Shown here: positions 1 through 32,000 of the stretch, one piece after another
Position numbering within the stretch: the stretch's first letter is position 1
Layout: each line of letters begins with the position of its first letter
Assembly (NCBI RefSeq): GCF_042660085.1
Contig: NZ_JBHSTI010000008.1
Location: 1,050,001 to 1,082,000 of the forward strand
DNA: 32,000 nt
Source of the DNA: Longivirga aurantiaca
Lineage (GTDB): Bacteria; Actinomycetota; Actinomycetes; S36-B12; CAIYMF01
Direction: 5' to 3'
Notes under the pieces: model-generated
Database searches by the model: none
Seen by the model: the letters and a program-made list of their open reading frames with translations, nothing else
Told to the model about the DNA's origin: nothing
Position numbers and translations under genes: made by a program

Positions 1-42
1 CTGGGAGACGACGGATCCACAGATGGTGCGCCGTGCCGACGG

Positions 43-510
43 TCAGGTGGCGGTGACCTGCGGCGCGTCGACGTGGCCGGCGACAACCTTGGCGTCGTTC
101 GTCACCGCGATGTCGATGCGGCGCGGCTTGGCCTTCTCCGCCACGGGGATCGACACGGTGAGCACGCCATTCTCATAGGTCGCCGAGATGCCGTCGGTGT
201 CGACGCCCTCGCCGAGGGAGAGCTGGCGCATGTAGCTGCCGGTGAAGCGCTCGCTCGCGAGCCACTCGACCGACTCCTCGGTGCGGCCGCTGCGCTCGGC
301 GCGGATGGTGAGCGTGCCGTTGTCCACGTGGACGTCGACGGAGCCCGGGTCGACGCCCGGGAGGTCGGCGTGCAGCACGTAGTGGTCGCCGGACTTGTAG
401 AGGTCCATCGGCATGAAGCGCGGTGCGCGCGGGGAGCCTGCCGGGACTCCGAGCATCTGCTCGGTCAGCCGGTCCAGGTCACGGAACGGGTCGAAACGAA
501 GCACGGCCAT
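43..510 (-). CDS. Small heat-shock protein, Hsp20/alpha-crystallin family
   Basis: ORF 43..540(-). The translation shows an alpha-crystallin domain pattern (DLYKSGDHYVLHADLPGVDPGSVDVHVDNGTLTIRAER ... ATYENGVLTVSIPV). I trimmed the start to the ATG at 510 (MAVLRFDPF) because AAGGAGG (revcomp of 516-522) lies 5 nt upstream. Third-codon-position G+C (GC3) is very high. Confidence 0.9.
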   Translation of the reverse strand: MAVLRFDPFRDLDRLTEQMLGVPAGSPRAPRFMPMDLYKSGDHYVLHADLPGVDPGSVDVHVDNGTLTIRAERSGRTEESVEWLASERFTGSYMRQLSLGEGVDTDGISATYENGVLTVSIPVAEKAKPRRIDIAVTNDAKVVAGHVDAPQVTAT

Positions 511-579
511 GGTGACCTCCTTGGGCGCTGTTCGTGCCACCCCACCACCGCGGTGAGGCGGCTCCGTGCACGGCTCAGA

Positions 580-606
580 TTAGCAGTCGGCACCGGAGAG
601 TGCCAA
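580..606. promoter_or_regulatory. CIRCE-like inverted repeat (candidate HrcA operator) upstream of hsp20
   Basis: TTAGCAGTC-GGCACCGGA-GAGTGCCAA compared with the CIRCE consensus TTAGCACTC-N9-GAGTGCTAA. There is one mismatch per arm and the 9-nt spacer is exact. It lies 70-96 nt upstream of the hsp20 ATG. Confidence 0.6.
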
Positions 607-816
607 GTGGTACGACGCCCGCGATCCGATGCGGCACACCAGGTATGGGTCACCGTCTGCCCGATCAGGGGGCCGAGTCGACGCGTTCCGTGCGGCCGTC
701 CGCGTGGTGCCGCATGAGGGGGCCGGCGTCGTCGTTCGGCGCCGTCGTACAGATCTGCTGCCACGAGGATCGATCCCCGGTCGGGCGACCTCGCCGACCT
801 CCTCGTGCTCGGGCGT

Positions 817-912
817 GAACCAGAACCGAGCATGGCCGGACACCACGAGGCGGGAGGCCTCGTGGTGTCCGGTCCGGGGTGGAGAACTAGAGGCGGCGCA
901 GCACCGCGACGA
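817..912. repeat. Copy A of a dispersed direct repeat, ending in a 26-nt perfect copy of the lexA 3' terminus
   Basis: 887-912 (CTAGAGGCGGCGCAGCACCGCGACGA) is identical to 2115-2140. Upstream there is looser similarity: GAACCAGA, the GGGA-loop hairpin, and TCCGG..CGGGG..GGAG. Confidence 0.7.
836..871. other. Perfect 16-bp-stem hairpin (loop GGGA), function unknown (terminator or REP-like)
   Basis: CCGGACACCACGAGGC-GGGA-GCCTCGTGGTGTCCGG. A related hairpin, ACGAAGC-GGGAG-GCTTCGT, occurs near 2023-2041 downstream of lexA. Confidence 0.5.
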
Positions 913-1086
913 GCGTGCCGACGCACGGCGACCGGTGAGCGGCTCACGAGGCGGTGGTCGGATCGGCGGCGCGTCCGACCCCTGCGCCCCGCCGGCCGGG
1001 GACGGGTCCGCGGTCGTGCGCAGGGGGCGGCGCCGCATCGCGTAGAGGGGGAGATGCGGCGCCGCGTCGGGGACGTCCGAGGACGT

Positions 1087-1854
1087 CTACATGCTGGCCA
1101 GGATGGCCCGCTCGGCCACGTCGGGGCCGCCGGACATCCAGTAGGCGATGCCGGCCCGCTCGGCCACGTCGGGACCGCCGGACAGCACCGGGACGAGCCC
1201 TGCGCGCTCGGCCACGTCGGGGCCACCGGACTTCCAGTAGCCCGGCACCGAGGTCTTCGCGAGGATCGCGCGCTCGGCCACGTCGGGGCCGCCGGACAGC
1301 ACCGGGACGAGCCCTGCGCGCTCGGCCACGTCGGGGCCGCCGGACATCCAGTAGCCCGGCACCGAGGTCTTCGCGAGGATCGCGCGCTCGGCCACGTCGG
1401 GACCGCCGGACATGCCGTCATCGAGGGCGGCCGCCAGGGCCATGCGCTCGAGACCGGCGCGCTCCGCGACGTCGACACCGCCGGGGAGCAGGTACTCGAT
1501 GCCCGCGCGCTCGGCCACGTCGGGTCCGCCCGACATGTCCGTGACGACGGGGATGAGCGTGACAGGCGCCGGCGCCGGAGGCGCGGGCGGCTGGGTCTGG
1601 GTCGTCGACATCAGCTGGATCACGATCGCCGCGACCACCATGCCGACGAGGACGACGATGATGAGCCCGACCAGGATCGGGGAGGGACGCGCCGCCGGGG
1701 CGGGCGTCGGAGTCGTGCCGACGGGCGGAATCGTCGGGGACACCTCCACCTTGGGGGTGTCCGTGAGCGCGTGCAGCGACGAGATGTCGTCCGGGACGAC
1801 GGGCTGCTCGTGCAGGGTGTCGAACTCATGCGGGTTCTGCGTGGGAGTACTCAT
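1087..1854 (-). CDS. Single-pass membrane protein with 8 tandem SGGPDVAERAG/I repeats (family not recognised)
   Basis: ORF 1087..1854(-). The ATG has GGGAGG 5 nt upstream. Layout: Pro-rich N-terminus, one hydrophobic helix (ILVGLIIVVLVGMVVAAIVIQL), a Pro-rich linker, then 8 copies of an 11-aa core, some followed by LAKTSVPGYW or LVPVL. Confidence 0.75.
   Translation of the reverse strand: MSTPTQNPHEFDTLHEQPVVPDDISSLHALTDTPKVEVSPTIPPVGTTPTPAPAARPSPILVGLIIVVLVGMVVAAIVIQLMSTTQTQPPAPPAPAPVTLIPVVTDMSGGPDVAERAGIEYLLPGGVDVAERAGLERMALAAALDDGMSGGPDVAERAILAKTSVPGYWMSGGPDVAERAGLVPVLSGGPDVAERAILAKTSVPGYWKSGGPDVAERAGLVPVLSGGPDVAERAGIAYWMSGGPDVAERAILASM
1103..1536. repeat. Intragenic tandem DNA repeats (24-nt core x8; 114-bp higher-order unit x2 plus a partial unit)
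   Basis: The core GCGCGCTCGGCCACGTCGGGGCCGCCGGAC recurs at about 1109, 1155, 1203, 1269, 1317, 1383, 1459 (diverged) and 1505. 1207-1299 versus 1321-1413 differ at about 3 positions. 1159-1206 versus 1273-1320 differ at 1 position. Confidence 0.85.
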
Positions 1855-1992
1855 GACGACCTCCCAGGTCGCGACGCCGATTCCCTGGCGTCCAGCTCAA
1901 GGATAGATCGCGGCCGAGGTCGTAGCGCGCCGGGCGAGCCCGGGCGCCGGGTGCTGCTGGGGCCCGCCCGACCCGCACGCGCCGAGGGCCGA

Positions 1993-2140
1993 GAACCAGA
2001 TCGGTTCACGGCCCTCGGGGTACGAAGCGGGAGGCTTCGTGATCTGTGGACGCCCTGGATGGCGGATGTCGTCGGCGGGACAGGCGTCCGCCATCCGGAG
2101 CGGGGAGGTGGGAGCTAGAGGCGGCGCAGCACCGCGACGA
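1993..2140. repeat. Copy B of the dispersed direct repeat (lexA 3' end plus downstream hairpins)
   Basis: Contains GAACCAGA, the GGGAG-loop hairpin, a second hairpin (GGATGGCGGATG...CGTCCGCCATCC), and the 26-nt segment 2115-2140, which is the authentic lexA 3' end (VVAVLRRL-stop). Confidence 0.7.
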
Positions 2141-2831
2141 CCTTGCCGACGATGCGGGCGTGGTCGCCGTCGATGGGGGAGAAGTCCTTGTTGGCCGGCA
2201 GCAGCTTCACGTGCCCGTTCTTCTTCTGGAACGTCTTCACGGTGGCCTCGTCGTCGAGCATCGCGGCGACGATGTCGCCGTTGACGGCGTCGGGCTGCGA
2301 GCGCACGACCACCCAGTCGCCGTCGCAGATCGCGGCCTCGATCATCGACTCGCCGACGACCTTGAGCAGGAACAGCTCGCCGTCGCCCACGAGCGACTTC
2401 GGCAGCGGGAAGACCTCCTCGATCGCCTGCTCGGCGAGGATCGGCCCACCGGCGGCGATGCGGCCGATGACGGGCACGTACGACGCCTCCGGCATCGAGT
2501 CGCCGATGCCGGTGACGTCGTGGCTCTCGCTCGGGTCGACGACCTCCATCGCGCGGGGGAGCCGCGGGTCGCGCCGGATGTAGCCCTTCTTCTCCAGCGC
2601 CGCGAGCTGATGCGCCACGGACGACGGCGACGTGAGCCCGACCGCCTCGCCGATCTCGCGCATCGACGGCGGGTAGCCGCGCGTCTCGATGGCGGTACGG
2701 ATCATGTCGAGCACGATCCGCTGGCGGACGGTGAGCCCGTCGGCGTCGGGAAGGCCCTCGGGCACGGGGATCTCGACGACCTTGGGCCGTCCGGCCTTGC
2801 GCCGGGGTGCCGGAGTGTCGCTGACTGCCAT
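2115..2831 (-). CDS. lexA: LexA SOS repressor (S24 peptidase)
   Basis: ORF 2115..3119(-), trimmed to the ATG at 2831 (MAVSDTP). Motifs: winged HTH ([36 protein letters not shown]), Ala-Gly cleavage region ([10 protein letters not shown]), catalytic Ser (VVGESM) and Lys (ATVKTF). The extension upstream of 2831 has no coding character. Confidence 0.95.
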
Positions 2832-2994
2832 GGGATTCCCCTTCAGTAGCGGTGGAGCGTGTGGGCCGTGGCCTGGCCCGGCGCCCACCAGCGCCGTCCT
2901 GACCGGACTGTCGGACCCCCTCAGCAGACTGCGGAAGCACGGGGAAACGAGCTTCCGAAGCCCCATCGGGCGTCCGGGAGACACGCTAGCCCGT

Positions 2995-3010
2995 TCGAAC
3001 ACGCGTATCA
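2995..3010. promoter_or_regulatory. Weak SOS-box-like half match
   Basis: TCGAAC-ACGC-GTATCA compared with the actinobacterial/Gram-positive TCGAAC-N4-GTTCGA. The left arm is perfect and the right arm is poor. Confidence 0.3.
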
Positions 3011-3071
3011 AACATCTGTACGGAAATGCTCGACACGGCGTGTCTCGGATGCTAGAAATCATACAGACGTT

Positions 3072-3087
3072 CCGAACACCCGTTCGA
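3072..3087. promoter_or_regulatory. SOS (Cheo) box, candidate LexA operator in the lexA/LysM divergent region
   Basis: CGAAC-ACCC-GTTCGA is a full match to GAAC-N4-GTTC with extended arms. It lies 45 nt upstream of the LysM gene ATG and about 240 nt upstream of the lexA ATG. Confidence 0.7.
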
Positions 3088-3131
3088 CCGCTCGACCACC
3101 GCTCAGCTCGGTTTCGCACCAGGAGGCAGAC

Positions 3132-3497
3132 ATGGCCACGATCTCGATCTCGGCTCCGGCGCTCTACAGCCGCCCGGCATCCCGTACGTCGTCCCCTGTC
3201 CGCCTCACCGACCGCGGCCGCCGCCTGGCGCGCACTGCGGTCGTGCTCCTGGCACTGCTCACGGTGCTCGCGTTCGGCCTCGCCGGCCGGATGCCCGCCA
3301 GCGCAGGGGATTCCGCGCCTGTCGCGGCCACGACCACGGTCGTCGTGCAGCCCGGCCAGACGCTGTGGGGGATCGCGCAGACCGTCGCGCCGAACGACGA
3401 CGTCCGCGCCACGATCGAGCGCCTGGTGTCCCTGAACAACCTCGAGGGCACCACGGTCGTCCCCGGCCAGAAGCTCGTCGTCCCCGCGGCCGGCTGA
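3132..3497 (+). CDS. LysM-domain membrane protein (ChiZ/Rv2719c-like architecture)
   Basis: In-frame part of ORF 2859..3497. The ATG at 3132 has AGGAGG at 3121-3126. Layout: Arg-rich N-terminus, a TM helix ([18 protein letters not shown]), and a C-terminal LysM ([16 protein letters not shown]...[21 protein letters not shown]). It is divergent from lexA, as in mycobacteria. Confidence 0.85.
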
Positions 3498-3502
3498 TCC
3501 CC

Positions 3503-3670
3503 GTGCGCATCGCCACGGACGACCTCGGCGTGGTCGCGTTCGTGCTGCCGCAGCACGCGAACCGCGAGTTCGACCTGCACGAGTGGCCCGATGGCTCGTT
3601 CAGCCTCGAGCTGGTCGACGATTCGGCCGACCAGGCCGCGGAGGCGACGTACGACCTGCGCTCCGCCTGA
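3503..3670 (+). CDS. Small hypothetical protein (55 aa)
   Basis: GTG at 3503 within ORF 3365..3670, 5 nt after the LysM stop codon. GC3 is almost uniformly G/C across the 55 codons ([40 protein letters not shown]...). No family recognised, and the start codon is uncertain. Confidence 0.5.
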
Positions 3671-3677
3671 CCCCGAT

Positions 3678-3717
3678 GCCCCGAGACCAGGCGGGCGCAA
3701 GCGCCGGCGTTCGGGGC
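3678..3717 (+). terminator. GC-rich compound hairpin after the small CDS
   Basis: GCCCCGA ... GGCGC-AA-GCGCC ... TCGGGGC. There is no clear U-tract, which is common in high-GC genomes. Confidence 0.35.
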
Positions 3718-3848
3718 TCTCGCGGGTCGCCGGCCGACGGCTTCCGTGCCTGCCGGCCAGGACGAGCACCAGCCTCTGCGGCTACCGTGGTCGTGAGTGC
3801 GTTCCTCCGGGTCCCGCGCTGGGCGGGCTGGACGCATGGGGGTGCTCC

Positions 3849-5006
3849 ATGGTCATCGAACCGTCCATCGCCCCTGCTCCGCAGATCCGTGTCGAGCAGG
3901 CACCTCGCGCCGAGCGGCCCACGGCGCCCAACGGGCCGCAGGCGGCATCGGGCACGGGTGGCCGCCGCCTGCGCATCGGCATCATCGCCCCTCCGTGGGT
4001 GCCCGTGCCGCCTGTCGGCTACGGAGGCACCGAGCTCGTGGTCGACACCCTCGCGCGCGGCCTCACCGACGACGGCCACCACGTCACCCTCGTGGCCACC
4101 GCCGACTCGCAGTGCCCCGTCCACCGGCTGTGGGTGTTCGAGACCGCCCCCACACCGATGAACACCACGGCCGAGGAGCTGCGCCACGTGCAGGGTGCCT
4201 ACGACGCGCTCGCCGGCGAGGTCGACGTCATCCATGACCACACGGCTGTCGGCCCGCTGTGGGCACGGGCGGCCGGGGTCGGGACCCCCGTCGTCTCGAC
4301 CGCGCACGGCCCCATCACCGACCTCAACCGGGGCCTCTACGCGCTCACCGGGAAGAGCGCCCGGCTGACAGCCATCTCGCGCCGCCAGCAGGAGCTCGCG
4401 TGCGGCCTGCCCTTCCGCGACGTCATCCACCACGGCCTCGACCCCGCCCGCTTCGACCCGGGCCCCGGCGACGGCGGCTACCTCATGTTCGTCGGCCGGA
4501 TGTCGGCGACGAAGGGCGTGCGCGACGCGGTGCTGATCGCGAAGGGCGCCGGGCTGCCGATCGTCGTGGCGTGCAAGATGCGCGAGGAGGTCGAGCTCGC
4601 GTACTTCGACGAGCACGTGCGTCCCCTCGTCGACCGCGACGTCATCCTGCTCGGGGAGCTCGCACCGACCGAGCGCGACGCGCTGCTGAGGAGGGCGGTC
4701 GCGCTGGTCAACCCGATCGCATGGGAGGAGCCGTTCGGCCTCGTCATGACCGAGGCGCTCGCCCTCGGCACGCCGGCCATCGTCACCCCGCGCGGCGCGG
4801 CGCCCGAGATCATCACCGACGGCGTCACCGGCTTCGTCGTCGACGACGTCGAGCAGGGGATCGCGGCGGTGGCACGCATCGGGGAGATCGACCGGGGGAA
4901 GTGCCGGGCAGCGGTCGAGGGCTACTTCTCGATGCGCCGCATGGTGTCGGAGTACGAAGCCCTGTACGCCGACGTCATCGCGAAGCACGCGGTGGCGGTG
5001 CCGTGA
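3849..5006 (+). CDS. Glycosyltransferase, family 4 (GT-B, group 1)
   Basis: In-frame part of ORF 3591..5006, with ATG at 3849. N-terminal motif: GIIAPPWVPVPPVGYGGTELVVDTLARGL. C-terminal E-x7-E region: EEPFGLVMTEALALGTPAIVTPRGAAPEII. The exact start is uncertain. Confidence 0.85.
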   Translation: MVIEPSIAPAPQIRVEQAPRAERPTAPNGPQAASGTGGRRLRIGIIAPPWVPVPPVGYGGTELVVDTLARGLTDDGHHVTLVATADSQCPVHRLWVFETAPTPMNTTAEELRHVQGAYDALAGEVDVIHDHTAVGPLWARAAGVGTPVVSTAHGPITDLNRGLYALTGKSARLTAISRRQQELACGLPFRDVIHHGLDPARFDPGPGDGGYLMFVGRMSATKGVRDAVLIAKGAGLPIVVACKMREEVELAYFDEHVRPLVDRDVILLGELAPTERDALLRRAVALVNPIAWEEPFGLVMTEALALGTPAIVTPRGAAPEIITDGVTGFVVDDVEQGIAAVARIGEIDRGKCRAAVEGYFSMRRMVSEYEALYADVIAKHAVAVP

Positions 5007-7177
5007 GCGCGGGCTGGTTCGAGCCGCTCAGCACGCCGGCGGCCGCGACCGACCAGTCGTCGAACGTGACGCTGGTCGAGGGCTCGAGCTTCAGCCTGAG
5101 CACCGGCGTCGGCAACATCGTGCCCGGTGGCACGTTCGGCCTCTACGTCCGCGACCTGCGGGTGCTGTCGCAGTGGATCCTCGAGGTCGACGGCGAACGG
5201 CTGGAGCCCTTGTCGCACATCCAGTCCGACCTGTTCCAGGCCTCGTTCGTCACGATGGTGAAGCCCTCGACCGGTGCCACCGAGAGCACGCTCGTCCTGG
5301 TGCGCGAGCGCGAGGTCGGCGACGGGATGCGCGAGAGGATCACCCTGCGCAGCTTCAACCCCGAGGCCACCGCGGTCGCGCTCGAGCTGCACGTCGGCGT
5401 CGACTTCGCGGGCCTCTTCGAGGTCAAGCTGGGTCGGGCGCTCACCCGTCACCACCACCTCCAGGCCTCCTGCGACGCCACGTCGCTGCAGTTCCGCGCC
5501 GACCGCTCCGAGCAGGCGACCACCGTGAACGTCGTCGTCGACGACGACCCCGGCCCAGCCGCGGCGACGAGGAGGCTGTCGCCCGGACGGATCCTCTGGA
5601 ACGTCGTCATCCCGGCGCGCGGCGAGTGGAGCACCACGCTGTCGGTCGAGCCGGTGATCCGCGGCGTCCGGCTGGCGCCGGCGGTGCACGACGAGTCGAG
5701 CACCGAGTCGCTGGCGGCGTCGCGCGCTCGGATGTGGCGCGAGTCGTCGCCCGACCTCGAGACGCCCGACGACGACCTCGAGCGCACGCTGCGCACGAGC
5801 GTCGCCGACCTCGGCTCGCTGCGGATCTTCGACGTCGACCACCCCACCCGCGCGATCCCGGCCGCAGGCGCCCCGTGGTTCATGGCGCTGTTCGGCCGCG
5901 ACAGCCTGCTCACCTCGTGGATGGCGCTGCCGCTCGACCCGTCGCTCGCGCTGGGCACCGTCCAGGCGCTCGCCGAGGCGCAGGGGGAGGCGGTGAACCC
6001 GCTGACCGACGAGCAGCCCGGCCGGATCCTGCACGAGCGCCGCTACGGCACGTCGGTCACCGACGTCCACGGCGACGGCGAGCACCTCTACTACGGCACC
6101 GCCGACGCCACCCCGCTGTTCGTGATGCTCGTGGGCGAGATGCTCCGCTGGGGCATCCCGGAGCGGAAGCTGGCCGACGTGCTCCCGGCTGTCGACCGCG
6201 CGCTCGACTGGGTCGCGACGTACGGCGACGCCGACGGTGACGGCTTCGTCGAGTACCGCCGCGGCACCGACCACGGGCTGCGCAACCAGGGCTGGAAGGA
6301 CTCCTTCGACGGCATCAACTTCGCCGGCGGGCGCCTGGCCGAGCCGCCGATCGCGCTCTGCGAGGTGCAGGCCTACGTCTACGGCGCCTACCTCGCGCGT
6401 GCCCACATCGCCCGCGAGCAGGGCGACGACGCCACCCGGGAGCGCTACTCCGACCTGGCCGGCGCCCTCAAGCGCCGGTTCAACGACACCTACTGGCTGC
6501 CCGAGCGGGGCTGGTACGCCGTGGCCCTCGACGGTGACAAGGCGCCCGTCGACTCCCTCGCCTCCAACATGGGCCACTGCCTCTGGACCGGCATCGTCGA
6601 CGAGGACAAGGCGGCATCGGTGGTCGGGCACCTGATGAGCCCGGAGATGTTCACCGGCTGGGGCGTGCGCACCCTCGCGACCACGATGGGCGCCTACAAC
6701 CCGCTCGGCTACCACAACGGCAGCGTGTGGCCGCACGACAACGCGATCATCGCCGCCGGCATGGCCCGCTACGGCTTCGTCGAGGAGGCGCAGGCGGTCG
6801 CCATCGGCATCCTCGACGCCGCAGCGAGCTTCGGGGGCCGGCTGCCCGAGCTCTTCTGCGGCTTCGACCGCACCGAGTACGCCGCCCCGGTGCCGTTCCC
6901 GACGTCCTGCTCCCCGCAGGCCTGGGCCGCGGCCTCGCCGCTGATGCTCATGCGGTCGCTGTTCCGGCTCGAGCCGTCGGTGTCCAAGGGGCAGGTGCGG
7001 GTCGCTCCGATCCTGCCCGCGCGCTACCTGCCCATGTCGCTGCGCAACATCATCATCGGCGGCTCCCGCGTGACCCTCTCGACCGACGGCTCGACCGTGG
7101 CGCTCGACGGCCTCCCGGAGGGCGTGAGGGCCACCGAGGTGCCGAGGGCCCCCCTCTCCTCGCTGCACGAGCACTGA
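5003..7177 (+). CDS. Amylo-alpha-1,6-glucosidase / glycogen-debranching-like (alpha/alpha)6-barrel glycoside hydrolase
   Basis: In-frame part of ORF 4259..7177. The GTG at 5003 overlaps the GT4 stop codon (GTGA). Motifs typical of the GDE_C-like family: WFMALFGRDSLLTSW, GRILHE, YYGTADATPLF, NQGWKDS, CEVQAYVY, GHCLWTGI, GWGVRTLA, YHNGSVWPHDN. Confidence 0.85.
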   Translation: MSAGWFEPLSTPAAATDQSSNVTLVEGSSFSLSTGVGNIVPGGTFGLYVRDLRVLSQWILEVDGERLEPLSHIQSDLFQASFVTMVKPSTGATESTLVLVREREVGDGMRERITLRSFNPEATAVALELHVGVDFAGLFEVKLGRALTRHHHLQASCDATSLQFRADRSEQATTVNVVVDDDPGPAAATRRLSPGRILWNVVIPARGEWSTTLSVEPVIRGVRLAPAVHDESSTESLAASRARMWRESSPDLETPDDDLERTLRTSVADLGSLRIFDVDHPTRAIPAAGAPWFMALFGRDSLLTSWMALPLDPSLALGTVQALAEAQGEAVNPLTDEQPGRILHERRYGTSVTDVHGDGEHLYYGTADATPLFVMLVGEMLRWGIPERKLADVLPAVDRALDWVATYGDADGDGFVEYRRGTDHGLRNQGWKDSFDGINFAGGRLAEPPIALCEVQAYVYGAYLARAHIAREQGDDATRERYSDLAGALKRRFNDTYWLPERGWYAVALDGDKAPVDSLASNMGHCLWTGIVDEDKAASVVGHLMSPEMFTGWGVRTLATTMGAYNPLGYHNGSVWPHDNAIIAAGMARYGFVEEAQAVAIGILDAAASFGGRLPELFCGFDRTEYAAPVPFPTSCSPQAWAAASPLMLMRSLFRLEPSVSKGQVRVAPILPARYLPMSLRNIIIGGSRVTLSTDGSTVALDGLPEGVRATEVPRAPLSSLHEH

Positions 7178-7426
7178 CCCGTGCCCGGGGGTGCGCGACC
7201 ACCGGATCTAGGGGCACGGCGTACGGCGCGGCACCAGATGGTGGGGTCGCGACACGCCGACGACACGCCGACCCCGGCCCCGATTTCGACCGGGCCAACG
7301 GCACGCGAACGGGTCGAAAACCCAGCAATCTCAGGCGTGTCGCGCACCCGCCCACGACGACCAAGATCACGCCCGGAAACCGGCCGCGGCGAGCCTTGCG
7401 GACTGTCGGAGGTGGGGTCTACGGTT

Positions 7427-7442
7427 CCCCTACATCTAGTAG
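7427..7442. promoter_or_regulatory. Candidate NrdR box 1
   Basis: cccCTACATCTAGTAG compared with the consensus acaCwAtATaTwGtgt (about 10/16). It shares a 13-mer CYACAKSTAGTRG with box 2, exactly 32 bp away, which is the typical spacing of tandem NrdR boxes. Confidence 0.5.
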
Positions 7443-7458
7443 TTACACCGCTGTAAGT

Positions 7459-7474
7459 CATCCACAGGTAGTGG
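7459..7474. promoter_or_regulatory. Candidate NrdR box 2
   Basis: catCCACAGGTAGTGG has palindromic arms CCAC/GTGG. Its centre is 32 bp from box 1. It lies about 180 nt upstream of the nrdR ATG. Confidence 0.45.
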
Positions 7475-7652
7475 TTGCCGGGTCAACAGGTTGCGAACAC
7501 CTTGCCCCCAGCTTCTCCACAGATCCGTGCACAGGCAGCCAGCAAACCGGGTCAAACCGGACACGAAGAACCCCCGAACATCCGCACCACGGCACCGCTG
7601 CGCACAGCCCGAGAAGACCGGGCCCACGACGAGAGGGAAGGAGGCGGCCACG

Positions 7653-8186
7653 ATGCACTGCCCGTTCTGCCGCCACACCGACTCCCGCGTCGTCGACTCC
7701 CGCAGCGACGGCGACGGCACGAGCATCCGCCGTCGCCGGCAGTGCCCGGAATGCGGCAAGCGCTTCACCACGGCCGAGACGGTCACGCTCACGGTCGTGA
7801 AGCGCAACGGCGTCACCGAGCCGTTCAGCCGCGCCAAGGTCGCCAGCGGCGTCCGCAAGGCGTGCCAGGGCCGTCCGGTGAGCGAGGACGACCTCGCGCT
7901 GCTGGCCCAGGCGGTGGAGGAGGCCGTCCGCGCGAGCGGGTGCGCCGAGATCGGCAGCCACGACGTCGGCCTCGCGATCCTCGGCCCGCTGCGCGACCTC
8001 GACGAGATCGCCTACCTGCGGTTCGCGAGCGTCTACCGGGCGTACGAGGGCCTCGAGGACTTCGAGGCCGAGATCGCCCTCCTGCGCGCCGAGCGAGAGC
8101 TCGGGCCCGATCTTCGCACCGGCCGCCGAGAGGCCGCCGGACGCGAGCGCGACCGTGCTGACGAGCTCAGCACCACCTCGCCCTGA
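7653..8186 (+). CDS. nrdR: Transcriptional repressor NrdR (zinc ribbon + ATP-cone)
   Basis: In-frame part of ORF 7491..8186. The ATG at 7653 has GGAAGGAGG 8 nt upstream. [17 protein letters not shown]...[17 protein letters not shown] is the canonical NrdR zinc ribbon, followed by an ATP-cone ([16 protein letters not shown]...). Confidence 0.95.
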
Positions 8187-8391
8187 TCCGCGTTTCAGGG
8201 CCCCCACCAGAACCACGGCTCCTTCCCCTGCCGGTACGACCGCGCACGACCTGAAAGACCAGCAGGACCGCATACAGGAAGACCGCGAGAACACAGCAGT
8301 TCCAGGGCATATGGGCACTGCACCAGACGTTGAACAAGCAGGACTCGAACAAGCTCCCCACGGGGGATCGAGCCGGTCAGTGGAGGAACGC

Positions 8392-11262
8392 ATGACGGAG
8401 ACGACGGGCGCCAAGGCGTCGAAGAAGGCAGCAACCCCCAGGGTCGCGGGCCTCACCATCGACCGGATCTACACGACGCCGGGCGTGCACCCGTACGACG
8501 AGGTCACCTGGGAGCACCGCGACGTGGTGCAGACCAACTGGAAGACCGGCGAGACCGTCTTCGAGCAGCGCGCGGTGGAGTTCCCCGACTTCTGGTCGGT
8601 CAACGCCTCCACGATCGTCACCACGAAGTACTTCCGCGGCGCGGTCGGCACCGACCAGCGCGAGCGGAGCCTGCGCCAGCTCATCGACCGCGTCGTGCTC
8701 ACCTACACCAAGGCGGGCAAGGACTACGGCTACTTCCTCACCGAGGAGGACGCCACCGTCTTCGAGCACGAGCTCACCTGGATGCTGCTGCACCAGGTCT
8801 TCAGCTTCAACAGCCCGGTGTGGTTCAACGTCGGTACGACGAGCCCGCAGCAGGTCAGCGCCTGCTTCATCCTGAGCGTCGACGACACGATGGACTCGAT
8901 CCTCAACTGGTACCGCGAGGAGGGCCTGATCTTCAAGGGCGGCTCCGGCGCCGGCCTCAACCTCTCCCGCATCCGCTCGAGCAAGGAGCTGCTGCACTCC
9001 GGCGGCACCGCGAGCGGCCCGGTCTCCTTCATGCGCGGCGCCGACGCCAGCGCCGGCACCATCAAGAGCGGCGGCGCCACGCGTCGTGCGGCCAAGATGG
9101 TCGTGCTCGACGTGGACCACCCCGACATCGAGGAGTTCATCGAGACCAAGGCGAGCGAGGAGCGCAAGATCCGCGTGCTCCGCGACGCCGGCTTCGACAT
9201 GGACCTCGGCGGCAAGGACATCACCTCCGTCCAGTACCAGAACGCCAACAACTCGGTCCGCGTGACCGACGAGTTCATGCGCGCGGTCGAGGAGGGCACC
9301 GAGTTCGGCCTGCGTGCCCGCTCCACCGGCGAGATCATCGAGACCGTCGACGCGAAGTCGCTGTTCGAGAAGATCTGCAAGGCCGCGTGGGAGTGCGCCG
9401 ACCCGGGCATCCAGTACGACGGCACCATCAACGACTGGCACACCAACCCCGAGACGGGCCGCATCACCGCGAGCAACCCATGCTCGGAGTACATGAGCCT
9501 CGACAACAGCTCGTGCAACCTCGCGAGCCTCAACCTGCTGAAGTTCCTCAAGGACGACGACACCTTCGACGCCGTCACCTTCGGCAAGGCCGTCGACCTC
9601 ATCATCACGGCGATGGACATCTCGATCTGCTTCGCGGACTTCCCGACCGAGCCGATCGGCGACACCACCCGCAAGTACCGCCAGCTCGGCATCGGCTTCG
9701 CCAACCTCGGCGCGCTGCTCATGGCGACCGGCCTGCCCTACGACAGCGACGGCGGCCGCGCGCTCGCCGGCGCGATCACGAGCCTCATGACGGGCCGCGC
9801 CTACAAGCGCTCCGCCGAGCTCGCGGGCATCGTCGGCGCGTACGAGGGCTACGCCCGCAACGCCGACGCCCACAAGCGCGTCATGCGCAAGCACGCCGCG
9901 GCCACCGACGGCGTCCGCAACGTGACGAGCCTGGACGCCGACGTCCTCAAGATCGCGCAGAAGGCGTGGGAGGACGGCATCAAGATCGGCGAGAAGAACG
10001 GCTGGCGCAACGCGCAGGCCTCGGTGCTCGCGCCCACCGGCACCATCGGCTTCATGATGGACTGCGACACCACCGGCATCGAGCCCGACTTCTCGCTGGT
10101 GAAGTTCAAGAAGCTCGTCGGCGGCGGCTCGATGCAGATCGTCAACCAGACGATCCCGCGGGCGCTGCGCAAGCTCGGCTACACCGAGGAGACGGTCGAG
10201 GCGATCGTCGAGTACATCGCCGACAAGGGCCACGTCGTCGACGCGCCCGGCCTCAAGACCGAGCACTACCCGGTGTTCGACTGCGCGATGGGCGAGCGCT
10301 CGATCACGCCCATGGGCCACGTGCGGATGATGGCGGCCTGCCAGCCGTTCCTCTCGGGCGCGATCTCCAAGACGGTGAACATGCCGGAGGAGGCCACGGT
10401 CGAGGAGATCGAGGAGGTCTACTTCCAGAGCTGGAAGATGGGCATCAAGGCCCTCGCGATCTACCGCGACAACTGCAAGGTCGGCCAGCCGCTCTCGGAC
10501 GGCAAGTCGACCAAGGCCGACAACGGCGTGGCCGCCTCGGCCGCTCCTGCGACGGTCGTCGAGTACCGCCCCGTCCGCAAGCGGCTCCCCAAGAAGCGCC
10601 CGTCCTCGACGGTCTCCTTCTCGGTCGGCGGTGCCGAGGGCTACATGACCGCCGGCTCCTACCCGGACGACGGCCTGGGCGAGGTCTTCCTCAAGCTCGG
10701 CAAGCAGGGCTCGACGCTCGCCGGCGTGATGGACGCCTTCTCGATCGCGATCTCGATCGCGCTGCAGTACGGCGTGCCGCTCGAGGCCTACGTCTCGAAG
10801 TTCGTCAACATGCGCTTCGAGCCGGCCGGTCTCACCGACGACCCCGACATCCGCATGGCGCAGTCGATGATGGACTACATCTTCCGCCGCCTCGCGCTGG
10901 ACTACCTGCCCTACGAGAAGCGCTCGGCCCTCGGCATCTTCACAGCCGACGAGCGTGCCGAGCAGGTCGCCGGCTCGTACAACACCCCGGCCCCGGCCGC
11001 CGAGATCGCCGCGGCCGTGACCGAGGAGCTCGAGACCCTCGCGCAGTCGGCGCCGACCTCGGCCCCGTCGGTGTCGTCGGACGACGCCGCTCTCGGTGCG
11101 ATCGCAGCACCGAAGGAGGCCCACTCCTCGGCCGAGCTGCTCGAGGTCATCACCGGCAAGGCCTCGGACGCGCCGCTCTGCATGACCTGCGGAATCAAGA
11201 TGCGCCCGGCCGGCAGCTGCTACGTCTGCGAGGGCTGCGGCTCGACCAGCGGCTGCAGCTGA
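8392..11262 (+). CDS. nrdJ: Class II (adenosylcobalamin-dependent) ribonucleotide reductase
   Basis: In-frame part of ORF 8155..11262. The ATG at 8392 has GGAGGA 4 nt upstream. RNR motifs: SACFIL, NPCSEY (active-site Cys), APTGTIGF, ISKTVNMP. C-terminal CxxC...CxxC tail (CMTCG...CYVCEGCG). The nrdR-nrdJ pairing is as in Streptomyces. Confidence 0.95.
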   Translation: MTETTGAKASKKAATPRVAGLTIDRIYTTPGVHPYDEVTWEHRDVVQTNWKTGETVFEQRAVEFPDFWSVNASTIVTTKYFRGAVGTDQRERSLRQLIDRVVLTYTKAGKDYGYFLTEEDATVFEHELTWMLLHQVFSFNSPVWFNVGTTSPQQVSACFILSVDDTMDSILNWYREEGLIFKGGSGAGLNLSRIRSSKELLHSGGTASGPVSFMRGADASAGTIKSGGATRRAAKMVVLDVDHPDIEEFIETKASEERKIRVLRDAGFDMDLGGKDITSVQYQNANNSVRVTDEFMRAVEEGTEFGLRARSTGEIIETVDAKSLFEKICKAAWECADPGIQYDGTINDWHTNPETGRITASNPCSEYMSLDNSSCNLASLNLLKFLKDDDTFDAVTFGKAVDLIITAMDISICFADFPTEPIGDTTRKYRQLGIGFANLGALLMATGLPYDSDGGRALAGAITSLMTGRAYKRSAELAGIVGAYEGYARNADAHKRVMRKHAAATDGVRNVTSLDADVLKIAQKAWEDGIKIGEKNGWRNAQASVLAPTGTIGFMMDCDTTGIEPDFSLVKFKKLVGGGSMQIVNQTIPRALRKLGYTEETVEAIVEYIADKGHVVDAPGLKTEHYPVFDCAMGERSITPMGHVRMMAACQPFLSGAISKTVNMPEEATVEEIEEVYFQSWKMGIKALAIYRDNCKVGQPLSDGKSTKADNGVAASAAPATVVEYRPVRKRLPKKRPSSTVSFSVGGAEGYMTAGSYPDDGLGEVFLKLGKQGSTLAGVMDAFSIAISIALQYGVPLEAYVSKFVNMRFEPAGLTDDPDIRMAQSMMDYIFRRLALDYLPYEKRSALGIFTADERAEQVAGSYNTPAPAAEIAAAVTEELETLAQSAPTSAPSVSSDDAALGAIAAPKEAHSSAELLEVITGKASDAPLCMTCGIKMRPAGSCYVCEGCGSTSGCS

Positions 11263-11370
11263 TGTCGTCGGTCATTCGATGTCCCGCTCACGCGGGCGCT
11301 GAATGACCACCCTCCGGTCAGCAATGTCCCGGAAACGGTCAATGTGACATTGCGACCATCAGGTCGGTAA

Positions 11371-11410
11371 GTGGGAGGCCTCCGCGAAGGAGGCCTCCCA
11401 CTTGCTTTCG
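11371..11410 (+). terminator. Rho-independent terminator (presumably nrdJ)
   Basis: Perfect 13-bp stem GTGGGAGGCCTCC-GCGAA-GGAGGCCTCCCAC, followed by TTGCTTTCG. Confidence 0.7.
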
Positions 11411-11489
11411 TGGCTGTCAGACGGCGCGGGGATGATCACTGGGAGCGGATCCTGGATAGCCTGGCCGCGACGGTGACAAGGGGGTCGAG

Positions 11490-14400
11490 GTGGACGACGG
11501 GACGCTTCCGGGCGCTTCGCAGGCAGAGGCGATTCTTCGGACCCGTCTGGAGGACATCACGCCTGGAGCCCGTATCGATGGAGTGACCGGGAGGGGCTCC
11601 GTCGAGGTCGTGTCGATCCGCTGGCACGGCTCGAACTTCATCACGCTGACCTACCGCGACGACCATGGTGCGACGAACCAGCAGGTCCTCGGCCGCGACC
11701 ATGAACCCGGCCTCCGGCTGGCGTCCTCGGGACCCAGTCACGCCTTCGACGGAGATGCCGACTCGTGGAGGTTGGCCGCGGAAGCTCTCCGCATCCGGTA
11801 CGCCGCTTTGTTCGACCCCATGCTGGCTGTCGTCACGAGCGACCTGGAGCCGCTGCCGCACCAGCTTCGGGCTGTCTACGGCGAGCTGCTCCCGAGGACG
11901 CCCCTTCGGTTCCTGCTCGCTGACGACCCCGGAGCAGGCAAGACGATCATGGCCGGGCTCTACATCAAGGAACTGATCCTCCGAGGGGATCTCGCTCGCT
12001 GCTTGATCGTGGCGCCGGGGTCGCTCGTTGAGCAGTGGCAGGACGAGCTGTACGAGAAGTTCGGCCTGCGCTTCGAGCTCCTCACCCGGTCGCTCATCGA
12101 CGAGGCCGTCGAGCGCAGCCCGTTCGATCAGCACCCCCTGCTGATCGCACGGATGGACCAGCTCTCCCGGAGCGACGACCTCGTCGCCCAGCTGGAACGC
12201 AGCGACTGGGACCTTGTCGTCGTCGATGAGGCGCACCGCATGTCGGCGCACTACTTCGGCCAGGAACTGAAGACGACCAAGCGATACCAGCTCGGGCTCG
12301 TGCTCGGTCGGGTCACCCGCCACCTGCTGCTGATGACCGCCACCCCGCACGCCGGCAAGCAGGAGGACTTCCAGCTCTTCCTCGCGCTGCTCGACGGAGA
12401 TCGGTTCGAGGGCCGCTTCCGCGACGGCGTCCACACGGTGGAGCCGGGCGACCTCATGCGCCGCATGGTCAAGGAGGAGCTCCTCACCATGGACGGCAAG
12501 CCGCTGTTCCCTGAGCGCCGCGCTTACACCGTCCCGTATGACCTCTCCGACTCCGAGAAGGACCTGTACGAAGCCGTCACCCAGTACGTGCGCGAGGAGA
12601 TGAACCGAGCGGAACGCCTCAAGGCCGAAGGTGAGGGTCGCCGCGGCAACCAGGTCGGCTTCGCACTCACGGTTCTGCAGCGCCGCCTTGCCTCGAGCCC
12701 CGAGGCGATCTTGCGCAGCCTCGAGCGCCGCAAGGCACGTCTCGAGGGCCGCCGACGCGAGATGGACGCGGCCGCCGCGCACGCCGAGGAGATCTCGCTG
12801 CGGCAACGCCTCGACGAGATCCTGGGCAGGGGCACCGACGAAGATCTAGAAGCCCGCCTCGATGACCTCCCGGGTGAGGAGCTCGAGGAGCTGGAGGAGA
12901 ACGTCGTCGACGCCGCGACGGCCGCCCGCACGGTCGCCGAGCTCGATGTTGAGATCGCCATGCTCGACGACCTTGTCGAGTTGGCTCGCCGAGTCCGCTG
13001 GTCCGGCACGGACAAGAAGTGGTCGGAGCTGCGCACCATCCTCACGGACTCAGACTTGACCGTCGACGAGTCCGGGAACCTGCGCAAGATCATCATCTTC
13101 ACCGAGCATCGCGACACACTGAACTACCTGGTCGACCAGATCCGCAGCCTGGTGGGGCGCGAGGAGGCTGTCCTCGCGATTCACGGAGGGATCCGCCGCG
13201 AAGAACGCCGCAAGGTTCAAGAGCTCTTCACGCAGGACAAGGACACCCTCGTCCTGGTGGCGACCGACGCGGCTGGCGAGGGACTGAACCTTCAGCGAGC
13301 GCACCTGATGGTCAACTATGACCTGCCGTGGAACCCCAACCGAATCGAGCAGCGCTTCGGCCGCATCCACCGCATCGGACAGACCGAGGTGTGCCACCTC
13401 TGGAACCTCTTGGCGGCCAACACACGTGAGGGCGAAGTGTTCCTCCGCCTCCTGGAGAAGATCGAGGAGCAGCGCCAGGCCTACCAGGGGCGCGTGTTCG
13501 ATGTCCTAGGCGACGCTTTCGAGGATCGGCCGTTGCGCCAGCTGCTCATCGACGCGATCCGCTACGGCGACCAGCCGGAGGTCCGAGAGCGCCTCAACAT
13601 GGTGATCGACGAGACAGTGAGCAAGGGCCTGGACGAGCTCATCGCCGAACGTGCGCTCTATCGCGAGGTGTTGGCCGAGGCGGACATCGAGGAGCTTCGA
13701 CGTCGCGTCGAGGAGGCGCAGGCCAGGCGCCTGCAGCCCCACTACGTCCAGGCCTTCTTCCTCGCCGCGTTCACGCGATTGGGAGGACGAATCACCGCCC
13801 GCGAGACCGGGCGCTACGAGATCACGCACGTGCCGGCTGACATCCGTGATCGGGATCGGCAGATTGGCGTAGGCGCTCCTGTCCTCAACCGGTACGAGCG
13901 TGTTGCTTTCGACAAGCCCTACGTCCGGCTGGGCCACGCCCCCCGCGCGGACCTCATCGCACCCGGACACCCCCTTGTCGACGCCGTCGTCGACCTCACC
14001 ATCGAACGCAACAACAACGCTCTCAAGCAAGGCGCTGTGCTTGTCGATCGTGACGACCCGGCTGAGTCGCCGCGTCTGCTCGTGGCCATGACGCAGGAGA
14101 TCTCGGATGGCCATGTGCCGGCGCGGGTGGTGTCCAAGCAGTTTCAGTTCGTCGAGATCGCGCCCGACGGAGATGCACGATCCGCTGGTCCTGCTCCGTA
14201 CCTCGACTACGAGGAGCTTCGCGAGGAAGAGAGGCCGGCGGTCGCGGCGGCACTGGCCGACGCATGGCTCGCTGCGGGCGTCGAGGACGTCGCGGTGTCG
14301 TGGGCGATCGAACACGCACTCCCCGAGCACCAACGCGATGTAGAGGCTCGCGTCCTGCCACTGGTCGCACGCACCCGCGACCATGTGCGTCACCGACTGA

Positions 14401-15059
14401 CGAGCGAGATCAACTACTGGGACACCCGCCACGCCGAGCTCCTCGACCAAGAGGCGGCCGGCCGCCAGCTTCGAATCCGGCCTGAGACCGCCTATCGTCG
14501 CGCGCGCGACCTTGAGGGGCGCTTGTCGCGTCGTCTGGTTGACCTAGATGCCGATGGGCACTTGGCCGTGGCCCCTCCGTACGTTGTAGGTGGTGCGCTC
14601 GTCTTGCCCCAGGGCTTGATCGATCGTGCGCTCGGCCGTCGATCCGCCCCCGAAGCCACCTACGCCAGAGACACCGCTGTGATCGAACGTCGGGCGGTCG
14701 ACGCCGTTCTCGCCGCTGAACGAACGCTGGGGCGACGTCCCGAGGAGATGGCACACAACCACCCAGGGTGGGACATCCGGTCTCAGGCGGCTGACGGCAG
14801 TGTGGTGAAGATCGAGGTCAAAGGCCGCATCGCTGGCGCGGATGATTTCACCATCACGATGAACGAAGTGCTCACCGCCAAGAACCTCGGCGACGACTAC
14901 CGCCTGGCCCTCGTCGAAGTGAGTCCTGACGGCCCCATCCATGACCGCCTGAGATACCTGACCCGTCCCTTCGAAACGACCGGTACCGACGATTTCAGTG
15001 TCAAGCGCTACGTGATGAACTGGGACGCCCGATGGTCGACGGGAACCGCACCACACTGA
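11490..15059 (+). CDS. SNF2-family helicase with C-terminal DUF3883-type PD-(D/E)xK nuclease-like domain
   Basis: ORF 11490..15059. GTG start with AAGGGGG 5 nt upstream. Helicase motifs: I LLADDPGAGKTIMAG, II VVVDEAH, III LLMTATPHAGK, V ATDAAGEGLNLQ, VI NRIEQRFGRIHRIGQ. The C-terminus (HPGWDIRS...VVKIEVKGR) has a D...ExK pattern typical of DUF3883. Confidence 0.9.
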   Translation: MDDGTLPGASQAEAILRTRLEDITPGARIDGVTGRGSVEVVSIRWHGSNFITLTYRDDHGATNQQVLGRDHEPGLRLASSGPSHAFDGDADSWRLAAEALRIRYAALFDPMLAVVTSDLEPLPHQLRAVYGELLPRTPLRFLLADDPGAGKTIMAGLYIKELILRGDLARCLIVAPGSLVEQWQDELYEKFGLRFELLTRSLIDEAVERSPFDQHPLLIARMDQLSRSDDLVAQLERSDWDLVVVDEAHRMSAHYFGQELKTTKRYQLGLVLGRVTRHLLLMTATPHAGKQEDFQLFLALLDGDRFEGRFRDGVHTVEPGDLMRRMVKEELLTMDGKPLFPERRAYTVPYDLSDSEKDLYEAVTQYVREEMNRAERLKAEGEGRRGNQVGFALTVLQRRLASSPEAILRSLERRKARLEGRRREMDAAAAHAEEISLRQRLDEILGRGTDEDLEARLDDLPGEELEELEENVVDAATAARTVAELDVEIAMLDDLVELARRVRWSGTDKKWSELRTILTDSDLTVDESGNLRKIIIFTEHRDTLNYLVDQIRSLVGREEAVLAIHGGIRREERRKVQELFTQDKDTLVLVATDAAGEGLNLQRAHLMVNYDLPWNPNRIEQRFGRIHRIGQTEVCHLWNLLAANTREGEVFLRLLEKIEEQRQAYQGRVFDVLGDAFEDRPLRQLLIDAIRYGDQPEVRERLNMVIDETVSKGLDELIAERALYREVLAEADIEELRRRVEEAQARRLQPHYVQAFFLAAFTRLGGRITARETGRYEITHVPADIRDRDRQIGVGAPVLNRYERVAFDKPYVRLGHAPRADLIAPGHPLVDAVVDLTIERNNNALKQGAVLVDRDDPAESPRLLVAMTQEISDGHVPARVVSKQFQFVEIAPDGDARSAGPAPYLDYEELREEERPAVAAALADAWLAAGVEDVAVSWAIEHALPEHQRDVEARVLPLVARTRDHVRHRLTSEINYWDTRHAELLDQEAAGRQLRIRPETAYRRARDLEGRLSRRLVDLDADGHLAVAPPYVVGGALVLPQGLIDRALGRRSAPEATYARDTAVIERRAVDAVLAAERTLGRRPEEMAHNHPGWDIRSQAADGSVVKIEVKGRIAGADDFTITMNEVLTAKNLGDDYRLALVEVSPDGPIHDRLRYLTRPFETTGTDDFSVKRYVMNWDARWSTGTAPH

Positions 15060-15075
15060 TGCAGAGAGAAGTCAC

Positions 15076-17880
15076 GTGAGCACCGTCAAGCGCAAGCTGA
15101 TCGAGGTCGCCCTGCCGCTGGAGGCCATCAACCGCGAGTCCGCGCGCGAGAAGTCCATCCGTCACGGTCACCCTTCCACCCTTCATCTCTGGTGGGCCCG
15201 ACGACCGCTTGCCGCTGCGCGGGCCGTACTATTCGCGCAACTCGTTGATGACCCCTCTGCGCGGCCGGCTGAGTTCCCCACAGACGAAGCTCAGGCCGTG
15301 GAGCGCAAACGCCTCTTCGGCATCATCGAGAGACTTGTTGACTGGGACAACATCAACGACGAATCGCTGTTCCGAGAGGCACGTCAGGAAATCCTCAGGT
15401 CAACTGGCGGTCGTCCGCCGACGATCCTTGACCCCTTCGCCGGCGGAGGTTCCATTCCCCTGGAAGCTCAGCGACTTGGCTTGGAGGCGCATGCCTCGGA
15501 TCTCAATCCAGTCGCGGTGCTGATCAACCGAGCGCTTATCGAGATCCCGCCGTTGTGGTCGGGTGTGCCCCCAGTCTTCCCTGGGGCGTCCGACTCCCGC
15601 ATGGGCGCGTGGACTGGCACTACCGGTCTCGCGGAGGATGTCCGGCGGTACGGCCAATGGATGCGCGACGAAGCGGAACGCCGGATCGGGCACCTGTACC
15701 CGAAGGCGAAACTCGGCGACGGCACTGAGGCGAATGTCATCGCCTGGATTTGGGCACGGACGATCACCTGCCCGAACCCTGCCTGCGGCATCGAGATGCC
15801 GCTGGCGCGGTCCTGGTGGCTGGGTAAGAAGAAGGGCAAGGAAGCCTTCGTCGTACCCGAGGTCGTGACGAAGAGCGATGGAACGCGCCGCGTCGAGTTC
15901 GCTATTGGCCATGACGTGCATGCTGGCCCCTCGGGCGCTGCCGATGGGACGGTGACGCGCACCGGTGCCGTCTGCGTGGCATGCGGCACCGGCGTGCCAC
16001 TCTCATACGTGCGCGACGAAGGCAAGTCTGGTCGAATCGGCACTCGACTCATGGCCATAGTTGCCGAGGGTGATCGTCGTCGCCTGTATCTCCCACCTAC
16101 GCCCGAGCAGGAATCGGCAGCGGACGTGGCCGTACCTGCGGATGTACCTGAAACGGACTTGCCCGATGCTGCCTTGGGGTTTCGCGTTCAGGGCTACGGG
16201 ATGCGACGCCACGTGGATCTGTTCACAGCGCGTCAGCTCACAGCGATGACGACTTTCAGCGACTTGATCGGCGAGGCCCGCGAGCGTGTGCTTGCTGACG
16301 CCACCGCACACGGCATGACACAAGATGATCGGAGCCTTGAGGTCGGCGGAACGGGTTCGGCCGCCTACGCCGACAGTGTTGCTGTGTACCTGGCATTGGT
16401 CCTTGGGAAGGTAGCCGATATTGGCAACGCACTTGTGAGCTGGAAGCCGAGCATGGATCAGGCGATTCATCTCTTCACCCGCCAAGCCATCCCGATGTTG
16501 TGGGACTTCTCCGAGACCCCGGTCCTCAGTGATCGACATGCCGGCGGATACACAGTGTCGTTGGGGAACGTCGCGAAGGCGATTCCTAACGTGCCGCCCG
16601 GGTCGCATCGCGGGCATGTCACCCAAGCAGATGCCGCGAAGCGTTCGTACGAATCGGTTCTAGTCGCTACCGACCCGCCCTACTACGACAACGTGGGGTA
16701 CGCGGACCTCTCCGACTTCTTCTATGTTTGGCTCCGGCGTTCCCTGCTCGGGATTCTTCCCACCACCCTTGCCACAATGCTGACTCCGAAGGCGGACGAG
16801 CTTGTGGCTGAACCCTTTCGGCATGGTGGTGCTGCCTCTGCAGAGCGCTTCTTCGAGGAGGGGTTCCGGGACGTCTTCGCTCATATTCGCAAGGACACGC
16901 CCAACGACCTCCCAATCACAGTGTTCTACGCGTTCAAGCAGTCGGACACGGATGTTGAGGGCGTCGCTAGCACGGGATGGCAGACGCTGCTCGAGGGAAT
17001 GCTCAGTTCCGGTTGGGAGGTCACTGCGACATGGCCGGTGCGAACGGAACTGGGTAACCGAATGCGGAGTATTGATTCCAATGCGTTGGCGTCCTCCATT
17101 GTTCTGGCATGTCGGCCGAGGTCGGCTTCCGCTGAGGCGGTTACACGACGTGCCTTCATCGCCAGGCTGAAGGAGGAACTCCCTGCTTCGTTGCGCGTGC
17201 TCCAGCAGGGCAGCGTGGCACCGGTGGATCTGGCGCAGGCTGCCATCGGGCCCGGCATGGCTGTGTTCTCGCGGTACACCAAGGTCGTTGAAGCGGATGG
17301 CTCCGACATGTCCGTCCGCACGGCACTTGCCCTGATCAACCAGGTTCTCGACGAAGTGCTGACGGAGCAGGAAGGTGACTTCGATGCCGACACCCGATTC
17401 TGCGTGAAGTGGTTCACCCAGTTCGGGTGGAATGAGGGCACCTCGGGCGAGGCGGATGTTCTCGCTCGCGCCACGAACACGTCCGTCGAGGGACTTGCCC
17501 GAGGCGGCGTCTTCAAGGCTGTTGCGGGGAAGGCACGGCTGTTGGGCCCAACCGACCTGGCTGAGGACTGGGACCCGATGGCGGATGATCGGGTCAGCGA
17601 TTGGGAGGTTGCGATTCGGCTGGCTAAGGCGCTTAGCGAGCAGGGTATGGAACGGGCGGCCGCACTTATGGCAACTGCTGGTGCGCGACGTGATCTGGAT
17701 ACGGTCAAGGAGCTCGCCTACCTGCTCTTCAGCCTGTCGGAGAAGAAGGGCTGGACGCAGACAGCCGTCCTGTTCAACGGCCTCGGAACCGCCTGGAACG
17801 ACGTGGAGAATGCCGCGCGAACCGCTGCCGGCCGGCAGGTTGTGGCCCAAGATGAGTTGACGTTTGACGACGAGAACTGA
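15076..17880 (+). CDS. DUF1156-type DNA methyltransferase (DPPY amino-methyltransferase, N6-A or N4-C)
   Basis: ORF 15076..17880. GTG start 16 nt after the upstream stop codon. The N-terminus KLIEVALPLEAINRESAREKSIRHGHPSTLHLWWARRPLAAARAV is characteristic of DUF1156. SAM motif I is DPFAGGGSIPLEA (aa 119-). Motif IV is TDPPYYDNVGY (aa 532-). Confidence 0.9.
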   Translation: MSTVKRKLIEVALPLEAINRESAREKSIRHGHPSTLHLWWARRPLAAARAVLFAQLVDDPSARPAEFPTDEAQAVERKRLFGIIERLVDWDNINDESLFREARQEILRSTGGRPPTILDPFAGGGSIPLEAQRLGLEAHASDLNPVAVLINRALIEIPPLWSGVPPVFPGASDSRMGAWTGTTGLAEDVRRYGQWMRDEAERRIGHLYPKAKLGDGTEANVIAWIWARTITCPNPACGIEMPLARSWWLGKKKGKEAFVVPEVVTKSDGTRRVEFAIGHDVHAGPSGAADGTVTRTGAVCVACGTGVPLSYVRDEGKSGRIGTRLMAIVAEGDRRRLYLPPTPEQESAADVAVPADVPETDLPDAALGFRVQGYGMRRHVDLFTARQLTAMTTFSDLIGEARERVLADATAHGMTQDDRSLEVGGTGSAAYADSVAVYLALVLGKVADIGNALVSWKPSMDQAIHLFTRQAIPMLWDFSETPVLSDRHAGGYTVSLGNVAKAIPNVPPGSHRGHVTQADAAKRSYESVLVATDPPYYDNVGYADLSDFFYVWLRRSLLGILPTTLATMLTPKADELVAEPFRHGGAASAERFFEEGFRDVFAHIRKDTPNDLPITVFYAFKQSDTDVEGVASTGWQTLLEGMLSSGWEVTATWPVRTELGNRMRSIDSNALASSIVLACRPRSASAEAVTRRAFIARLKEELPASLRVLQQGSVAPVDLAQAAIGPGMAVFSRYTKVVEADGSDMSVRTALALINQVLDEVLTEQEGDFDADTRFCVKWFTQFGWNEGTSGEADVLARATNTSVEGLARGGVFKAVAGKARLLGPTDLAEDWDPMADDRVSDWEVAIRLAKALSEQGMERAAALMATAGARRDLDTVKELAYLLFSLSEKKGWTQTAVLFNGLGTAWNDVENAARTAAGRQVVAQDELTFDDEN

Positions 17881-17891
17881 CGGGACAGACC

Positions 17892-20800
17892 ATGGCATTG
17901 AGTAACCGCGATCGAGTTGGTCGCGGCTTTGAGCTCCTAGCCGAAGGGCTTGAGCCTTTCGTCGACCCCCGCATGTCGCGTGCCGCTGGGACTGTGGGCG
18001 AAGACTGGGCGAAGTTGCTGGAGGCTCGTGACGCTGCCAAGCATGGGTCTCGCAAGGTTTACGAGAAGAGCGACCCGCAGGTGCTGTTGCGCGTACTCAC
18101 GGAGGAGTGGCGGGTCTTCAAGGACGAGCTCTCGAGGGCGGATCAGACTTTCGCATCCGAGCTGCGGGCGACGCGAAACGACTGGGCCCACAACAAGCCC
18201 TTCTCCGGTGATGACACCTATCGTGCTCTGGACACGATGGAGCGTCTGCTGACGGCGGTCGGAGCGGTGTCGCAGGCGGATGAAGTTCGTCGGATCCGCG
18301 CTGACCACCAACGCTCCACGTTCGAGGCGGAGACGAAGCGGCTGGTGCGGTCGCAAGAGGCGACCGTGTCGGTGGCAGGGCAGGGGCTCAAGCCGTGGCG
18401 GGAGGTGCTGGCACCTCACGCTGACGTTGCGACGGGCAACTTCTCTGCCTCAGAGTTCGCCGCCGACCTGCACATGGTGGCTTTCGCAACGGGTGACCAG
18501 ACCGTCGGCGAAGAGTATGCCGACCCGCACCAGTTCTTCCGCCGAACCTTCTTGACCGAGGGCCTGCGCGAGCTGCTGGACCGCGCAGTCAGACGCATGA
18601 GTGGTGATGCCAATGCCAGCCCCATCATCAACCTGCAGACCAACTTCGGTGGCGGTAAGACCCACTCAATGCTTGCGTTGTGGCACCTCCTCTCCGGAGC
18701 ACAGGTCGGGTCGCTGACCCAGGAGGTACAGGATCTCGTTGCAGACCGTGCCTTGCCGCCGTCGGTGCGCCGGGTCGCGCTAGTCGGCACTCACATGTCT
18801 CCCGGAGCACCGACCATCAAGGCGGATGGCACGGAGGTGCGCACGCTCTGGGGCGAGCTGGCCTGGCAGCTGGGTGGTGCCGAAGCCTTCGCACTCGTCG
18901 CCGAGGCCGACGCAACGAGCACCAATCCAGGTGACGCGCTCCGGCAGCTGATCGCGTCGTACTCGCCGTGCCTGATCCTCATTGACGAATGGGTGGCCTA
19001 CGCCCGGCAGTTGTGGGGCCGGGAAGACCTACCGGCTGGCACGTTCGACACCCAGTTCACCTTCGCGCAGTCGCTGACCGAGGTAGTCAAGACGGTGCCC
19101 GGCGCCATGCTGGTTATCTCGATCCCCGCATCTCACGACCCCGACCGCGATAGCGGATCGAGTGGTTCAGCCATCGAGGTCGGCGGTCCGAACGGCCAGG
19201 AAGCCCTGCAGCGTCTGCAGAACGTGGTTCGTCGCGTCGCTGATCAATGGCGGCCGGCCAGCTCGCAGGAGTCGTTCGAGATCGTCCGCCGGCGCCTGTT
19301 CCAGGAACCGGATGCCCAGGCGCAGTCCGACATCAGCGCTGTGGCCCGGCAGTTCACCCAGTTCTACGCCCGGCACCCGGGGGAGTTCCCGCGCGAGGTC
19401 GTTGACCCGGCGTATGAGCAGCGGATCAAGGCTGCCTACCCTCTTCACCCGGAGCTGTTCGACCGGCTGTACGAGGACTGGTCGACCCTGGAGCGGTTCC
19501 AGCGCACCCGCGGAGTTCTGCGGCTGATGAGCTCGGTTGTACACGCTCTGTGGGTAGCTCAGGACGCGTCGCCGATGGTTCTTCCGGGAACTGTGCCGCT
19601 CGACGTGCCGACGGTGACGAGCGAGATCACGCAGTACCTGCCGGACTCGTGGAAGCCGATCATCGACACGGACATCGACGGGGCAGGATCGACTCCGGCG
19701 AAGATCGATGCCGAACGTCCGACGTTCGGCCAGCGGGCGCTGACCAGGCGTCTGGCGCGTGCGATCTTCATTGGTTCAGCACCTACGCTTCGCTCGGCTC
19801 ACCGAGGTGTGGAGCGGCAGCGGATCTGGCTGGGCACGGCGGTCCCTGGCGACACCGTCGGCAACTTCGGTTCAGCGATCGACTTGCTCTCGCAGCGGGC
19901 GACGTACCTCTATGTCGAAGGTGCCAGGTTCTGGTACGACACCCAGGCGTCGGTGACGCGCACTGCCGCTGACTACGCGGACGGTCTGCGCGATCGACCC
20001 GAAGAGGTGTGGAAGGAGATCGTGGATCGCCTCCGGGCGAGCGAGGCGAGGTACCGCGGCGGCTTCGCGGGCGTTCACGTGGCCCCGGACTCGACCGCAG
20101 AGATCCCAGACAGCGAAGACGTCCGCCTGGTCGTGCTGCATCCTTCGCAGCCCCACTCTCGGGGCTCTGGCGACTCGCCGGCGATGCTGTTCGCCACCGA
20201 CGCTTTCGAGCACCGGGGGACGAGCCAGCGCACGAACCGCAACATGCTGGTGTTCTTGGCACCGGACTCCAAGCGCCTTGACGAACTGCAGGAGGCTGCT
20301 CGCGACTACCTCGCGTGGTCCTGGGTGGCCGACAGGCAGGAGGAGCTCAACCTCTCGCCTCAGCAGGTCAAGCAGGTCGAGGCAAACAGCAAGCGGTCAG
20401 ATGAGGCCGTGACTGCTCGGATTGCCCAGGCCTATCACTGGGCCTTGGTACCCGAGCAGTCCGATCCCACGCGGCCGGCCACTATCGCGGTCGAGAAGGC
20501 GGACGGCGCGAACGAGCGTCTCGCCGAGCGGGTGACGGAGAAGCTGAACCGGTTGGCGCTGCTCGCCGGCTCAGTCGCGGCCCGAACGATCCGTCTCGAC
20601 CTCGATCAGAAGCTCAAGACGGTGTGGGATCGCGGGCACCTCTCTGTCGGCGACCTGTGGTCGTACTACTGCCGGTATCCCTACCTCACACGCCTTCGCG
20701 ATCGCACGGTTCTCGACGAAGGCGTTCGGTCGACACTGACCTGGATGACGTGGGAGACCGAGGGGTTTGCGCTCGCGGACTCGTACGACGAAGCGAGTGG

Positions 20801-21233
20801 TCGCTACATCGGGTTGGTCCTGCCGGGCGGCGACTCCTACTTCGGGCAGATCACCGACTCCACCTTGCTCGTCTCCCCAGAGGTGGCGGCGCGGCAGCTC
20901 GAGGAGATCGTGCCGCCTCAGCCGGCTCCGGTGGATCCGAACGATCCCGACGACCCGAACCCTGTCGTACCGACACCCCCCGTTCCTCCCGTGGCGTCGA
21001 ACACCCGCTTCTTCGGTGTGTTCTCGGTTGATCCGGAGCGGTACGGGCGTGACTTCACGAGACTCAGCCAGGAGGTCTTGCAGCAGCTCACTGCGGTTGA
21101 CGGTGTGGAGCTGGAGATCCAGGTGGAGATTCATGCCAGGCGTGCTGACGGGTTCCCGGACGACAAGGTGAGGACGGTTCTGGAGAACGCTCGGACCCTG
21201 CGCTTCGATCAATCGTCGTTCGAGGACCAGTAG
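17892..21233 (+). CDS. DUF499-family (BrxC/PglY-like) P-loop ATPase with N-terminal Swt1-like HEPN domain
   Basis: ORF 17892..21233. ATG 11 nt after the methyltransferase stop codon. The N-terminal ~140 aa carry an R-x4-H motif (ELRATRNDWAHNKPF). Walker A: NFGGGKTHSMLALWHL. Walker B: CLILIDEW. A Pro-rich linker precedes the conserved C-terminal module. Confidence 0.88.
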   Translation: MALSNRDRVGRGFELLAEGLEPFVDPRMSRAAGTVGEDWAKLLEARDAAKHGSRKVYEKSDPQVLLRVLTEEWRVFKDELSRADQTFASELRATRNDWAHNKPFSGDDTYRALDTMERLLTAVGAVSQADEVRRIRADHQRSTFEAETKRLVRSQEATVSVAGQGLKPWREVLAPHADVATGNFSASEFAADLHMVAFATGDQTVGEEYADPHQFFRRTFLTEGLRELLDRAVRRMSGDANASPIINLQTNFGGGKTHSMLALWHLLSGAQVGSLTQEVQDLVADRALPPSVRRVALVGTHMSPGAPTIKADGTEVRTLWGELAWQLGGAEAFALVAEADATSTNPGDALRQLIASYSPCLILIDEWVAYARQLWGREDLPAGTFDTQFTFAQSLTEVVKTVPGAMLVISIPASHDPDRDSGSSGSAIEVGGPNGQEALQRLQNVVRRVADQWRPASSQESFEIVRRRLFQEPDAQAQSDISAVARQFTQFYARHPGEFPREVVDPAYEQRIKAAYPLHPELFDRLYEDWSTLERFQRTRGVLRLMSSVVHALWVAQDASPMVLPGTVPLDVPTVTSEITQYLPDSWKPIIDTDIDGAGSTPAKIDAERPTFGQRALTRRLARAIFIGSAPTLRSAHRGVERQRIWLGTAVPGDTVGNFGSAIDLLSQRATYLYVEGARFWYDTQASVTRTAADYADGLRDRPEEVWKEIVDRLRASEARYRGGFAGVHVAPDSTAEIPDSEDVRLVVLHPSQPHSRGSGDSPAMLFATDAFEHRGTSQRTNRNMLVFLAPDSKRLDELQEAARDYLAWSWVADRQEELNLSPQQVKQVEANSKRSDEAVTARIAQAYHWALVPEQSDPTRPATIAVEKADGANERLAERVTEKLNRLALLAGSVAARTIRLDLDQKLKTVWDRGHLSVGDLWSYYCRYPYLTRLRDRTVLDEGVRSTLTWMTWETEGFALADSYDEASGRYIGLVLPGGDSYFGQITDSTLLVSPEVAARQLEEIVPPQPAPVDPNDPDDPNPVVPTPPVPPVASNTRFFGVFSVDPERYGRDFTRLSQEVLQQLTAVDGVELEIQVEIHARRADGFPDDKVRTVLENARTLRFDQSSFEDQ

Positions 21234-21238
21234 GCGCG

Positions 21239-23416
21239 TTGCCCGAGAACGCGGTAACGCGCGAGGAGCTCAGGTCGCTCCTGGCGCGCGCACAGATGCT
21301 TGCCGCTCAGGCGGAGTCGATCACGTCCACCAGTGCGGGGTCCTCTCGCGAAGTCGCGGACGGCTATCGGGCTGTCGTCGCACGCATGGTGGCTCGTGAG
21401 CTCGGCTCGATACCTGTGGCGAGACTCAGGGATGTCACGGAGGGTCGGCTGCGTCTGGGGCCGATCGAGTCGCGCTACAAGACGGTCGCTCAGCTGCAGA
21501 ATGTGTCCGCCTACACCCTCATGCAACTTCCTGGCGTCGGCGAGGCTACTGCTAGTCAGGTTGTAGCGGCCGTCCACACGGTGGCTCGCACGGTGGAGGA
21601 CGGGTTCCGGCTGCGCATCGACCTGGACGCGAGCGACCCAGTCACGACCGATCTGTTGCGTTCGACGTGGCGCTACGACTCGGTGACGCGGGCGGTGGCC
21701 CCGGTTAGGGAGCCGGCCGGGCGGATGAGCAACGAACTCGAACGTCTCGCCGTCGAGGCGAAGCCGGCTGGCTACGGCGCACTGCGCAGCTTGTTCACCA
21801 GCCGTGCGAAGAAGGACGGCGCCCGCGCCGCGGTGGAGCGCATCGAGCAGTGGATGCGGTGGAGCGACAGCCCTGCTAACGCAGCCGCGTGGACAGGAGC
21901 CATTGCCGCGATCCAGGCTCCGACACCTTCGGCTGCCGACGCTTGGAGAGCCTTCGAGACGCGATCGCCGGAGTTCTACGGCGCCTTGGGTGAGGTGGTC
22001 GATCTCCGGCTCGACGTCGGCTCGGCACAGGGCTTCTTGCCAGCGGAGATCGTCGCGAAGGTGGAGGAGCAGCTGCTCGATACGTCGATGCTCAAGGTGA
22101 GTCTGCGCGGCTACCAGTCGTTCGGCGCGCGCTTCGCGCTGGTCCAGAGGAAGGTGATCATCGGCGACGAGATGGGTCTCGGCAAGACGATCCAGGCGCT
22201 GGCCGTCATGACGCATCTTGCTTCGTCCGGCAAGGCGCACTTCCTCGTCGTGTGCCCTGCCAGCGTCCTGGTGAACTGGATCCGCGAGATCCGTACCCGA
22301 TCCGATCTTCAGGCCTACCAGTTGCATGGCCCGGACACGGCGCGTCAGCAGGGCCTGTGGACGCAGCGAGGTGGCGTGGCGGTCACCACGTTCGAGGGCC
22401 TGCGGCGGCTGTCGCTGCGTGAAGTTCCCCTGCTGGTCGTCGATGAGGCCCACTTCGTGAAGAACCCGACGGCGCAGCGCTCCCAGCTGGTCGCCTCCTG
22501 GATCGCGGGCGCAGAGCGAACGCTGTTCCTGACCGGTACTCCGATGGAGAACCGGGTCGAGGAGTTCCAGAACCTCGTCCGCTACCTGCAACCTCAAGTC
22601 GCGAACAGGGTGAATCCGTCGCACGGGCTGGCGGGAGCTGACGCCTTCCGCCGGGCGGTCGCGCCGGTCTACTTGCGCCGCAATCAGGACGACGTGCTCA
22701 TGGAGCTCCCCGACCTGATGTCGGTGGAGGAATGGGAGTCCTTCGGGCCGTCGGAAGCTGCTTCCTACCGGGATGCCGTCATGGGTGGCAACTTCATGGC
22801 GATGCGCCGAGCTGCCTTCGACGCGGTGCCGGTCACCGCGGCGACCAAGATGGCACGGCTGCTCGAGCTGTGCGACGAAGCGGCCGCGAACGGGCACAAG
22901 GTCCTCGTCTTCTCCTTCTTCCGCGACGTGCTGGACAAGGTGGCCGAGTCACTCGGGTCGCGAGCGCACGGACCATTGACGGGGAGCGTGCCGGCGGCGA
23001 AGCGCCAGGCGGTTGTCGATGGTTTCACCGCGGCCTCATCGGATGCGGTCCTTGTCGCGCAGATCCAGGCCGGTGGAGTCGGGCTCAACGTCCAGGCAGC
23101 GAACATCGTGATTCTGTGCGAGCCGCAAGTGAAGCCCTCGGCGGAGGCGCAAGCCATCGCGCGCGCGCACCGCATGGGTCAGGTCAGGAAGGTCCAGGTG
23201 CACCGTCTCCTTGTCGAGAACAGCGTCGACCAGCGAATGCTGGAGATCCTCGGAGCGAAGCAGGCGTTGTTCGACGAGTACGCGGCCAAGAGCGATCTGG
23301 CATCCGCCACCCCCGACGCGGTCGACATCTCCGAGACCGAGCTCGCGAAGACCATCGTCGCGGCAGAGCAGGAGCGCCTTGCTCGCGAGCTCATGGAGCA
23401 GCAGGCTTTGCAGTGA
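21239..23416 (+). CDS. Second SNF2-family helicase with helix-hairpin-helix-containing N-terminal region
   Basis: ORF 21239..23416. TTG start 5 nt after the upstream stop codon. Motifs: I IGDEMGLGKTIQAL, II LVVDEAHFVKN, III LFLTGTPMENR, V AGGVGLNVQ, VI AQAIARAHRMGQ. The N-terminal ~290 aa include LMQLPGVGEATASQVVAAV (HhH-like). Confidence 0.9.
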   Translation: MPENAVTREELRSLLARAQMLAAQAESITSTSAGSSREVADGYRAVVARMVARELGSIPVARLRDVTEGRLRLGPIESRYKTVAQLQNVSAYTLMQLPGVGEATASQVVAAVHTVARTVEDGFRLRIDLDASDPVTTDLLRSTWRYDSVTRAVAPVREPAGRMSNELERLAVEAKPAGYGALRSLFTSRAKKDGARAAVERIEQWMRWSDSPANAAAWTGAIAAIQAPTPSAADAWRAFETRSPEFYGALGEVVDLRLDVGSAQGFLPAEIVAKVEEQLLDTSMLKVSLRGYQSFGARFALVQRKVIIGDEMGLGKTIQALAVMTHLASSGKAHFLVVCPASVLVNWIREIRTRSDLQAYQLHGPDTARQQGLWTQRGGVAVTTFEGLRRLSLREVPLLVVDEAHFVKNPTAQRSQLVASWIAGAERTLFLTGTPMENRVEEFQNLVRYLQPQVANRVNPSHGLAGADAFRRAVAPVYLRRNQDDVLMELPDLMSVEEWESFGPSEAASYRDAVMGGNFMAMRRAAFDAVPVTAATKMARLLELCDEAAANGHKVLVFSFFRDVLDKVAESLGSRAHGPLTGSVPAAKRQAVVDGFTAASSDAVLVAQIQAGGVGLNVQAANIVILCEPQVKPSAEAQAIARAHRMGQVRKVQVHRLLVENSVDQRMLEILGAKQALFDEYAAKSDLASATPDAVDISETELAKTIVAAEQERLARELMEQQALQ

Positions 23417-23425
23417 CCCGCCGCA

Positions 23426-23848
23426 CTAGGGCGTCAAGTCTGCGTTGGCGGCTTTGGTCAGCCTGATGGGTCGTCCGCCCGCGACGGTGACTAGGCCTCG
23501 CCGGACCAGCGCCGGAAGAACCAGTTCACGATCAGGGCCGGACAGTGAACGGCGCACGTCCTCTCCGAGTTGTATCCGCCGCAGAAGCCGAGCCTGAGCC
23601 GTGGTGAGCTCCGAGGCTTCCGGCTCGTCCGCAGTGCCCGCGATCGTCACCTCAGCAAGCAGGTCCCGGGGGTGAACTCCCAACGCTTCGCACATGTGGG
23701 CGAGGTGTCGCAGCGTCAGGTTTCCGTCATCCCCGCCAGCTTCGATGCGCCGGATGACCTGGAAGTTGACGCCTGTGAAGTACGCGAGCCGGCGCTGTGA
23801 GAGTCCCCGCTCGGTGCGCAGCCGGGCCACCAGTTCCGCGTTGATCAT
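23426..23848 (-). CDS. XRE-family helix-turn-helix protein
   Basis: ORF 23426..23848(-). N-terminus: LVARLRTERGLSQRRLAYFTGVNFQVIRRIEAG (HTH_3 pattern). Its start overlaps the upstream stop codon (ATGA). Confidence 0.8.
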   Translation of the reverse strand: MINAELVARLRTERGLSQRRLAYFTGVNFQVIRRIEAGGDDGNLTLRHLAHMCEALGVHPRDLLAEVTIAGTADEPEASELTTAQARLLRRIQLGEDVRRSLSGPDRELVLPALVRRGLVTVAGGRPIRLTKAANADLTP

Positions 23849-25011
23849 GGGAGCGCCGTGGCCGTGATGCCGAGGCGTGAAAGCCAGCGGCGGGGATGGA
23901 CGTGCCGATCAGCCCTGCGGCCGTGGACGCAGATCCCGAAGTCGAGGGACGCTTGGTTGAGGGCTGTGGACACGGCTCGGTCGCTGAGTGGGAGCAACTT
24001 GTCCTTGCCCTCGGCCCCCGATCGTCGGCGCAGGTCGGTCTGGGCCTTGGCGGCGCGCGCGGTGTTGTCGAGAAGGGGCACCGTGCGATGGGCGCCCAGC
24101 CGAAGGCCGTCGGGAGCCACATCGTCAAGGGTGAGGGCGAGCATCTGGAGGATCCCTACCTGCTGGGCGGCCAGGGCTACGACGATGGCGCGGTGAGGTT
24201 GCCGGTAGCCGACGAGGTCCTCGTCGATCGTGATCGGGTCGACCAGCTGGCGTTCGCTGCTGCACAGCAGTACCGGCGTGTCGGTCTTCAAGTAGATGTC
24301 GTGGTGCCAGGCGGCAAGCTGGAGCGCGCGGATACCGATCACGAGTGCGTCGTCGTGTGGCGCGGTTCCGGTGACCCATTCGACGAGGTTGGCGAGGACG
24401 TCGATGGTGGCGCCGTCTCGGTCTAGCGTGTCGTCGCAGTGCGCCCAGGTATGGCCGAAGTGCGCTTCGACCGCTCGATAGGTCTCTGAGTCTGTGCTCG
24501 CCTCGAGGGTTGTACGGAATCGGTCGAACGGGATACGCGATGCGTCATCGAGCCCGAAGCCCAGGCGTACGCCCGTGGCAGGTTGGCGCATGCTGGGTTG
24601 CGGGACGTCGGAGTAGCGCATGGGGTGCGCCTTCGCTCGCGCGAGGATCCGCTCGAAGTTGTCCGAACGGGGTGGCCGGTGGAGGAGCCAGAGCGGTAGG
24701 GACGCGGCCTTGGCGAGGGCGACGAGATGCCCGAGGGTGAGCCTGGTGAGGTTCTGTGCATCCAGTGCCACGAGGGCAGAGATGTCGTAGGCGTCGAGCC
24801 AGGCCAGCGCGAGGGCGACGTCCTGGTTCTCGTTGCGGCCCTTCCCCGCGACGTCCCGGCGCTTGCCCAGCGCGGACAGCATGTCGCCAGCGATGACGGC
24901 GGACCGTTTGAGGTTGGGTCGGATGTCGAACCACAACGCTGCCCCCGGGCTGGGGAGCCCGAGGGGCAGCGCGGTGGCGACGCCGGTCACGTCGACATGG
25001 TGGGTAGCCAC
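23845..25011 (-). CDS. Hypothetical transposition-accessory protein (N-terminal degenerate TniB/AAA+-like region)
   Basis: ORF 23845..25011(-), GTG start. It occupies the position taken by TniQ/TnsD in this kind of operon. MLSALGKRRDV...ALALAWLDAYDISALVALDAQNL resembles the TniB-family ILxALG...hhhhD(E)xHNL segment, but I see no P-loop. Confidence 0.7.
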   Translation of the reverse strand: MATHHVDVTGVATALPLGLPSPGAALWFDIRPNLKRSAVIAGDMLSALGKRRDVAGKGRNENQDVALALAWLDAYDISALVALDAQNLTRLTLGHLVALAKAASLPLWLLHRPPRSDNFERILARAKAHPMRYSDVPQPSMRQPATGVRLGFGLDDASRIPFDRFRTTLEASTDSETYRAVEAHFGHTWAHCDDTLDRDGATIDVLANLVEWVTGTAPHDDALVIGIRALQLAAWHHDIYLKTDTPVLLCSSERQLVDPITIDEDLVGYRQPHRAIVVALAAQQVGILQMLALTLDDVAPDGLRLGAHRTVPLLDNTARAAKAQTDLRRRSGAEGKDKLLPLSDRAVSTALNQASLDFGICVHGRRADRHVHPRRWLSRLGITATALP

Positions 25012-25012
25012 G

Positions 25013-25792
25013 TCACTTCTTCGGCTTGGGCCTGGGGTATGGGGGCATCAGCGCGGTGGCGGCCCTGGCCAGCGACAGGTCGATCTCAGGAGGAGTGGCG
25101 TCGGGGTCGAGGGCGTGGGTGAGTTCGAGGGTGTGCTGGAGGAAGATCCCCCAGCGGCGGAGGAGCCCGAAGCAGTAGTCCTGATCGATGAGCTTGAGCA
25201 GCTTCGGATCGCTGATGCCGAAGCTGGCGTGCATTCCACGCAGTGCGCGGATCAGGTCATCACCCTTGAGGGCCTGTACGTCGACGGTGGCGATGATGTC
25301 GCCGCGAAGTCGGGCGCTGGTGGTGCTGGCCCGGTCTAGGTCGTCGGAACCGAGCAGGACCAGGGACCAGTTGGCTCCGGGTCGTGCGTGCAGGTACTGC
25401 AGCTGGCTTGCGGCCTTGGTGGTCAGTTCCTGAGCCTGATCGATGACGAGGATGCTCGACTCGTGCCCGAGGGCGTCCACGAGGTCATCCTGCATGTCGC
25501 GGAGTTCGTACTCGTCGCGGTCCCCGAGAACCGCGTCGATGAGGACGGCCATGAGCTTGTTCTCCGACGGGGCGGGCGGCATCGCGACGAAGCTGTATGG
25601 GTGCTGCTGGTCGCTCAGCGCGGCCGCCAGGGCGATGCGCTTGCCGGCGCCCCGTGGCCCGGCGACGACCATGGTGCCGCCGTGGCGAGCGGTGAACCCG
25701 AGGCGTGCTCGGATCTCGGTTGTGGCCGGATGCGGTACGACCGTCGCCACGCCTCGAAGACCGACGGGGAGGTACCGGTCGAGGGCGTTCAT
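25013..25792 (-). CDS. TniB/TnsC/MuB-like AAA+ transposition ATPase
   Basis: C-terminal 259 codons of ORF 25013..26848(-). The ATG at 25792 overlaps the transposase stop codon (ATGA). Walker A: VAGPRGAGKR. Walker B-like: SSILVIDQAQEL. Confidence 0.8.
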   Translation of the reverse strand: MNALDRYLPVGLRGVATVVPHPATTEIRARLGFTARHGGTMVVAGPRGAGKRIALAAALSDQQHPYSFVAMPPAPSENKLMAVLIDAVLGDRDEYELRDMQDDLVDALGHESSILVIDQAQELTTKAASQLQYLHARPGANWSLVLLGSDDLDRASTTSARLRGDIIATVDVQALKGDDLIRALRGMHASFGISDPKLLKLIDQDYCFGLLRRWGIFLQHTLELTHALDPDATPPEIDLSLARAATALMPPYPRPKPKK

Positions 25793-27312
25793 ACCAGCAA
25801 GCCCTGTCCGTGCTCGTCGAAGCCGTTGTCGTCGCGGCGGGGCCGGTAGCTGTCGAGGGCGTCGCTCTGCCCGGTGCGAAGGTCGTCGTCGGGGACGTCG
25901 ACCTCGTAGGCGAACTTGCCGCCGGGAAGCTTGCGCTTGTGCAGCTTGCTGGTGTCGGGGTCCTGCTTGTGGATGCGCTTGACGGACGAGACGTTCTTCA
26001 GAGCACGTGCCTGGTCGGCGCGGCGCTGCTTGAGGAAGGCCTCCTGGTCCTCGGGCTGGAGGTGGTCTGATGGGTAGGCGGTTCCGACGTGCTTGCCGTC
26101 GTGGAAGACCTCGATGAAGTCGCGCATGTGGGGCAGGTAGCGGACCTCGACCTGCTTGCCGATGAGGCGGTCGAGCTCGCCGTGCAGGGTGACGTAGTCC
26201 AGGCTCTTCCAGCGCACGCCTTGCACGGAGACGGTGGCTTTGGAGTCGGAGAGCAGGAAGTCGCACCAGAGCTGGTCGGCGGGGACGGTGACCAGGTCCC
26301 GGGGGTCGGCCTGCCACGCCTGCAGCGGGGTCATGCCCAGGGTGCGCACGACGTGCTCGGTGTTGTACCAGTCCAGCCAGGCCGTGACTCGCTCGACGAA
26401 CGCGACCTCGGACAGGGCGTACTGGGCGCGGTGCAGGGTGCCGCGGACGTCGGTGCCGGAGTCGATGTAGCCCGGCAGGGAGGCCAGGCAGTTCCCCTTG
26501 AAGGTCCGCCAGAACCGCTCGCACCTGCCTTTGAGGTTGGGGCTGTACGGGGGGAGCGGTGAGGGTGTGGTACCCAGTCGCAGGCAGGACTCGGTGACCA
26601 GGGTGGAGAGGAAGTCCTTGCCCTGGTCCCACACGATCCGGAACGGGAGCCCACCGACGCGGGTGTGGCCGTCGGCTGCGGTGCGCTCCAGGATGGCGGA
26701 GATGAACGCGACGCGGACCTCCTCCGCCGACGGGGTGCCGAAGGTGATCACCAGGCTGAGCACGTAGCGGGTCGCATGATCGACGACCACGGTGATGTAG
26801 GGCCGTGTTGCCCGCTTGTGCCCGGTGGGGATCACGTAGATGGGGCACTCGGTGTGGTCGGTCTCGTAGGTGTGGCCGCGCTCGCCGGGGTCCCGCTTGA
26901 GGTAGACGCGTCGCGAGCGCGCCTTGCCGTCACCGTGCCGGATGACAGTCATGGCGTGCTGGCCCAGCAGCGAGTTCACCTTGCGCTGAAATGTGGCCAG
27001 GCTGGGCAGGTTCTTGGTTGCCTTGAGGTTGCGGTACGCCTTGGCGAGGTTCCCTGAGCACCGGGCGACCTCGTTGACGACCTCACCGTCCAGCAGCCAC
27101 CCGTCCTTGGCTTCGGTCTGCAGTTCGCGGTCGTGGCGGGCCGCCCTGAGGGCCGCGACGAGCCTTCTGAGGTGCCGGACTGAGTAGCCGCTGGCTTCGG
27201 CAGCGACGCTGAACAGGGTGCCGTCCAGGTCGACGCCGGCGGCCTCGAGGGCGAATAGTTCGGCGATGACCCTGTCTCGACCATCTCGGTGCAGGGCGGG
27301 CTTGTTGCTCAT
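25789..27312 (-). CDS. DDE transposase, TniA/TnsB/MuA-like (rve integrase core + Mu-transposase C-terminal domain)
   Basis: ORF 25789..27312(-). The ATG has GAAGGA upstream. N-terminal HTH (GYSVRHLRRLV). DDE triad context: YETDHTECPIYV, IVWDQGKDFLS, YSPNLKGRCERFWRTFK. A beta-barrel-like C-terminal region follows (ATVSVQGVRWKSLDYV). Confidence 0.9.
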   Translation of the reverse strand: MSNKPALHRDGRDRVIAELFALEAAGVDLDGTLFSVAAEASGYSVRHLRRLVAALRAARHDRELQTEAKDGWLLDGEVVNEVARCSGNLAKAYRNLKATKNLPSLATFQRKVNSLLGQHAMTVIRHGDGKARSRRVYLKRDPGERGHTYETDHTECPIYVIPTGHKRATRPYITVVVDHATRYVLSLVITFGTPSAEEVRVAFISAILERTAADGHTRVGGLPFRIVWDQGKDFLSTLVTESCLRLGTTPSPLPPYSPNLKGRCERFWRTFKGNCLASLPGYIDSGTDVRGTLHRAQYALSEVAFVERVTAWLDWYNTEHVVRTLGMTPLQAWQADPRDLVTVPADQLWCDFLLSDSKATVSVQGVRWKSLDYVTLHGELDRLIGKQVEVRYLPHMRDFIEVFHDGKHVGTAYPSDHLQPEDQEAFLKQRRADQARALKNVSSVKRIHKQDPDTSKLHKRKLPGGKFAYEVDVPDDDLRTGQSDALDSYRPRRDDNGFDEHGQGLLV

Positions 27313-27466
27313 GGGTCTGGTCCTTCGCTATGCGGGTTGCGGCGGGCAGCGTGGGGGAGCGACTGCTCGCAGCTGACGTGACTGATCGTCGGCGGATCGC
27401 GGCCGGTGGCTTCAGCCCGTCGCCGAGCGGTGTGCGGGCGTTGATGTTCCGTTGGGGCCGGCTGCG

Positions 27467-27940
27467 TCAGGCGGACTTGCTGTGTGCGATGACGCAGGAC
27501 AGCTCAGGTGCGCGGGGGACCAGAACTCGCATCCGAACCACGTCCGGTCCGTGGACGGCTACGGCGCGCGCCCGGAGATTCGCCGCGGCTGCGGCCACCT
27601 GCGCATCGGTGGGCCGGGTGTCGGCCAGCACCGTGTCGGCGATGACCGCTCCGGTGCCGTCGGCCCAGATCAGGTCGGTGGCCTCGGGGTTCAGGCACAG
27701 GTCACGGCCGACGAAGCGCCAGGGCGCGGCTGGTGCGTACAGCCGGAAGTAGCCAGCGACTGCTCCGGCCACGGCCTGCGTGGCCACCTGGGCCGGGATG
27801 CTCTGGCGGGATCCGATGCGCCGCCGGGTCGCCGCCATGACGACGGTGACGTCGGGCGTACTGGTGTGGCTAGCGAGATCGGCGATCACCTCGCGGCAGA
27901 CCTCGGACCTCGTTCGGTGGGGTGCGGGTGCTCTGCTCAC
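27467..27940 (-). CDS. Hypothetical protein, degenerate paralogue of the 28001..28573 PD-(D/E)xK-like protein
   Basis: ORF 27467..27940(-), GTG start, good GC3. It aligns with the neighbouring gene: APAAPWRFVGRDLCLNPEATDLIWADGTGAVIADTV versus APAPPWTFVGAEVTRPGVRFDVLWVHAGTGELMVDEIKTG. The E-x-K is replaced by D-T-V. Confidence 0.7.
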   Translation of the reverse strand: MSRAPAPHRTRSEVCREVIADLASHTSTPDVTVVMAATRRRIGSRQSIPAQVATQAVAGAVAGYFRLYAPAAPWRFVGRDLCLNPEATDLIWADGTGAVIADTVLADTRPTDAQVAAAAANLRARAVAVHGPDVVRMRVLVPRAPELSCVIAHSKSA

Positions 27941-28000
27941 GCACCCCGACAGTCAGCCCCTGCACCCGGGCTGCAGCCGGCTCCGCCCGCTGCGAGGGTG

Positions 28001-28573
28001 TCAGCTCGGGGGAGGAGCTCTCTCGGGCTCCGCCGGCAGCTGCCCGATGCTCCGGTTGCTCGTGAGCGTCCAGGACGTGCTCGGCGCGCGGGTCGAGAGC
28101 GCGCGGACCCGTGCCGAGGCATGCCCGTCCTCGCGCAGCGCACGCAGATACCGCTCAGCCTGAGCGCGTGTGGAGGGCAGAACCACACCGGACTGCCCGG
28201 TCTTGATCTCGTCGACCATCAGCTCCCCAGTGCCCGCATGCACCCAGAGCACGTCGAAGCGCACTCCCGGTCGGGTCACCTCAGCGCCCACAAACGTCCA
28301 GGGAGGCGCCGGCGCCTGCTCGAGGTAGATCAATGCGGCGGCGGTGATGGTCTGGCGGGCCGCACGATCCCGGTACCCGTCGAGCTTCATTCGGTGATCG
28401 ACTGCCGCGATCACTCGGCGCCAGGTCCCTGTGGGGTCGATGCAAGGGTCGTCGGTGGTGCTGAGCAGGTCGGCGATGACTCGATGGGCCAGCTGGCCGA
28501 CCTGGGCGGGTTGTGGCGTCTTCCACTTCCGGGCCATCACCGGGAGCCACCAGATCCGACTGGCACGCGACAA
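28001..28573 (-). CDS. Hypothetical PD-(D/E)xK nuclease-like protein
   Basis: ORF 28001..28573(-). TTG start 6 nt after the upstream stop codon; an alternative ATG lies 12 codons in. Motif chain: E (GAEV) ... D (FDVLWV) ... DEIK (MVDEIKTG). Confidence 0.7.
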   Translation of the reverse strand: MSRASRIWWLPVMARKWKTPQPAQVGQLAHRVIADLLSTTDDPCIDPTGTWRRVIAAVDHRMKLDGYRDRAARQTITAAALIYLEQAPAPPWTFVGAEVTRPGVRFDVLWVHAGTGELMVDEIKTGQSGVVLPSTRAQAERYLRALREDGHASARVRALSTRAPSTSWTLTSNRSIGQLPAEPERAPPPS

Positions 28574-28579
28574 CTGCGG

Positions 28580-28912
28580 TCAGGGCTCGAGCTCGTCCAC
28601 GAGGCCGAGCATGAGGGCGTGGGCGGCCAGCAGCGTGTTCTCCCGCATCCACGAACGGCCTGACAGGCAGTCGCTCCAGTGCTGCCGCGAGAAACCGAAC
28701 GTCCGGCCCAGTGCAGCACCTGGTCCTGCACCGGGCGTGGCGCGAACGAGCAGCAGCAGGGCGATCCGGTGCTGGACGACGGCGGCTCGCTGGGACGCCA
28801 GGTCCCCCAGCGCGGGGAGGTGCACGACTGCCGAGTCCAGGACCCCGAACTCGTGAGGGTCTCGAAAGTAGTCGCGCGGTCGAAGCGTGCGGTGGTGAGT
28901 CTTCTTGGGCAT
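28580..28912 (-). CDS. Small putative HTH protein (110 aa)
   Basis: C-terminal part of ORF 28580..29167(-), from the ATG at 28912 (MPKKTHHRTLRPRDYF...). GRTFGFSRQHWSDCLSGRSWMRENTLLAAHALMLG resembles an XRE-like HTH. The upstream part of the ORF looks non-coding (Ala/Thr/Pro/Gly run). Confidence 0.55.
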   Translation of the reverse strand: MPKKTHHRTLRPRDYFRDPHEFGVLDSAVVHLPALGDLASQRAAVVQHRIALLLLVRATPGAGPGAALGRTFGFSRQHWSDCLSGRSWMRENTLLAAHALMLGLVDELEP

Positions 28913-29310
28913 GCCCACCGTCGTGCTGCGGCCACCCGCTGGGGCAGCCGGCACCGGTCGTGGTGTGCATCCGTCACTGCTGAATGGCAGCACGGCACCG
29001 GCGATTTCGTGGAGTCGGCGAGGAGTCGTCCAGGTGGCTCGCACAGTGGCGGACAACGGCCCCTCCTTCCCGAGTCGGATACCTCCGGGCATCGCCGAAG
29101 CGGTCGCCTCGGCCGCCCCTGTGACCGCTGTCGGCGTGGCGGTCCCCGCGCCCCGGACGCAGGGCACCTAGGCTGGATAGGCACCGCTGTTCGACCGCGG
29201 TGAAGAGTCTCGGGTGGGGCTGTCGTGGGGAAGCGATAGCCCCACCCGACCTCTGTCTAACCCCGTCGAGACCGGGTCACGGAGCGGGCTGCATTGGCCG
29301 CCGCCACTCG

Positions 29311-29619
29311 TCACTGTCCCGGGCCGGTCATGATCAAGGGCGTCAGAGCCGTCAGCTCAACGCGGTCCAGCGCGGCCGAGAGCAACGTCGACCTGAATGT
29401 CGTGTCCTCGAGTCCCCAGATGACCTGCACCCGCACCCCGTCGGCGCTGCGGTGCAGCACGACCCCCTCCAGCGGCCGCCAGGTGCCGTCCATGCCGACG
29501 TTCTTCGTCGGGAGCCGACCGGCGTGGCTCCCTAGGCGTCGCGCTCGTCGACGGCCGACGTCGAACTCGTACACGCTTCCGCTGAGCGTGTGCAGCAAGG
29601 TGGTGTCCACGTTCGCCAT
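29311..29619 (-). CDS. Small hypothetical protein (102 aa)
   Basis: C-terminal part of ORF 29311..29871(-), from the ATG at 29619 (MANVDTTLLHTLSGSVYEFDV...). GC3 is high from this ATG onwards, and GGGGCGAGG lies upstream. No family recognised. Confidence 0.5.
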   Translation of the reverse strand: MANVDTTLLHTLSGSVYEFDVGRRRARRLGSHAGRLPTKNVGMDGTWRPLEGVVLHRSADGVRVQVIWGLEDTTFRSTLLSAALDRVELTALTPLIMTGPGQ

Positions 29620-29779
29620 GCTGCCTCGCCCCGCTGACACCACACCCGTCCACAAGGTCGGCGTGAGCCACGAACGGGTCCTTGGACAACGTGATTCGGG
29701 CTGGAACCTGGTGCCGGTTGCCGCGTCCGTCACGCCGGTCACCGTGCTCGGGACATATCCCCCGAGACTAGGAGCCGCC

Positions 29780-30280
29780 GTGAACATCCACGATGTCGAG
29801 CAGGAGCTCGACCTGATCCGCCGCATCGACCCTGAGGTGAACCTGAGCGCGATCGCTTGCCAGCTGCTCACCGAGCTGGCTCCGATCCTGAGCCCGGTGC
29901 TGGACGCCGCGGCCGCGGTGCCGGTCGGGGGTGACCTCCCGGTCTGCGACCTCGACTACTTGGAGGCGCTCGTCGTCTCCTCCGGATTGGTCGACGAGCA
30001 GATCTGGTGCTACCTCGAGAGCCGCGGAGCTGTGACCCTGACCGACCGCCGTCTTGCGTGTGACCTGTGCGGAGAGCCGGCCGCCTACGACGCCCCCGTT
30101 CCGGCGCACGGCGGCCGCTGGGCCAACCTGTGCGGGACCTGCTGGTCCGATCACACCGACAACATCCTGGGCTACGGCCGGGGCCAGGTCGTCGCGACGC
30201 GGGATGCCATGCCGATCGCCGTCGCCGAACGCTGGGCGGCGCTCGCTCGGTCACCGGGCCGACCGGGTGACGGAAGCTGA
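29780..30280 (+). CDS. Hypothetical protein with C-terminal zinc-ribbon-like Cys cluster (166 aa)
   Basis: In-frame part of ORF 29294..30280. The GTG at 29780 has AGGAG 6 nt upstream. Cys cluster: CDLCGEPAAYDAPVPAHGGRWANLCGTCW. The upstream part of the ORF is the antisense shadow of the 29311..29619 gene. Confidence 0.6.
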   Translation: MNIHDVEQELDLIRRIDPEVNLSAIACQLLTELAPILSPVLDAAAAVPVGGDLPVCDLDYLEALVVSSGLVDEQIWCYLESRGAVTLTDRRLACDLCGEPAAYDAPVPAHGGRWANLCGTCWSDHTDNILGYGRGQVVATRDAMPIAVAERWAALARSPGRPGDGS

Positions 30281-30688
30281 GGTTCGACGCGCATCAGGCT
30301 CGGGGCCGTCTCTATCCTCGTAGCGCACGCGGCCCGAGGTGCACGCACGACATCGCTGACTGGGAGGCCGCCCCACCAGCCGTCCGGCCAGACGACGCCC
30401 CGGTACCGGGCTACCCGCGTCTGCGACCCATGGCCTGCGTCCTCTGCCGCGGTGGGGGACGTGGCCACGGGCGGCTCGCCACGTGGCACTAACCTGGGCC
30501 ATCTGCGCACGCCTAGAGGTTCTGGATCCCGGGACGCCGAGCTCTCGGCACAGGTCCCTGATGTCACCAAGGCGGGCCCGCTCGGCTTGCCACAGGCCCG
30601 GCGGCGCTACTTTCCGCGGACTAAGGAACCAGGCCTTCATCCGCCATGTCCGGGTGAGTCCAGGGCGCTCCGCCCACCTTTGGGAGAC

Positions 30689-31909
30689 TCAGGCGCTCAG
30701 CGTGCTGGCGCCGTCCGTGGGCAGGAGCTCTGCCGCCAGCAGCGACATCGACGTGAGTATGTCGTTGGGTGAGGCGGCGAGATCGATGTGCCGTACGTGC
30801 AGTCGAGGTCCCTCATCGATGACCTGGTGGGTCCGAGCCTCGGGCGGCCCGAACGCATAGATGAGCCAGGCATCGTCCAGGCCGGTAGCGGTGGCGTAGG
30901 CGTGCAGCTGATAGAGGTCCGGGTTGGCGCCCGGGCCAGTGTCACGCTTGTACTTGACGTCGCCGACGAACCGCCACGTGCCGTGGTGGTGCCATGACAG
31001 GTCCGGCTTGAGACGCACCCGTCCCTTCACATCCAAACGGAGTGGCGCACAGTGGTCGCCGTCGGGGAACTCCTCCGGGCTCAGGTGGGCCGCTTCGCGC
31101 AACGCCGCGCGAATGAAGTCTTCGAAGACAACGGTGAGATCGATGCGCAGCAAGTCCGTTGATGCGTTTCCGGCACCCAGCTCCGGGCTGGCTCCGCTGA
31201 GCAGGAGCCTGGCGAGCTCGACCGCCGGCCGGTAGTAGCCGTTGAGACGGGTCCAGGTGATGCTCGGGATCCGACTGCGGTGCGGCTGGAGCGGTGTGAC
31301 GTCAGGGAAGGAATCCGTGAGGCGACGCAACTCGCGGCGAGTGGCGGTGTCGCGCAGAGGGAGTCGCGCGAGCAGGAGCGCGGCGGAGAGCAGCAGCTGG
31401 TTCTCGGGAATGTCGTGGTCATGCTGGCAGTACTCGAGGGCAAGAGGTGCGCTTAGGCCAGGTCGGCGTTTGAGCTGCTCGGCGAGGTCGATGCGACCAC
31501 GGACGGTCGGCTGGGTATCGCGTACCTCGTGGTAGCCGGCCAGCAGACCGCGGCCAATGGTGCGGCGGATCGTGCGCAGATAGAGGGTGGCGACCGCGTC
31601 GACGACGTCGACGACGTCGACATGGTCGTCGATCGCCGCCTCGCCGTCCCGCCAGTGGTCAGGATCGGTGGCGTAGCCGAGCAGGAACAGGACGCGACTG
31701 ATCGGGATCTTCGGACGGATCACGATCGCAAGCCCATCGACGGTTCCGGCACCGATGATGTTGCCGGGGGTGACGTCGAACAGGTCGTTAGTCCCGGGGC
31801 TCGGCTGGACGGTGGCGGTGAACACGGTCCGCAGCAGGTCGCGCTGCGGGGGTGTGAGCCGCACGCCGGGGGTGGTGGACCACTCAGTCAGCTGGAGTCG
31901 GGTCGTCAT
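30689..31909 (-). CDS. mcrC: McrC-like nuclease subunit of a McrBC-type modification-dependent restriction system
   Basis: ORF 30689..31909(-). McrC-like overall layout, with a C-terminal PD-(D/E)xK motif: RLKPDLSW...WRFVGDVKYK. It is preceded by an overlapping upstream gene on the same strand. Confidence 0.75.
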   Translation of the reverse strand: MTTRLQLTEWSTTPGVRLTPPQRDLLRTVFTATVQPSPGTNDLFDVTPGNIIGAGTVDGLAIVIRPKIPISRVLFLLGYATDPDHWRDGEAAIDDHVDVVDVVDAVATLYLRTIRRTIGRGLLAGYHEVRDTQPTVRGRIDLAEQLKRRPGLSAPLALEYCQHDHDIPENQLLLSAALLLARLPLRDTATRRELRRLTDSFPDVTPLQPHRSRIPSITWTRLNGYYRPAVELARLLLSGASPELGAGNASTDLLRIDLTVVFEDFIRAALREAAHLSPEEFPDGDHCAPLRLDVKGRVRLKPDLSWHHHGTWRFVGDVKYKRDTGPGANPDLYQLHAYATATGLDDAWLIYAFGPPEARTHQVIDEGPRLHVRHIDLAASPNDILTSMSLLAAELLPTDGASTLSA

Positions 31910-32000
31910 GCGCGATTCCGACCTCCCCTCGGAGAGCGTCGAGCTCGAATGCGCGGACCCGGTCGGGTTGGCCGTAGAAGTGGTCTTCGAGGGTGGGAAG
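31884..32000 (-). CDS. 3' end of an upstream gene, presumed McrB-like GTPase (partial, runs off the window)
   Basis: Hand translation of the minus strand gives ...LPTLEDHFYGQPDRVRAFELDALRGEVGIAHDDPTPAD-stop, with high GC3. The stop codon at 31884-31886 overlaps the mcrC start by 26 nt. The identity is inferred only from the operon partner. Confidence 0.4.
   Translation of the reverse strand, partial: LPTLEDHFYGQPDRVRAFELDALRGEVGIAHDDPTPAD

What the first reader, a model, noticed from the sequence alone, without database searches (positions are those of the whole stretch)
11402..27466. Defence operon may be cargo of a Tn7/Tn5053-like transposon
The transposition operon (27312 down to 23426) is convergent with the defence operon. 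Only 9 nt (23417-23425, CCCGCCGCA) separate the two stop codons, with no terminator hairpin and no room for a transposon end. In Tn7-like elements the transposition genes read inward from one end and cargo lies beyond their 3' side. By that logic the 12-kb operon sits inside the element, and the other end would fall near 11.3-11.5 kb, just after the nrdJ terminator. I could not find terminal inverted repeats or a target-site duplication, so this remains an architectural inference. The element may also be decayed.
Basis: inference. Interest (0 to 1): 0.7.

Follow-up and report, generated by a model that had tools for sequence, protein, structure and literature searches.

The report
Defence operon inside nrdJ-targeting transposon
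The 12-kb Hma anti-phage operon sits between one end of a Tn7-like transposon, which butts directly against the stop codon of the essential gene nrdJ, and the transposon's own transposition genes, so it is best read as transposon cargo; the far end of the element could not be pinned down.

Summary
Only 9 nt (23417-23425) separate the convergent stop codons, and no terminator lies there. The window is from Longivirga aurantiaca.

Comparison with relatives supports the cargo reading. In five independent relatives, with TniA 30-76% identical, the same transposition operon lies downstream of nrdJ and converges on it. Immediately after the nrdJ stop codon comes a 5'-TGT terminus, four arrayed ~17-21-bp repeats (window 11263-11357) and then an element-borne hairpin.

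The slot between this end and the operon varies between relatives. It holds Hma (window and two relatives), GmrSD, nothing or 0.8 kb. At loci where the nrdJ side was not reached, the same position holds RAMA, BREX or an R-M-like set. About 70 of 80 other actinobacterial nrdJ loci have a plain terminator there.

The operon has seven genes:
- a small ORF;
- a Cas4-like PD-(D/E)XK nuclease and its paralog;
- a DDE transposase with an invariant triad;
- an AAA+ TniB with non-canonical Walker motifs;
- a 388-aa protein that is not a recognisable TniQ;
- an HTH protein.

The left end is at 11263, not 11.3-11.5 kb. The tni-side end lies at 29.02-29.25 kb (palindrome or conserved hairpin) but is unresolved. 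No inverted repeat or target duplication was found. Cargo and tni modules are mosaic.

This is a new variant of a known kind.

The parts
11215..11262 (+). 3' end of nrdJ, encoding SCYVCEGCGSTSGCS followed by TGA. This is the presumed attachment site.
   Evidence: The C-terminal peptide is near-invariant in the ~80 Actinomycetota nrdJ loci. In all 9 occupied loci the element starts at the first base after the stop codon.
11263..11357 (+). nrdJ-proximal (cargo-side) transposon end. It has a 5'-TGTCGTC terminus and four arrayed repeats: GGTCATTCGATGTCCCG at 11270-11286, a degenerate copy at about 11293-11311, GGTCAGCAATGTCCCG at 11316-11331, and the palindromic GGTCAATGTGACATTGCGACC at 11337-11357.
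   Evidence: The motif GGTCAN(1-4)ATGTSMC occurs twice here against 0.03 expected. The same four-site layout at offsets of about 9/34/55/76 is seen in L001, L100 and L095, although their spacers have diverged. The array is absent from nrdJ loci that lack the element.
11369..11403 (+). Element-borne hairpin just inside the end. It is probably a replacement terminator for nrdJ and an insulator for the cargo.
   Evidence: Folding energy is -20.2 kcal/mol with z = -6.8. An equivalent hairpin follows the array in L100, L001, L095 and L041.
11490..15059 (+). hmaA, an SNF2/DEAD helicase with a NOV_C domain. Cargo.
   Evidence: PADLOC HmaA at 1501 bits; supporting Pfam hits. It is 95% identical to the copy in the L008/L100 element.
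15076..17880 (+). hmaB, a DUF1156 DNA methyltransferase. Cargo.
   Evidence: PADLOC HmaB at 1118 bits; DUF1156 at 8e-31. It is only 61-63% identical to the L008 and L093 copies.
17892..21233 (+). hmaC, a DUF499 ATPase with an N-terminal HEPN_Swt1 domain. Cargo.
   Evidence: PADLOC HmaC at 901 bits; HEPN_Swt1 at 6e-36. It is 93% identical to the L008 and L093 copies.
21239..23416 (+). Fourth cargo gene: an SNF2 helicase with a helix-hairpin-helix motif, DrmD/DpdE-like.
   Evidence: PADLOC DrmD PDLC02627 at 3.7e-164. It is present next to the HTH gene in L008 and L093.
23417..23425 (.). The 9-nt spacer between the convergent stop codons.
   Evidence: Read directly from the sequence. No terminator-like site is found here.
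23426..23848 (-). Xre-type HTH protein of 140 aa, the last gene of the transposition operon. It is a candidate DNA-binding partner for target choice, or a regulator.
   Evidence: HTH_3 at 3e-8. It is conserved in this position in all relatives.
23845..25011 (-). p388, a 388-aa protein in the TniQ/TnsD position. It belongs to a family of unknown function.
   Evidence: No Pfam, NCBIfam, PADLOC, PHROG or PDB sequence hit. It has 46 homologs, all annotated hypothetical. The AF2 model has pLDDT 89.8. Foldseek gives only weak hits to TnsC/MuB and Cre, and none to TniQ.
25013..25792 (-). tniB/tnsC-like AAA+ protein. The start coordinate is approximate.
   Evidence: AAA_22 at 1e-8; phrog_296 'DNA transposition protein' at 3e-9. 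Walker A is GPRGAGKR and Walker B is VIDQ, both non-canonical.
25789..27312 (-). tniA/tnsB-like DDE transposase of 507 aa.
   Evidence: rve and Mu-transpos_C domains; phrog_310 at 1e-51. The best solved relatives are ShCAST TnsB at 3e-12 and Tn7 TnsB at 3e-4. D152, D229 and E265 are invariant in 36 homologs.
27467..27940 (-). p157, a paralog of p190. The nuclease motif is lost in this sub-lineage (ADTV where relatives have DExK).
   Evidence: 34% identical to p190. The motif IDE[IL]KTG is kept in L101 and L103; L095 has IDELSTA, without the lysine. The L101 and L105 homologs have weak PDDEXK_1 hits.
28001..28573 (-). p190, a Cas4-like PD-(D/E)XK nuclease in the TnsA position.
   Evidence: E98, D107, D121-E122-x-K124 are invariant. 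PF12705 is hit by 2 of 8 homologs, best E 7e-4. The model (pLDDT 69) has the Cas4-family protein ACE1 (9iac) as its best fold match, E 1.3e-3, probability 0.99.
28580..28912 (-). Small ORF of 110 aa, the first conserved gene of the operon. Function unknown.
   Evidence: Found as an ORF. A homologous gene sits in the same position in L001, L008, L089, L093 and L095; L101 and L103 carry a small ORF at that position whose homology was not tested. No family hit.
29024..29062 (-). Palindrome GGCCGTTGTCC-N19-GGACGACT upstream of the operon. It is candidate (b) for the tni-side end sites, or an operator.
   Evidence: Continuous conservation among relatives starts here. L008-versus-L093 identity drops from about 93% to about 65% exactly here. 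Palindromes containing AATGTCC occupy the same position in L095 and L103.
29209..29250 (-). Conserved 42-nt hairpin (stem 29211-29248, loop CTTCCCCA). It is candidate (a) for the tni-side boundary.
   Evidence: 90-92% identical in five lineages, while the sequence outside it differs in each. Folding energy is -15 to -24 kcal/mol with z = -3 to -6. There are 16 predicted pairs and 1 compensatory change. No Rfam family matches.

Best explanation
Window 11263 to about 29.06-29.25 kb (about 17.8-18.0 kb) is one site-specific Tn7-like transposon, integrated exactly after the stop codon of the class II ribonucleotide reductase gene nrdJ. The four-gene Hma anti-phage operon is its cargo. It lies between the nrdJ-proximal end and the 3' end of the transposition operon.

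**Shown**
- The gene content.
- The invariant junction (stop codon, then TGT).
- The four-repeat end, whose sequence co-varies with the TniA lineage.
- The element-borne hairpin.
- Cargo-free and differently loaded relatives at the same site.
- An intact DDE triad in the transposase.

**Inferred**
- The DDE transposase TniA binds the arrayed repeats and carries out strand transfer.
- The PD-(D/E)XK nuclease p190, with its degenerate paralog p157, plays the TnsA role of cutting the other strand. That would give cut-and-paste movement.
- TniB is the TnsC-like adaptor.
- p388 and the HTH protein replace TniQ/TnsD. They would read the near-invariant nrdJ 3' coding sequence and direct insertion just past the stop codon, so nrdJ stays intact.
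- The hairpin at 11369-11403 terminates nrdJ transcription.
- Cargo is exchanged between related elements by recombination. This explains the mosaic identities.
For: - **Site and orientation recur.** nrdR-nrdJ, then cargo, then HTH-p388-TniB-TniA recurs in L001-L005 (TniA 75% identical, cargo GmrSD), L095 (47%, 0.8 kb of cargo) and L041 (30%, about 0.5 kb with no cargo gene).
- **The Hma-bearing L008 element also starts at the nrdJ stop codon**.
- **The junction is exact.** All 9 occupied loci read stop codon then TGT[CG]/TGAC. About 70 other nrdJ loci have unrelated sequence after the stop, and the ones I read carry terminator hairpins.
- **The end has the same layout across relatives.** Four repeats sit at the same offsets in the window, L001, L100 and L095, with non-conserved spacers. 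L041 has a different 22-bp repeat three times (0 expected). L012, L021 and L051 have other arrays.
- **The same slot holds varied cargo.** Hma, GmrSD, RAMA, BREX, an R-M-like set, and type I R-M with Mrr.
- **No room for an end at 23.4 kb.** The gap between cargo and the HTH gene is 9-60 nt in all loci.
- **The transposase is under selection.** The DDE triad is invariant in 36 homologs of 41-100% identity. The best solved relatives are TnsB proteins.
- **A nuclease sits in the TnsA position**.
- **Base composition.** GC is 0.61-0.68 across the cargo against 0.70-0.74 in the left flank.
- **Precedents.** Tn7-like elements carry defence cargo (PMC8649781). nrdB and nrdD serve as att sites, and a short TniQ with a separate downstream HTH gene has been described (bioRxiv 10.1101/2025.07.27.667033).
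Against: - No inverted copy of the four-site array, no terminal inverted repeat and no 5-bp duplication of GCTGA was found on the tni side of any locus. The second end is therefore only bracketed (29024-29250).
- No closely related empty site was available. The nearest genome-collection nrdJ is 81% identical at the protein level. The window's own genome is not indexed.
- TniB lacks the Walker A Ser/Thr and the Walker B Glu in this sub-lineage. These positions are not conserved, so canonical ATP control may be lost.
- p388 is not a detectable TniQ, and p190 is not a TnsA-family protein.
- Modules have different histories. HmaA and HmaC are 95% and 93% identical between the window and L008, but TniA is 76% and p157 is 53%. 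L008 versus L093 shows a replaced core. Hma may therefore have entered by recombination rather than arriving with this tni module.
- TniA divergence roughly tracks NrdJ divergence, so long vertical residence cannot be excluded.
Confidence: 0.75

Rival explanations
1. The region is a defence-island hotspot downstream of nrdJ. A domesticated or immobile tni module is a long-term resident there. Defence cassettes such as Hma are swapped in and out by homologous recombination between conserved anchors: nrdJ plus the repeat array on one side, and the tni operon or the hairpin on the other. On this view Hma was never moved by this transposon.
For: - Mosaic identities.
- The L008-versus-L093 identity profile: about 93% in both flanks and Hma, about 65% from the palindrome into p388.
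- Degenerate Walker motifs in TniB.
- No second end and no target duplication.
- TniA identity falls as NrdJ identity falls: 96/75, 77/47 and 76/30 %.
- Defence genes also lie on the other side of the operon in every locus.
Against: - The DDE triad is invariant and all seven ORFs are intact across lineages down to 41% identity.
- Presence and absence vary within a single genus. In Nocardioides, L041 is occupied while L039, L071, L072, L074 and L080 are empty.
- A distant family member lies at a non-nrdJ locus (L105).
- The array's sequence co-varies with the transposase lineage.
- This rival still places Hma physically inside the element. It overlaps with the best explanation rather than excluding it.
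Confidence: 0.2
2. A small transposon confined to about 23.4-29.3 kb inserted next to an unrelated, independently acquired Hma operon. The repeats after nrdJ would belong to nrdJ or to Hma, not to the transposon.
For: - No inverted repeats link 11.3 kb and 29 kb.
- Hma systems are widespread without tni genes: more than 8000 HmaA homologs.
Against: - Only 9 nt separate Hma from the HTH gene, and no array lies there.
- The array after nrdJ is present with non-Hma cargo (L001, GmrSD) and with no cargo (L041, L095). It is absent from about 70 nrdJ loci that lack tni genes.
- The array therefore travels with the tni genes, not with nrdJ or Hma.
Confidence: 0.03
3. The element is much larger than 18 kb. 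On this view the true second end lies beyond the hairpin, possibly beyond 32000. McrBC and the small ORFs at 29.3-32 kb would then also be cargo, and the tni operon would be internal.
For: - Defence genes flank the operon on the far side in every relative.
- In L095 the inserted block, relative to the nrdJ-DUF2332 neighbourhood seen in Micromonospora and Salinispora, runs 3.6 kb past the operon. A single array-like site, AGTCAACCCATGTCCCG, lies 45 nt from DUF2332.
- A weak array-like site lies at 30346-30365 in the window.
Against: - Those single sites are no better than chance (62-63 of 200 shuffles score as well).
- Sequence outside the hairpin is unrelated between lineages.
- L001 has a TniA pseudogene fragment just outside the hairpin. 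This suggests an older, separate element there rather than one large element.
Confidence: 0.12

Closest known systems
Tn7 (attTn7 downstream of glmS; TnsABC+D)
   Same: - Site-specific insertion just past the 3' end of an essential, highly conserved gene, leaving that gene intact.
- The same gene order: nuclease, DDE transposase, AAA+ regulator, then target-selector position.
- A 5'-TGT terminus and arrayed transposase-site-like repeats at the end.
- Cargo lies beyond the 3' side of the operon.
   Different: - The target is nrdJ, and insertion is flush with the stop codon.
- The end next to the target gene is the cargo-side end, not the transposase-gene side.
- The nuclease is Cas4-like and duplicated, not TnsA family.
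- No TniQ/TnsD domain is detectable.
- TniB has non-canonical Walker motifs.
- The second end and the 5-bp duplication were not found.
Tn7-like elements that use ribonucleotide reductase genes as att sites: nrdB in Acinetobacter, nrdD in Firmicutes and archaea (bioRxiv 10.1101/2025.07.27.667033)
   Same: - A ribonucleotide reductase gene serves as a safe attachment site.
- One archaeal clade has a short TniQ (under 400 aa) followed by a separate HTH gene. This is the same layout as p388 plus the HTH gene here.
   Different: - A different RNR class (class II, nrdJ) and a different host phylum (Actinomycetota).
- p388 has no TniQ signature.
- nrdJ is not named as an att site in any paper I searched or opened.
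Actinobacteria-dominated clade of Tn7-like transposons with defence cargo (Benler et al. 2021, PMC8649781)
   Same: - The host phylum.
- Defence systems as the dominant cargo.
- Ends defined by arrays of transposase-binding sites.
- None of that clade has been characterised experimentally.
   Different: I could not test whether this family belongs to that set. That survey delineated elements by arrays at both ends, and only one array is recognisable here.
Type V-K CAST / Tn5053 branch (TnsA-less TnsB-TnsC-TniQ elements)
   Same: - TniA's best solved relative is ShCAST TnsB (E 3e-12).
- The only PADLOC hit is the V-K TnsB model.
- The four-site array at the cargo-side end recalls the four repeats that, as I recall, Tn402 carries at its i-end (not checked here).
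   Different: - No Cas12k or guide RNA.
- No TniR resolvase or res site.
- A nuclease gene pair is present.
- The target is a chromosomal gene, not a plasmid res site.
Tn6022/AbaR islands at comM (PMC11014353)
   Same: A Tn7-like element that builds a variable island at one att site. It uses a non-standard extra transposition protein and diversifies its cargo by recombination.
   Different: - A different att site and different proteins.
- No XerC-like recombinase or dif-like site was shown here.
- The Cre-like resemblance of the p388 C-terminus is weak, and there is no conserved tyrosine at the C-terminal end, where the catalytic residue would be expected.

Membership tests
Tn7-like transposons | TnsB-type DDE transposase (rve core plus Mu-transposase C-terminal domain) with an intact catalytic triad | tested here: met
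   PF00665, PF13683 and PF09299 are hit. TnsB structures are the best PDB sequence matches. D152, D229 and E265 are invariant in 36 homologs.
Tn7-like transposons | Adjacent TnsC/TniB AAA+ regulator | tested here: met
   AAA_22 and phrog_296 are hit, and the gene overlaps the tniA stop. Caveat: Walker A reads GK-R and Walker B reads D-Q/H/G, whereas the distant relative L041 has the canonical motifs.
Tn7-like transposons | TniQ/TnsD target selector (PF06527-type zinc-ribbon domain) | tested here: not met
Tn7-like transposons | TnsA endonuclease (not present in all branches) | tested here: inconclusive
   No TnsA-family hit. However, p190 is a PD-(D/E)XK nuclease in the TnsA position: it has the invariant motif, hits PF12705 and has a Cas4-like fold. 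TnsA belongs to the same superfamily.
Tn7-like transposons | Site-specific insertion next to a conserved gene (att site) | tested here: met
   The nrdJ stop codon is followed directly by TGT in the window, L001, L100, L095 and L041, and in four further array-bearing loci.
Tn7-like transposons | Both ends carry arrays of transposase-binding repeats in inverted orientation, with 5'-TGT...ACA-3' termini | tested here: inconclusive
   The cargo-side end fits. On the tni side there is only a palindrome with a TGTCC core and a conserved hairpin, with no matching array.
Tn7-like transposons | 5-bp target-site duplication | tested here: inconclusive
   GCTGA (GCTAA in L001) precedes the left terminus. 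No matching copy was found at either candidate right boundary. No empty site was available for comparison.
Tn5053/Tn402 family | TniR serine resolvase plus a res site; 25-bp terminal inverted repeats; insertion into plasmid or transposon res sites | tested here: not met
   No resolvase lies among the genes from 23.4 to 29.3 kb. No terminal inverted repeats were found. The target is chromosomal nrdJ.
Hma defence system (PADLOC) | HmaA helicase, HmaB methylase and HmaC ATPase in one operon | tested here: met
   All three models match at full length, with E reported as 0 for HmaA and HmaB and 2e-271 for HmaC. There is also an extra SNF2 gene. Anti-phage activity was not tested.

The most novel reading that the evidence does not exclude
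This may be an undescribed lineage of Tn7-related elements in Actinomycetota with the following properties.

- It inserts flush with the stop codon of nrdJ.
- It has replaced TnsA with a duplicated Cas4-like nuclease.
- It has replaced TniQ with a P-loop-less, TnsC-like 388-aa protein plus a separate HTH protein.
- It runs on a TniB that has lost its canonical ATPase motifs.
- Its two ends are asymmetric: a four-site array on one side, and a conserved hairpin or palindrome on the other.
- It acts as a dedicated carrier of anti-phage systems, with cargo cassettes shuffled between resident copies by recombination.
Probability: 0.35. Interest if true: 0.7.

Novelty: new variant of a known kind. 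Interest (0 to 1): 0.55.

Why it matters
- **A mobile context for Hma.** It ties a methylation-linked anti-phage system to a defined mobile vehicle and a predictable chromosomal address.
- **A searchable address.** The position right after nrdJ could be used to mine actinobacterial genomes for new defence systems.
- **A possible third RNR att site.** I found no description of nrdJ as an att site in the papers I searched. If that holds, it joins nrdB and nrdD as ribonucleotide reductase genes independently adopted as Tn7-type att sites.
- **Non-standard parts.** The machinery lacks recognisable TniQ and TnsA and has a non-canonical TniB. If it is active, it would widen the known set of parts for site-specific DNA insertion in high-GC Gram-positive bacteria.

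Tried and rejected
- **Inverted-repeat search over 10.8-28.5 kb.** Only chance-level pairs were found.
- **Searches for inverted copies of the left-end repeat.** I scanned the tni side of six loci with pattern, score-matrix and local-alignment methods. Nothing was consistent. The best hits (window 30346-30365, L095 5646-5662) are no better than shuffles.
- **TGTCGT as a duplicated target.** This hexamer occurs both at the left terminus and in the hairpin loop. I rejected the idea because L100 and L095 have TGTGG at the terminus while the hairpin loop is unchanged.
- **GCAGCTGA at 27369-27376 as a right junction.** I rejected it because conserved operon genes lie beyond it.
- **The hairpin as a known RNA.** No Rfam match.
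- **The hairpin as the displaced native nrdJ terminator.** It is not found after nrdJ in any of 80 loci. The metagenome scan with the loop sequence gave four chance hits. The question stays untestable without a close empty site. L095 has no such hairpin.
- **Exact-protein look-ups of the window's own TniA and NrdR.** Neither is indexed.
- **Plasmid search with TniA.** All hits are 40% identical or less (Streptomyces linear plasmids, and Staphylococcus records). No close plasmid-borne copy exists in that collection.
- **L105 (Geodermatophilus).** This is a family member at a non-nrdJ site. It has no recognisable ends and a truncated tniB.

Full report
**What is in the window**

The window is from Longivirga aurantiaca (Actinomycetota): the TniA protein is 100% identical to an NCBI entry from that species.

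Genes from left to right:
- nrdR (7653-8186).
- nrdJ, which ends at 11262. Its real start is near 8395.
- A plus-strand operon, 11490-23416.
- A minus-strand operon that ends at 23426.
- Small minus-strand ORFs.
- McrC (30689-31909).

The plus-strand operon is an Hma system. It holds HmaA, the DUF1156 methylase HmaB, and HmaC (DUF499 with an N-terminal HEPN_Swt1 domain), all as full-length PADLOC matches. It also carries an extra SNF2 helicase.

**Check of the observation**

The two stop codons are separated by exactly 9 nt, CCCGCCGCA at 23417-23425. No terminator-like site lies there.

The minus-strand genes are:
- TniA: rve plus Mu-transposase C-terminal domain, phrog_310 at 1e-51.
- TniB: AAA_22, phrog_296.
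- A 388-aa ORF with no family hit.
- A 140-aa Xre-type HTH protein.

**Relatives: the same site with different cargo**

TniA has about 40 homologs. I fetched their contigs.

| Locus | TniA identity | Layout |
|---|---|---|
| L001-L005 | 75% | nrdR-nrdJ, then GmrSD plus a 199-aa gene, then HTH-p388-TniB-TniA |
| L095 | 47% | nrdR-nrdJ, then 0.8 kb, then the same operon |
| L041 (Nocardioides MAG) | 30% | nrdJ, then about 0.5 kb with no cargo gene, then an HTH-like gene, a p388-like gene, TniB, TniA and a p190-like gene |
| L008 | 76% | Hma next to the HTH gene |
| L093 | 60% | Hma next to the HTH gene |

A second sample of the L008 element (L100) starts 83 nt inside nrdJ. It reads straight from the stop codon into the element.

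Other members carry RAMA (L089), BREX genes BrxL/PglX (L103, Phycicoccus) or a ResIII-endonuclease/methylase/DUF4391/SNF2 set (L101, Oryzihumus) in the same slot. For those three loci the nrdJ side was not reached.

**The nrdJ-proximal end**

Homology between the window and L001 runs at 91% through nrdR-nrdJ and on to 11353, then stops. Within those 91 nt the spacers are poorly conserved, but four repeats are kept.

Reading from the stop codon, the sequence is TGA|TGTCGTC, followed by:
- GGTCATTCGATGTCCCG
- a degenerate copy
- GGTCAGCAATGTCCCG
- the palindromic GGTCAATGTGACATTGCGACC

The same four-site layout, at offsets of about 9, 34, 55 and 76, is present in L100 and in the much more distant L095: TGA|TGTGGCC GGTCAGGCAATGACACG .. 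GGTCAGCAATGTCC .. GGTCACCAATGTCCCG ... The motif occurs twice in the window against 0.03 expected.

L041 has a different 22-bp repeat, TCTCAGCATTTCGCCACC, three times at the same place, with 0 expected.

Among 80 nrdJ loci from one genome per species:
- The C-terminal peptide SCYVCEGCGSTSGCS is near-invariant.
- Nine occupied loci read stop codon then TGT[CG]/TGAC followed by a repeat array.
- The rest have unrelated sequence after the stop codon, and the ones I read carry ordinary terminator hairpins.
- L051, one of the array-bearing loci, carries type I R-M, Mrr and DUF2397 after the array.

In every relative I read, a strong hairpin follows the array. In the window it lies at 11369-11403, with a folding energy of -20 kcal/mol and z = -6.8.

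The array travels with the tni genes, and its sequence changes with the transposase lineage. It is independent of the cargo. This is what a transposase-binding end should look like. The 12-kb operon therefore lies inside the element.

**The transposition operon is larger than the finding said**

Three more genes upstream of tniA are conserved in the relatives: a 110-aa ORF (28580-28912), p190 (28001-28573) and p157 (27467-27940).

p190 looks like a nuclease:
- It has the invariant residues E98, D107, D121-E122-x-K124.
- Two of eight homologs hit PF12705.
- A moderate-confidence model (pLDDT 69) has the Cas4-family nuclease ACE1 as its best fold match, with E 1.3e-3 and probability 0.99.

p157 is a paralog, 34% identical to p190. 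It has lost the nuclease motif here. L101 and L103 keep it, and L095 keeps it apart from the lysine.

A PD-(D/E)XK nuclease therefore sits where Tn7 has tnsA.

TniA looks functional. D152, D229 and E265 align with the ShCAST TnsB triad and are invariant in 36 homologs.

TniB is unusual. Walker A ends in GK-R. The Walker B acidic pair reads DQ, DH, DG or TE in the main family, whereas L041 has the canonical GKT and DE.

p388 is not a detectable TniQ:
- It has only 46 homologs, all annotated hypothetical.
- It has no conserved cysteines.
- A confident model (pLDDT 89.8) gives only weak Foldseek matches. The N-terminal part resembles TnsC and MuB, and the C-terminal part resembles Cre. There is no TniQ match.

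A Peters-laboratory preprint describes archaeal nrdD-targeting elements with a short TniQ followed by a separate HTH gene. That layout is the same as p388 plus the HTH gene here.

**The tni-side boundary**

This is the weak point of the case. I found no inverted copy of the left-end array and no duplication of GCTGA. Two candidates remain.

(a) A 42-nt hairpin at 29209-29250.
- It is the outermost sequence shared by the window, L001, L008, L089 and L093, at 90-92% identity.
- It has 16 predicted pairs, one compensatory change and an invariant loop and 3' arm.
- Everything outside it differs between lineages.
- L001 has a TniA pseudogene fragment just outside it.
- It matches no Rfam family.

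(b) A palindrome, GG[CT]CGTTGTCC-N19-GGACAACG, at 29024-29062, 110-150 nt upstream of the small ORF.
- Continuous conservation begins here.
- L095 and L103 have AATGTCC-containing palindromes at the same place.
- L008-versus-L093 identity falls from about 93% to about 65% exactly here.

Between the two features lie 170-930 nt of variable sequence. This stretch sometimes contains small genes. I cannot choose between the candidates, and I cannot exclude a more distant end.

**Mosaicism**

Between the window and L008, identities differ by module:

| Gene | Identity |
|---|---|
| HmaA | 95% |
| HmaC | 93% |
| HmaB | 61% |
| SNF2 | 76% |
| TniA | 76% |
| p157 | 53% |

L008 and L093 share flanks and Hma at 85-95% nucleotide identity. 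They differ at about 65% from the palindrome to mid-p388.

Modules are therefore exchanged between resident elements, most simply by homologous recombination. Hma lies within the element's boundaries, but it need not have arrived together with this particular tni module. This supports the milder rival explanation: a resident element acting as a recombination scaffold.

Three observations argue against full immobility:
- The intact, conserved catalytic residues.
- Presence and absence of the element within Nocardioides.
- A distant member at a non-nrdJ site (L105).

**Comparison with what is known**

- Tn7-like transposons with defence cargo are well documented. An Actinobacteria-dominated clade is known but uncharacterised (PMC8649781).
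- The ribonucleotide reductase genes nrdB and nrdD are reported att sites.
- nrdJ was not mentioned in any paper I searched or opened.
- Membership in the Tn7 family is met for TnsB, TnsC, site specificity and one end. It is not met for TniQ. It is inconclusive for TnsA, the second end and the duplication.
- Tn5053 membership fails: there is no resolvase, no inverted repeats and no res target.

**Verdict**

This is a new variant of a known kind. It is moderately interesting for its att site, its substitute nuclease and selector proteins, and its role as a defence-system carrier.

Noticed in passing
window 30689-31909 (-) and on to 32000: McrC (PF10117, 3.7e-44) lies at the right edge of the window; McrB is presumably just beyond it. 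This would be a second defence system on the far side of the transposition operon.
   Followed up: partly
window 29311-30640 (-): Three small minus-strand ORFs (186, 128 and 129 aa) lie between McrC and the hairpin and have no family hits. The 186-aa one has a 59%-identical homolog in L001 (5319-5627), where it sits 2.3 kb further from the hairpin.
   Followed up: partly
window 17892-21233 and 21239-23416: This Hma variant has a HEPN_Swt1 domain fused to the N-terminus of HmaC. It also carries a fourth gene, an SNF2 helicase with a helix-hairpin-helix motif (best PADLOC models DrmD and DpdE).
   Followed up: partly
window 15076-17880 versus L008 and L093: The methylase HmaB is only 61-63% identical between elements whose HmaA and HmaC are 93-95% identical. 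This looks like swapping of the specificity part.
   Followed up: no
window 25013-25792; alignment A11: TniB has Walker A GPRGAGKR and Walker B VIDQ. The catalytic positions vary among relatives (DH, DG, TE), whereas the distant L041 has canonical GKT and DE.
   Followed up: partly
L001 7125-7715: A fragment of a second TniA-like gene (HMM E 1e-11) lies just outside the conserved hairpin, in the same orientation as the intact tniA. It is probably a relic of an older element.
   Followed up: partly
L005 end, L100 start, L012 and L021 ends: Several metagenome contigs break exactly at the junction between nrdJ and the transposon end. This would fit strain-level heterogeneity at that point.
   Followed up: no
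L105 4300-14300 (Geodermatophilus sp. CPCC 205506): A distant family member (p388 42% identical) sits between housekeeping genes with no nrdJ nearby. It carries ThiF-like and DUF4379/HA genes, and its tniB appears truncated.
   Followed up: partly
L095 5600-8280: A DUF2332 gene is the immediate downstream neighbour of nrdJ in Micromonospora and Salinispora. In L095 it lies 9.1 kb away, beyond the element and an EcsC/DUF6994 gene pair.
   Followed up: partly
window 8155-8395: The longest nrdJ ORF (GTG at 8155) overlaps nrdR by 32 nt. By comparison with the 955-aa homolog in L001, the real start is near 8395.
   Followed up: no
window 1-32000: GC content is 0.70-0.74 left of 8 kb. It is 0.61-0.68 across nrdJ, the cargo and the tni genes, and about 0.70 from 27 to 30.5 kb.
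   Followed up: no

What the first reader, a model, noticed from the sequence alone, without database searches (positions are those of the whole stretch)
11490..23416. Four-gene helicase / DUF1156 methyltransferase / HEPN-DUF499 ATPase / second SNF2 helicase operon: candidate poorly characterised BREX/DISARM-like defence system
Four long plus-strand genes are packed with 16-, 11- and 5-nt gaps, about 12 kb in total.
- Gene 1: SNF2 helicase fused to a DUF3883-type D...ExK nuclease-like domain.
- Gene 2: DUF1156 DPPY methyltransferase.
- Gene 3: DUF499 P-loop ATPase (the family of BREX BrxC/PglY) with an N-terminal HEPN domain.
- Gene 4: a second SNF2 helicase, comparable in type to DISARM DrmD.

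The operon has no PglZ, BrxA/B, DrmA/B/C or classical type I-III R-M subunits, so it is neither BREX nor DISARM as defined. From memory, the DUF1156/DUF499/SNF2-DUF3883 neighbourhood was noted in comparative-genomic work on HEPN domains, and was proposed as a putative helicase-methylase-ATPase ('Hma') system in the PADLOC paper. I know of no mechanistic study. The extra SNF2 gene may define an undescribed 4-gene variant.

Hypothesis (inference): the methyltransferase marks self DNA, the ATPase/HEPN protein senses or licenses, and the SNF2-nuclease translocates on and cuts unmodified DNA.
Basis: partly seen in the sequence, partly recalled or inferred. Interest (0 to 1): 0.88.

Follow-up and report, generated by a model that had tools for sequence, protein, structure and literature searches.

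The report
Known Hma defence operon plus extra helicase
The four genes are real, but three of them form an already described anti-phage system (Hma, also called Type-1 BREX-related). Only the fourth gene, a second nuclease-less helicase that recurs beside Hma in actinobacteria, appears not to have been described as a partner.

Summary
**Observation: confirmed.** Four co-directional ORFs (11490-15059, 15076-17880, 17892-21233, 21239-23416) lie 16, 11 and 5 nt apart, and every domain call holds.

**Genes 1-3.** They are full-length matches to PADLOC HmaA, HmaB and HmaC (1501, 1118 and 901 bits).
- This is the Hma system of Payne 2021. Rakesh & Krishnan 2026 renamed it the Type-1 BREX-related (BR) system, and its HEPN-fused ATPase variant is reported in 1370 taxa.
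- HmaA alone blocks phage T4 and is a nickase (Liu 2024).
- The sister Type-2 system, MANTIS, was dissected mechanistically in 2026.

**Gene 4.** It is a catalytically intact SNF2 translocase with a weak helix-hairpin-helix (HhH) match and no nuclease.
- 78 of the 80 best genomic homologues sit alone, without Hma.
- It nevertheless recurs beside Hma in Actinomycetota in three arrangements: co-directional after hmaC (6 of 7 closest metagenomic Hma loci, plus Arthrobacter and Pseudonocardiaceae), divergent before hmaA (Arthrobacter and Rhodococcus plasmids), or convergent.
- Its divergence tracks that of HmaC (r = 0.78).
- I found no description of this partnership.

**Verdict.** This is an ordinary member of a known system carrying a probably undescribed, facultative accessory helicase. 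Interest is modest.

The parts
11490..15059 (+). hmaA: SNF2 helicase fused to a C-terminal PD-(D/E)xK nuclease (1189 aa)
   Evidence: PADLOC HmaA 1501 bits, covering residues 19-1164 of the protein and positions 3-1150 of the 1176-position profile. Pfam domains, motifs.
11859..13379 (+). hmaA SNF2 ATPase core (residues 124-630)
   Evidence: Pfam ResIII/SNF2-rel_dom/Helicase_C. GAGKT, DEAH and QRFGRIHRIGQ are present.
14682..14936 (+). hmaA NOV_C/DUF3883 nuclease domain (residues 1065-1149), with D1095, E1109, K1111 and E1126
   Evidence: Pfam NOV_C 7e-19. The residues correspond to D1084/E1104/K1106/E1121, which are required for defence and nicking in Halomonas HmaA (PMC11232893; sequence).
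15076..17880 (+). hmaB: DUF1156 N6-adenine DNA methyltransferase (934 aa)
   Evidence: PADLOC HmaB 1118 bits. Pfam DUF1156 8e-31. DPFAGGG and DPPY motifs.
15839..16662 (+). hmaB variable cassette, presumed to be the target-recognition region
   Evidence: No blastn match to the close relative L002, although the flanks are 83% and 77% identical. Protein identity here is 32-56%, against 94% for HmaA and HmaC. GC is the lowest of the window just downstream, in the 16-17 kb bin (0.607).
17892..21233 (+). hmaC: HEPN-fused DUF499 (ORC/Cdc6-type AAA+) ATPase (1113 aa)
   Evidence: PADLOC HmaC 901 bits. Pfam HEPN_Swt1 6e-36 and DUF499 1e-24.
17922..18263 (+). hmaC N-terminal HEPN RNase domain (residues 11-124) with R95-x4-H100
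   Evidence: The motif appears and is invariant in four homologues.
21239..23416 (+). Gene 4: nuclease-less SNF2 translocase with a weak HhH match (725 aa); accessory partner of Hma
   Evidence: Pfam SNF2-rel_dom 4e-29 and Helicase_C 1.5e-15, with HHH_5 weak and below threshold. PADLOC DrmD model PDLC02627 546 bits, but NCBIfam DrmD models far below cut-off. The AF2 model has an SNF2 remodeller fold, and no nuclease family was detected. Conserved next to Hma.
21473..21571 (+). Gene 4 helix-hairpin-helix motif (residues 79-111; LPGVGE)
   Evidence: Pfam HHH_5/HHH, weak. The G-V-G motif is conserved in the 21-sequence alignment.
22139..23179 (+). Gene 4 SNF2 ATPase core (residues 301-647)
11371..11401 (+). 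G+C-rich hairpin followed by a partly T-rich stretch (TTGCTTTCG), downstream of nrdJ; left boundary of the operon's upstream region
   Evidence: Read directly from the sequence. The terminator scan did not report it.
23426..27312 (-). Context: convergent HTH gene, then a transposition module (388-aa unknown, AAA_22 ATPase, rve/Mu-type transposase)
   Evidence: Pfam. Weak PADLOC TnsB hit. The same block follows Hma plus gene 4 in L001 and L002.

Best explanation
**What it is.** Genes 1-3 are an Hma system, which is the same thing as a Type-1 BREX-related (BR) restriction-modification-like anti-phage system. This copy is the variant whose ATPase carries an N-terminal HEPN RNase. It lies in a horizontally mobile island of *Longivirga aurantiaca*, downstream of nrdJ and next to transposition genes and McrBC.

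**How it probably works.** The model is inferred by homology with MANTIS and with Halomonas HmaA; nothing has been shown for this locus.
1. HmaC, an ORC/Cdc6-type AAA+ ATPase, loads the DUF1156 methyltransferase HmaB onto DNA.
2. HmaB methylates adenine in a short motif set by its variable middle region, and this marks self DNA.
3. On unmethylated invading DNA, the HmaB-HmaC complex licenses HmaA. HmaA is an SNF2 translocase whose C-terminal PD-(D/E)xK domain nicks or cuts the DNA.
4. The HEPN domain is a back-up RNase that acts if restriction fails.

**Gene 4.** It is a separate, catalytically intact SNF2 double-strand-DNA translocase with a weak HhH match and no nuclease. It is probably co-transcribed with hmaC, and it is a recurrent, co-diverging but dispensable neighbour of Hma in Actinomycetota. 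I infer, at about 50% probability, that it works with Hma as an accessory second motor, much as DISARM and Dpd systems pair a nuclease-less SNF2 protein with other components. The alternative is that it acts independently.
For: **Identity of the core.**
- Full-length PADLOC hits to HmaA, HmaB and HmaC: 1501, 1118 and 901 bits.
- Pfam domains confirm each architecture, and all catalytic motifs are intact.
- The three genes are tightly packed and co-directional.

**Literature.**
- Definition of Hma (PMC8565338).
- Type-1 BR description, with the HEPN variant in 1370 taxa and the published mechanistic model (PMC12839542).
- HmaA alone defends against T4 through its nuclease residues (PMC11232893).
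- In MANTIS the DUF499 ATPase loads the methyltransferase, and a helicase-nuclease is required for restriction.

**Specificity variation.** The middle region of HmaB is replaced relative to a relative whose HmaA and HmaC are 94% identical.

**Gene 4 linkage.**
- It lies directly after hmaC in L001-L006, where it is 53-74% identical. In Arthrobacter sp. UYEF21 the gap is 4 nt and the flanks are different.
- It is present in 6 of 7 metagenomic loci whose HmaC is at least 68% identical to the window's.
- It is divergent upstream of hmaA on *Arthrobacter* sp. Rue61a plasmid p232 and on a *Rhodococcus qingshengii* plasmid, and also in L121 and L134.
- It is convergent downstream of hmaC in L140 and L147.
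- Pairwise identities of HmaC and gene 4 across 11 loci correlate at r = 0.78.
- It is not a duplicate of HmaA: identity is only 27-30%, confined to the motor motifs.

**Mobile context.**
Against: - No experiment exists for this locus or for any four-gene version.
- In the Halomonas work only HmaA was shown to act. The requirement for HmaB and HmaC, and methylation itself, are extrapolated from MANTIS, which uses a different nuclease and an extra protein (MtsB) that is absent here.
- 78 of the 80 best genomic homologues of gene 4 have no Hma within 10 kb and share no conserved neighbour.
- Only about 9 of the roughly 50-60 more distant Hma loci with visible flanks carry gene 4.
- One close relative, L090, carries an internally deleted remnant of gene 4.
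- Gene 4 diverges faster than HmaA and HmaC: 74% against 94%.
- Monophyly of the Hma-linked gene-4 sequences is unstable, appearing in 27 of 50 bootstraps.
- Hma operons are known hotspots for unrelated embedded defence genes.
Confidence: 0.75

Rival explanations
1. Gene 4 is an autonomous single-gene module, either a solo SNF2 defence gene or a DNA-repair helicase. It merely rides in the Hma operon, in the way many unrelated defence genes are embedded in Hma loci, and it has no functional dependence on HmaABC.
For: - 78 of 80 genomic homologues are solo and sit in unrelated contexts.
- Solo copies occur on Rhodococcus, Lactobacillus and Aerococcus plasmids.
- Gene 4 is internally deleted in L090 while Hma is retained.
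- 62.7% of Hma loci carry embedded foreign genes, 96.7% of them in the same orientation.
- Gene 4 evolves faster than the Hma genes.
Against: - The association persists through three different gene arrangements and different flanking DNA.
- Gene 4 divergence tracks HmaC divergence, r = 0.78.
- The association is nearly universal in the closest Hma clade, 6 of 7 loci.
- The gaps to hmaC are only 4-5 nt.
Confidence: 0.35
2. The four genes together form a distinct, undescribed BREX/DISARM-like system that is separate from known families.
For: - The four-gene operon is tightly packed.
- Gene 4 hits a PADLOC DrmD model at 546 bits.
- The searched literature does not mention a second helicase.
Against: - Genes 1-3 are full-length, high-scoring Hma / Type-1 BR components.
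- That family is already defined, surveyed and classed as BREX-related.
- Most Hma loci lack gene 4.
- NCBIfam DrmD equivalogs are far below cut-off: 67.5 against 610, and 83 against 950.
- No DrmA, DrmB, DrmC or PglZ is present.
Confidence: 0.05
3. The cluster mainly serves the mobile element that carries it, as an addiction or stabilisation module or through epigenetic control, rather than defending against phage.
For: - It is adjacent to a transposition module that is conserved in L001 and L002.
- Homologous loci sit on conjugative or mobilisable plasmids and next to a TrwC relaxase.
- A methyltransferase paired with a nuclease can behave as a toxin-antitoxin pair, a view raised in PMC7641849.
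Against: - HmaA gives direct anti-phage activity.
- MANTIS restricts both phage and plasmids.
- The Hma DNA is better conserved than the transposition genes, 77-83% against 65-69%.
- No transposon ends enclosing Hma were found.
Confidence: 0.1

Closest known systems
Hma system (PADLOC; Payne et al. 2021), also called the Type-1 BREX-related (BR) system (Rakesh & Krishnan 2026), HEPN-fused DUF499 variant
   Same: All three components have the same domain architectures and gene order and give full-length profile matches. The HEPN fusion is the majority form, found in 1370 of 2446 taxa.
   Different: An extra SNF2 gene lies 5 nt after hmaC. It is not part of the published three-gene definition and is not mentioned in the papers I could search.
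MANTIS (Gao_RL; Type-2 BR system)
   Same: A DUF499 AAA+ ATPase, a DUF1156 adenine methyltransferase and a helicase-nuclease effector. It is the best available mechanistic template: ATPase-loaded hemimethylation followed by motor-nuclease restriction.
   Different: MANTIS uses an HKD/PLD nuclease and needs the small protein MtsB. Here the nuclease is a PD-(D/E)xK domain and there is no MtsB. The NCBIfam Type-2 models score far below their cut-offs.
DISARM class 1 (DrmD) and the Dpd system (DpdE)
   Same: Gene 4 is a nuclease-less SNF2 protein that matches the PADLOC DrmD model PDLC02627 (546 bits) and the DpdE model PDLC02852 (518 bits) over nearly its full length. It sits beside an adenine methyltransferase and a second helicase, as in DISARM.
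   Different: No DrmA, DrmB, DrmC or Dpd genes are present. The NCBIfam DrmD and DpdE equivalogs are not met.
Type-3 BREX (BrxC, PglXI, BrxHII, PglZ)
   Same: The ATPase, methyltransferase and SNF2 helicase are homologous, according to PMC12839542.
   Different: No PglZ or BrxA/B is present. The helicase here carries its own nuclease.

Membership tests
Hma / Type-1 BR system | SNF2 helicase fused to a C-terminal PD-(D/E)xK (NOV_C/DUF3883) nuclease (HmaA) | tested here: met
   PADLOC HmaA 1501 bits. Pfam SNF2-rel_dom, Helicase_C and NOV_C. D1095/E1109/K1111/E1126 are present.
Hma / Type-1 BR system | DUF1156-type N6-adenine DNA methyltransferase (HmaB) | tested here: met
   PADLOC HmaB 1118 bits. 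Pfam DUF1156 106 bits against a cut-off of 24. DPPY and FxGxG motifs are present.
Hma / Type-1 BR system | DUF499 ORC/Cdc6-like AAA+ ATPase (HmaC), often with an N-terminal HEPN domain | tested here: met
   PADLOC HmaC 901 bits. Pfam HEPN_Swt1 and DUF499. Walker A and B motifs and R-x4-H are present.
Hma / Type-1 BR system | The three genes are clustered on one strand, each present once | tested here: met
   ORF coordinates show gaps of 16 and 11 nt.
Hma / Type-1 BR system | Methylation of self DNA and restriction of phage or plasmid DNA | not testable with these tools
   Needs a methylome and infection assays.
BREX (types 1-6) | PglZ phosphatase/nuclease together with BrxA- and BrxB-like proteins | tested here: not met
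   No PglZ, DUF1819 or DUF1788 hit in the four proteins or in the 18 flanking ORFs scanned.
DISARM | DrmA and DrmB (DUF1998) plus DrmC (PLD) | tested here: not met
   None were found in the operon or its flanks.
DISARM | DrmD SNF2 helicase | tested here: inconclusive
   Gene 4 scores 546 bits on PADLOC DrmD model PDLC02627. On the NCBIfam models it scores 67.5 against a cut-off of 610 (DISARM_DrmD) and 83 against 950 (DrmD_b).
MANTIS / Type-2 BR | HKD/PLD-helicase effector and the small MtsB protein (DUF3780/DUF3870) | tested here: not met
   The phospholipD_antiphage model scores 167 bits against a cut-off of 1100. There is no room for a small extra gene between the ORFs.
Type-3 BR | Stand-alone PglZ, an inactive STAND protein, and a helicase without a nuclease | tested here: not met
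   HmaA keeps its nuclease. No PglZ was found.

The most novel reading that the evidence does not exclude
The HhH-SNF2 protein would be a genuine fourth subunit ('HmaD') of an actinobacterial Hma subtype. It would be a second DNA motor recruited by HmaB-HmaC and needed for restriction but not for methylation. For example, it could drive convergent translocation that turns HmaA nicks into double-strand breaks. The many solo homologues in Streptomyces and related genera would then be escaped descendants of this defence component.
Probability: 0.3. Interest if true: 0.5.

Novelty: new variant of a known kind. Interest (0 to 1): 0.3.

Why it matters
The three-gene core adds nothing new beyond one more member of a catalogued family. 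Two things are of some use.

**A possible fourth component.** Gene 4 is a stable, rearrangement-tolerant partner of Hma in actinobacteria. Current definitions (PADLOC's three-gene Hma, Type-1 BR) and the searched literature do not include it. If it is functional, Hma would join DISARM and Dpd as a system that pairs a nuclease-bearing motor with a nuclease-less SNF2 motor. That could help explain how a nickase effector achieves restriction.

**A natural specificity-swap pair.** The window and the metagenomic relative L002 share 94%-identical HmaA and HmaC but have a replaced HmaB middle region. This pair is ready-made material for mapping how the methyltransferase sets target specificity.

Tried and rejected
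- **Transposon cargo hypothesis.** I looked for terminal inverted repeats or repeated transposase-binding sites linking the nrdJ-hmaA spacer (11263-11489) to the region beyond the transposase. I used an inverted-repeat search, pattern searches and k-mer matching. Nothing exceeded chance, so the element's ends remain undefined.
- **RNA features.** Rfam and tRNA scans of the whole window found nothing, so no tRNA attachment site or riboswitch is involved.
- **Conserved partner for solo gene 4.** ORF conservation across 84 loci found no neighbour shared by more than about 16 loci. Three annotated solo contexts are unrelated to one another.
- **Fold of gene 4.** The AF2 model (pLDDT 80) and a Foldseek search against PDB returned only SNF2 remodellers. 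The helical N-terminal 280 residues gave no informative match.
- **Monophyly of Hma-linked gene 4.** It appeared in one neighbour-joining tree but was not robust: 29 of 60 and 27 of 50 bootstraps. I do not rely on it.
- **HTH gene as an Hma regulator.** The small convergent ORF in the Arthrobacter locus is unrelated to it. The HTH gene travels with the transposition module instead.
- **Supplement search.** Searching the supplements of PMC12839542 for these loci gave no hits.
- **One failed lookup.** Protein P0048 was not on record.

Full report
**1. The observation**

The window is high-GC DNA (0.61-0.74). Gene 4 is 100% identical to a protein of *Longivirga aurantiaca*, a member of Actinomycetota, order Sporichthyales.

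| Gene | Coordinates | Length | Gap to next gene |
|---|---|---|---|
| 1 | 11490-15059 | 1189 aa | 16 nt |
| 2 | 15076-17880 | 934 aa | 11 nt |
| 3 | 17892-21233 | 1113 aa | 5 nt |
| 4 | 21239-23416 | 725 aa | n/a |

- Pfam confirms every domain call. Gene 1 has SNF2, Helicase_C and NOV_C (DUF3883). Gene 2 has DUF1156. Gene 3 has HEPN_Swt1 and DUF499. Gene 4 has SNF2 and Helicase_C, plus a weak sub-threshold helix-hairpin-helix match.
- All catalytic motifs are intact.
- No terminator-like site lies between the genes on the + strand.
- The TTG start of gene 4 sits 5 nt after the hmaC stop, with a GAGGA upstream.

**2. What genes 1-3 are**

Against PADLOC-DB, genes 1-3 are full-length matches to HmaA (1501 bits), HmaB (1118 bits) and HmaC (901 bits). 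The published record on this system is as follows.

- Hma (helicase, methylase, ATPase) was named as a candidate system in the PADLOC paper, with 1,638 loci in 26 phyla (PMC8565338).
- The same neighbourhood had been noted in the 2013 HEPN survey (PMC3710099) and the 2020 EVE-domain survey (PMC7641849).
- Rakesh & Krishnan (2026, PMC12839542) reclassified it as the Type-1 'DUF499-centred BREX-related (BR)' system. They found it in 2,446 taxa, 1,370 of them with the HEPN-fused ATPase seen here.
- In *Halomonas meridiana*, HmaA alone blocks phage T4. This requires the PD-(D/E)xK residues D1084, E1104, K1106 and E1121, and the isolated domain nicks plasmid DNA (PMC11232893). The window's HmaA has the equivalent D1095, E1109, K1111 and E1126.
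- The sister Type-2 BR system, MANTIS, has been dissected (bioRxiv 10.64898/2026.09.23.753747). Its DUF499 AAA+ ATPase loads the methyltransferase. Short asymmetric sites are hemimethylated on adenine. A helicase-nuclease is required for restriction and is proposed to cut unmodified DNA, although its nuclease activity has not yet been measured directly.

So the core is a known system, and there is a partly experimental mechanistic framework for it.

**3. What it is not**

- No PglZ, BrxA/B or DrmA/B/C was found in the four proteins or in 18 flanking ORFs.
- The NCBIfam Type-2 BR models (DUF499_antiphage, DUF1156_antiphage, phospholipD_antiphage) score far below their cut-offs. This fits Type-1 rather than Type-2.

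**4. Gene 4**

*The protein.* Gene 4 is an SNF2 ATPase.
- Its best solved-structure relatives are the *Sulfolobus* Rad54-like protein and eukaryotic chromatin remodellers.
- The AF2 model has mean pLDDT 80, and Foldseek returns only SNF2 motors.
- The first roughly 280 residues are predicted as long helices plus an HhH motif (LPGVGE) that is conserved in 21 homologues.
- No nuclease domain is detected.
- It shares only 27-30% identity with HmaA, confined to the motor motifs, so it is not a duplicate of HmaA.
- It matches one PADLOC DrmD model (PDLC02627, 546 bits) and one DpdE model (PDLC02852, 518 bits) nearly end to end. It fails all NCBIfam equivalog cut-offs.

*Is it tied to Hma? Starting from gene 4:*
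- Of the 80 best genome loci holding a homologue (48-56% identity; mostly Streptomyces, Kitasatospora, Nonomuraea and Micromonosporaceae), 78 have no Hma gene within 10 kb.
- Those loci share no conserved neighbour.
- Most of the family therefore occurs solo.

*Starting from Hma:*
- Gene 4 lies directly after hmaC in two metagenomic relatives (74% identity).
- The same is true in Arthrobacter sp. UYEF21 (55% identity, 4-nt gap, with different flanks that include a TrwC relaxase).
- It is also true in a Pseudonocardiaceae MAG and a Mycobacteriales MAG.
- Among 80 metagenomic HEPN-HmaC loci, 6 of the 7 whose HmaC is at least 68% identical to the window's and which have room downstream carry gene 4. 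One of those six, L090, carries only an internally deleted remnant.
- In more distant Hma clades gene 4 appears in a minority of loci and in other arrangements. It is divergent upstream of hmaA in L121 and L134, on *Arthrobacter* sp. Rue61a plasmid p232 and on a *Rhodococcus qingshengii* plasmid. It is convergent downstream of hmaC in L140 and L147.
- Across 11 loci, pairwise identities of HmaC and gene 4 correlate at r = 0.78. The pairs are not independent, so this is descriptive only.

*Phylogeny.* A neighbour-joining tree grouped the co-directional Hma-linked copies together. Bootstrap support is only about 50%, so the phylogeny is unresolved.

*Overall.* Gene 4 is a recurrent, long-standing but dispensable neighbour of Hma in Actinomycetota. 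The association survives rearrangement, which is the classic signature of functional linkage. The solo majority, and the known tendency of Hma operons to host unrelated defence genes (62.7% of loci), keep the hitch-hiker alternative alive. The BR paper's main text does not mention a second helicase, HhH or DrmD, and the Hma-embedding study looked only at genes between the hma genes. The partnership therefore appears undescribed in the literature available to me.

**5. Context**

- *Upstream* lie housekeeping genes: lexA, a glycosyltransferase, a debranching-enzyme homologue and the class II ribonucleotide reductase nrdJ. A G+C-rich hairpin follows nrdJ at 11371-11401.
- *Downstream*, on the minus strand, lie an HTH gene, a 388-aa unknown, an AAA_22 ATPase and an rve/Mu-type transposase with a weak TnsB hit. 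Further on lies McrC.
- The same block follows Hma plus gene 4 in L001 and L002, but it is less conserved at the DNA level: 65-69% against 77-83% for Hma. I could not find transposon ends.
- *The HmaB swap.* Compared with L002, HmaA and HmaC are 94% identical, but the HmaB middle region (window 15839-16662) has no DNA match and is only 32-56% identical as protein. This pattern suggests exchange of a target-recognition cassette, and hence a different methylation motif. That reading is an inference.

**6. Mechanism, and which steps are shown**

- *Shown here:* gene content, intact motifs and conservation patterns.
- *Shown elsewhere for homologues:* HmaA anti-T4 activity and nicking, and ATPase-loaded hemimethylation in MANTIS. 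The motor-nuclease cleavage step in MANTIS is so far a working model rather than a measured activity.
- *Inferred for this locus:* HmaC loads HmaB. HmaB methylates adenine at a motif set by its variable region. Unmethylated sites bound by HmaB-HmaC license HmaA to translocate and cut. HEPN acts as a back-up RNase. Gene 4 serves as an accessory dsDNA translocase (about 50%) or is an independent passenger (about 35%).

**7. Verdict**

This is a correct and careful observation of a system that is already known and classified. Its one modestly new element is a facultative accessory SNF2 helicase that defines an actinobacterial four-gene variant of Hma. Interest is 0.3.

Noticed in passing
window 15839-16662 (hmaB residues ~255-530): The middle of HmaB looks like an exchanged cassette. 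It has no blastn match to the close relative L002, whose flanks are 77-83% identical and whose HmaA and HmaC are 94% identical as protein. The lowest GC of the window (0.607) is in the 16-17 kb bin just downstream. This probably reflects a switch in target-recognition specificity.
   Followed up: partly
window 23426-27312, minus strand: A transposition-type module: an HTH gene (23426-23848), a 388-aa protein with no family hit (23845-25011), an AAA_22 ATPase (about 25013-25780), and an rve plus Mu-transpos_C transposase (25789-27312; weak PADLOC TnsB hit). It is conserved beside Hma in L001 and L002. No terminal repeats were found, so it is unclear whether Hma is its cargo.
   Followed up: partly
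window 30689-31909, minus strand: A McrC homologue (Pfam McrBC, 4e-44) lies at the window edge. The syntenic locus L002 has McrB next to it, so a type IV restriction system probably continues beyond the window. That would make this a small defence island.
   Followed up: no
L090 13494-14069: A close Hma relative (HmaC 75% identical) retains only the two ends of the gene-4 homologue (residues ~50-105 and ~641-717). This is an internal deletion, and it shows that gene 4 can be lost while Hma is kept.
   Followed up: partly
window 27313-30688: About 3.4 kb between the transposase and McrC holds several overlapping ORFs on both strands (for example 27452-28663 +, 28281-28970 -, 29294-30280 +). None has a Pfam or PADLOC hit, so the true genes here are unresolved.
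   Followed up: partly
window 2115-3119 (-) and 8155-11262 (+): LexA lies at 2115-3119, listed as a 334-aa ORF whose domains start at residue 128, so the true start is probably further downstream. A class II ribonucleotide reductase, NrdJ, with a TSCPD domain lies at 8155-11262 and flanks the island. A G+C-rich hairpin at 11371-11401 follows nrdJ.
   Followed up: no
L165/L166 12228-15941 (Streptomyces sp. So13.3): A solo gene-4 homologue is convergent with a 1237-aa protein that combines a caspase-like Peptidase_C14 domain with AAA_11/AAA_12 helicase domains. This may be a defence gene.
   Followed up: no

What the first reader, a model, noticed from the sequence alone, without database searches (positions are those of the whole stretch)
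17892..18320. HEPN (R-x4-H) module fused to the N-terminus of the DUF499 ATPase
The first ~140 aa of the ATPase are helical and contain ELRATRNDWAHNKPF, that is R-N-D-W-A-H, the R-x4-H signature of HEPN RNase domains (Swt1-like subgroup). A HEPN domain on a BrxC-like ATPase implies a possible RNA-targeting or abortive-infection arm inside what otherwise looks like a DNA-modification system. BREX BrxC, as I know it, lacks this domain.
Basis: partly seen in the sequence, partly recalled or inferred. Interest (0 to 1): 0.6.

Follow-up and report, generated by a model that had tools for sequence, protein, structure and literature searches.

The report
Known HEPN–DUF499 (HmaC) defence ATPase
The N-terminus of this defence ATPase does carry an intact-looking HEPN RNase domain, but this fusion was published in 2013, has its own Pfam family and is found in over a thousand taxa, so it is an ordinary member of a known system.

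Summary
ORF 17892-21233 (1113 aa) matches Pfam PF18731 (Swt1-like HEPN) at aa 11-124, over the whole profile, with E = 6e-36. R95-N-D-W-A-H100 is the R-x4-H motif.

[quoted passage not shown] That is where the HEPN literature places it. Across 84 species-level orthologues H100 is invariant and R95 is kept in 79.

The rest of the protein is PADLOC HmaC, a DUF499 AAA+ ATPase. HmaB (DUF1156 adenine methylase) and HmaA (SNF2 helicase with a NOV_C/DUF3883 nuclease) lie directly upstream.

- Anantharaman et al. 2013 described this exact HEPN-DUF499 fusion in this operon.
- Payne et al. 2021 named the system Hma.
- Rakesh & Krishnan (NAR 2026) count the HEPN-fused form in 1370 of 2446 'Type-1 BREX-related' taxa, and they propose the same back-up suicide-RNase role.
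- NCBI already names these proteins 'Swt1 family HEPN domain-containing protein'.

RNase activity has not been tested experimentally in any paper I found. Foldseek found no significant structural match, and no solved relative exists.

Verdict: already known, low interest.

The parts
17892..18266 (+). Swt1-like HEPN domain (aa 1-125) at the N-terminus of HmaC. Predicted helices are 5-32 (H1), 39-51 (H2), an insert at 52-81, 82-99 (H3) and 106-122 (H4).
   Evidence: Pfam PF18731 at aa 11-124, E = 6e-36, full profile. AlphaFold2 pLDDT 95.0, pTM 0.87. The genome search places the match at window 17922-18263.
18174..18191 (+). R-x4-H motif R95-N-D-W-A-H100, the predicted catalytic Arg/His with the usual Asn after the Arg. 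[quoted passage not shown]
   Evidence: Conservation in 84 orthologues: H100 84/84, R95 79/84, N96 78/84. The position relative to the helices matches the HEPN description in PMC3710099 section 7.
18267..18377 (+). Long single linker helix (aa 126-162) between the HEPN domain and the ATPase. It is part of the add-on module, because it lies N-terminal to where the HEPN-less PADLOC HmaC model begins.
   Evidence: AlphaFold2 helix 126-162. PADLOC HmaC model positions 3-940 align only to aa 166-1111.
18387..21233 (+). HmaC body (aa 166-1113): DUF499 ORC/Cdc6-type AAA+ ATPase plus C-terminal domains. Walker A GGGKT is at aa 253-257 and Walker B LILIDE at aa 361-366.
   Evidence: PADLOC HmaC E = 2e-271. 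Pfam DUF499 E = 1e-24. Motifs.
15076..17880 (+). HmaB: DUF1156 N6-adenine DNA methyltransferase (DPFAGGG at aa 119, DPPY at aa 533). It ends 11 nt before the HmaC start codon.
   Evidence: PADLOC HmaB E = 0 (1118 bits). Pfam DUF1156 E = 8e-31.
11490..15059 (+). HmaA: SNF2 helicase (DEAH at aa 246) with a C-terminal NOV_C/DUF3883 PD-(D/E)xK nuclease (GWD...IEVK). This is the primary DNA effector of the system.
   Evidence: PADLOC HmaA E = 0 (1501 bits). Pfam SNF2-rel_dom, Helicase_C and NOV_C. Nickase activity and anti-T4 defence of a Halomonas HmaA are reported in PMC11232893.
21239..23416 (+). Second SNF2 helicase with an N-terminal helix-hairpin-helix, starting 5 nt after the HmaC stop. It is a lineage-variable neighbour and not a core Hma gene.
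   Evidence: Pfam SNF2-rel_dom E = 4e-29 and weak HhH. PADLOC DrmD model PDLC02627 E = 4e-164. A relative is present in 14 of 83 related loci, with position and strand varying.

Best explanation
Bases 17892-18266 encode a genuine Swt1-like HEPN domain whose predicted catalytic residues are all present. It is joined by one long helix to the DUF499 AAA+ ATPase HmaC. HmaC is the third gene of an Hma operon, also called a 'Type-1 DUF499-centred BREX-related' operon, made of HmaA (SNF2 helicase-nuclease), HmaB (DUF1156 adenine methylase) and HmaC. This is a published, widespread architecture. Likely mechanism, inferred and not shown: HmaB methylates host DNA. HmaC acts as the ATP-driven scaffold and loader that recognises DNA and couples methylation to restriction, as shown for its homologue MtsA in the related MANTIS system. 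HmaA cuts unmodified invader DNA. The HEPN domain is a latent endoribonuclease. HEPN active sites are formed across a dimer, so I infer that it is switched on when HmaC changes its oligomeric or nucleotide state on invader DNA, or when a phage disables the complex. It would then cleave cellular and phage RNA as a second-line, abortive-infection effector, analogous to PrrC guarding the EcoprrI restriction system.
For: Identity rests on tool results. Pfam PF18731 matches the full profile with E = 6e-36. PADLOC matches HmaC at 2e-271, HmaB at E = 0 and HmaA at E = 0, in consecutive genes with 16- and 11-nt gaps. All 120 listed close homologues carry PF18731 plus PF04465. All 83 related loci have the HEPN directly followed by DUF499, with HmaB upstream in nearly all. 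Of the 84 ORFs, 76 are 1100-1199 aa, so the fusion is not an assembly artefact. A catalytic state is supported by conservation: H100 84/84, R95 79/84, N96 78/84, plus invariant D61 and R111. The fold is supported by AlphaFold2 at pLDDT 95 with helix order H1, H2, insert, H3, loop, H4 and the motif at the end of H3, as described for HEPN in PMC3710099. Weak secondary Pfam hits are to other HEPN-type families over the motif region: DUF4145 in 24 of 48 members, plus HEPN_Apea, HEPN_LA2681 and the RNase L KEN domain. The ATPase motifs are intact. The published reading is the same. The loader role of a DUF499 ATPase comes from preprint 10.64898/2026.09.23.753747. The patchy distribution, 1 of 24 other genomes of the same genus, fits a mobile defence island.
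Against: No RNase activity has been measured for any HEPN-DUF499 protein in the papers found. The only Hma system tested, from Halomonas, has a 958-aa HmaC without HEPN, and there HmaA alone was the component shown to defend. Foldseek against PDB and BFVD gave no significant match; the best annotated HEPN hit was 2hsb with E = 2 and TM 0.36. No solved relative is detectable by sequence or profile. Fold assignment therefore rests on the sequence profile and the helix order. R95 is Gly or Ala in a sizeable minority: 34 of 148 50%-identity representatives and 31 of 120 close homologues. Some lineages may therefore be inactive or use another Arg. The activation trigger and the dimer-gating step are pure inference.
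Confidence: 0.6

Rival explanations
1. The HEPN RNase is part of primary restriction rather than a suicide back-up. On this reading it cleaves nascent phage transcripts or R-loop RNA at sites where the HmaC complex is loaded, so the system attacks invader DNA and RNA together without killing the cell.
For: The domain is covalently tied to the DNA-recognition ATPase rather than encoded as a separate toxin. The published C-terminal RRM-like domain of DUF499 proteins would allow RNA contact. Catalytic residues are conserved.
Against: About 44% of Type-1 BR taxa lack the HEPN domain (1076 of 2446), and the tested Halomonas system lacks it. It is therefore dispensable for the core reaction. Known HEPN RNases in defence mostly act non-specifically once activated (general knowledge; PMC3710099).
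Confidence: 0.15
2. The domain is a non-catalytic HEPN that serves as a dimerisation or nucleic-acid-binding module for HmaC, like the HEPN domain of eukaryotic Swt1, which Anantharaman et al. infer to be inactive.
For: The Swt1-like family is listed as having only a 'partly conserved' motif. R95 is replaced by Gly or Ala in 34 of 148 diverse representatives. No activity has been shown.
Against: In this protein and in 79 of 84 species-level orthologues the full R-N-x3-H is present, and H100 is invariant. The 2013 paper explicitly classes the Ava_2192 (DUF499-fused) bacterial versions as active. Such strict conservation of a solvent-exposed His is hard to explain by a structural role alone.
Confidence: 0.2
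3. The R-x4-H is a chance motif in a generic helical N-terminal extension, and the domain is not HEPN at all.
For: Foldseek returns only generic four-helix bundles, with E > 0.1. Three other R-x4-H strings occur by chance in the same ORF.
Against: The curated HEPN_Swt1 profile matches over its whole length at E = 6e-36, 96 bits above the cut-off. The control search over 14 well-known genomes gives no hits. The motif is conserved and correctly placed.
Confidence: 0.03

Closest known systems
Ava_2192-type HEPN-DUF499 ATPases (Swt1/Abi2-family HEPN fused to AAA+; Anantharaman et al. 2013, PMC3710099; Pfam PF18731 + PF04465)
   Same: Same two-domain architecture and same operon partners: an adenine methylase and an SNF2 helicase fused to a DUF3883 restriction-endonuclease domain. 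The motif is conserved in the same way and is classed 'active'. NCBI names the orthologues 'Swt1 family HEPN domain-containing protein'.
   Different: Nothing essential differs. This copy is an actinobacterial orthologue, 59-95% identical over the N-terminal 165 residues to the listed homologues.
Hma system (Payne et al. 2021, PADLOC), equivalent to Type-1 DUF499-centred BREX-related system (Rakesh & Krishnan, NAR 2026, PMC12839542)
   Same: HmaA, HmaB and HmaC all match their PADLOC models at E = 0, 0 and 2e-271, in the canonical order. The HEPN-fused HmaC is the majority form, in 1370 of 2446 taxa.
   Different: The PADLOC HmaC model and the only experimentally tested system (Halomonas meridiana, HmaC 958 aa) lack the HEPN module. 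This locus also has an extra SNF2-HhH helicase 5 nt downstream.
MANTIS / Gao_RL (Type-2 BR system; preprint 10.64898/2026.09.23.753747)
   Same: It has a DUF499 AAA+ ATPase (MtsA), an N6-adenine methylase and a helicase-nuclease. It provides the only biochemical model for what a DUF499 ATPase does, namely loading and activating the methylase and triggering restriction.
   Different: It has four genes, including the small DUF3870 protein MtsB, and its helicase carries a PLD nuclease. HEPN is not mentioned in the paper (0 occurrences).
BREX BrxC/PglY
   Same: ORC/Cdc6-type AAA+ ATPase followed by wHTH and alpha+beta domains. It has been proposed as a scaffold and switch in a methylation-based defence system.
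   Different: No BrxC model matched in PADLOC at E <= 0.001. DUF499 ATPases form clades separate from BrxC, according to PMC12839542. No PglZ or BrxL match appeared among the ORFs scanned. BrxC has no HEPN domain.
PrrC-EcoprrI (a HEPN anticodon nuclease held latent by a type I restriction-modification system)
   Same: A HEPN RNase physically coupled to a restriction-modification machine and proposed as the second line of defence when restriction fails (general knowledge; PrrC is treated as HEPN in PMC3710099).
   Different: PrrC is a separate polypeptide with its own ABC-type NTPase domain and a C-terminal HEPN from a different family. It targets tRNA-Lys. Nothing is known about the target here.

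Membership tests
Pfam PF18731 HEPN_Swt1 (Swt1-like HEPN) | Profile score above the curated gathering threshold, with coverage of the whole domain | tested here: met
   123.6 bits against a cut-off of 27.5, E = 6.1e-36, profile positions 1-115 of 115 at aa 11-124. All 48 orthologue N-termini tested also match.
HEPN superfamily | R-x4-6-H motif with a polar residue after the Arg, conserved among orthologues | tested here: met
   R95-N96-x3-H100 is present. H100 is kept in 84/84, R95 in 79/84 and N96 in 78/84. R95 is less conserved in wider sets, at 114 of 148.
HEPN superfamily | Four-helix up-down bundle with an insert between H2 and H3, and the motif at the end of H3 and start of the H3-H4 loop | tested here: inconclusive
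   The AlphaFold2 helix order and motif position agree with the description in PMC3710099. Foldseek found no significant match to any solved HEPN; the best was 2hsb with E = 2.0 and TM 0.36. Model coordinates could not be superposed by hand.
HEPN superfamily | Metal-independent endoribonuclease activity, usually as a dimer | not testable with these tools
   No experimental paper on a HEPN-DUF499 protein was found.
Hma / Type-1 BREX-related system | Co-oriented, adjacent genes for an SNF2 helicase (usually with a NOV_C/DUF3883 nuclease), a DUF1156 adenine methylase and a DUF499 ATPase | tested here: met
   PADLOC HmaA at 1501 bits, HmaB at 1118 bits and HmaC at 901 bits. Pfam NOV_C, DUF1156 and DUF499. 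Gaps between genes are 16 and 11 nt. The catalytic motifs are intact.
Hma / Type-1 BREX-related system | Anti-phage activity | not testable with these tools
   Shown only for a Halomonas HmaA (PMC11232893), not for this locus or for any HEPN-bearing HmaC.
BREX (BrxC/PglY) | Match to BrxC models and presence of the PglZ and PglX partners | tested here: not met
   No BrxC model was among the PADLOC hits at E <= 0.001 for the ATPase. None of the ORFs scanned against Pfam or PADLOC returned a PglZ or BrxL match.

The most novel reading that the evidence does not exclude
The HEPN module may not be a simple suicide switch. It could be an RNase gated by HmaC oligomerisation, needed for normal restriction or acting as a PrrC-like guard that fires only when a phage anti-restriction protein disables the Hma complex. 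In lineages where the canonical Arg is Gly or Ala, the conserved Arg three residues upstream (R92) might take over catalysis. None of this is excluded by the evidence, and none is supported beyond conservation.
Probability: 0.15. Interest if true: 0.45.

Novelty: already known. Interest (0 to 1): 0.1.

Why it matters
For annotation, it fixes this gene as HmaC with an N-terminal Swt1-like HEPN domain, inside a complete Hma (Type-1 BREX-related) defence operon on a patchily distributed island. Scientifically, the only open point is experimental. Nobody has shown that the HEPN domain of any DUF499 ATPase cleaves RNA, what triggers it, or whether it makes the system abortive. That is a reasonable bench project, but the idea and the architecture have been in the literature since 2013 and were surveyed in 2026. 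This window adds no new concept.

Tried and rejected
1. Foldseek of two high-confidence AlphaFold2 models (165 aa and 133 aa) against PDB, and of the 133-aa model against BFVD. No hit had E <= 0.001. The top hits were generic helical bundles with TM 0.2-0.4. This is uninformative for small helical domains and is not evidence against HEPN.

2. phmmer and a profile hmmsearch of the N-terminal domain against all PDB sequences. Only chance matches appeared, with E >= 0.14. No solved close relative exists.

3. A test of whether loss of R95 is compensated by retention of R92. The raw 2x2 table on 146 representatives at 50% identity gives Fisher p = 0.005. On a tree, however, R95 changes state only about 5 times, and only one supported independent pair is available. 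No phylogenetically valid conclusion is possible, so the claim is dropped.

4. A gene-fusion artefact was considered and rejected. 76 of 84 orthologous ORFs are 1100-1199 aa and continuous.

5. Membership of BrxC/BREX was considered and rejected.

6. I looked for the second SNF2-HhH helicase in the 2026 survey text. It is not mentioned there.

Full report
**What is in the sequence**

The window is high-G+C DNA (68%) from a 3.67-Mb genome held as 71 contigs. ORF 17892-21233 on the + strand encodes 1113 aa.

- Pfam places PF18731 (HEPN_Swt1) on aa 11-124. The match covers the whole 115-position profile, with E = 6.1e-36 and 123.6 bits against a cut-off of 27.5. DUF499 falls on aa 303-849.
- PADLOC identifies the protein as HmaC (E = 2e-271). 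Its model aligns only to aa 166-1111, so the reference HmaC has no HEPN module.
- The bare R-x4-H pattern occurs four times in this ORF, so the pattern alone means little. The profile match and the conservation carry the evidence.

**Operon**

- Upstream, with gaps of 16 and 11 nt, lie HmaA (11490-15059) and HmaB (15076-17880).
- HmaA is an SNF2 helicase with DEAH and a C-terminal NOV_C/DUF3883 nuclease (GWD...IEVK).
- HmaB is a DUF1156 adenine methylase with DPFAGGG and DPPY. Both match their PADLOC models at E = 0.
- HmaC has an intact Walker A (GGGKT, aa 253) and Walker B (LILIDE, aa 361).
- A second SNF2 helicase with a weak helix-hairpin-helix match starts 5 nt after the HmaC stop codon (21239-23416).
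- The island sits after lexA and a class II ribonucleotide reductase gene.
- G+C at third codon positions is 0.74-0.81 in HmaC against 0.95 in the reductase gene.
- PF18731 was found in only 1 of 24 other genomes of the same genus that were searched. Both points fit an acquired defence island.

**Conservation**

- All 120 listed close homologues, out of 568 hits, carry PF18731 plus PF04465. Several are named by NCBI 'Swt1 family HEPN domain-containing protein'.
- A scan of species-representative genomes found 505 stretches that encode a relative. In all 83 loci kept, the HEPN is directly followed by DUF499. HmaB is upstream in nearly all and HmaA in most.
- Of the 84 ORFs, 76 are 1100-1199 aa, so the fusion is real.
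- In those 84 sequences H100, R111 and D61 are invariant. R95 is kept in 79 and N96 in 78.
- In wider sets R95 is less constant. It is Gly or Ala in 34 of 148 representatives at 50% identity, and Gly in 31 of 120 close homologues, for example the Streptosporangium-type proteins.
- Those variants nearly always keep R92. However, on a tree R95 changes state only about 5 times, so no valid test of compensation is possible.
- The window's own protein has both arginines.

**Fold**

- AlphaFold2 gives confident models: pLDDT 90.7 for aa 1-165 and 95.0 for aa 1-133.
- The helices are 5-32, 39-51, a partly helical insert at 52-81, 82-99 and 106-122. A single long helix at 126-162 then leads into the ATPase.
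- The R-x4-H therefore sits at the end of the third core helix and the start of the next loop, and there is an insert between core helices 2 and 3. Anantharaman et al. describe exactly this for HEPN domains.
- Foldseek against PDB and BFVD gave no significant match; the best annotated HEPN hit was 2hsb with E = 2.
- Sequence and profile searches of the PDB found nothing.
- I therefore score the fold criterion as consistent but formally inconclusive.
- Weak secondary Pfam hits over the motif region go to other HEPN-type families: DUF4145 in 24 of 48 members, plus HEPN_Apea, HEPN_LA2681 and the RNase L KEN domain.

**What is already published**

- Anantharaman et al. [quoted passage not shown] DUF499 ... 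[quoted passage not shown] Active'. They propose HEPN as the RNA-targeting arm of such systems.
- Payne et al. 2021 named the three-gene system Hma.
- Rakesh & Krishnan 2026 (PMC12839542) call it the Type-1 DUF499-centred BREX-related system. They find the HEPN-fused ATPase in 1370 of 2446 taxa. [quoted passage not shown]
- The only tested Hma system, from Halomonas, has a HEPN-less HmaC. There HmaA was the component shown to defend.
- A 2026 preprint on the related MANTIS (Type-2) system shows that its DUF499 ATPase loads and activates the methylase and triggers the helicase-nuclease. HEPN is not mentioned in it.
- I found no experimental test of the HEPN domain of any DUF499 protein.

**Mechanism**

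Shown here: domain identity, intact motifs, operon membership and conservation.

Inferred:
- HmaB marks host DNA.
- HmaC is the ATP-driven recognition and loading scaffold.
- HmaA cuts unmodified DNA.
- The HEPN domain is a latent RNase. It would be switched on by a change in HmaC oligomeric state, because HEPN active sites are usually formed across a dimer (established knowledge of the superfamily). It would act as a back-up abortive effector, in the manner of PrrC with EcoprrI.

Rivals:
- An RNase integral to primary restriction.
- A non-catalytic binding or dimerisation module.
- A chance motif, effectively excluded.

**Verdict**

Novelty: already known. Interest: low. Earlier notes of this scan on the same window describe the four-gene operon, the second helicase and a possible Tn7-like context. 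I used them only as leads.

Noticed in passing
window 21239-23416 (+); also L001:3672-5834, L024:13401-15572, and upstream of HmaA in L028, L029, L033, L034, L041, L048, L050, L062, L081: A second SNF2 helicase (725 aa, weak N-terminal HhH, no nuclease domain) follows HmaC after 5 nt. Its best PADLOC match is DrmD model PDLC02627 (E = 4e-164). A relative at 38-73% identity lies next to the Hma genes in 13 of 83 related loci, plus a weak 28%-identity hit in L082. It is sometimes downstream and sometimes upstream, on the opposite strand in several. The 2026 BREX-related survey text does not mention it. It may be a recurrent accessory component.
   Followed up: partly
Orthologues of aa 92-100 (e.g. 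P0050, P0055, P0060, L009, L013, L015): The canonical HEPN Arg (R95) is Gly or Ala in about a quarter of homologues, while N96 and H100 stay invariant and R/K92 is retained in 31 of 33 such representatives. This could be an arginine shifted by one helical turn, or inactive lineages. Only about 5 independent changes occur on the tree, so it is not testable statistically.
   Followed up: partly
window 23426-27312 (-), and the same arrangement in L001:5878-9812: Convergent with the defence operon are minus-strand genes for a 388-aa protein with no Pfam match, an AAA_22 ATPase (TniB/TnsC-like by domain) and a roughly 510-aa protein. The close relative L001 has the same genes plus an HTH protein. 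I did not test this.
   Followed up: no
L003:6227-7285 (Streptomyces fradiae locus): A Fic/Fic_N gene is inserted between HmaA and HmaB, and an integrase follows HmaC. This is an example of the gene insertions inside hma operons reported in PMC11232893.
   Followed up: no
G029 (same order, different family): C1:61060-61395 and C6:144688-145020: One related genome carries two separate full-length HEPN-DUF499 genes, with open frames of 1123 and 1120 aa.
   Followed up: no

What the first reader, a model, noticed from the sequence alone, without database searches (positions are those of the whole stretch)
27467..28912. Three-gene operon: small HTH protein plus an active-looking and a degenerate PD-(D/E)xK paralogue
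The genes 28912-28580, 28573-28001 and 27940-27467 all lie on the minus strand, with gaps of 6 and 60 nt. They sit immediately upstream of the transposase gene, which is where Tn7 keeps its TnsA nuclease. The 190-aa protein has E...D...DEIK. Its 157-aa paralogue keeps the first two acidic positions but has ADTV in place of DEIK. Neither resembles TnsA as I know it (no ESxLE-type N-terminal motif). A catalytic/pseudo-catalytic nuclease pair under an HTH regulator could be a heterodimeric nuclease, a novel TnsA analogue, or a separate small defence or toxin module.
Basis: partly seen in the sequence, partly recalled or inferred. Interest (0 to 1): 0.6.

Follow-up and report, generated by a model that had tools for sequence, protein, structure and literature searches.

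The report
Cas4-like nuclease pair in a transposon
The three genes are the front end of a seven-gene transposition operon of a Tn7-like element in an actinobacterium, in which a Cas4/RecB-type nuclease and its catalytically dead copy occupy the slot where Tn7 keeps its TnsA nuclease, an arrangement I could not find described.

Summary
Three co-oriented minus-strand ORFs are real and conserved. The 178/190-aa and 157-aa proteins are true paralogues (BLASTP E 2e-7; hhalign 96.8 %, E 2.7e-10). The first keeps E..D..D-E-x-K..QxxxY; the second has lost E, K and Q.

The trio is not a stand-alone module. In 13 separate loci the nuclease gene lies directly upstream of a TnsB-like DDE transposase, a TniB/TnsC-like AAA+ ATPase, a ~388-aa protein of no known family and an HTH_3 protein.

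The nuclease has a Cas4/RecB/AddAB-type fold (Z 12.4 to ACE1) without an Fe-S cluster, and matches no TnsA model. E, D, D-E-x-K and Q are kept in 152-156 of 157 family representatives.

Relatives carry one copy, two live copies, a live plus a dead copy, or the two fused into one 361-aa protein. The dead copy is under purifying selection (dN/dS 0.30-0.47).

The element starts immediately after the stop codon of a class II ribonucleotide reductase gene (left end at 11263) and carries defence-type cargo. No canonical TnsA or resolvase was found.

Best reading: a non-orthologous TnsA analogue acting with a dead partner subunit. Catalysis, dimerisation and the right end remain unproven.

The parts
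28580..28912 (-). Small 110-aa protein, probable Xre/Cro-type HTH; first gene of the cassette
   Evidence: ORF. Conserved over 108 aa at 50-60 % in L001, L002 and L017. dN/dS 0.34-0.43. Atlas structure model resembles HTH_3 clusters at TM 0.59-0.63. No Pfam or NCBIfam hit.
28001..28537 (-). 178-aa Cas4/RecB-type PD-(D/E)xK nuclease with an intact active site (E86, D95, D109-E110-I-K112, Q126xxxY130). An alternative TTG start at 28573 would give 190 aa.
   Evidence: AF2 model pLDDT 87. Foldseek top hits ACE1 (E 8e-5), AddB, AdnAB, Dna2, Cas4. VIA-align Z 12.4, 12.1 and 10.8. Catalytic columns kept in 152-156 of 157 representatives. Relative P0029 passes Pfam PDDEXK_1.
27467..27940 (-). 157-aa catalytically dead paralogue of the nuclease (E to D, D kept, D-T-V-L in place of D-E-I-K, QxxxY lost)
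   Evidence: BLASTP E 2e-7. hhalign 96.8 %. Alignment. dN/dS 0.30-0.47, the same range as the live copy. Fused to the live copy in P0020.
25789..27312 (-). TnsB/TniA-like DDE transposase, 507 aa
   Evidence: Pfam Mu-transpos_C, rve, rve_3. Best PDB sequence relatives are ShCAST TnsB (E 3e-12), Tn6677 TnsB and Tn7 TnsB (E 3e-4).
25013..25792 (-). TniB/TnsC-like AAA+ ATPase, about 259 aa; its ATG overlaps the transposase stop codon (ATGA)
   Evidence: Pfam AAA_22. Start read from the sequence. 79-80 % identical in L001 and L002.
23845..25011 (-). 388-aa protein of no known family, always in this position; candidate target selector (inferred)
   Evidence: No Pfam, NCBIfam, PADLOC or PDB hit. Conserved in every cassette. 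Atlas gives only sub-threshold leads to tyrosine recombinase/ResT (score 0.75).
23426..23848 (-). 140-aa HTH_3 (Xre-type) protein; last gene of the cassette; its start overlaps the stop of the 388-aa gene
   Evidence: Pfam HTH_3 at 3e-8. Present in all cassettes.
11263..11354 (+). Left end of the transposon. It begins TGTCGTCGGTCA right after the RNR stop codon (TGA at 11260-11262) and holds repeated sites: GGTCA-N3/4-ATGTCC at 11270 and 11316, and GTCAATGTGACATTGCG at 11338.
   Evidence: Homology with four same-genus genomes stops at 11263. The same end follows the RNR stop in L005 and G404. An exact inverted partner lies outside the window at the equivalent of 45857-45903, that is G000:C8:1095857-1095903.
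29206..29256 (+). Conserved 17-bp stem-loop (loop GGGGAA), host-derived. In relatives without the cassette it lies 35-40 nt after the RNR stop; here it lies about 300 nt upstream of the small HTH gene.
   Evidence: blastn. Single copy in the genome. 10 sequences with 4 compensatory pairs. Present in L001, L002-8 and L017-18. No Rfam hit.

Best explanation
The three genes open the transposition operon of a Tn7-like (TnsB/TnsC-type) transposon of Actinomycetota.

The 178-aa protein is a Cas4/RecB-family PD-(D/E)xK nuclease that has taken the place of TnsA. It is made together with the DDE transposase. I infer that it cuts the 5' strands at the element's ends, while the TnsB-like transposase cuts and joins the 3' ends. 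The element would then leave the donor by cut-and-paste and would not need a resolvase.

The 157-aa protein is a duplicated copy that has lost the catalytic Glu, Lys and Gln but is kept by selection. I infer that it is a non-catalytic partner subunit of the live copy, giving a live/dead heterodimer.

The small first gene is a probable Xre-type repressor of the operon.

Shown here: homology, fold, conservation of the active site, strict synteny with the transposase, the existence of one-copy, two-copy and fused forms, purifying selection on the dead copy, and the absence of recognisable TnsA and resolvase genes.

Inferred only: the strand and site that are cut, the heterodimer, and the regulatory role of the HTH protein.
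For: 1. Position and linkage. In 13 independent loci the nuclease gene lies directly upstream of the TnsB-like gene, followed by the AAA+ gene, the ~388-aa gene and HTH_3. The loci are G000, L001, the L002-8 group, L017/18, Phycicoccus L014/L042, Blastococcus L043, G671, G382, G125, the P0036 contig, L048, L049 and L050. In L049 and L050 the nuclease stop touches or overlaps the transposase start.
2. Fold and motifs. AF2 pLDDT 87; Foldseek and VIA-align top hits are ACE1, AddA/B, Dna2, AdnAB, RecB and Cas4. E, D, D-E-x-K and Q are kept in 152-156 of 157 family representatives.
3. No competitor for the role. None of the cassette proteins scanned here matches TnsA Pfam models. The Pfam lists for the fetched loci show no TnsA, resolvase or integrase family. 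None was found among the island ORFs I scanned.
4. The transposase is TnsB-like. The element has a TGT... end with arrayed repeats and a matching inverted end. It sits at the same nucleotide after the RNR stop in three elements.
5. Partner hypothesis. The two proteins are significant paralogues and always adjacent. They are fused into one 361-aa ORF seen on at least 24 contigs. The dead copy has dN/dS 0.30-0.47, against 0.30-0.51 for the live copy. Phycicoccus keeps two live copies, and a second, more distant lineage (L048) also has a live plus a dead copy.
6. Background. Benler et al. 2021 (PMC8649781) describe an Actinobacteria-dominated, uncharacterised clade of Tn7-like elements with branches lacking tnsA. 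Tn7-like elements without TnsA usually carry a resolvase (PMC11406308).
Against: - There is no biochemical or genetic evidence of cleavage at transposon ends.
- Cas4/RecB-type enzymes are typically exonucleases or end-processing enzymes, not nicking endonucleases bound to a transposase.
- The protein is a single domain with no counterpart of the TnsA C-terminal domain that contacts TnsC.
- The right end of the element is not cleanly defined. A host-derived hairpin lies between the cassette and the only matching inverted end. This particular copy may therefore be a composite or partly decayed element.
- The deep branching of first, second and single copies is unresolved.
- The 388-aa protein is unidentified and could conceivably supply a resolution function.
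Confidence: 0.6

Rival explanations
1. The nuclease is a core transposon protein but does not excise the element. It processes DNA after strand transfer, as Cas4/RecB-type enzymes do elsewhere. It might trim flanking-donor flaps, resect ends for repair, or help resolve the Shapiro intermediate or cointegrate of a replicative pathway.
For: The fold is closest to end-processing enzymes (ACE1/Cas4, AddAB, Dna2, RecB). The QxxxY motif is typical of that clade. The closest solved TnsB relative is from the TnsA-less, replicative type V-K element.
Against: The gene occupies the same slot as tnsA and is translationally coupled to the transposase gene in some relatives. No resolvase was found to finish a replicative pathway. 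No helicase partner is encoded in the cassette.
Confidence: 0.22
2. The HTH protein, nuclease and dead paralogue form an autonomous defence, toxin-antitoxin or addiction module that merely rides at the head of the transposon.
For: The surrounding island is full of defence genes: SNF2/DUF1156/DUF499, McrBC, HEPN/RES and, in relatives, GmrSD and BREX. A weak PADLOC Cas4 hit was found (E 0.036). An HTH protein next to an enzyme is a common toxin-antitoxin layout.
Against: The module never appears without the transposase in the 13 loci, while the cargo on both sides changes completely. The family is as rare as the transposon, at 3 of 401 genomes of the class. The order small gene, nuclease, transposase is fixed, and single-copy forms overlap the transposase gene.
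Confidence: 0.06
3. The 157-aa gene is simply a decaying duplicate with no function, and the nuclease acts alone or as a homodimer.
For: Single-copy cassettes exist (Blastococcus, G671, G382, P0036, L049, L050), so a partner is not obligatory for the family. The AF2 model of the dead copy is mediocre (pLDDT 67).
Against: The ORF is intact in all five homologues, with 53 invariant columns. dN/dS is 0.30-0.47 at dS of about 1. In-frame fusion to the live copy recurs on at least 24 contigs. A second lineage (L048) also keeps a dead second copy.
Confidence: 0.1

Closest known systems
TnsA of Tn7 (Pfam PF08722/PF08721), the 5'-strand nuclease of the heteromeric TnsAB transposase
   Same: Both belong to the PD-(D/E)xK superfamily and have an acidic/Lys active site. 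In both, the gene lies immediately upstream of the TnsB-type transposase gene in one operon with an AAA+ regulator. Both elements insert site-specifically downstream of a conserved housekeeping gene.
   Different: There is no sequence match to TnsA models. The fold is closest to the Cas4/RecB clade, with QxxxY. The protein is a single ~180-aa domain with no C-terminal TnsC-binding domain. It comes here as a live plus dead pair. Cleavage activity is untested.
Cas4 / ACE1 / RecB-family nucleases (Pfam PDDEXK_1, Cas_Cas4); AddAB, AdnAB and RecBCD
   Same: Fold (Z 12.4 to ACE1, 12.1 to AddA, 10.8 to Dna2) and motifs E, D, ExK and QxxxY. From established knowledge, RecB-type nuclease domains also occur as live/dead pairs in one complex (RecB with the dead nuclease-like domain of RecC), which parallels the pair seen here.
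   Different: There is no four-Cys Fe-S cluster; the protein has one Cys. No cas genes or helicase domain are attached. The window protein itself is below the Pfam threshold; only a relative passes. It is dedicated to a transposon.
Tn5053/Tn402 (TniA-TniB-TniQ-TniR) and type V-K CAST, the Tn7-like elements without TnsA
   Same: All have a TnsB/TniA-type transposase plus a TniB/TnsC-type ATPase and no canonical TnsA. ShCAST TnsB is the closest solved relative of the transposase here.
   Different: Those elements transpose replicatively, and Tn5053 resolves cointegrates with a resolvase (PMC11406308). Here no resolvase was found and a nuclease gene sits in the tnsA slot. There is no TniQ Pfam match; instead there is a 388-aa protein of no known family.
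Actinobacteria-dominated 'clade 2' of Tn7-like transposons (Benler et al. 2021, PMC8649781)
   Same: Host phylum; TnsB plus AAA+ core; defence-rich cargo; branches reported as lacking tnsA; none characterised experimentally.
   Different: That paper associates the clade with tyrosine resolvases and does not mention a Cas4-type nuclease in the text I searched. I did not place this TnsB on their tree, so membership of that clade is assumed, not shown.

Membership tests
TnsA (Tn7 endonuclease subunit) | Sequence match to Pfam Tn7_Tnp_TnsA_N / TnsA_C | tested here: not met
   No Pfam hit at E <= 1 for either paralogue, and none in NCBIfam.
TnsA (Tn7 endonuclease subunit) | PD-(D/E)xK catalytic residues present and conserved | tested here: met
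   E86, D95 and E110-x-K112 are kept in 152-155 of 157 representatives. They are lost in the 157-aa paralogue.
TnsA (Tn7 endonuclease subunit) | Gene directly upstream of, and co-oriented with, the TnsB-type transposase gene | tested here: met
   Seen in 13 loci.
TnsA (Tn7 endonuclease subunit) | C-terminal domain that contacts TnsC | tested here: not met
   The AF2 model shows one nuclease domain plus a disordered ~20-aa tail.
TnsA (Tn7 endonuclease subunit) | Fold closest to TnsA / type II restriction enzymes | tested here: inconclusive
   The top rows are Cas4/RecB-type. TnsA is not among the rows listed, which does not exclude it.
TnsA (Tn7 endonuclease subunit) | Cuts the 5' strands at the transposon ends; mutants give cointegrates | not testable with these tools
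   Needs transposition and cleavage assays.
Cas4/RecB-family nuclease (PDDEXK_1) | Motifs E, D, (D/E)xK and QxxxY in order | tested here: met
   AE86, RFD95, DE110IK112 and Q126AERY130.
Cas4/RecB-family nuclease (PDDEXK_1) | Structural similarity to solved members | tested here: met
   Z 12.4 to ACE1, 12.1 to AddA, 10.8 to Dna2, 8.2 to Cas4, 7.9 to RecB. Foldseek E 8e-5.
Cas4/RecB-family nuclease (PDDEXK_1) | Passes the Pfam PDDEXK_1 gathering score | tested here: inconclusive
   The window protein gives no hit. Family member P0029 scores 24.4 bits against a cut-off of 22.
Cas4 proper | Four-Cys Fe-S cluster and association with cas1/cas2 | tested here: not met
   One Cys in the 178 aa. No cas genes in any locus.
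Tn7-like transposon | TnsB-type DDE transposase plus AAA+ regulator in one operon | tested here: met
   rve and Mu-transpos_C; AAA_22. TnsB is the best PDB relative. ATGA overlap of the two genes.
Tn7-like transposon | TniQ/TnsD target selector | tested here: not met
   No TniQ or TnsD Pfam hit in any cassette protein. The 388-aa protein has no known family.
Tn7-like transposon | Ends beginning TGT with arrays of transposase-binding repeats, in inverted orientation | tested here: met
   Left end at 11263-11354 and an exact inverted partner at the equivalent of 45857-45903, outside the window. Whether both belong to one element is unresolved.
Tn7-like transposon | Site- and orientation-specific insertion next to a conserved gene | tested here: met
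   The left end abuts the RNR stop codon in G000, L005 and G404. Four relatives lack it at exactly that point.
Tn7-like transposon | 5-bp target-site duplication | tested here: inconclusive
   The flanks GCTGA and CTAAC do not match. A 7-nt repeat CTAACCC flanks only the hairpin-to-right-end part.
Defence or toxin-antitoxin module | Match to known defence models, or occurrence independent of the transposon | tested here: not met
   PADLOC gives only Cas4 at E 0.036. The module is never separate from the transposase in the 13 loci.

The most novel reading that the evidence does not exclude
A previously unrecognised kind of heteromeric transposase. In a whole lineage of actinobacterial Tn7-like elements, TnsA has been replaced by an unrelated-in-sequence Cas4/RecB-type nuclease. 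That nuclease evolved from a single subunit, through a duplicated pair, to an obligate live/dead heterodimer and finally to a fused protein. It would give resolvase-free cut-and-paste transposition aimed at the nucleotide after the stop codon of the class II ribonucleotide reductase gene.
Probability: 0.45. Interest if true: 0.72.

Novelty: new variant of a known kind. Interest (0 to 1): 0.62.

Why it matters
How Tn7-like elements that lack TnsA avoid or resolve cointegrates is an open point. It also limits the engineering of TnsA-less RNA-guided transposons (PMC11406308). A compact, independent solution would show that the 'second nuclease' of the heteromeric transposase has been invented more than once within the PD-(D/E)xK superfamily. 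Here that solution is a ~180-aa Cas4-type nuclease, with or without a dead partner. It gives a directly testable system: nuclease-dead mutants should convert simple insertions into cointegrates. It would also re-annotate a family of at least 500 sequence clusters that now carry no name. The graded series of single copy, two live copies, live plus dead copy, and fusion is a tidy natural example of pseudo-enzyme evolution.

Tried and rejected
- Complex prediction of nuclease plus dead paralogue: no verdict (score 0.00, controls not run). This is not evidence either way.
- PDB sequence search with the nuclease family profile: nothing meaningful.
- Foldseek with the dead-copy model: the same top target (ACE1) but not significant (E 0.2; model pLDDT 67).
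- TnsA did not appear among the listed rows of the fold searches. This does not exclude a shared fold.
- Rfam on the whole window: no family.
- Pattern-based locus search in species genomes found only two loci, Phycicoccus and Blastococcus.
- Searches for a right end next to the cassette found no convincing end between the small gene and the hairpin (repeat finder, motif scans, alignment of three loci).
- 388-aa protein: Pfam, NCBIfam, PADLOC, and PDB by sequence and by profile all gave nothing. The Atlas gives only sub-threshold leads to tyrosine recombinase/ResT. The family alignment shows no conserved C-terminal Tyr.
- Tree of first, second and single copies: deep nodes unresolved. A single origin of second copies is neither shown nor rejected (p-AU 0.17).
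- Promoter/terminator scan of the cassette: nothing on the coding strand. The scan is not tuned to Actinomycetota.
- Literature searches for a Cas4/RecB-type nuclease in the tnsA slot found nothing in the library searched.
Full report
**1. The observation**

The window is high-GC DNA (0.61-0.74). All have the GC3 bias of real genes.

The two larger proteins align by BLASTP at E 2e-7, with 29 % identity over 154 residues. As family profiles they align by hhalign at 96.8 % probability, E 2.7e-10, over 135 columns.

The first protein has AE86, RFD95, VD109-E110-I-K112-TG and Q126-A-E-R-Y130. The second has RD, TD and AD-T-V-L at the same places and no QxxxY.
- Homologues support the ATG at 28537 as the nuclease start, so the first gap is about 42 nt rather than 6 nt.
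- DEIK aligns with DTVL.

**2. What the proteins are**

Neither paralogue hits Pfam or NCBIfam. PADLOC gives only a weak Cas4 hit (E 0.036).

An AF2 model of the 178-aa protein, built on nine homologues, is confident (pLDDT 87).
- Its best Foldseek matches are the Argonaute-associated Cas4-family protein ACE1 (E 8e-5), then AddB, AdnAB, Dna2 and Cas4 SSO0001.
- In the VIA-align second look, ACE1 scores Z 12.4, AddA 12.1, Dna2 10.8, Cas4 8.2 and RecB 7.9.

A family member, P0029, passes the Pfam PDDEXK_1 threshold (24.4 bits against 22). With the QxxxY motif, this places the protein in the RecB/Cas4 branch of the PD-(D/E)xK superfamily. It lacks the Fe-S cysteines, having only one Cys.

The model of the 157-aa protein is weaker (pLDDT 67). 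It has the same order of helices and strands and the same, non-significant, top target.

The small protein has no Pfam hit. Its Atlas model resembles Xre/Cro HTH_3 clusters at TM about 0.6.

**3. The family**

Word-indexed searches found only 9 and 5 close homologues, all metagenomic. A full HMMER profile search of 1.84 billion cluster representatives found at least 500 at E <= 1e-3 and 114 at E <= 1e-10.

Among 157 representatives the catalytic columns are almost invariant: E86 152, D95 155, D109 154, E110 155, K112 155, Q126 156, R145 157.

The family is sparse in genomes. It was found in 3 of 401 sampled genomes of the class and 4 of 401 of the phylum. Named hosts are Phycicoccus sp. Soil802 and Blastococcus sp. 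KM273128.

**4. Context: a seven-gene transposition cassette**

Downstream of the trio, on the same strand, lie four more genes.
- A 507-aa protein with rve and Mu-transpos_C domains. Its best solved relatives are TnsB proteins: ShCAST 3e-12, Tn6677, Tn7 3e-4.
- An AAA_22 ATPase whose ATG overlaps the transposase stop codon.
- A 388-aa protein of no known family.
- A 140-aa HTH_3 protein.

The same order (small protein, nuclease, optional second copy, TnsB-like, TniB-like, ~355-415-aa protein, HTH_3) recurs in every locus I could read, while the flanking genes change completely.
- The loci are L001, L002-8, L017/18, Phycicoccus L014/L042, Blastococcus L043, G671, G382, G125, the P0036 contig, L048, L049 and L050.
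- In L049 and L050 the nuclease stop touches or overlaps the transposase start.
- The Pfam lists of these loci show no TnsA, resolvase or integrase family. I found none among the island ORFs scanned in this genome.

**5. One copy, two copies, dead copy, fusion**

- Single nuclease gene: Blastococcus, G671, G382, P0036, L049 and L050.
- Two copies, both with a full active site: Phycicoccus.
- Second copy dead: the clade of the window (G000, L001, L002, L017).
- Second copy dead with a different set of substitutions (DVLH): a more distant lineage, L048.
- The two reading frames joined into one 361-aa protein: P0020, found on at least 24 contigs.

The dead copy evolves under purifying selection at the same level as the live one (dN/dS 0.30-0.47 against 0.30-0.51).

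A maximum-likelihood tree does not resolve whether the second copies have one origin (p-AU 0.17). It shows the dead copies of the window's clade as one strongly supported, long-branched group.

Adjacency, fusion and selection argue for a partner subunit. The structure-based complex test returned no verdict (listed under tried and rejected).

**6. The element and its site**

Four genomes of the same genus lose similarity to the window exactly at 11263. This is the base after the stop codon (11260-11262) of a class II, B12-type ribonucleotide reductase gene at 7882-11262.

From 11263 the window reads TGTCGTCGGTCATTCGATGTCC..., with repeated GGTCA-N3/4-ATGTCC and GTCA-N3-TGACATTGCG sites up to 11354. 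The same end follows the reductase stop codon in L005 and in genome G404. The reductase gene in L005 is 94 % identical at the DNA level, but the cassette is only about 76 % identical.

The only other exact copies of these motifs are inverted. They lie outside the window at the equivalent of 45857-45903, G000:C8:1095857-1095903. The genome has a single TnsB-like gene.

The cargo is defence-like.
- Between the left end and the cassette: SNF2/NOV_C helicase, DUF1156, HEPN-DUF499 and SNF2.
- Beyond the cassette: McrBC, HEPN/RES, DUF2971 and UDG.

**7. An unresolved point**

A 51-nt stem-loop has a 17-bp stem, an invariant top, four compensatory pairs and no Rfam match. In relatives without the cassette it lies 35-40 nt after the reductase stop codon. 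In G000 it lies at 29206-29256, about 300 nt upstream of the small gene, and it is single-copy in the genome. The same arrangement is seen in L001, L002-8 and L017/18.

There are two possibilities:
- The island is two tandem insertions, 11264 to about 29190 and about 29264 to 45903. The second part is flanked by a 7-nt repeat, CTAACCC, and the inner ends have decayed.
- The island is one 34.6-kb element that carries a copy of the host hairpin.

I found no convincing right end next to the cassette. This does not affect the linkage of the nuclease to the transposase. It does leave open whether this particular copy is still mobile as a 17.9-kb unit.

**8. Interpretation**

The best-supported reading is a functional analogue of TnsA recruited from the Cas4/RecB clade.
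- It has the same slot and the same superfamily chemistry.
- It has the same partners: a TnsB-type transposase and an AAA+ regulator.
- The element is otherwise left without either of the two known ways of dealing with the Shapiro intermediate, namely TnsA or a resolvase (PMC8649781; PMC11406308).

The steps that are inferred and not shown are the cleavage itself, its strand and position, the heterodimer, and repression by the small HTH protein.

The main rival is a post-transfer processing role typical of Cas4/RecB enzymes. An independent defence or toxin module is unlikely given the invariant linkage.

**9. Novelty**

I found no description of a Cas4/RecB-type nuclease in the tnsA position in the papers I could search. 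Benler et al. 2021 note an uncharacterised Actinobacteria-dominated clade with tnsA-less branches. I did not place this TnsB on their tree.

I rate the finding as a new variant of a known kind of system, a Tn7-like transposon with a heteromeric transposase, and of moderate to high interest.

Noticed in passing
window 11260-11354 (and L005 17969-18060; L035/G404 about 510-606): Three related elements begin at the very first base after the stop codon of the class II ribonucleotide reductase gene. This looks like a precise attachment site for this transposon family.
   Followed up: partly
window 29206-29256; also L001 9084-9123, L002 9149-9188, L017 about 6490-6535, and next to the RNR gene in G418, G410, G409, G408, G411 and G414: A conserved 17-bp stem-loop (loop GGGGAA, invariant apical sequence TGTCGTGGGGAAGCGACA, four compensatory pairs) with no Rfam family. 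It normally follows the reductase gene, but here it is displaced 17.9 kb. It could be the reductase terminator, a protein-binding or attachment site, or an RNA.
   Followed up: partly
window 11367-11402: A strong GC-rich hairpin followed by TTGCTTTCG lies just inside the left end. L005 and G404 carry different hairpins at the same place. The element may supply a substitute terminator for the reductase gene that it separates from its own hairpin.
   Followed up: no
window 23845-25011 (-): A 388-aa protein present in every cassette, with no Pfam, NCBIfam, PADLOC or PDB relative. The Atlas gives only weak leads to tyrosine recombinase/ResT, and there is no conserved C-terminal Tyr. It is a candidate target selector or other new transposition protein.
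   Followed up: partly
P0020; L017 8001-9086, L018 5401-6486: A natural in-frame fusion of the live nuclease and the dead paralogue (361 aa), seen on at least 24 contigs.
   Followed up: partly
C-termini of P0006-P0014, P0022, P0023, P0025 and P0029 (window about 28001-28030): After a disordered linker the nuclease ends in a conserved R-(A/G)-P-P motif. The motif is present in close relatives and in some distant ones (27-39 of 157), and is absent from the dead copy. It may be a docking peptide.
   Followed up: no
window 11490-23416 (+): A four-gene cargo block: SNF2/ResIII helicase with NOV_C, a DUF1156 protein, HEPN_Swt1-DUF499, and a second SNF2 helicase. It is shared at 78 % DNA identity with L001 and looks like a defence system.
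   Followed up: partly
window 30689-31909 (-) and on to G000:C8:1081884-1084337: A McrC/McrB-like pair lies upstream of the cassette. L048 has McrBC in the same relative position and orientation, although its nuclease is only distantly related.
   Followed up: no
L002 8645-8887: A fragment similar to residues 187-268 of the TnsB-like transposase (35 % identity) lies beyond the hairpin. It looks like the remnant of an older element at the same site.
   Followed up: no
L001 about 9470-9545 and L002/L005 about 8825-8880; window about 29051-29059: An inverted repeat CGTTGTCC...GGACAACG lies upstream of the small HTH gene in L001 and L005. The window keeps only one half-site. It may be an operator.
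   Followed up: no
window 25789-28912: Synonymous divergence between loci is about 0.55 for the transposase gene but about 1.0-1.3 for the small, nuclease and dead-copy genes. The cause could be codon-bias constraint or a mosaic history of the operon's 5' part.
   Followed up: no
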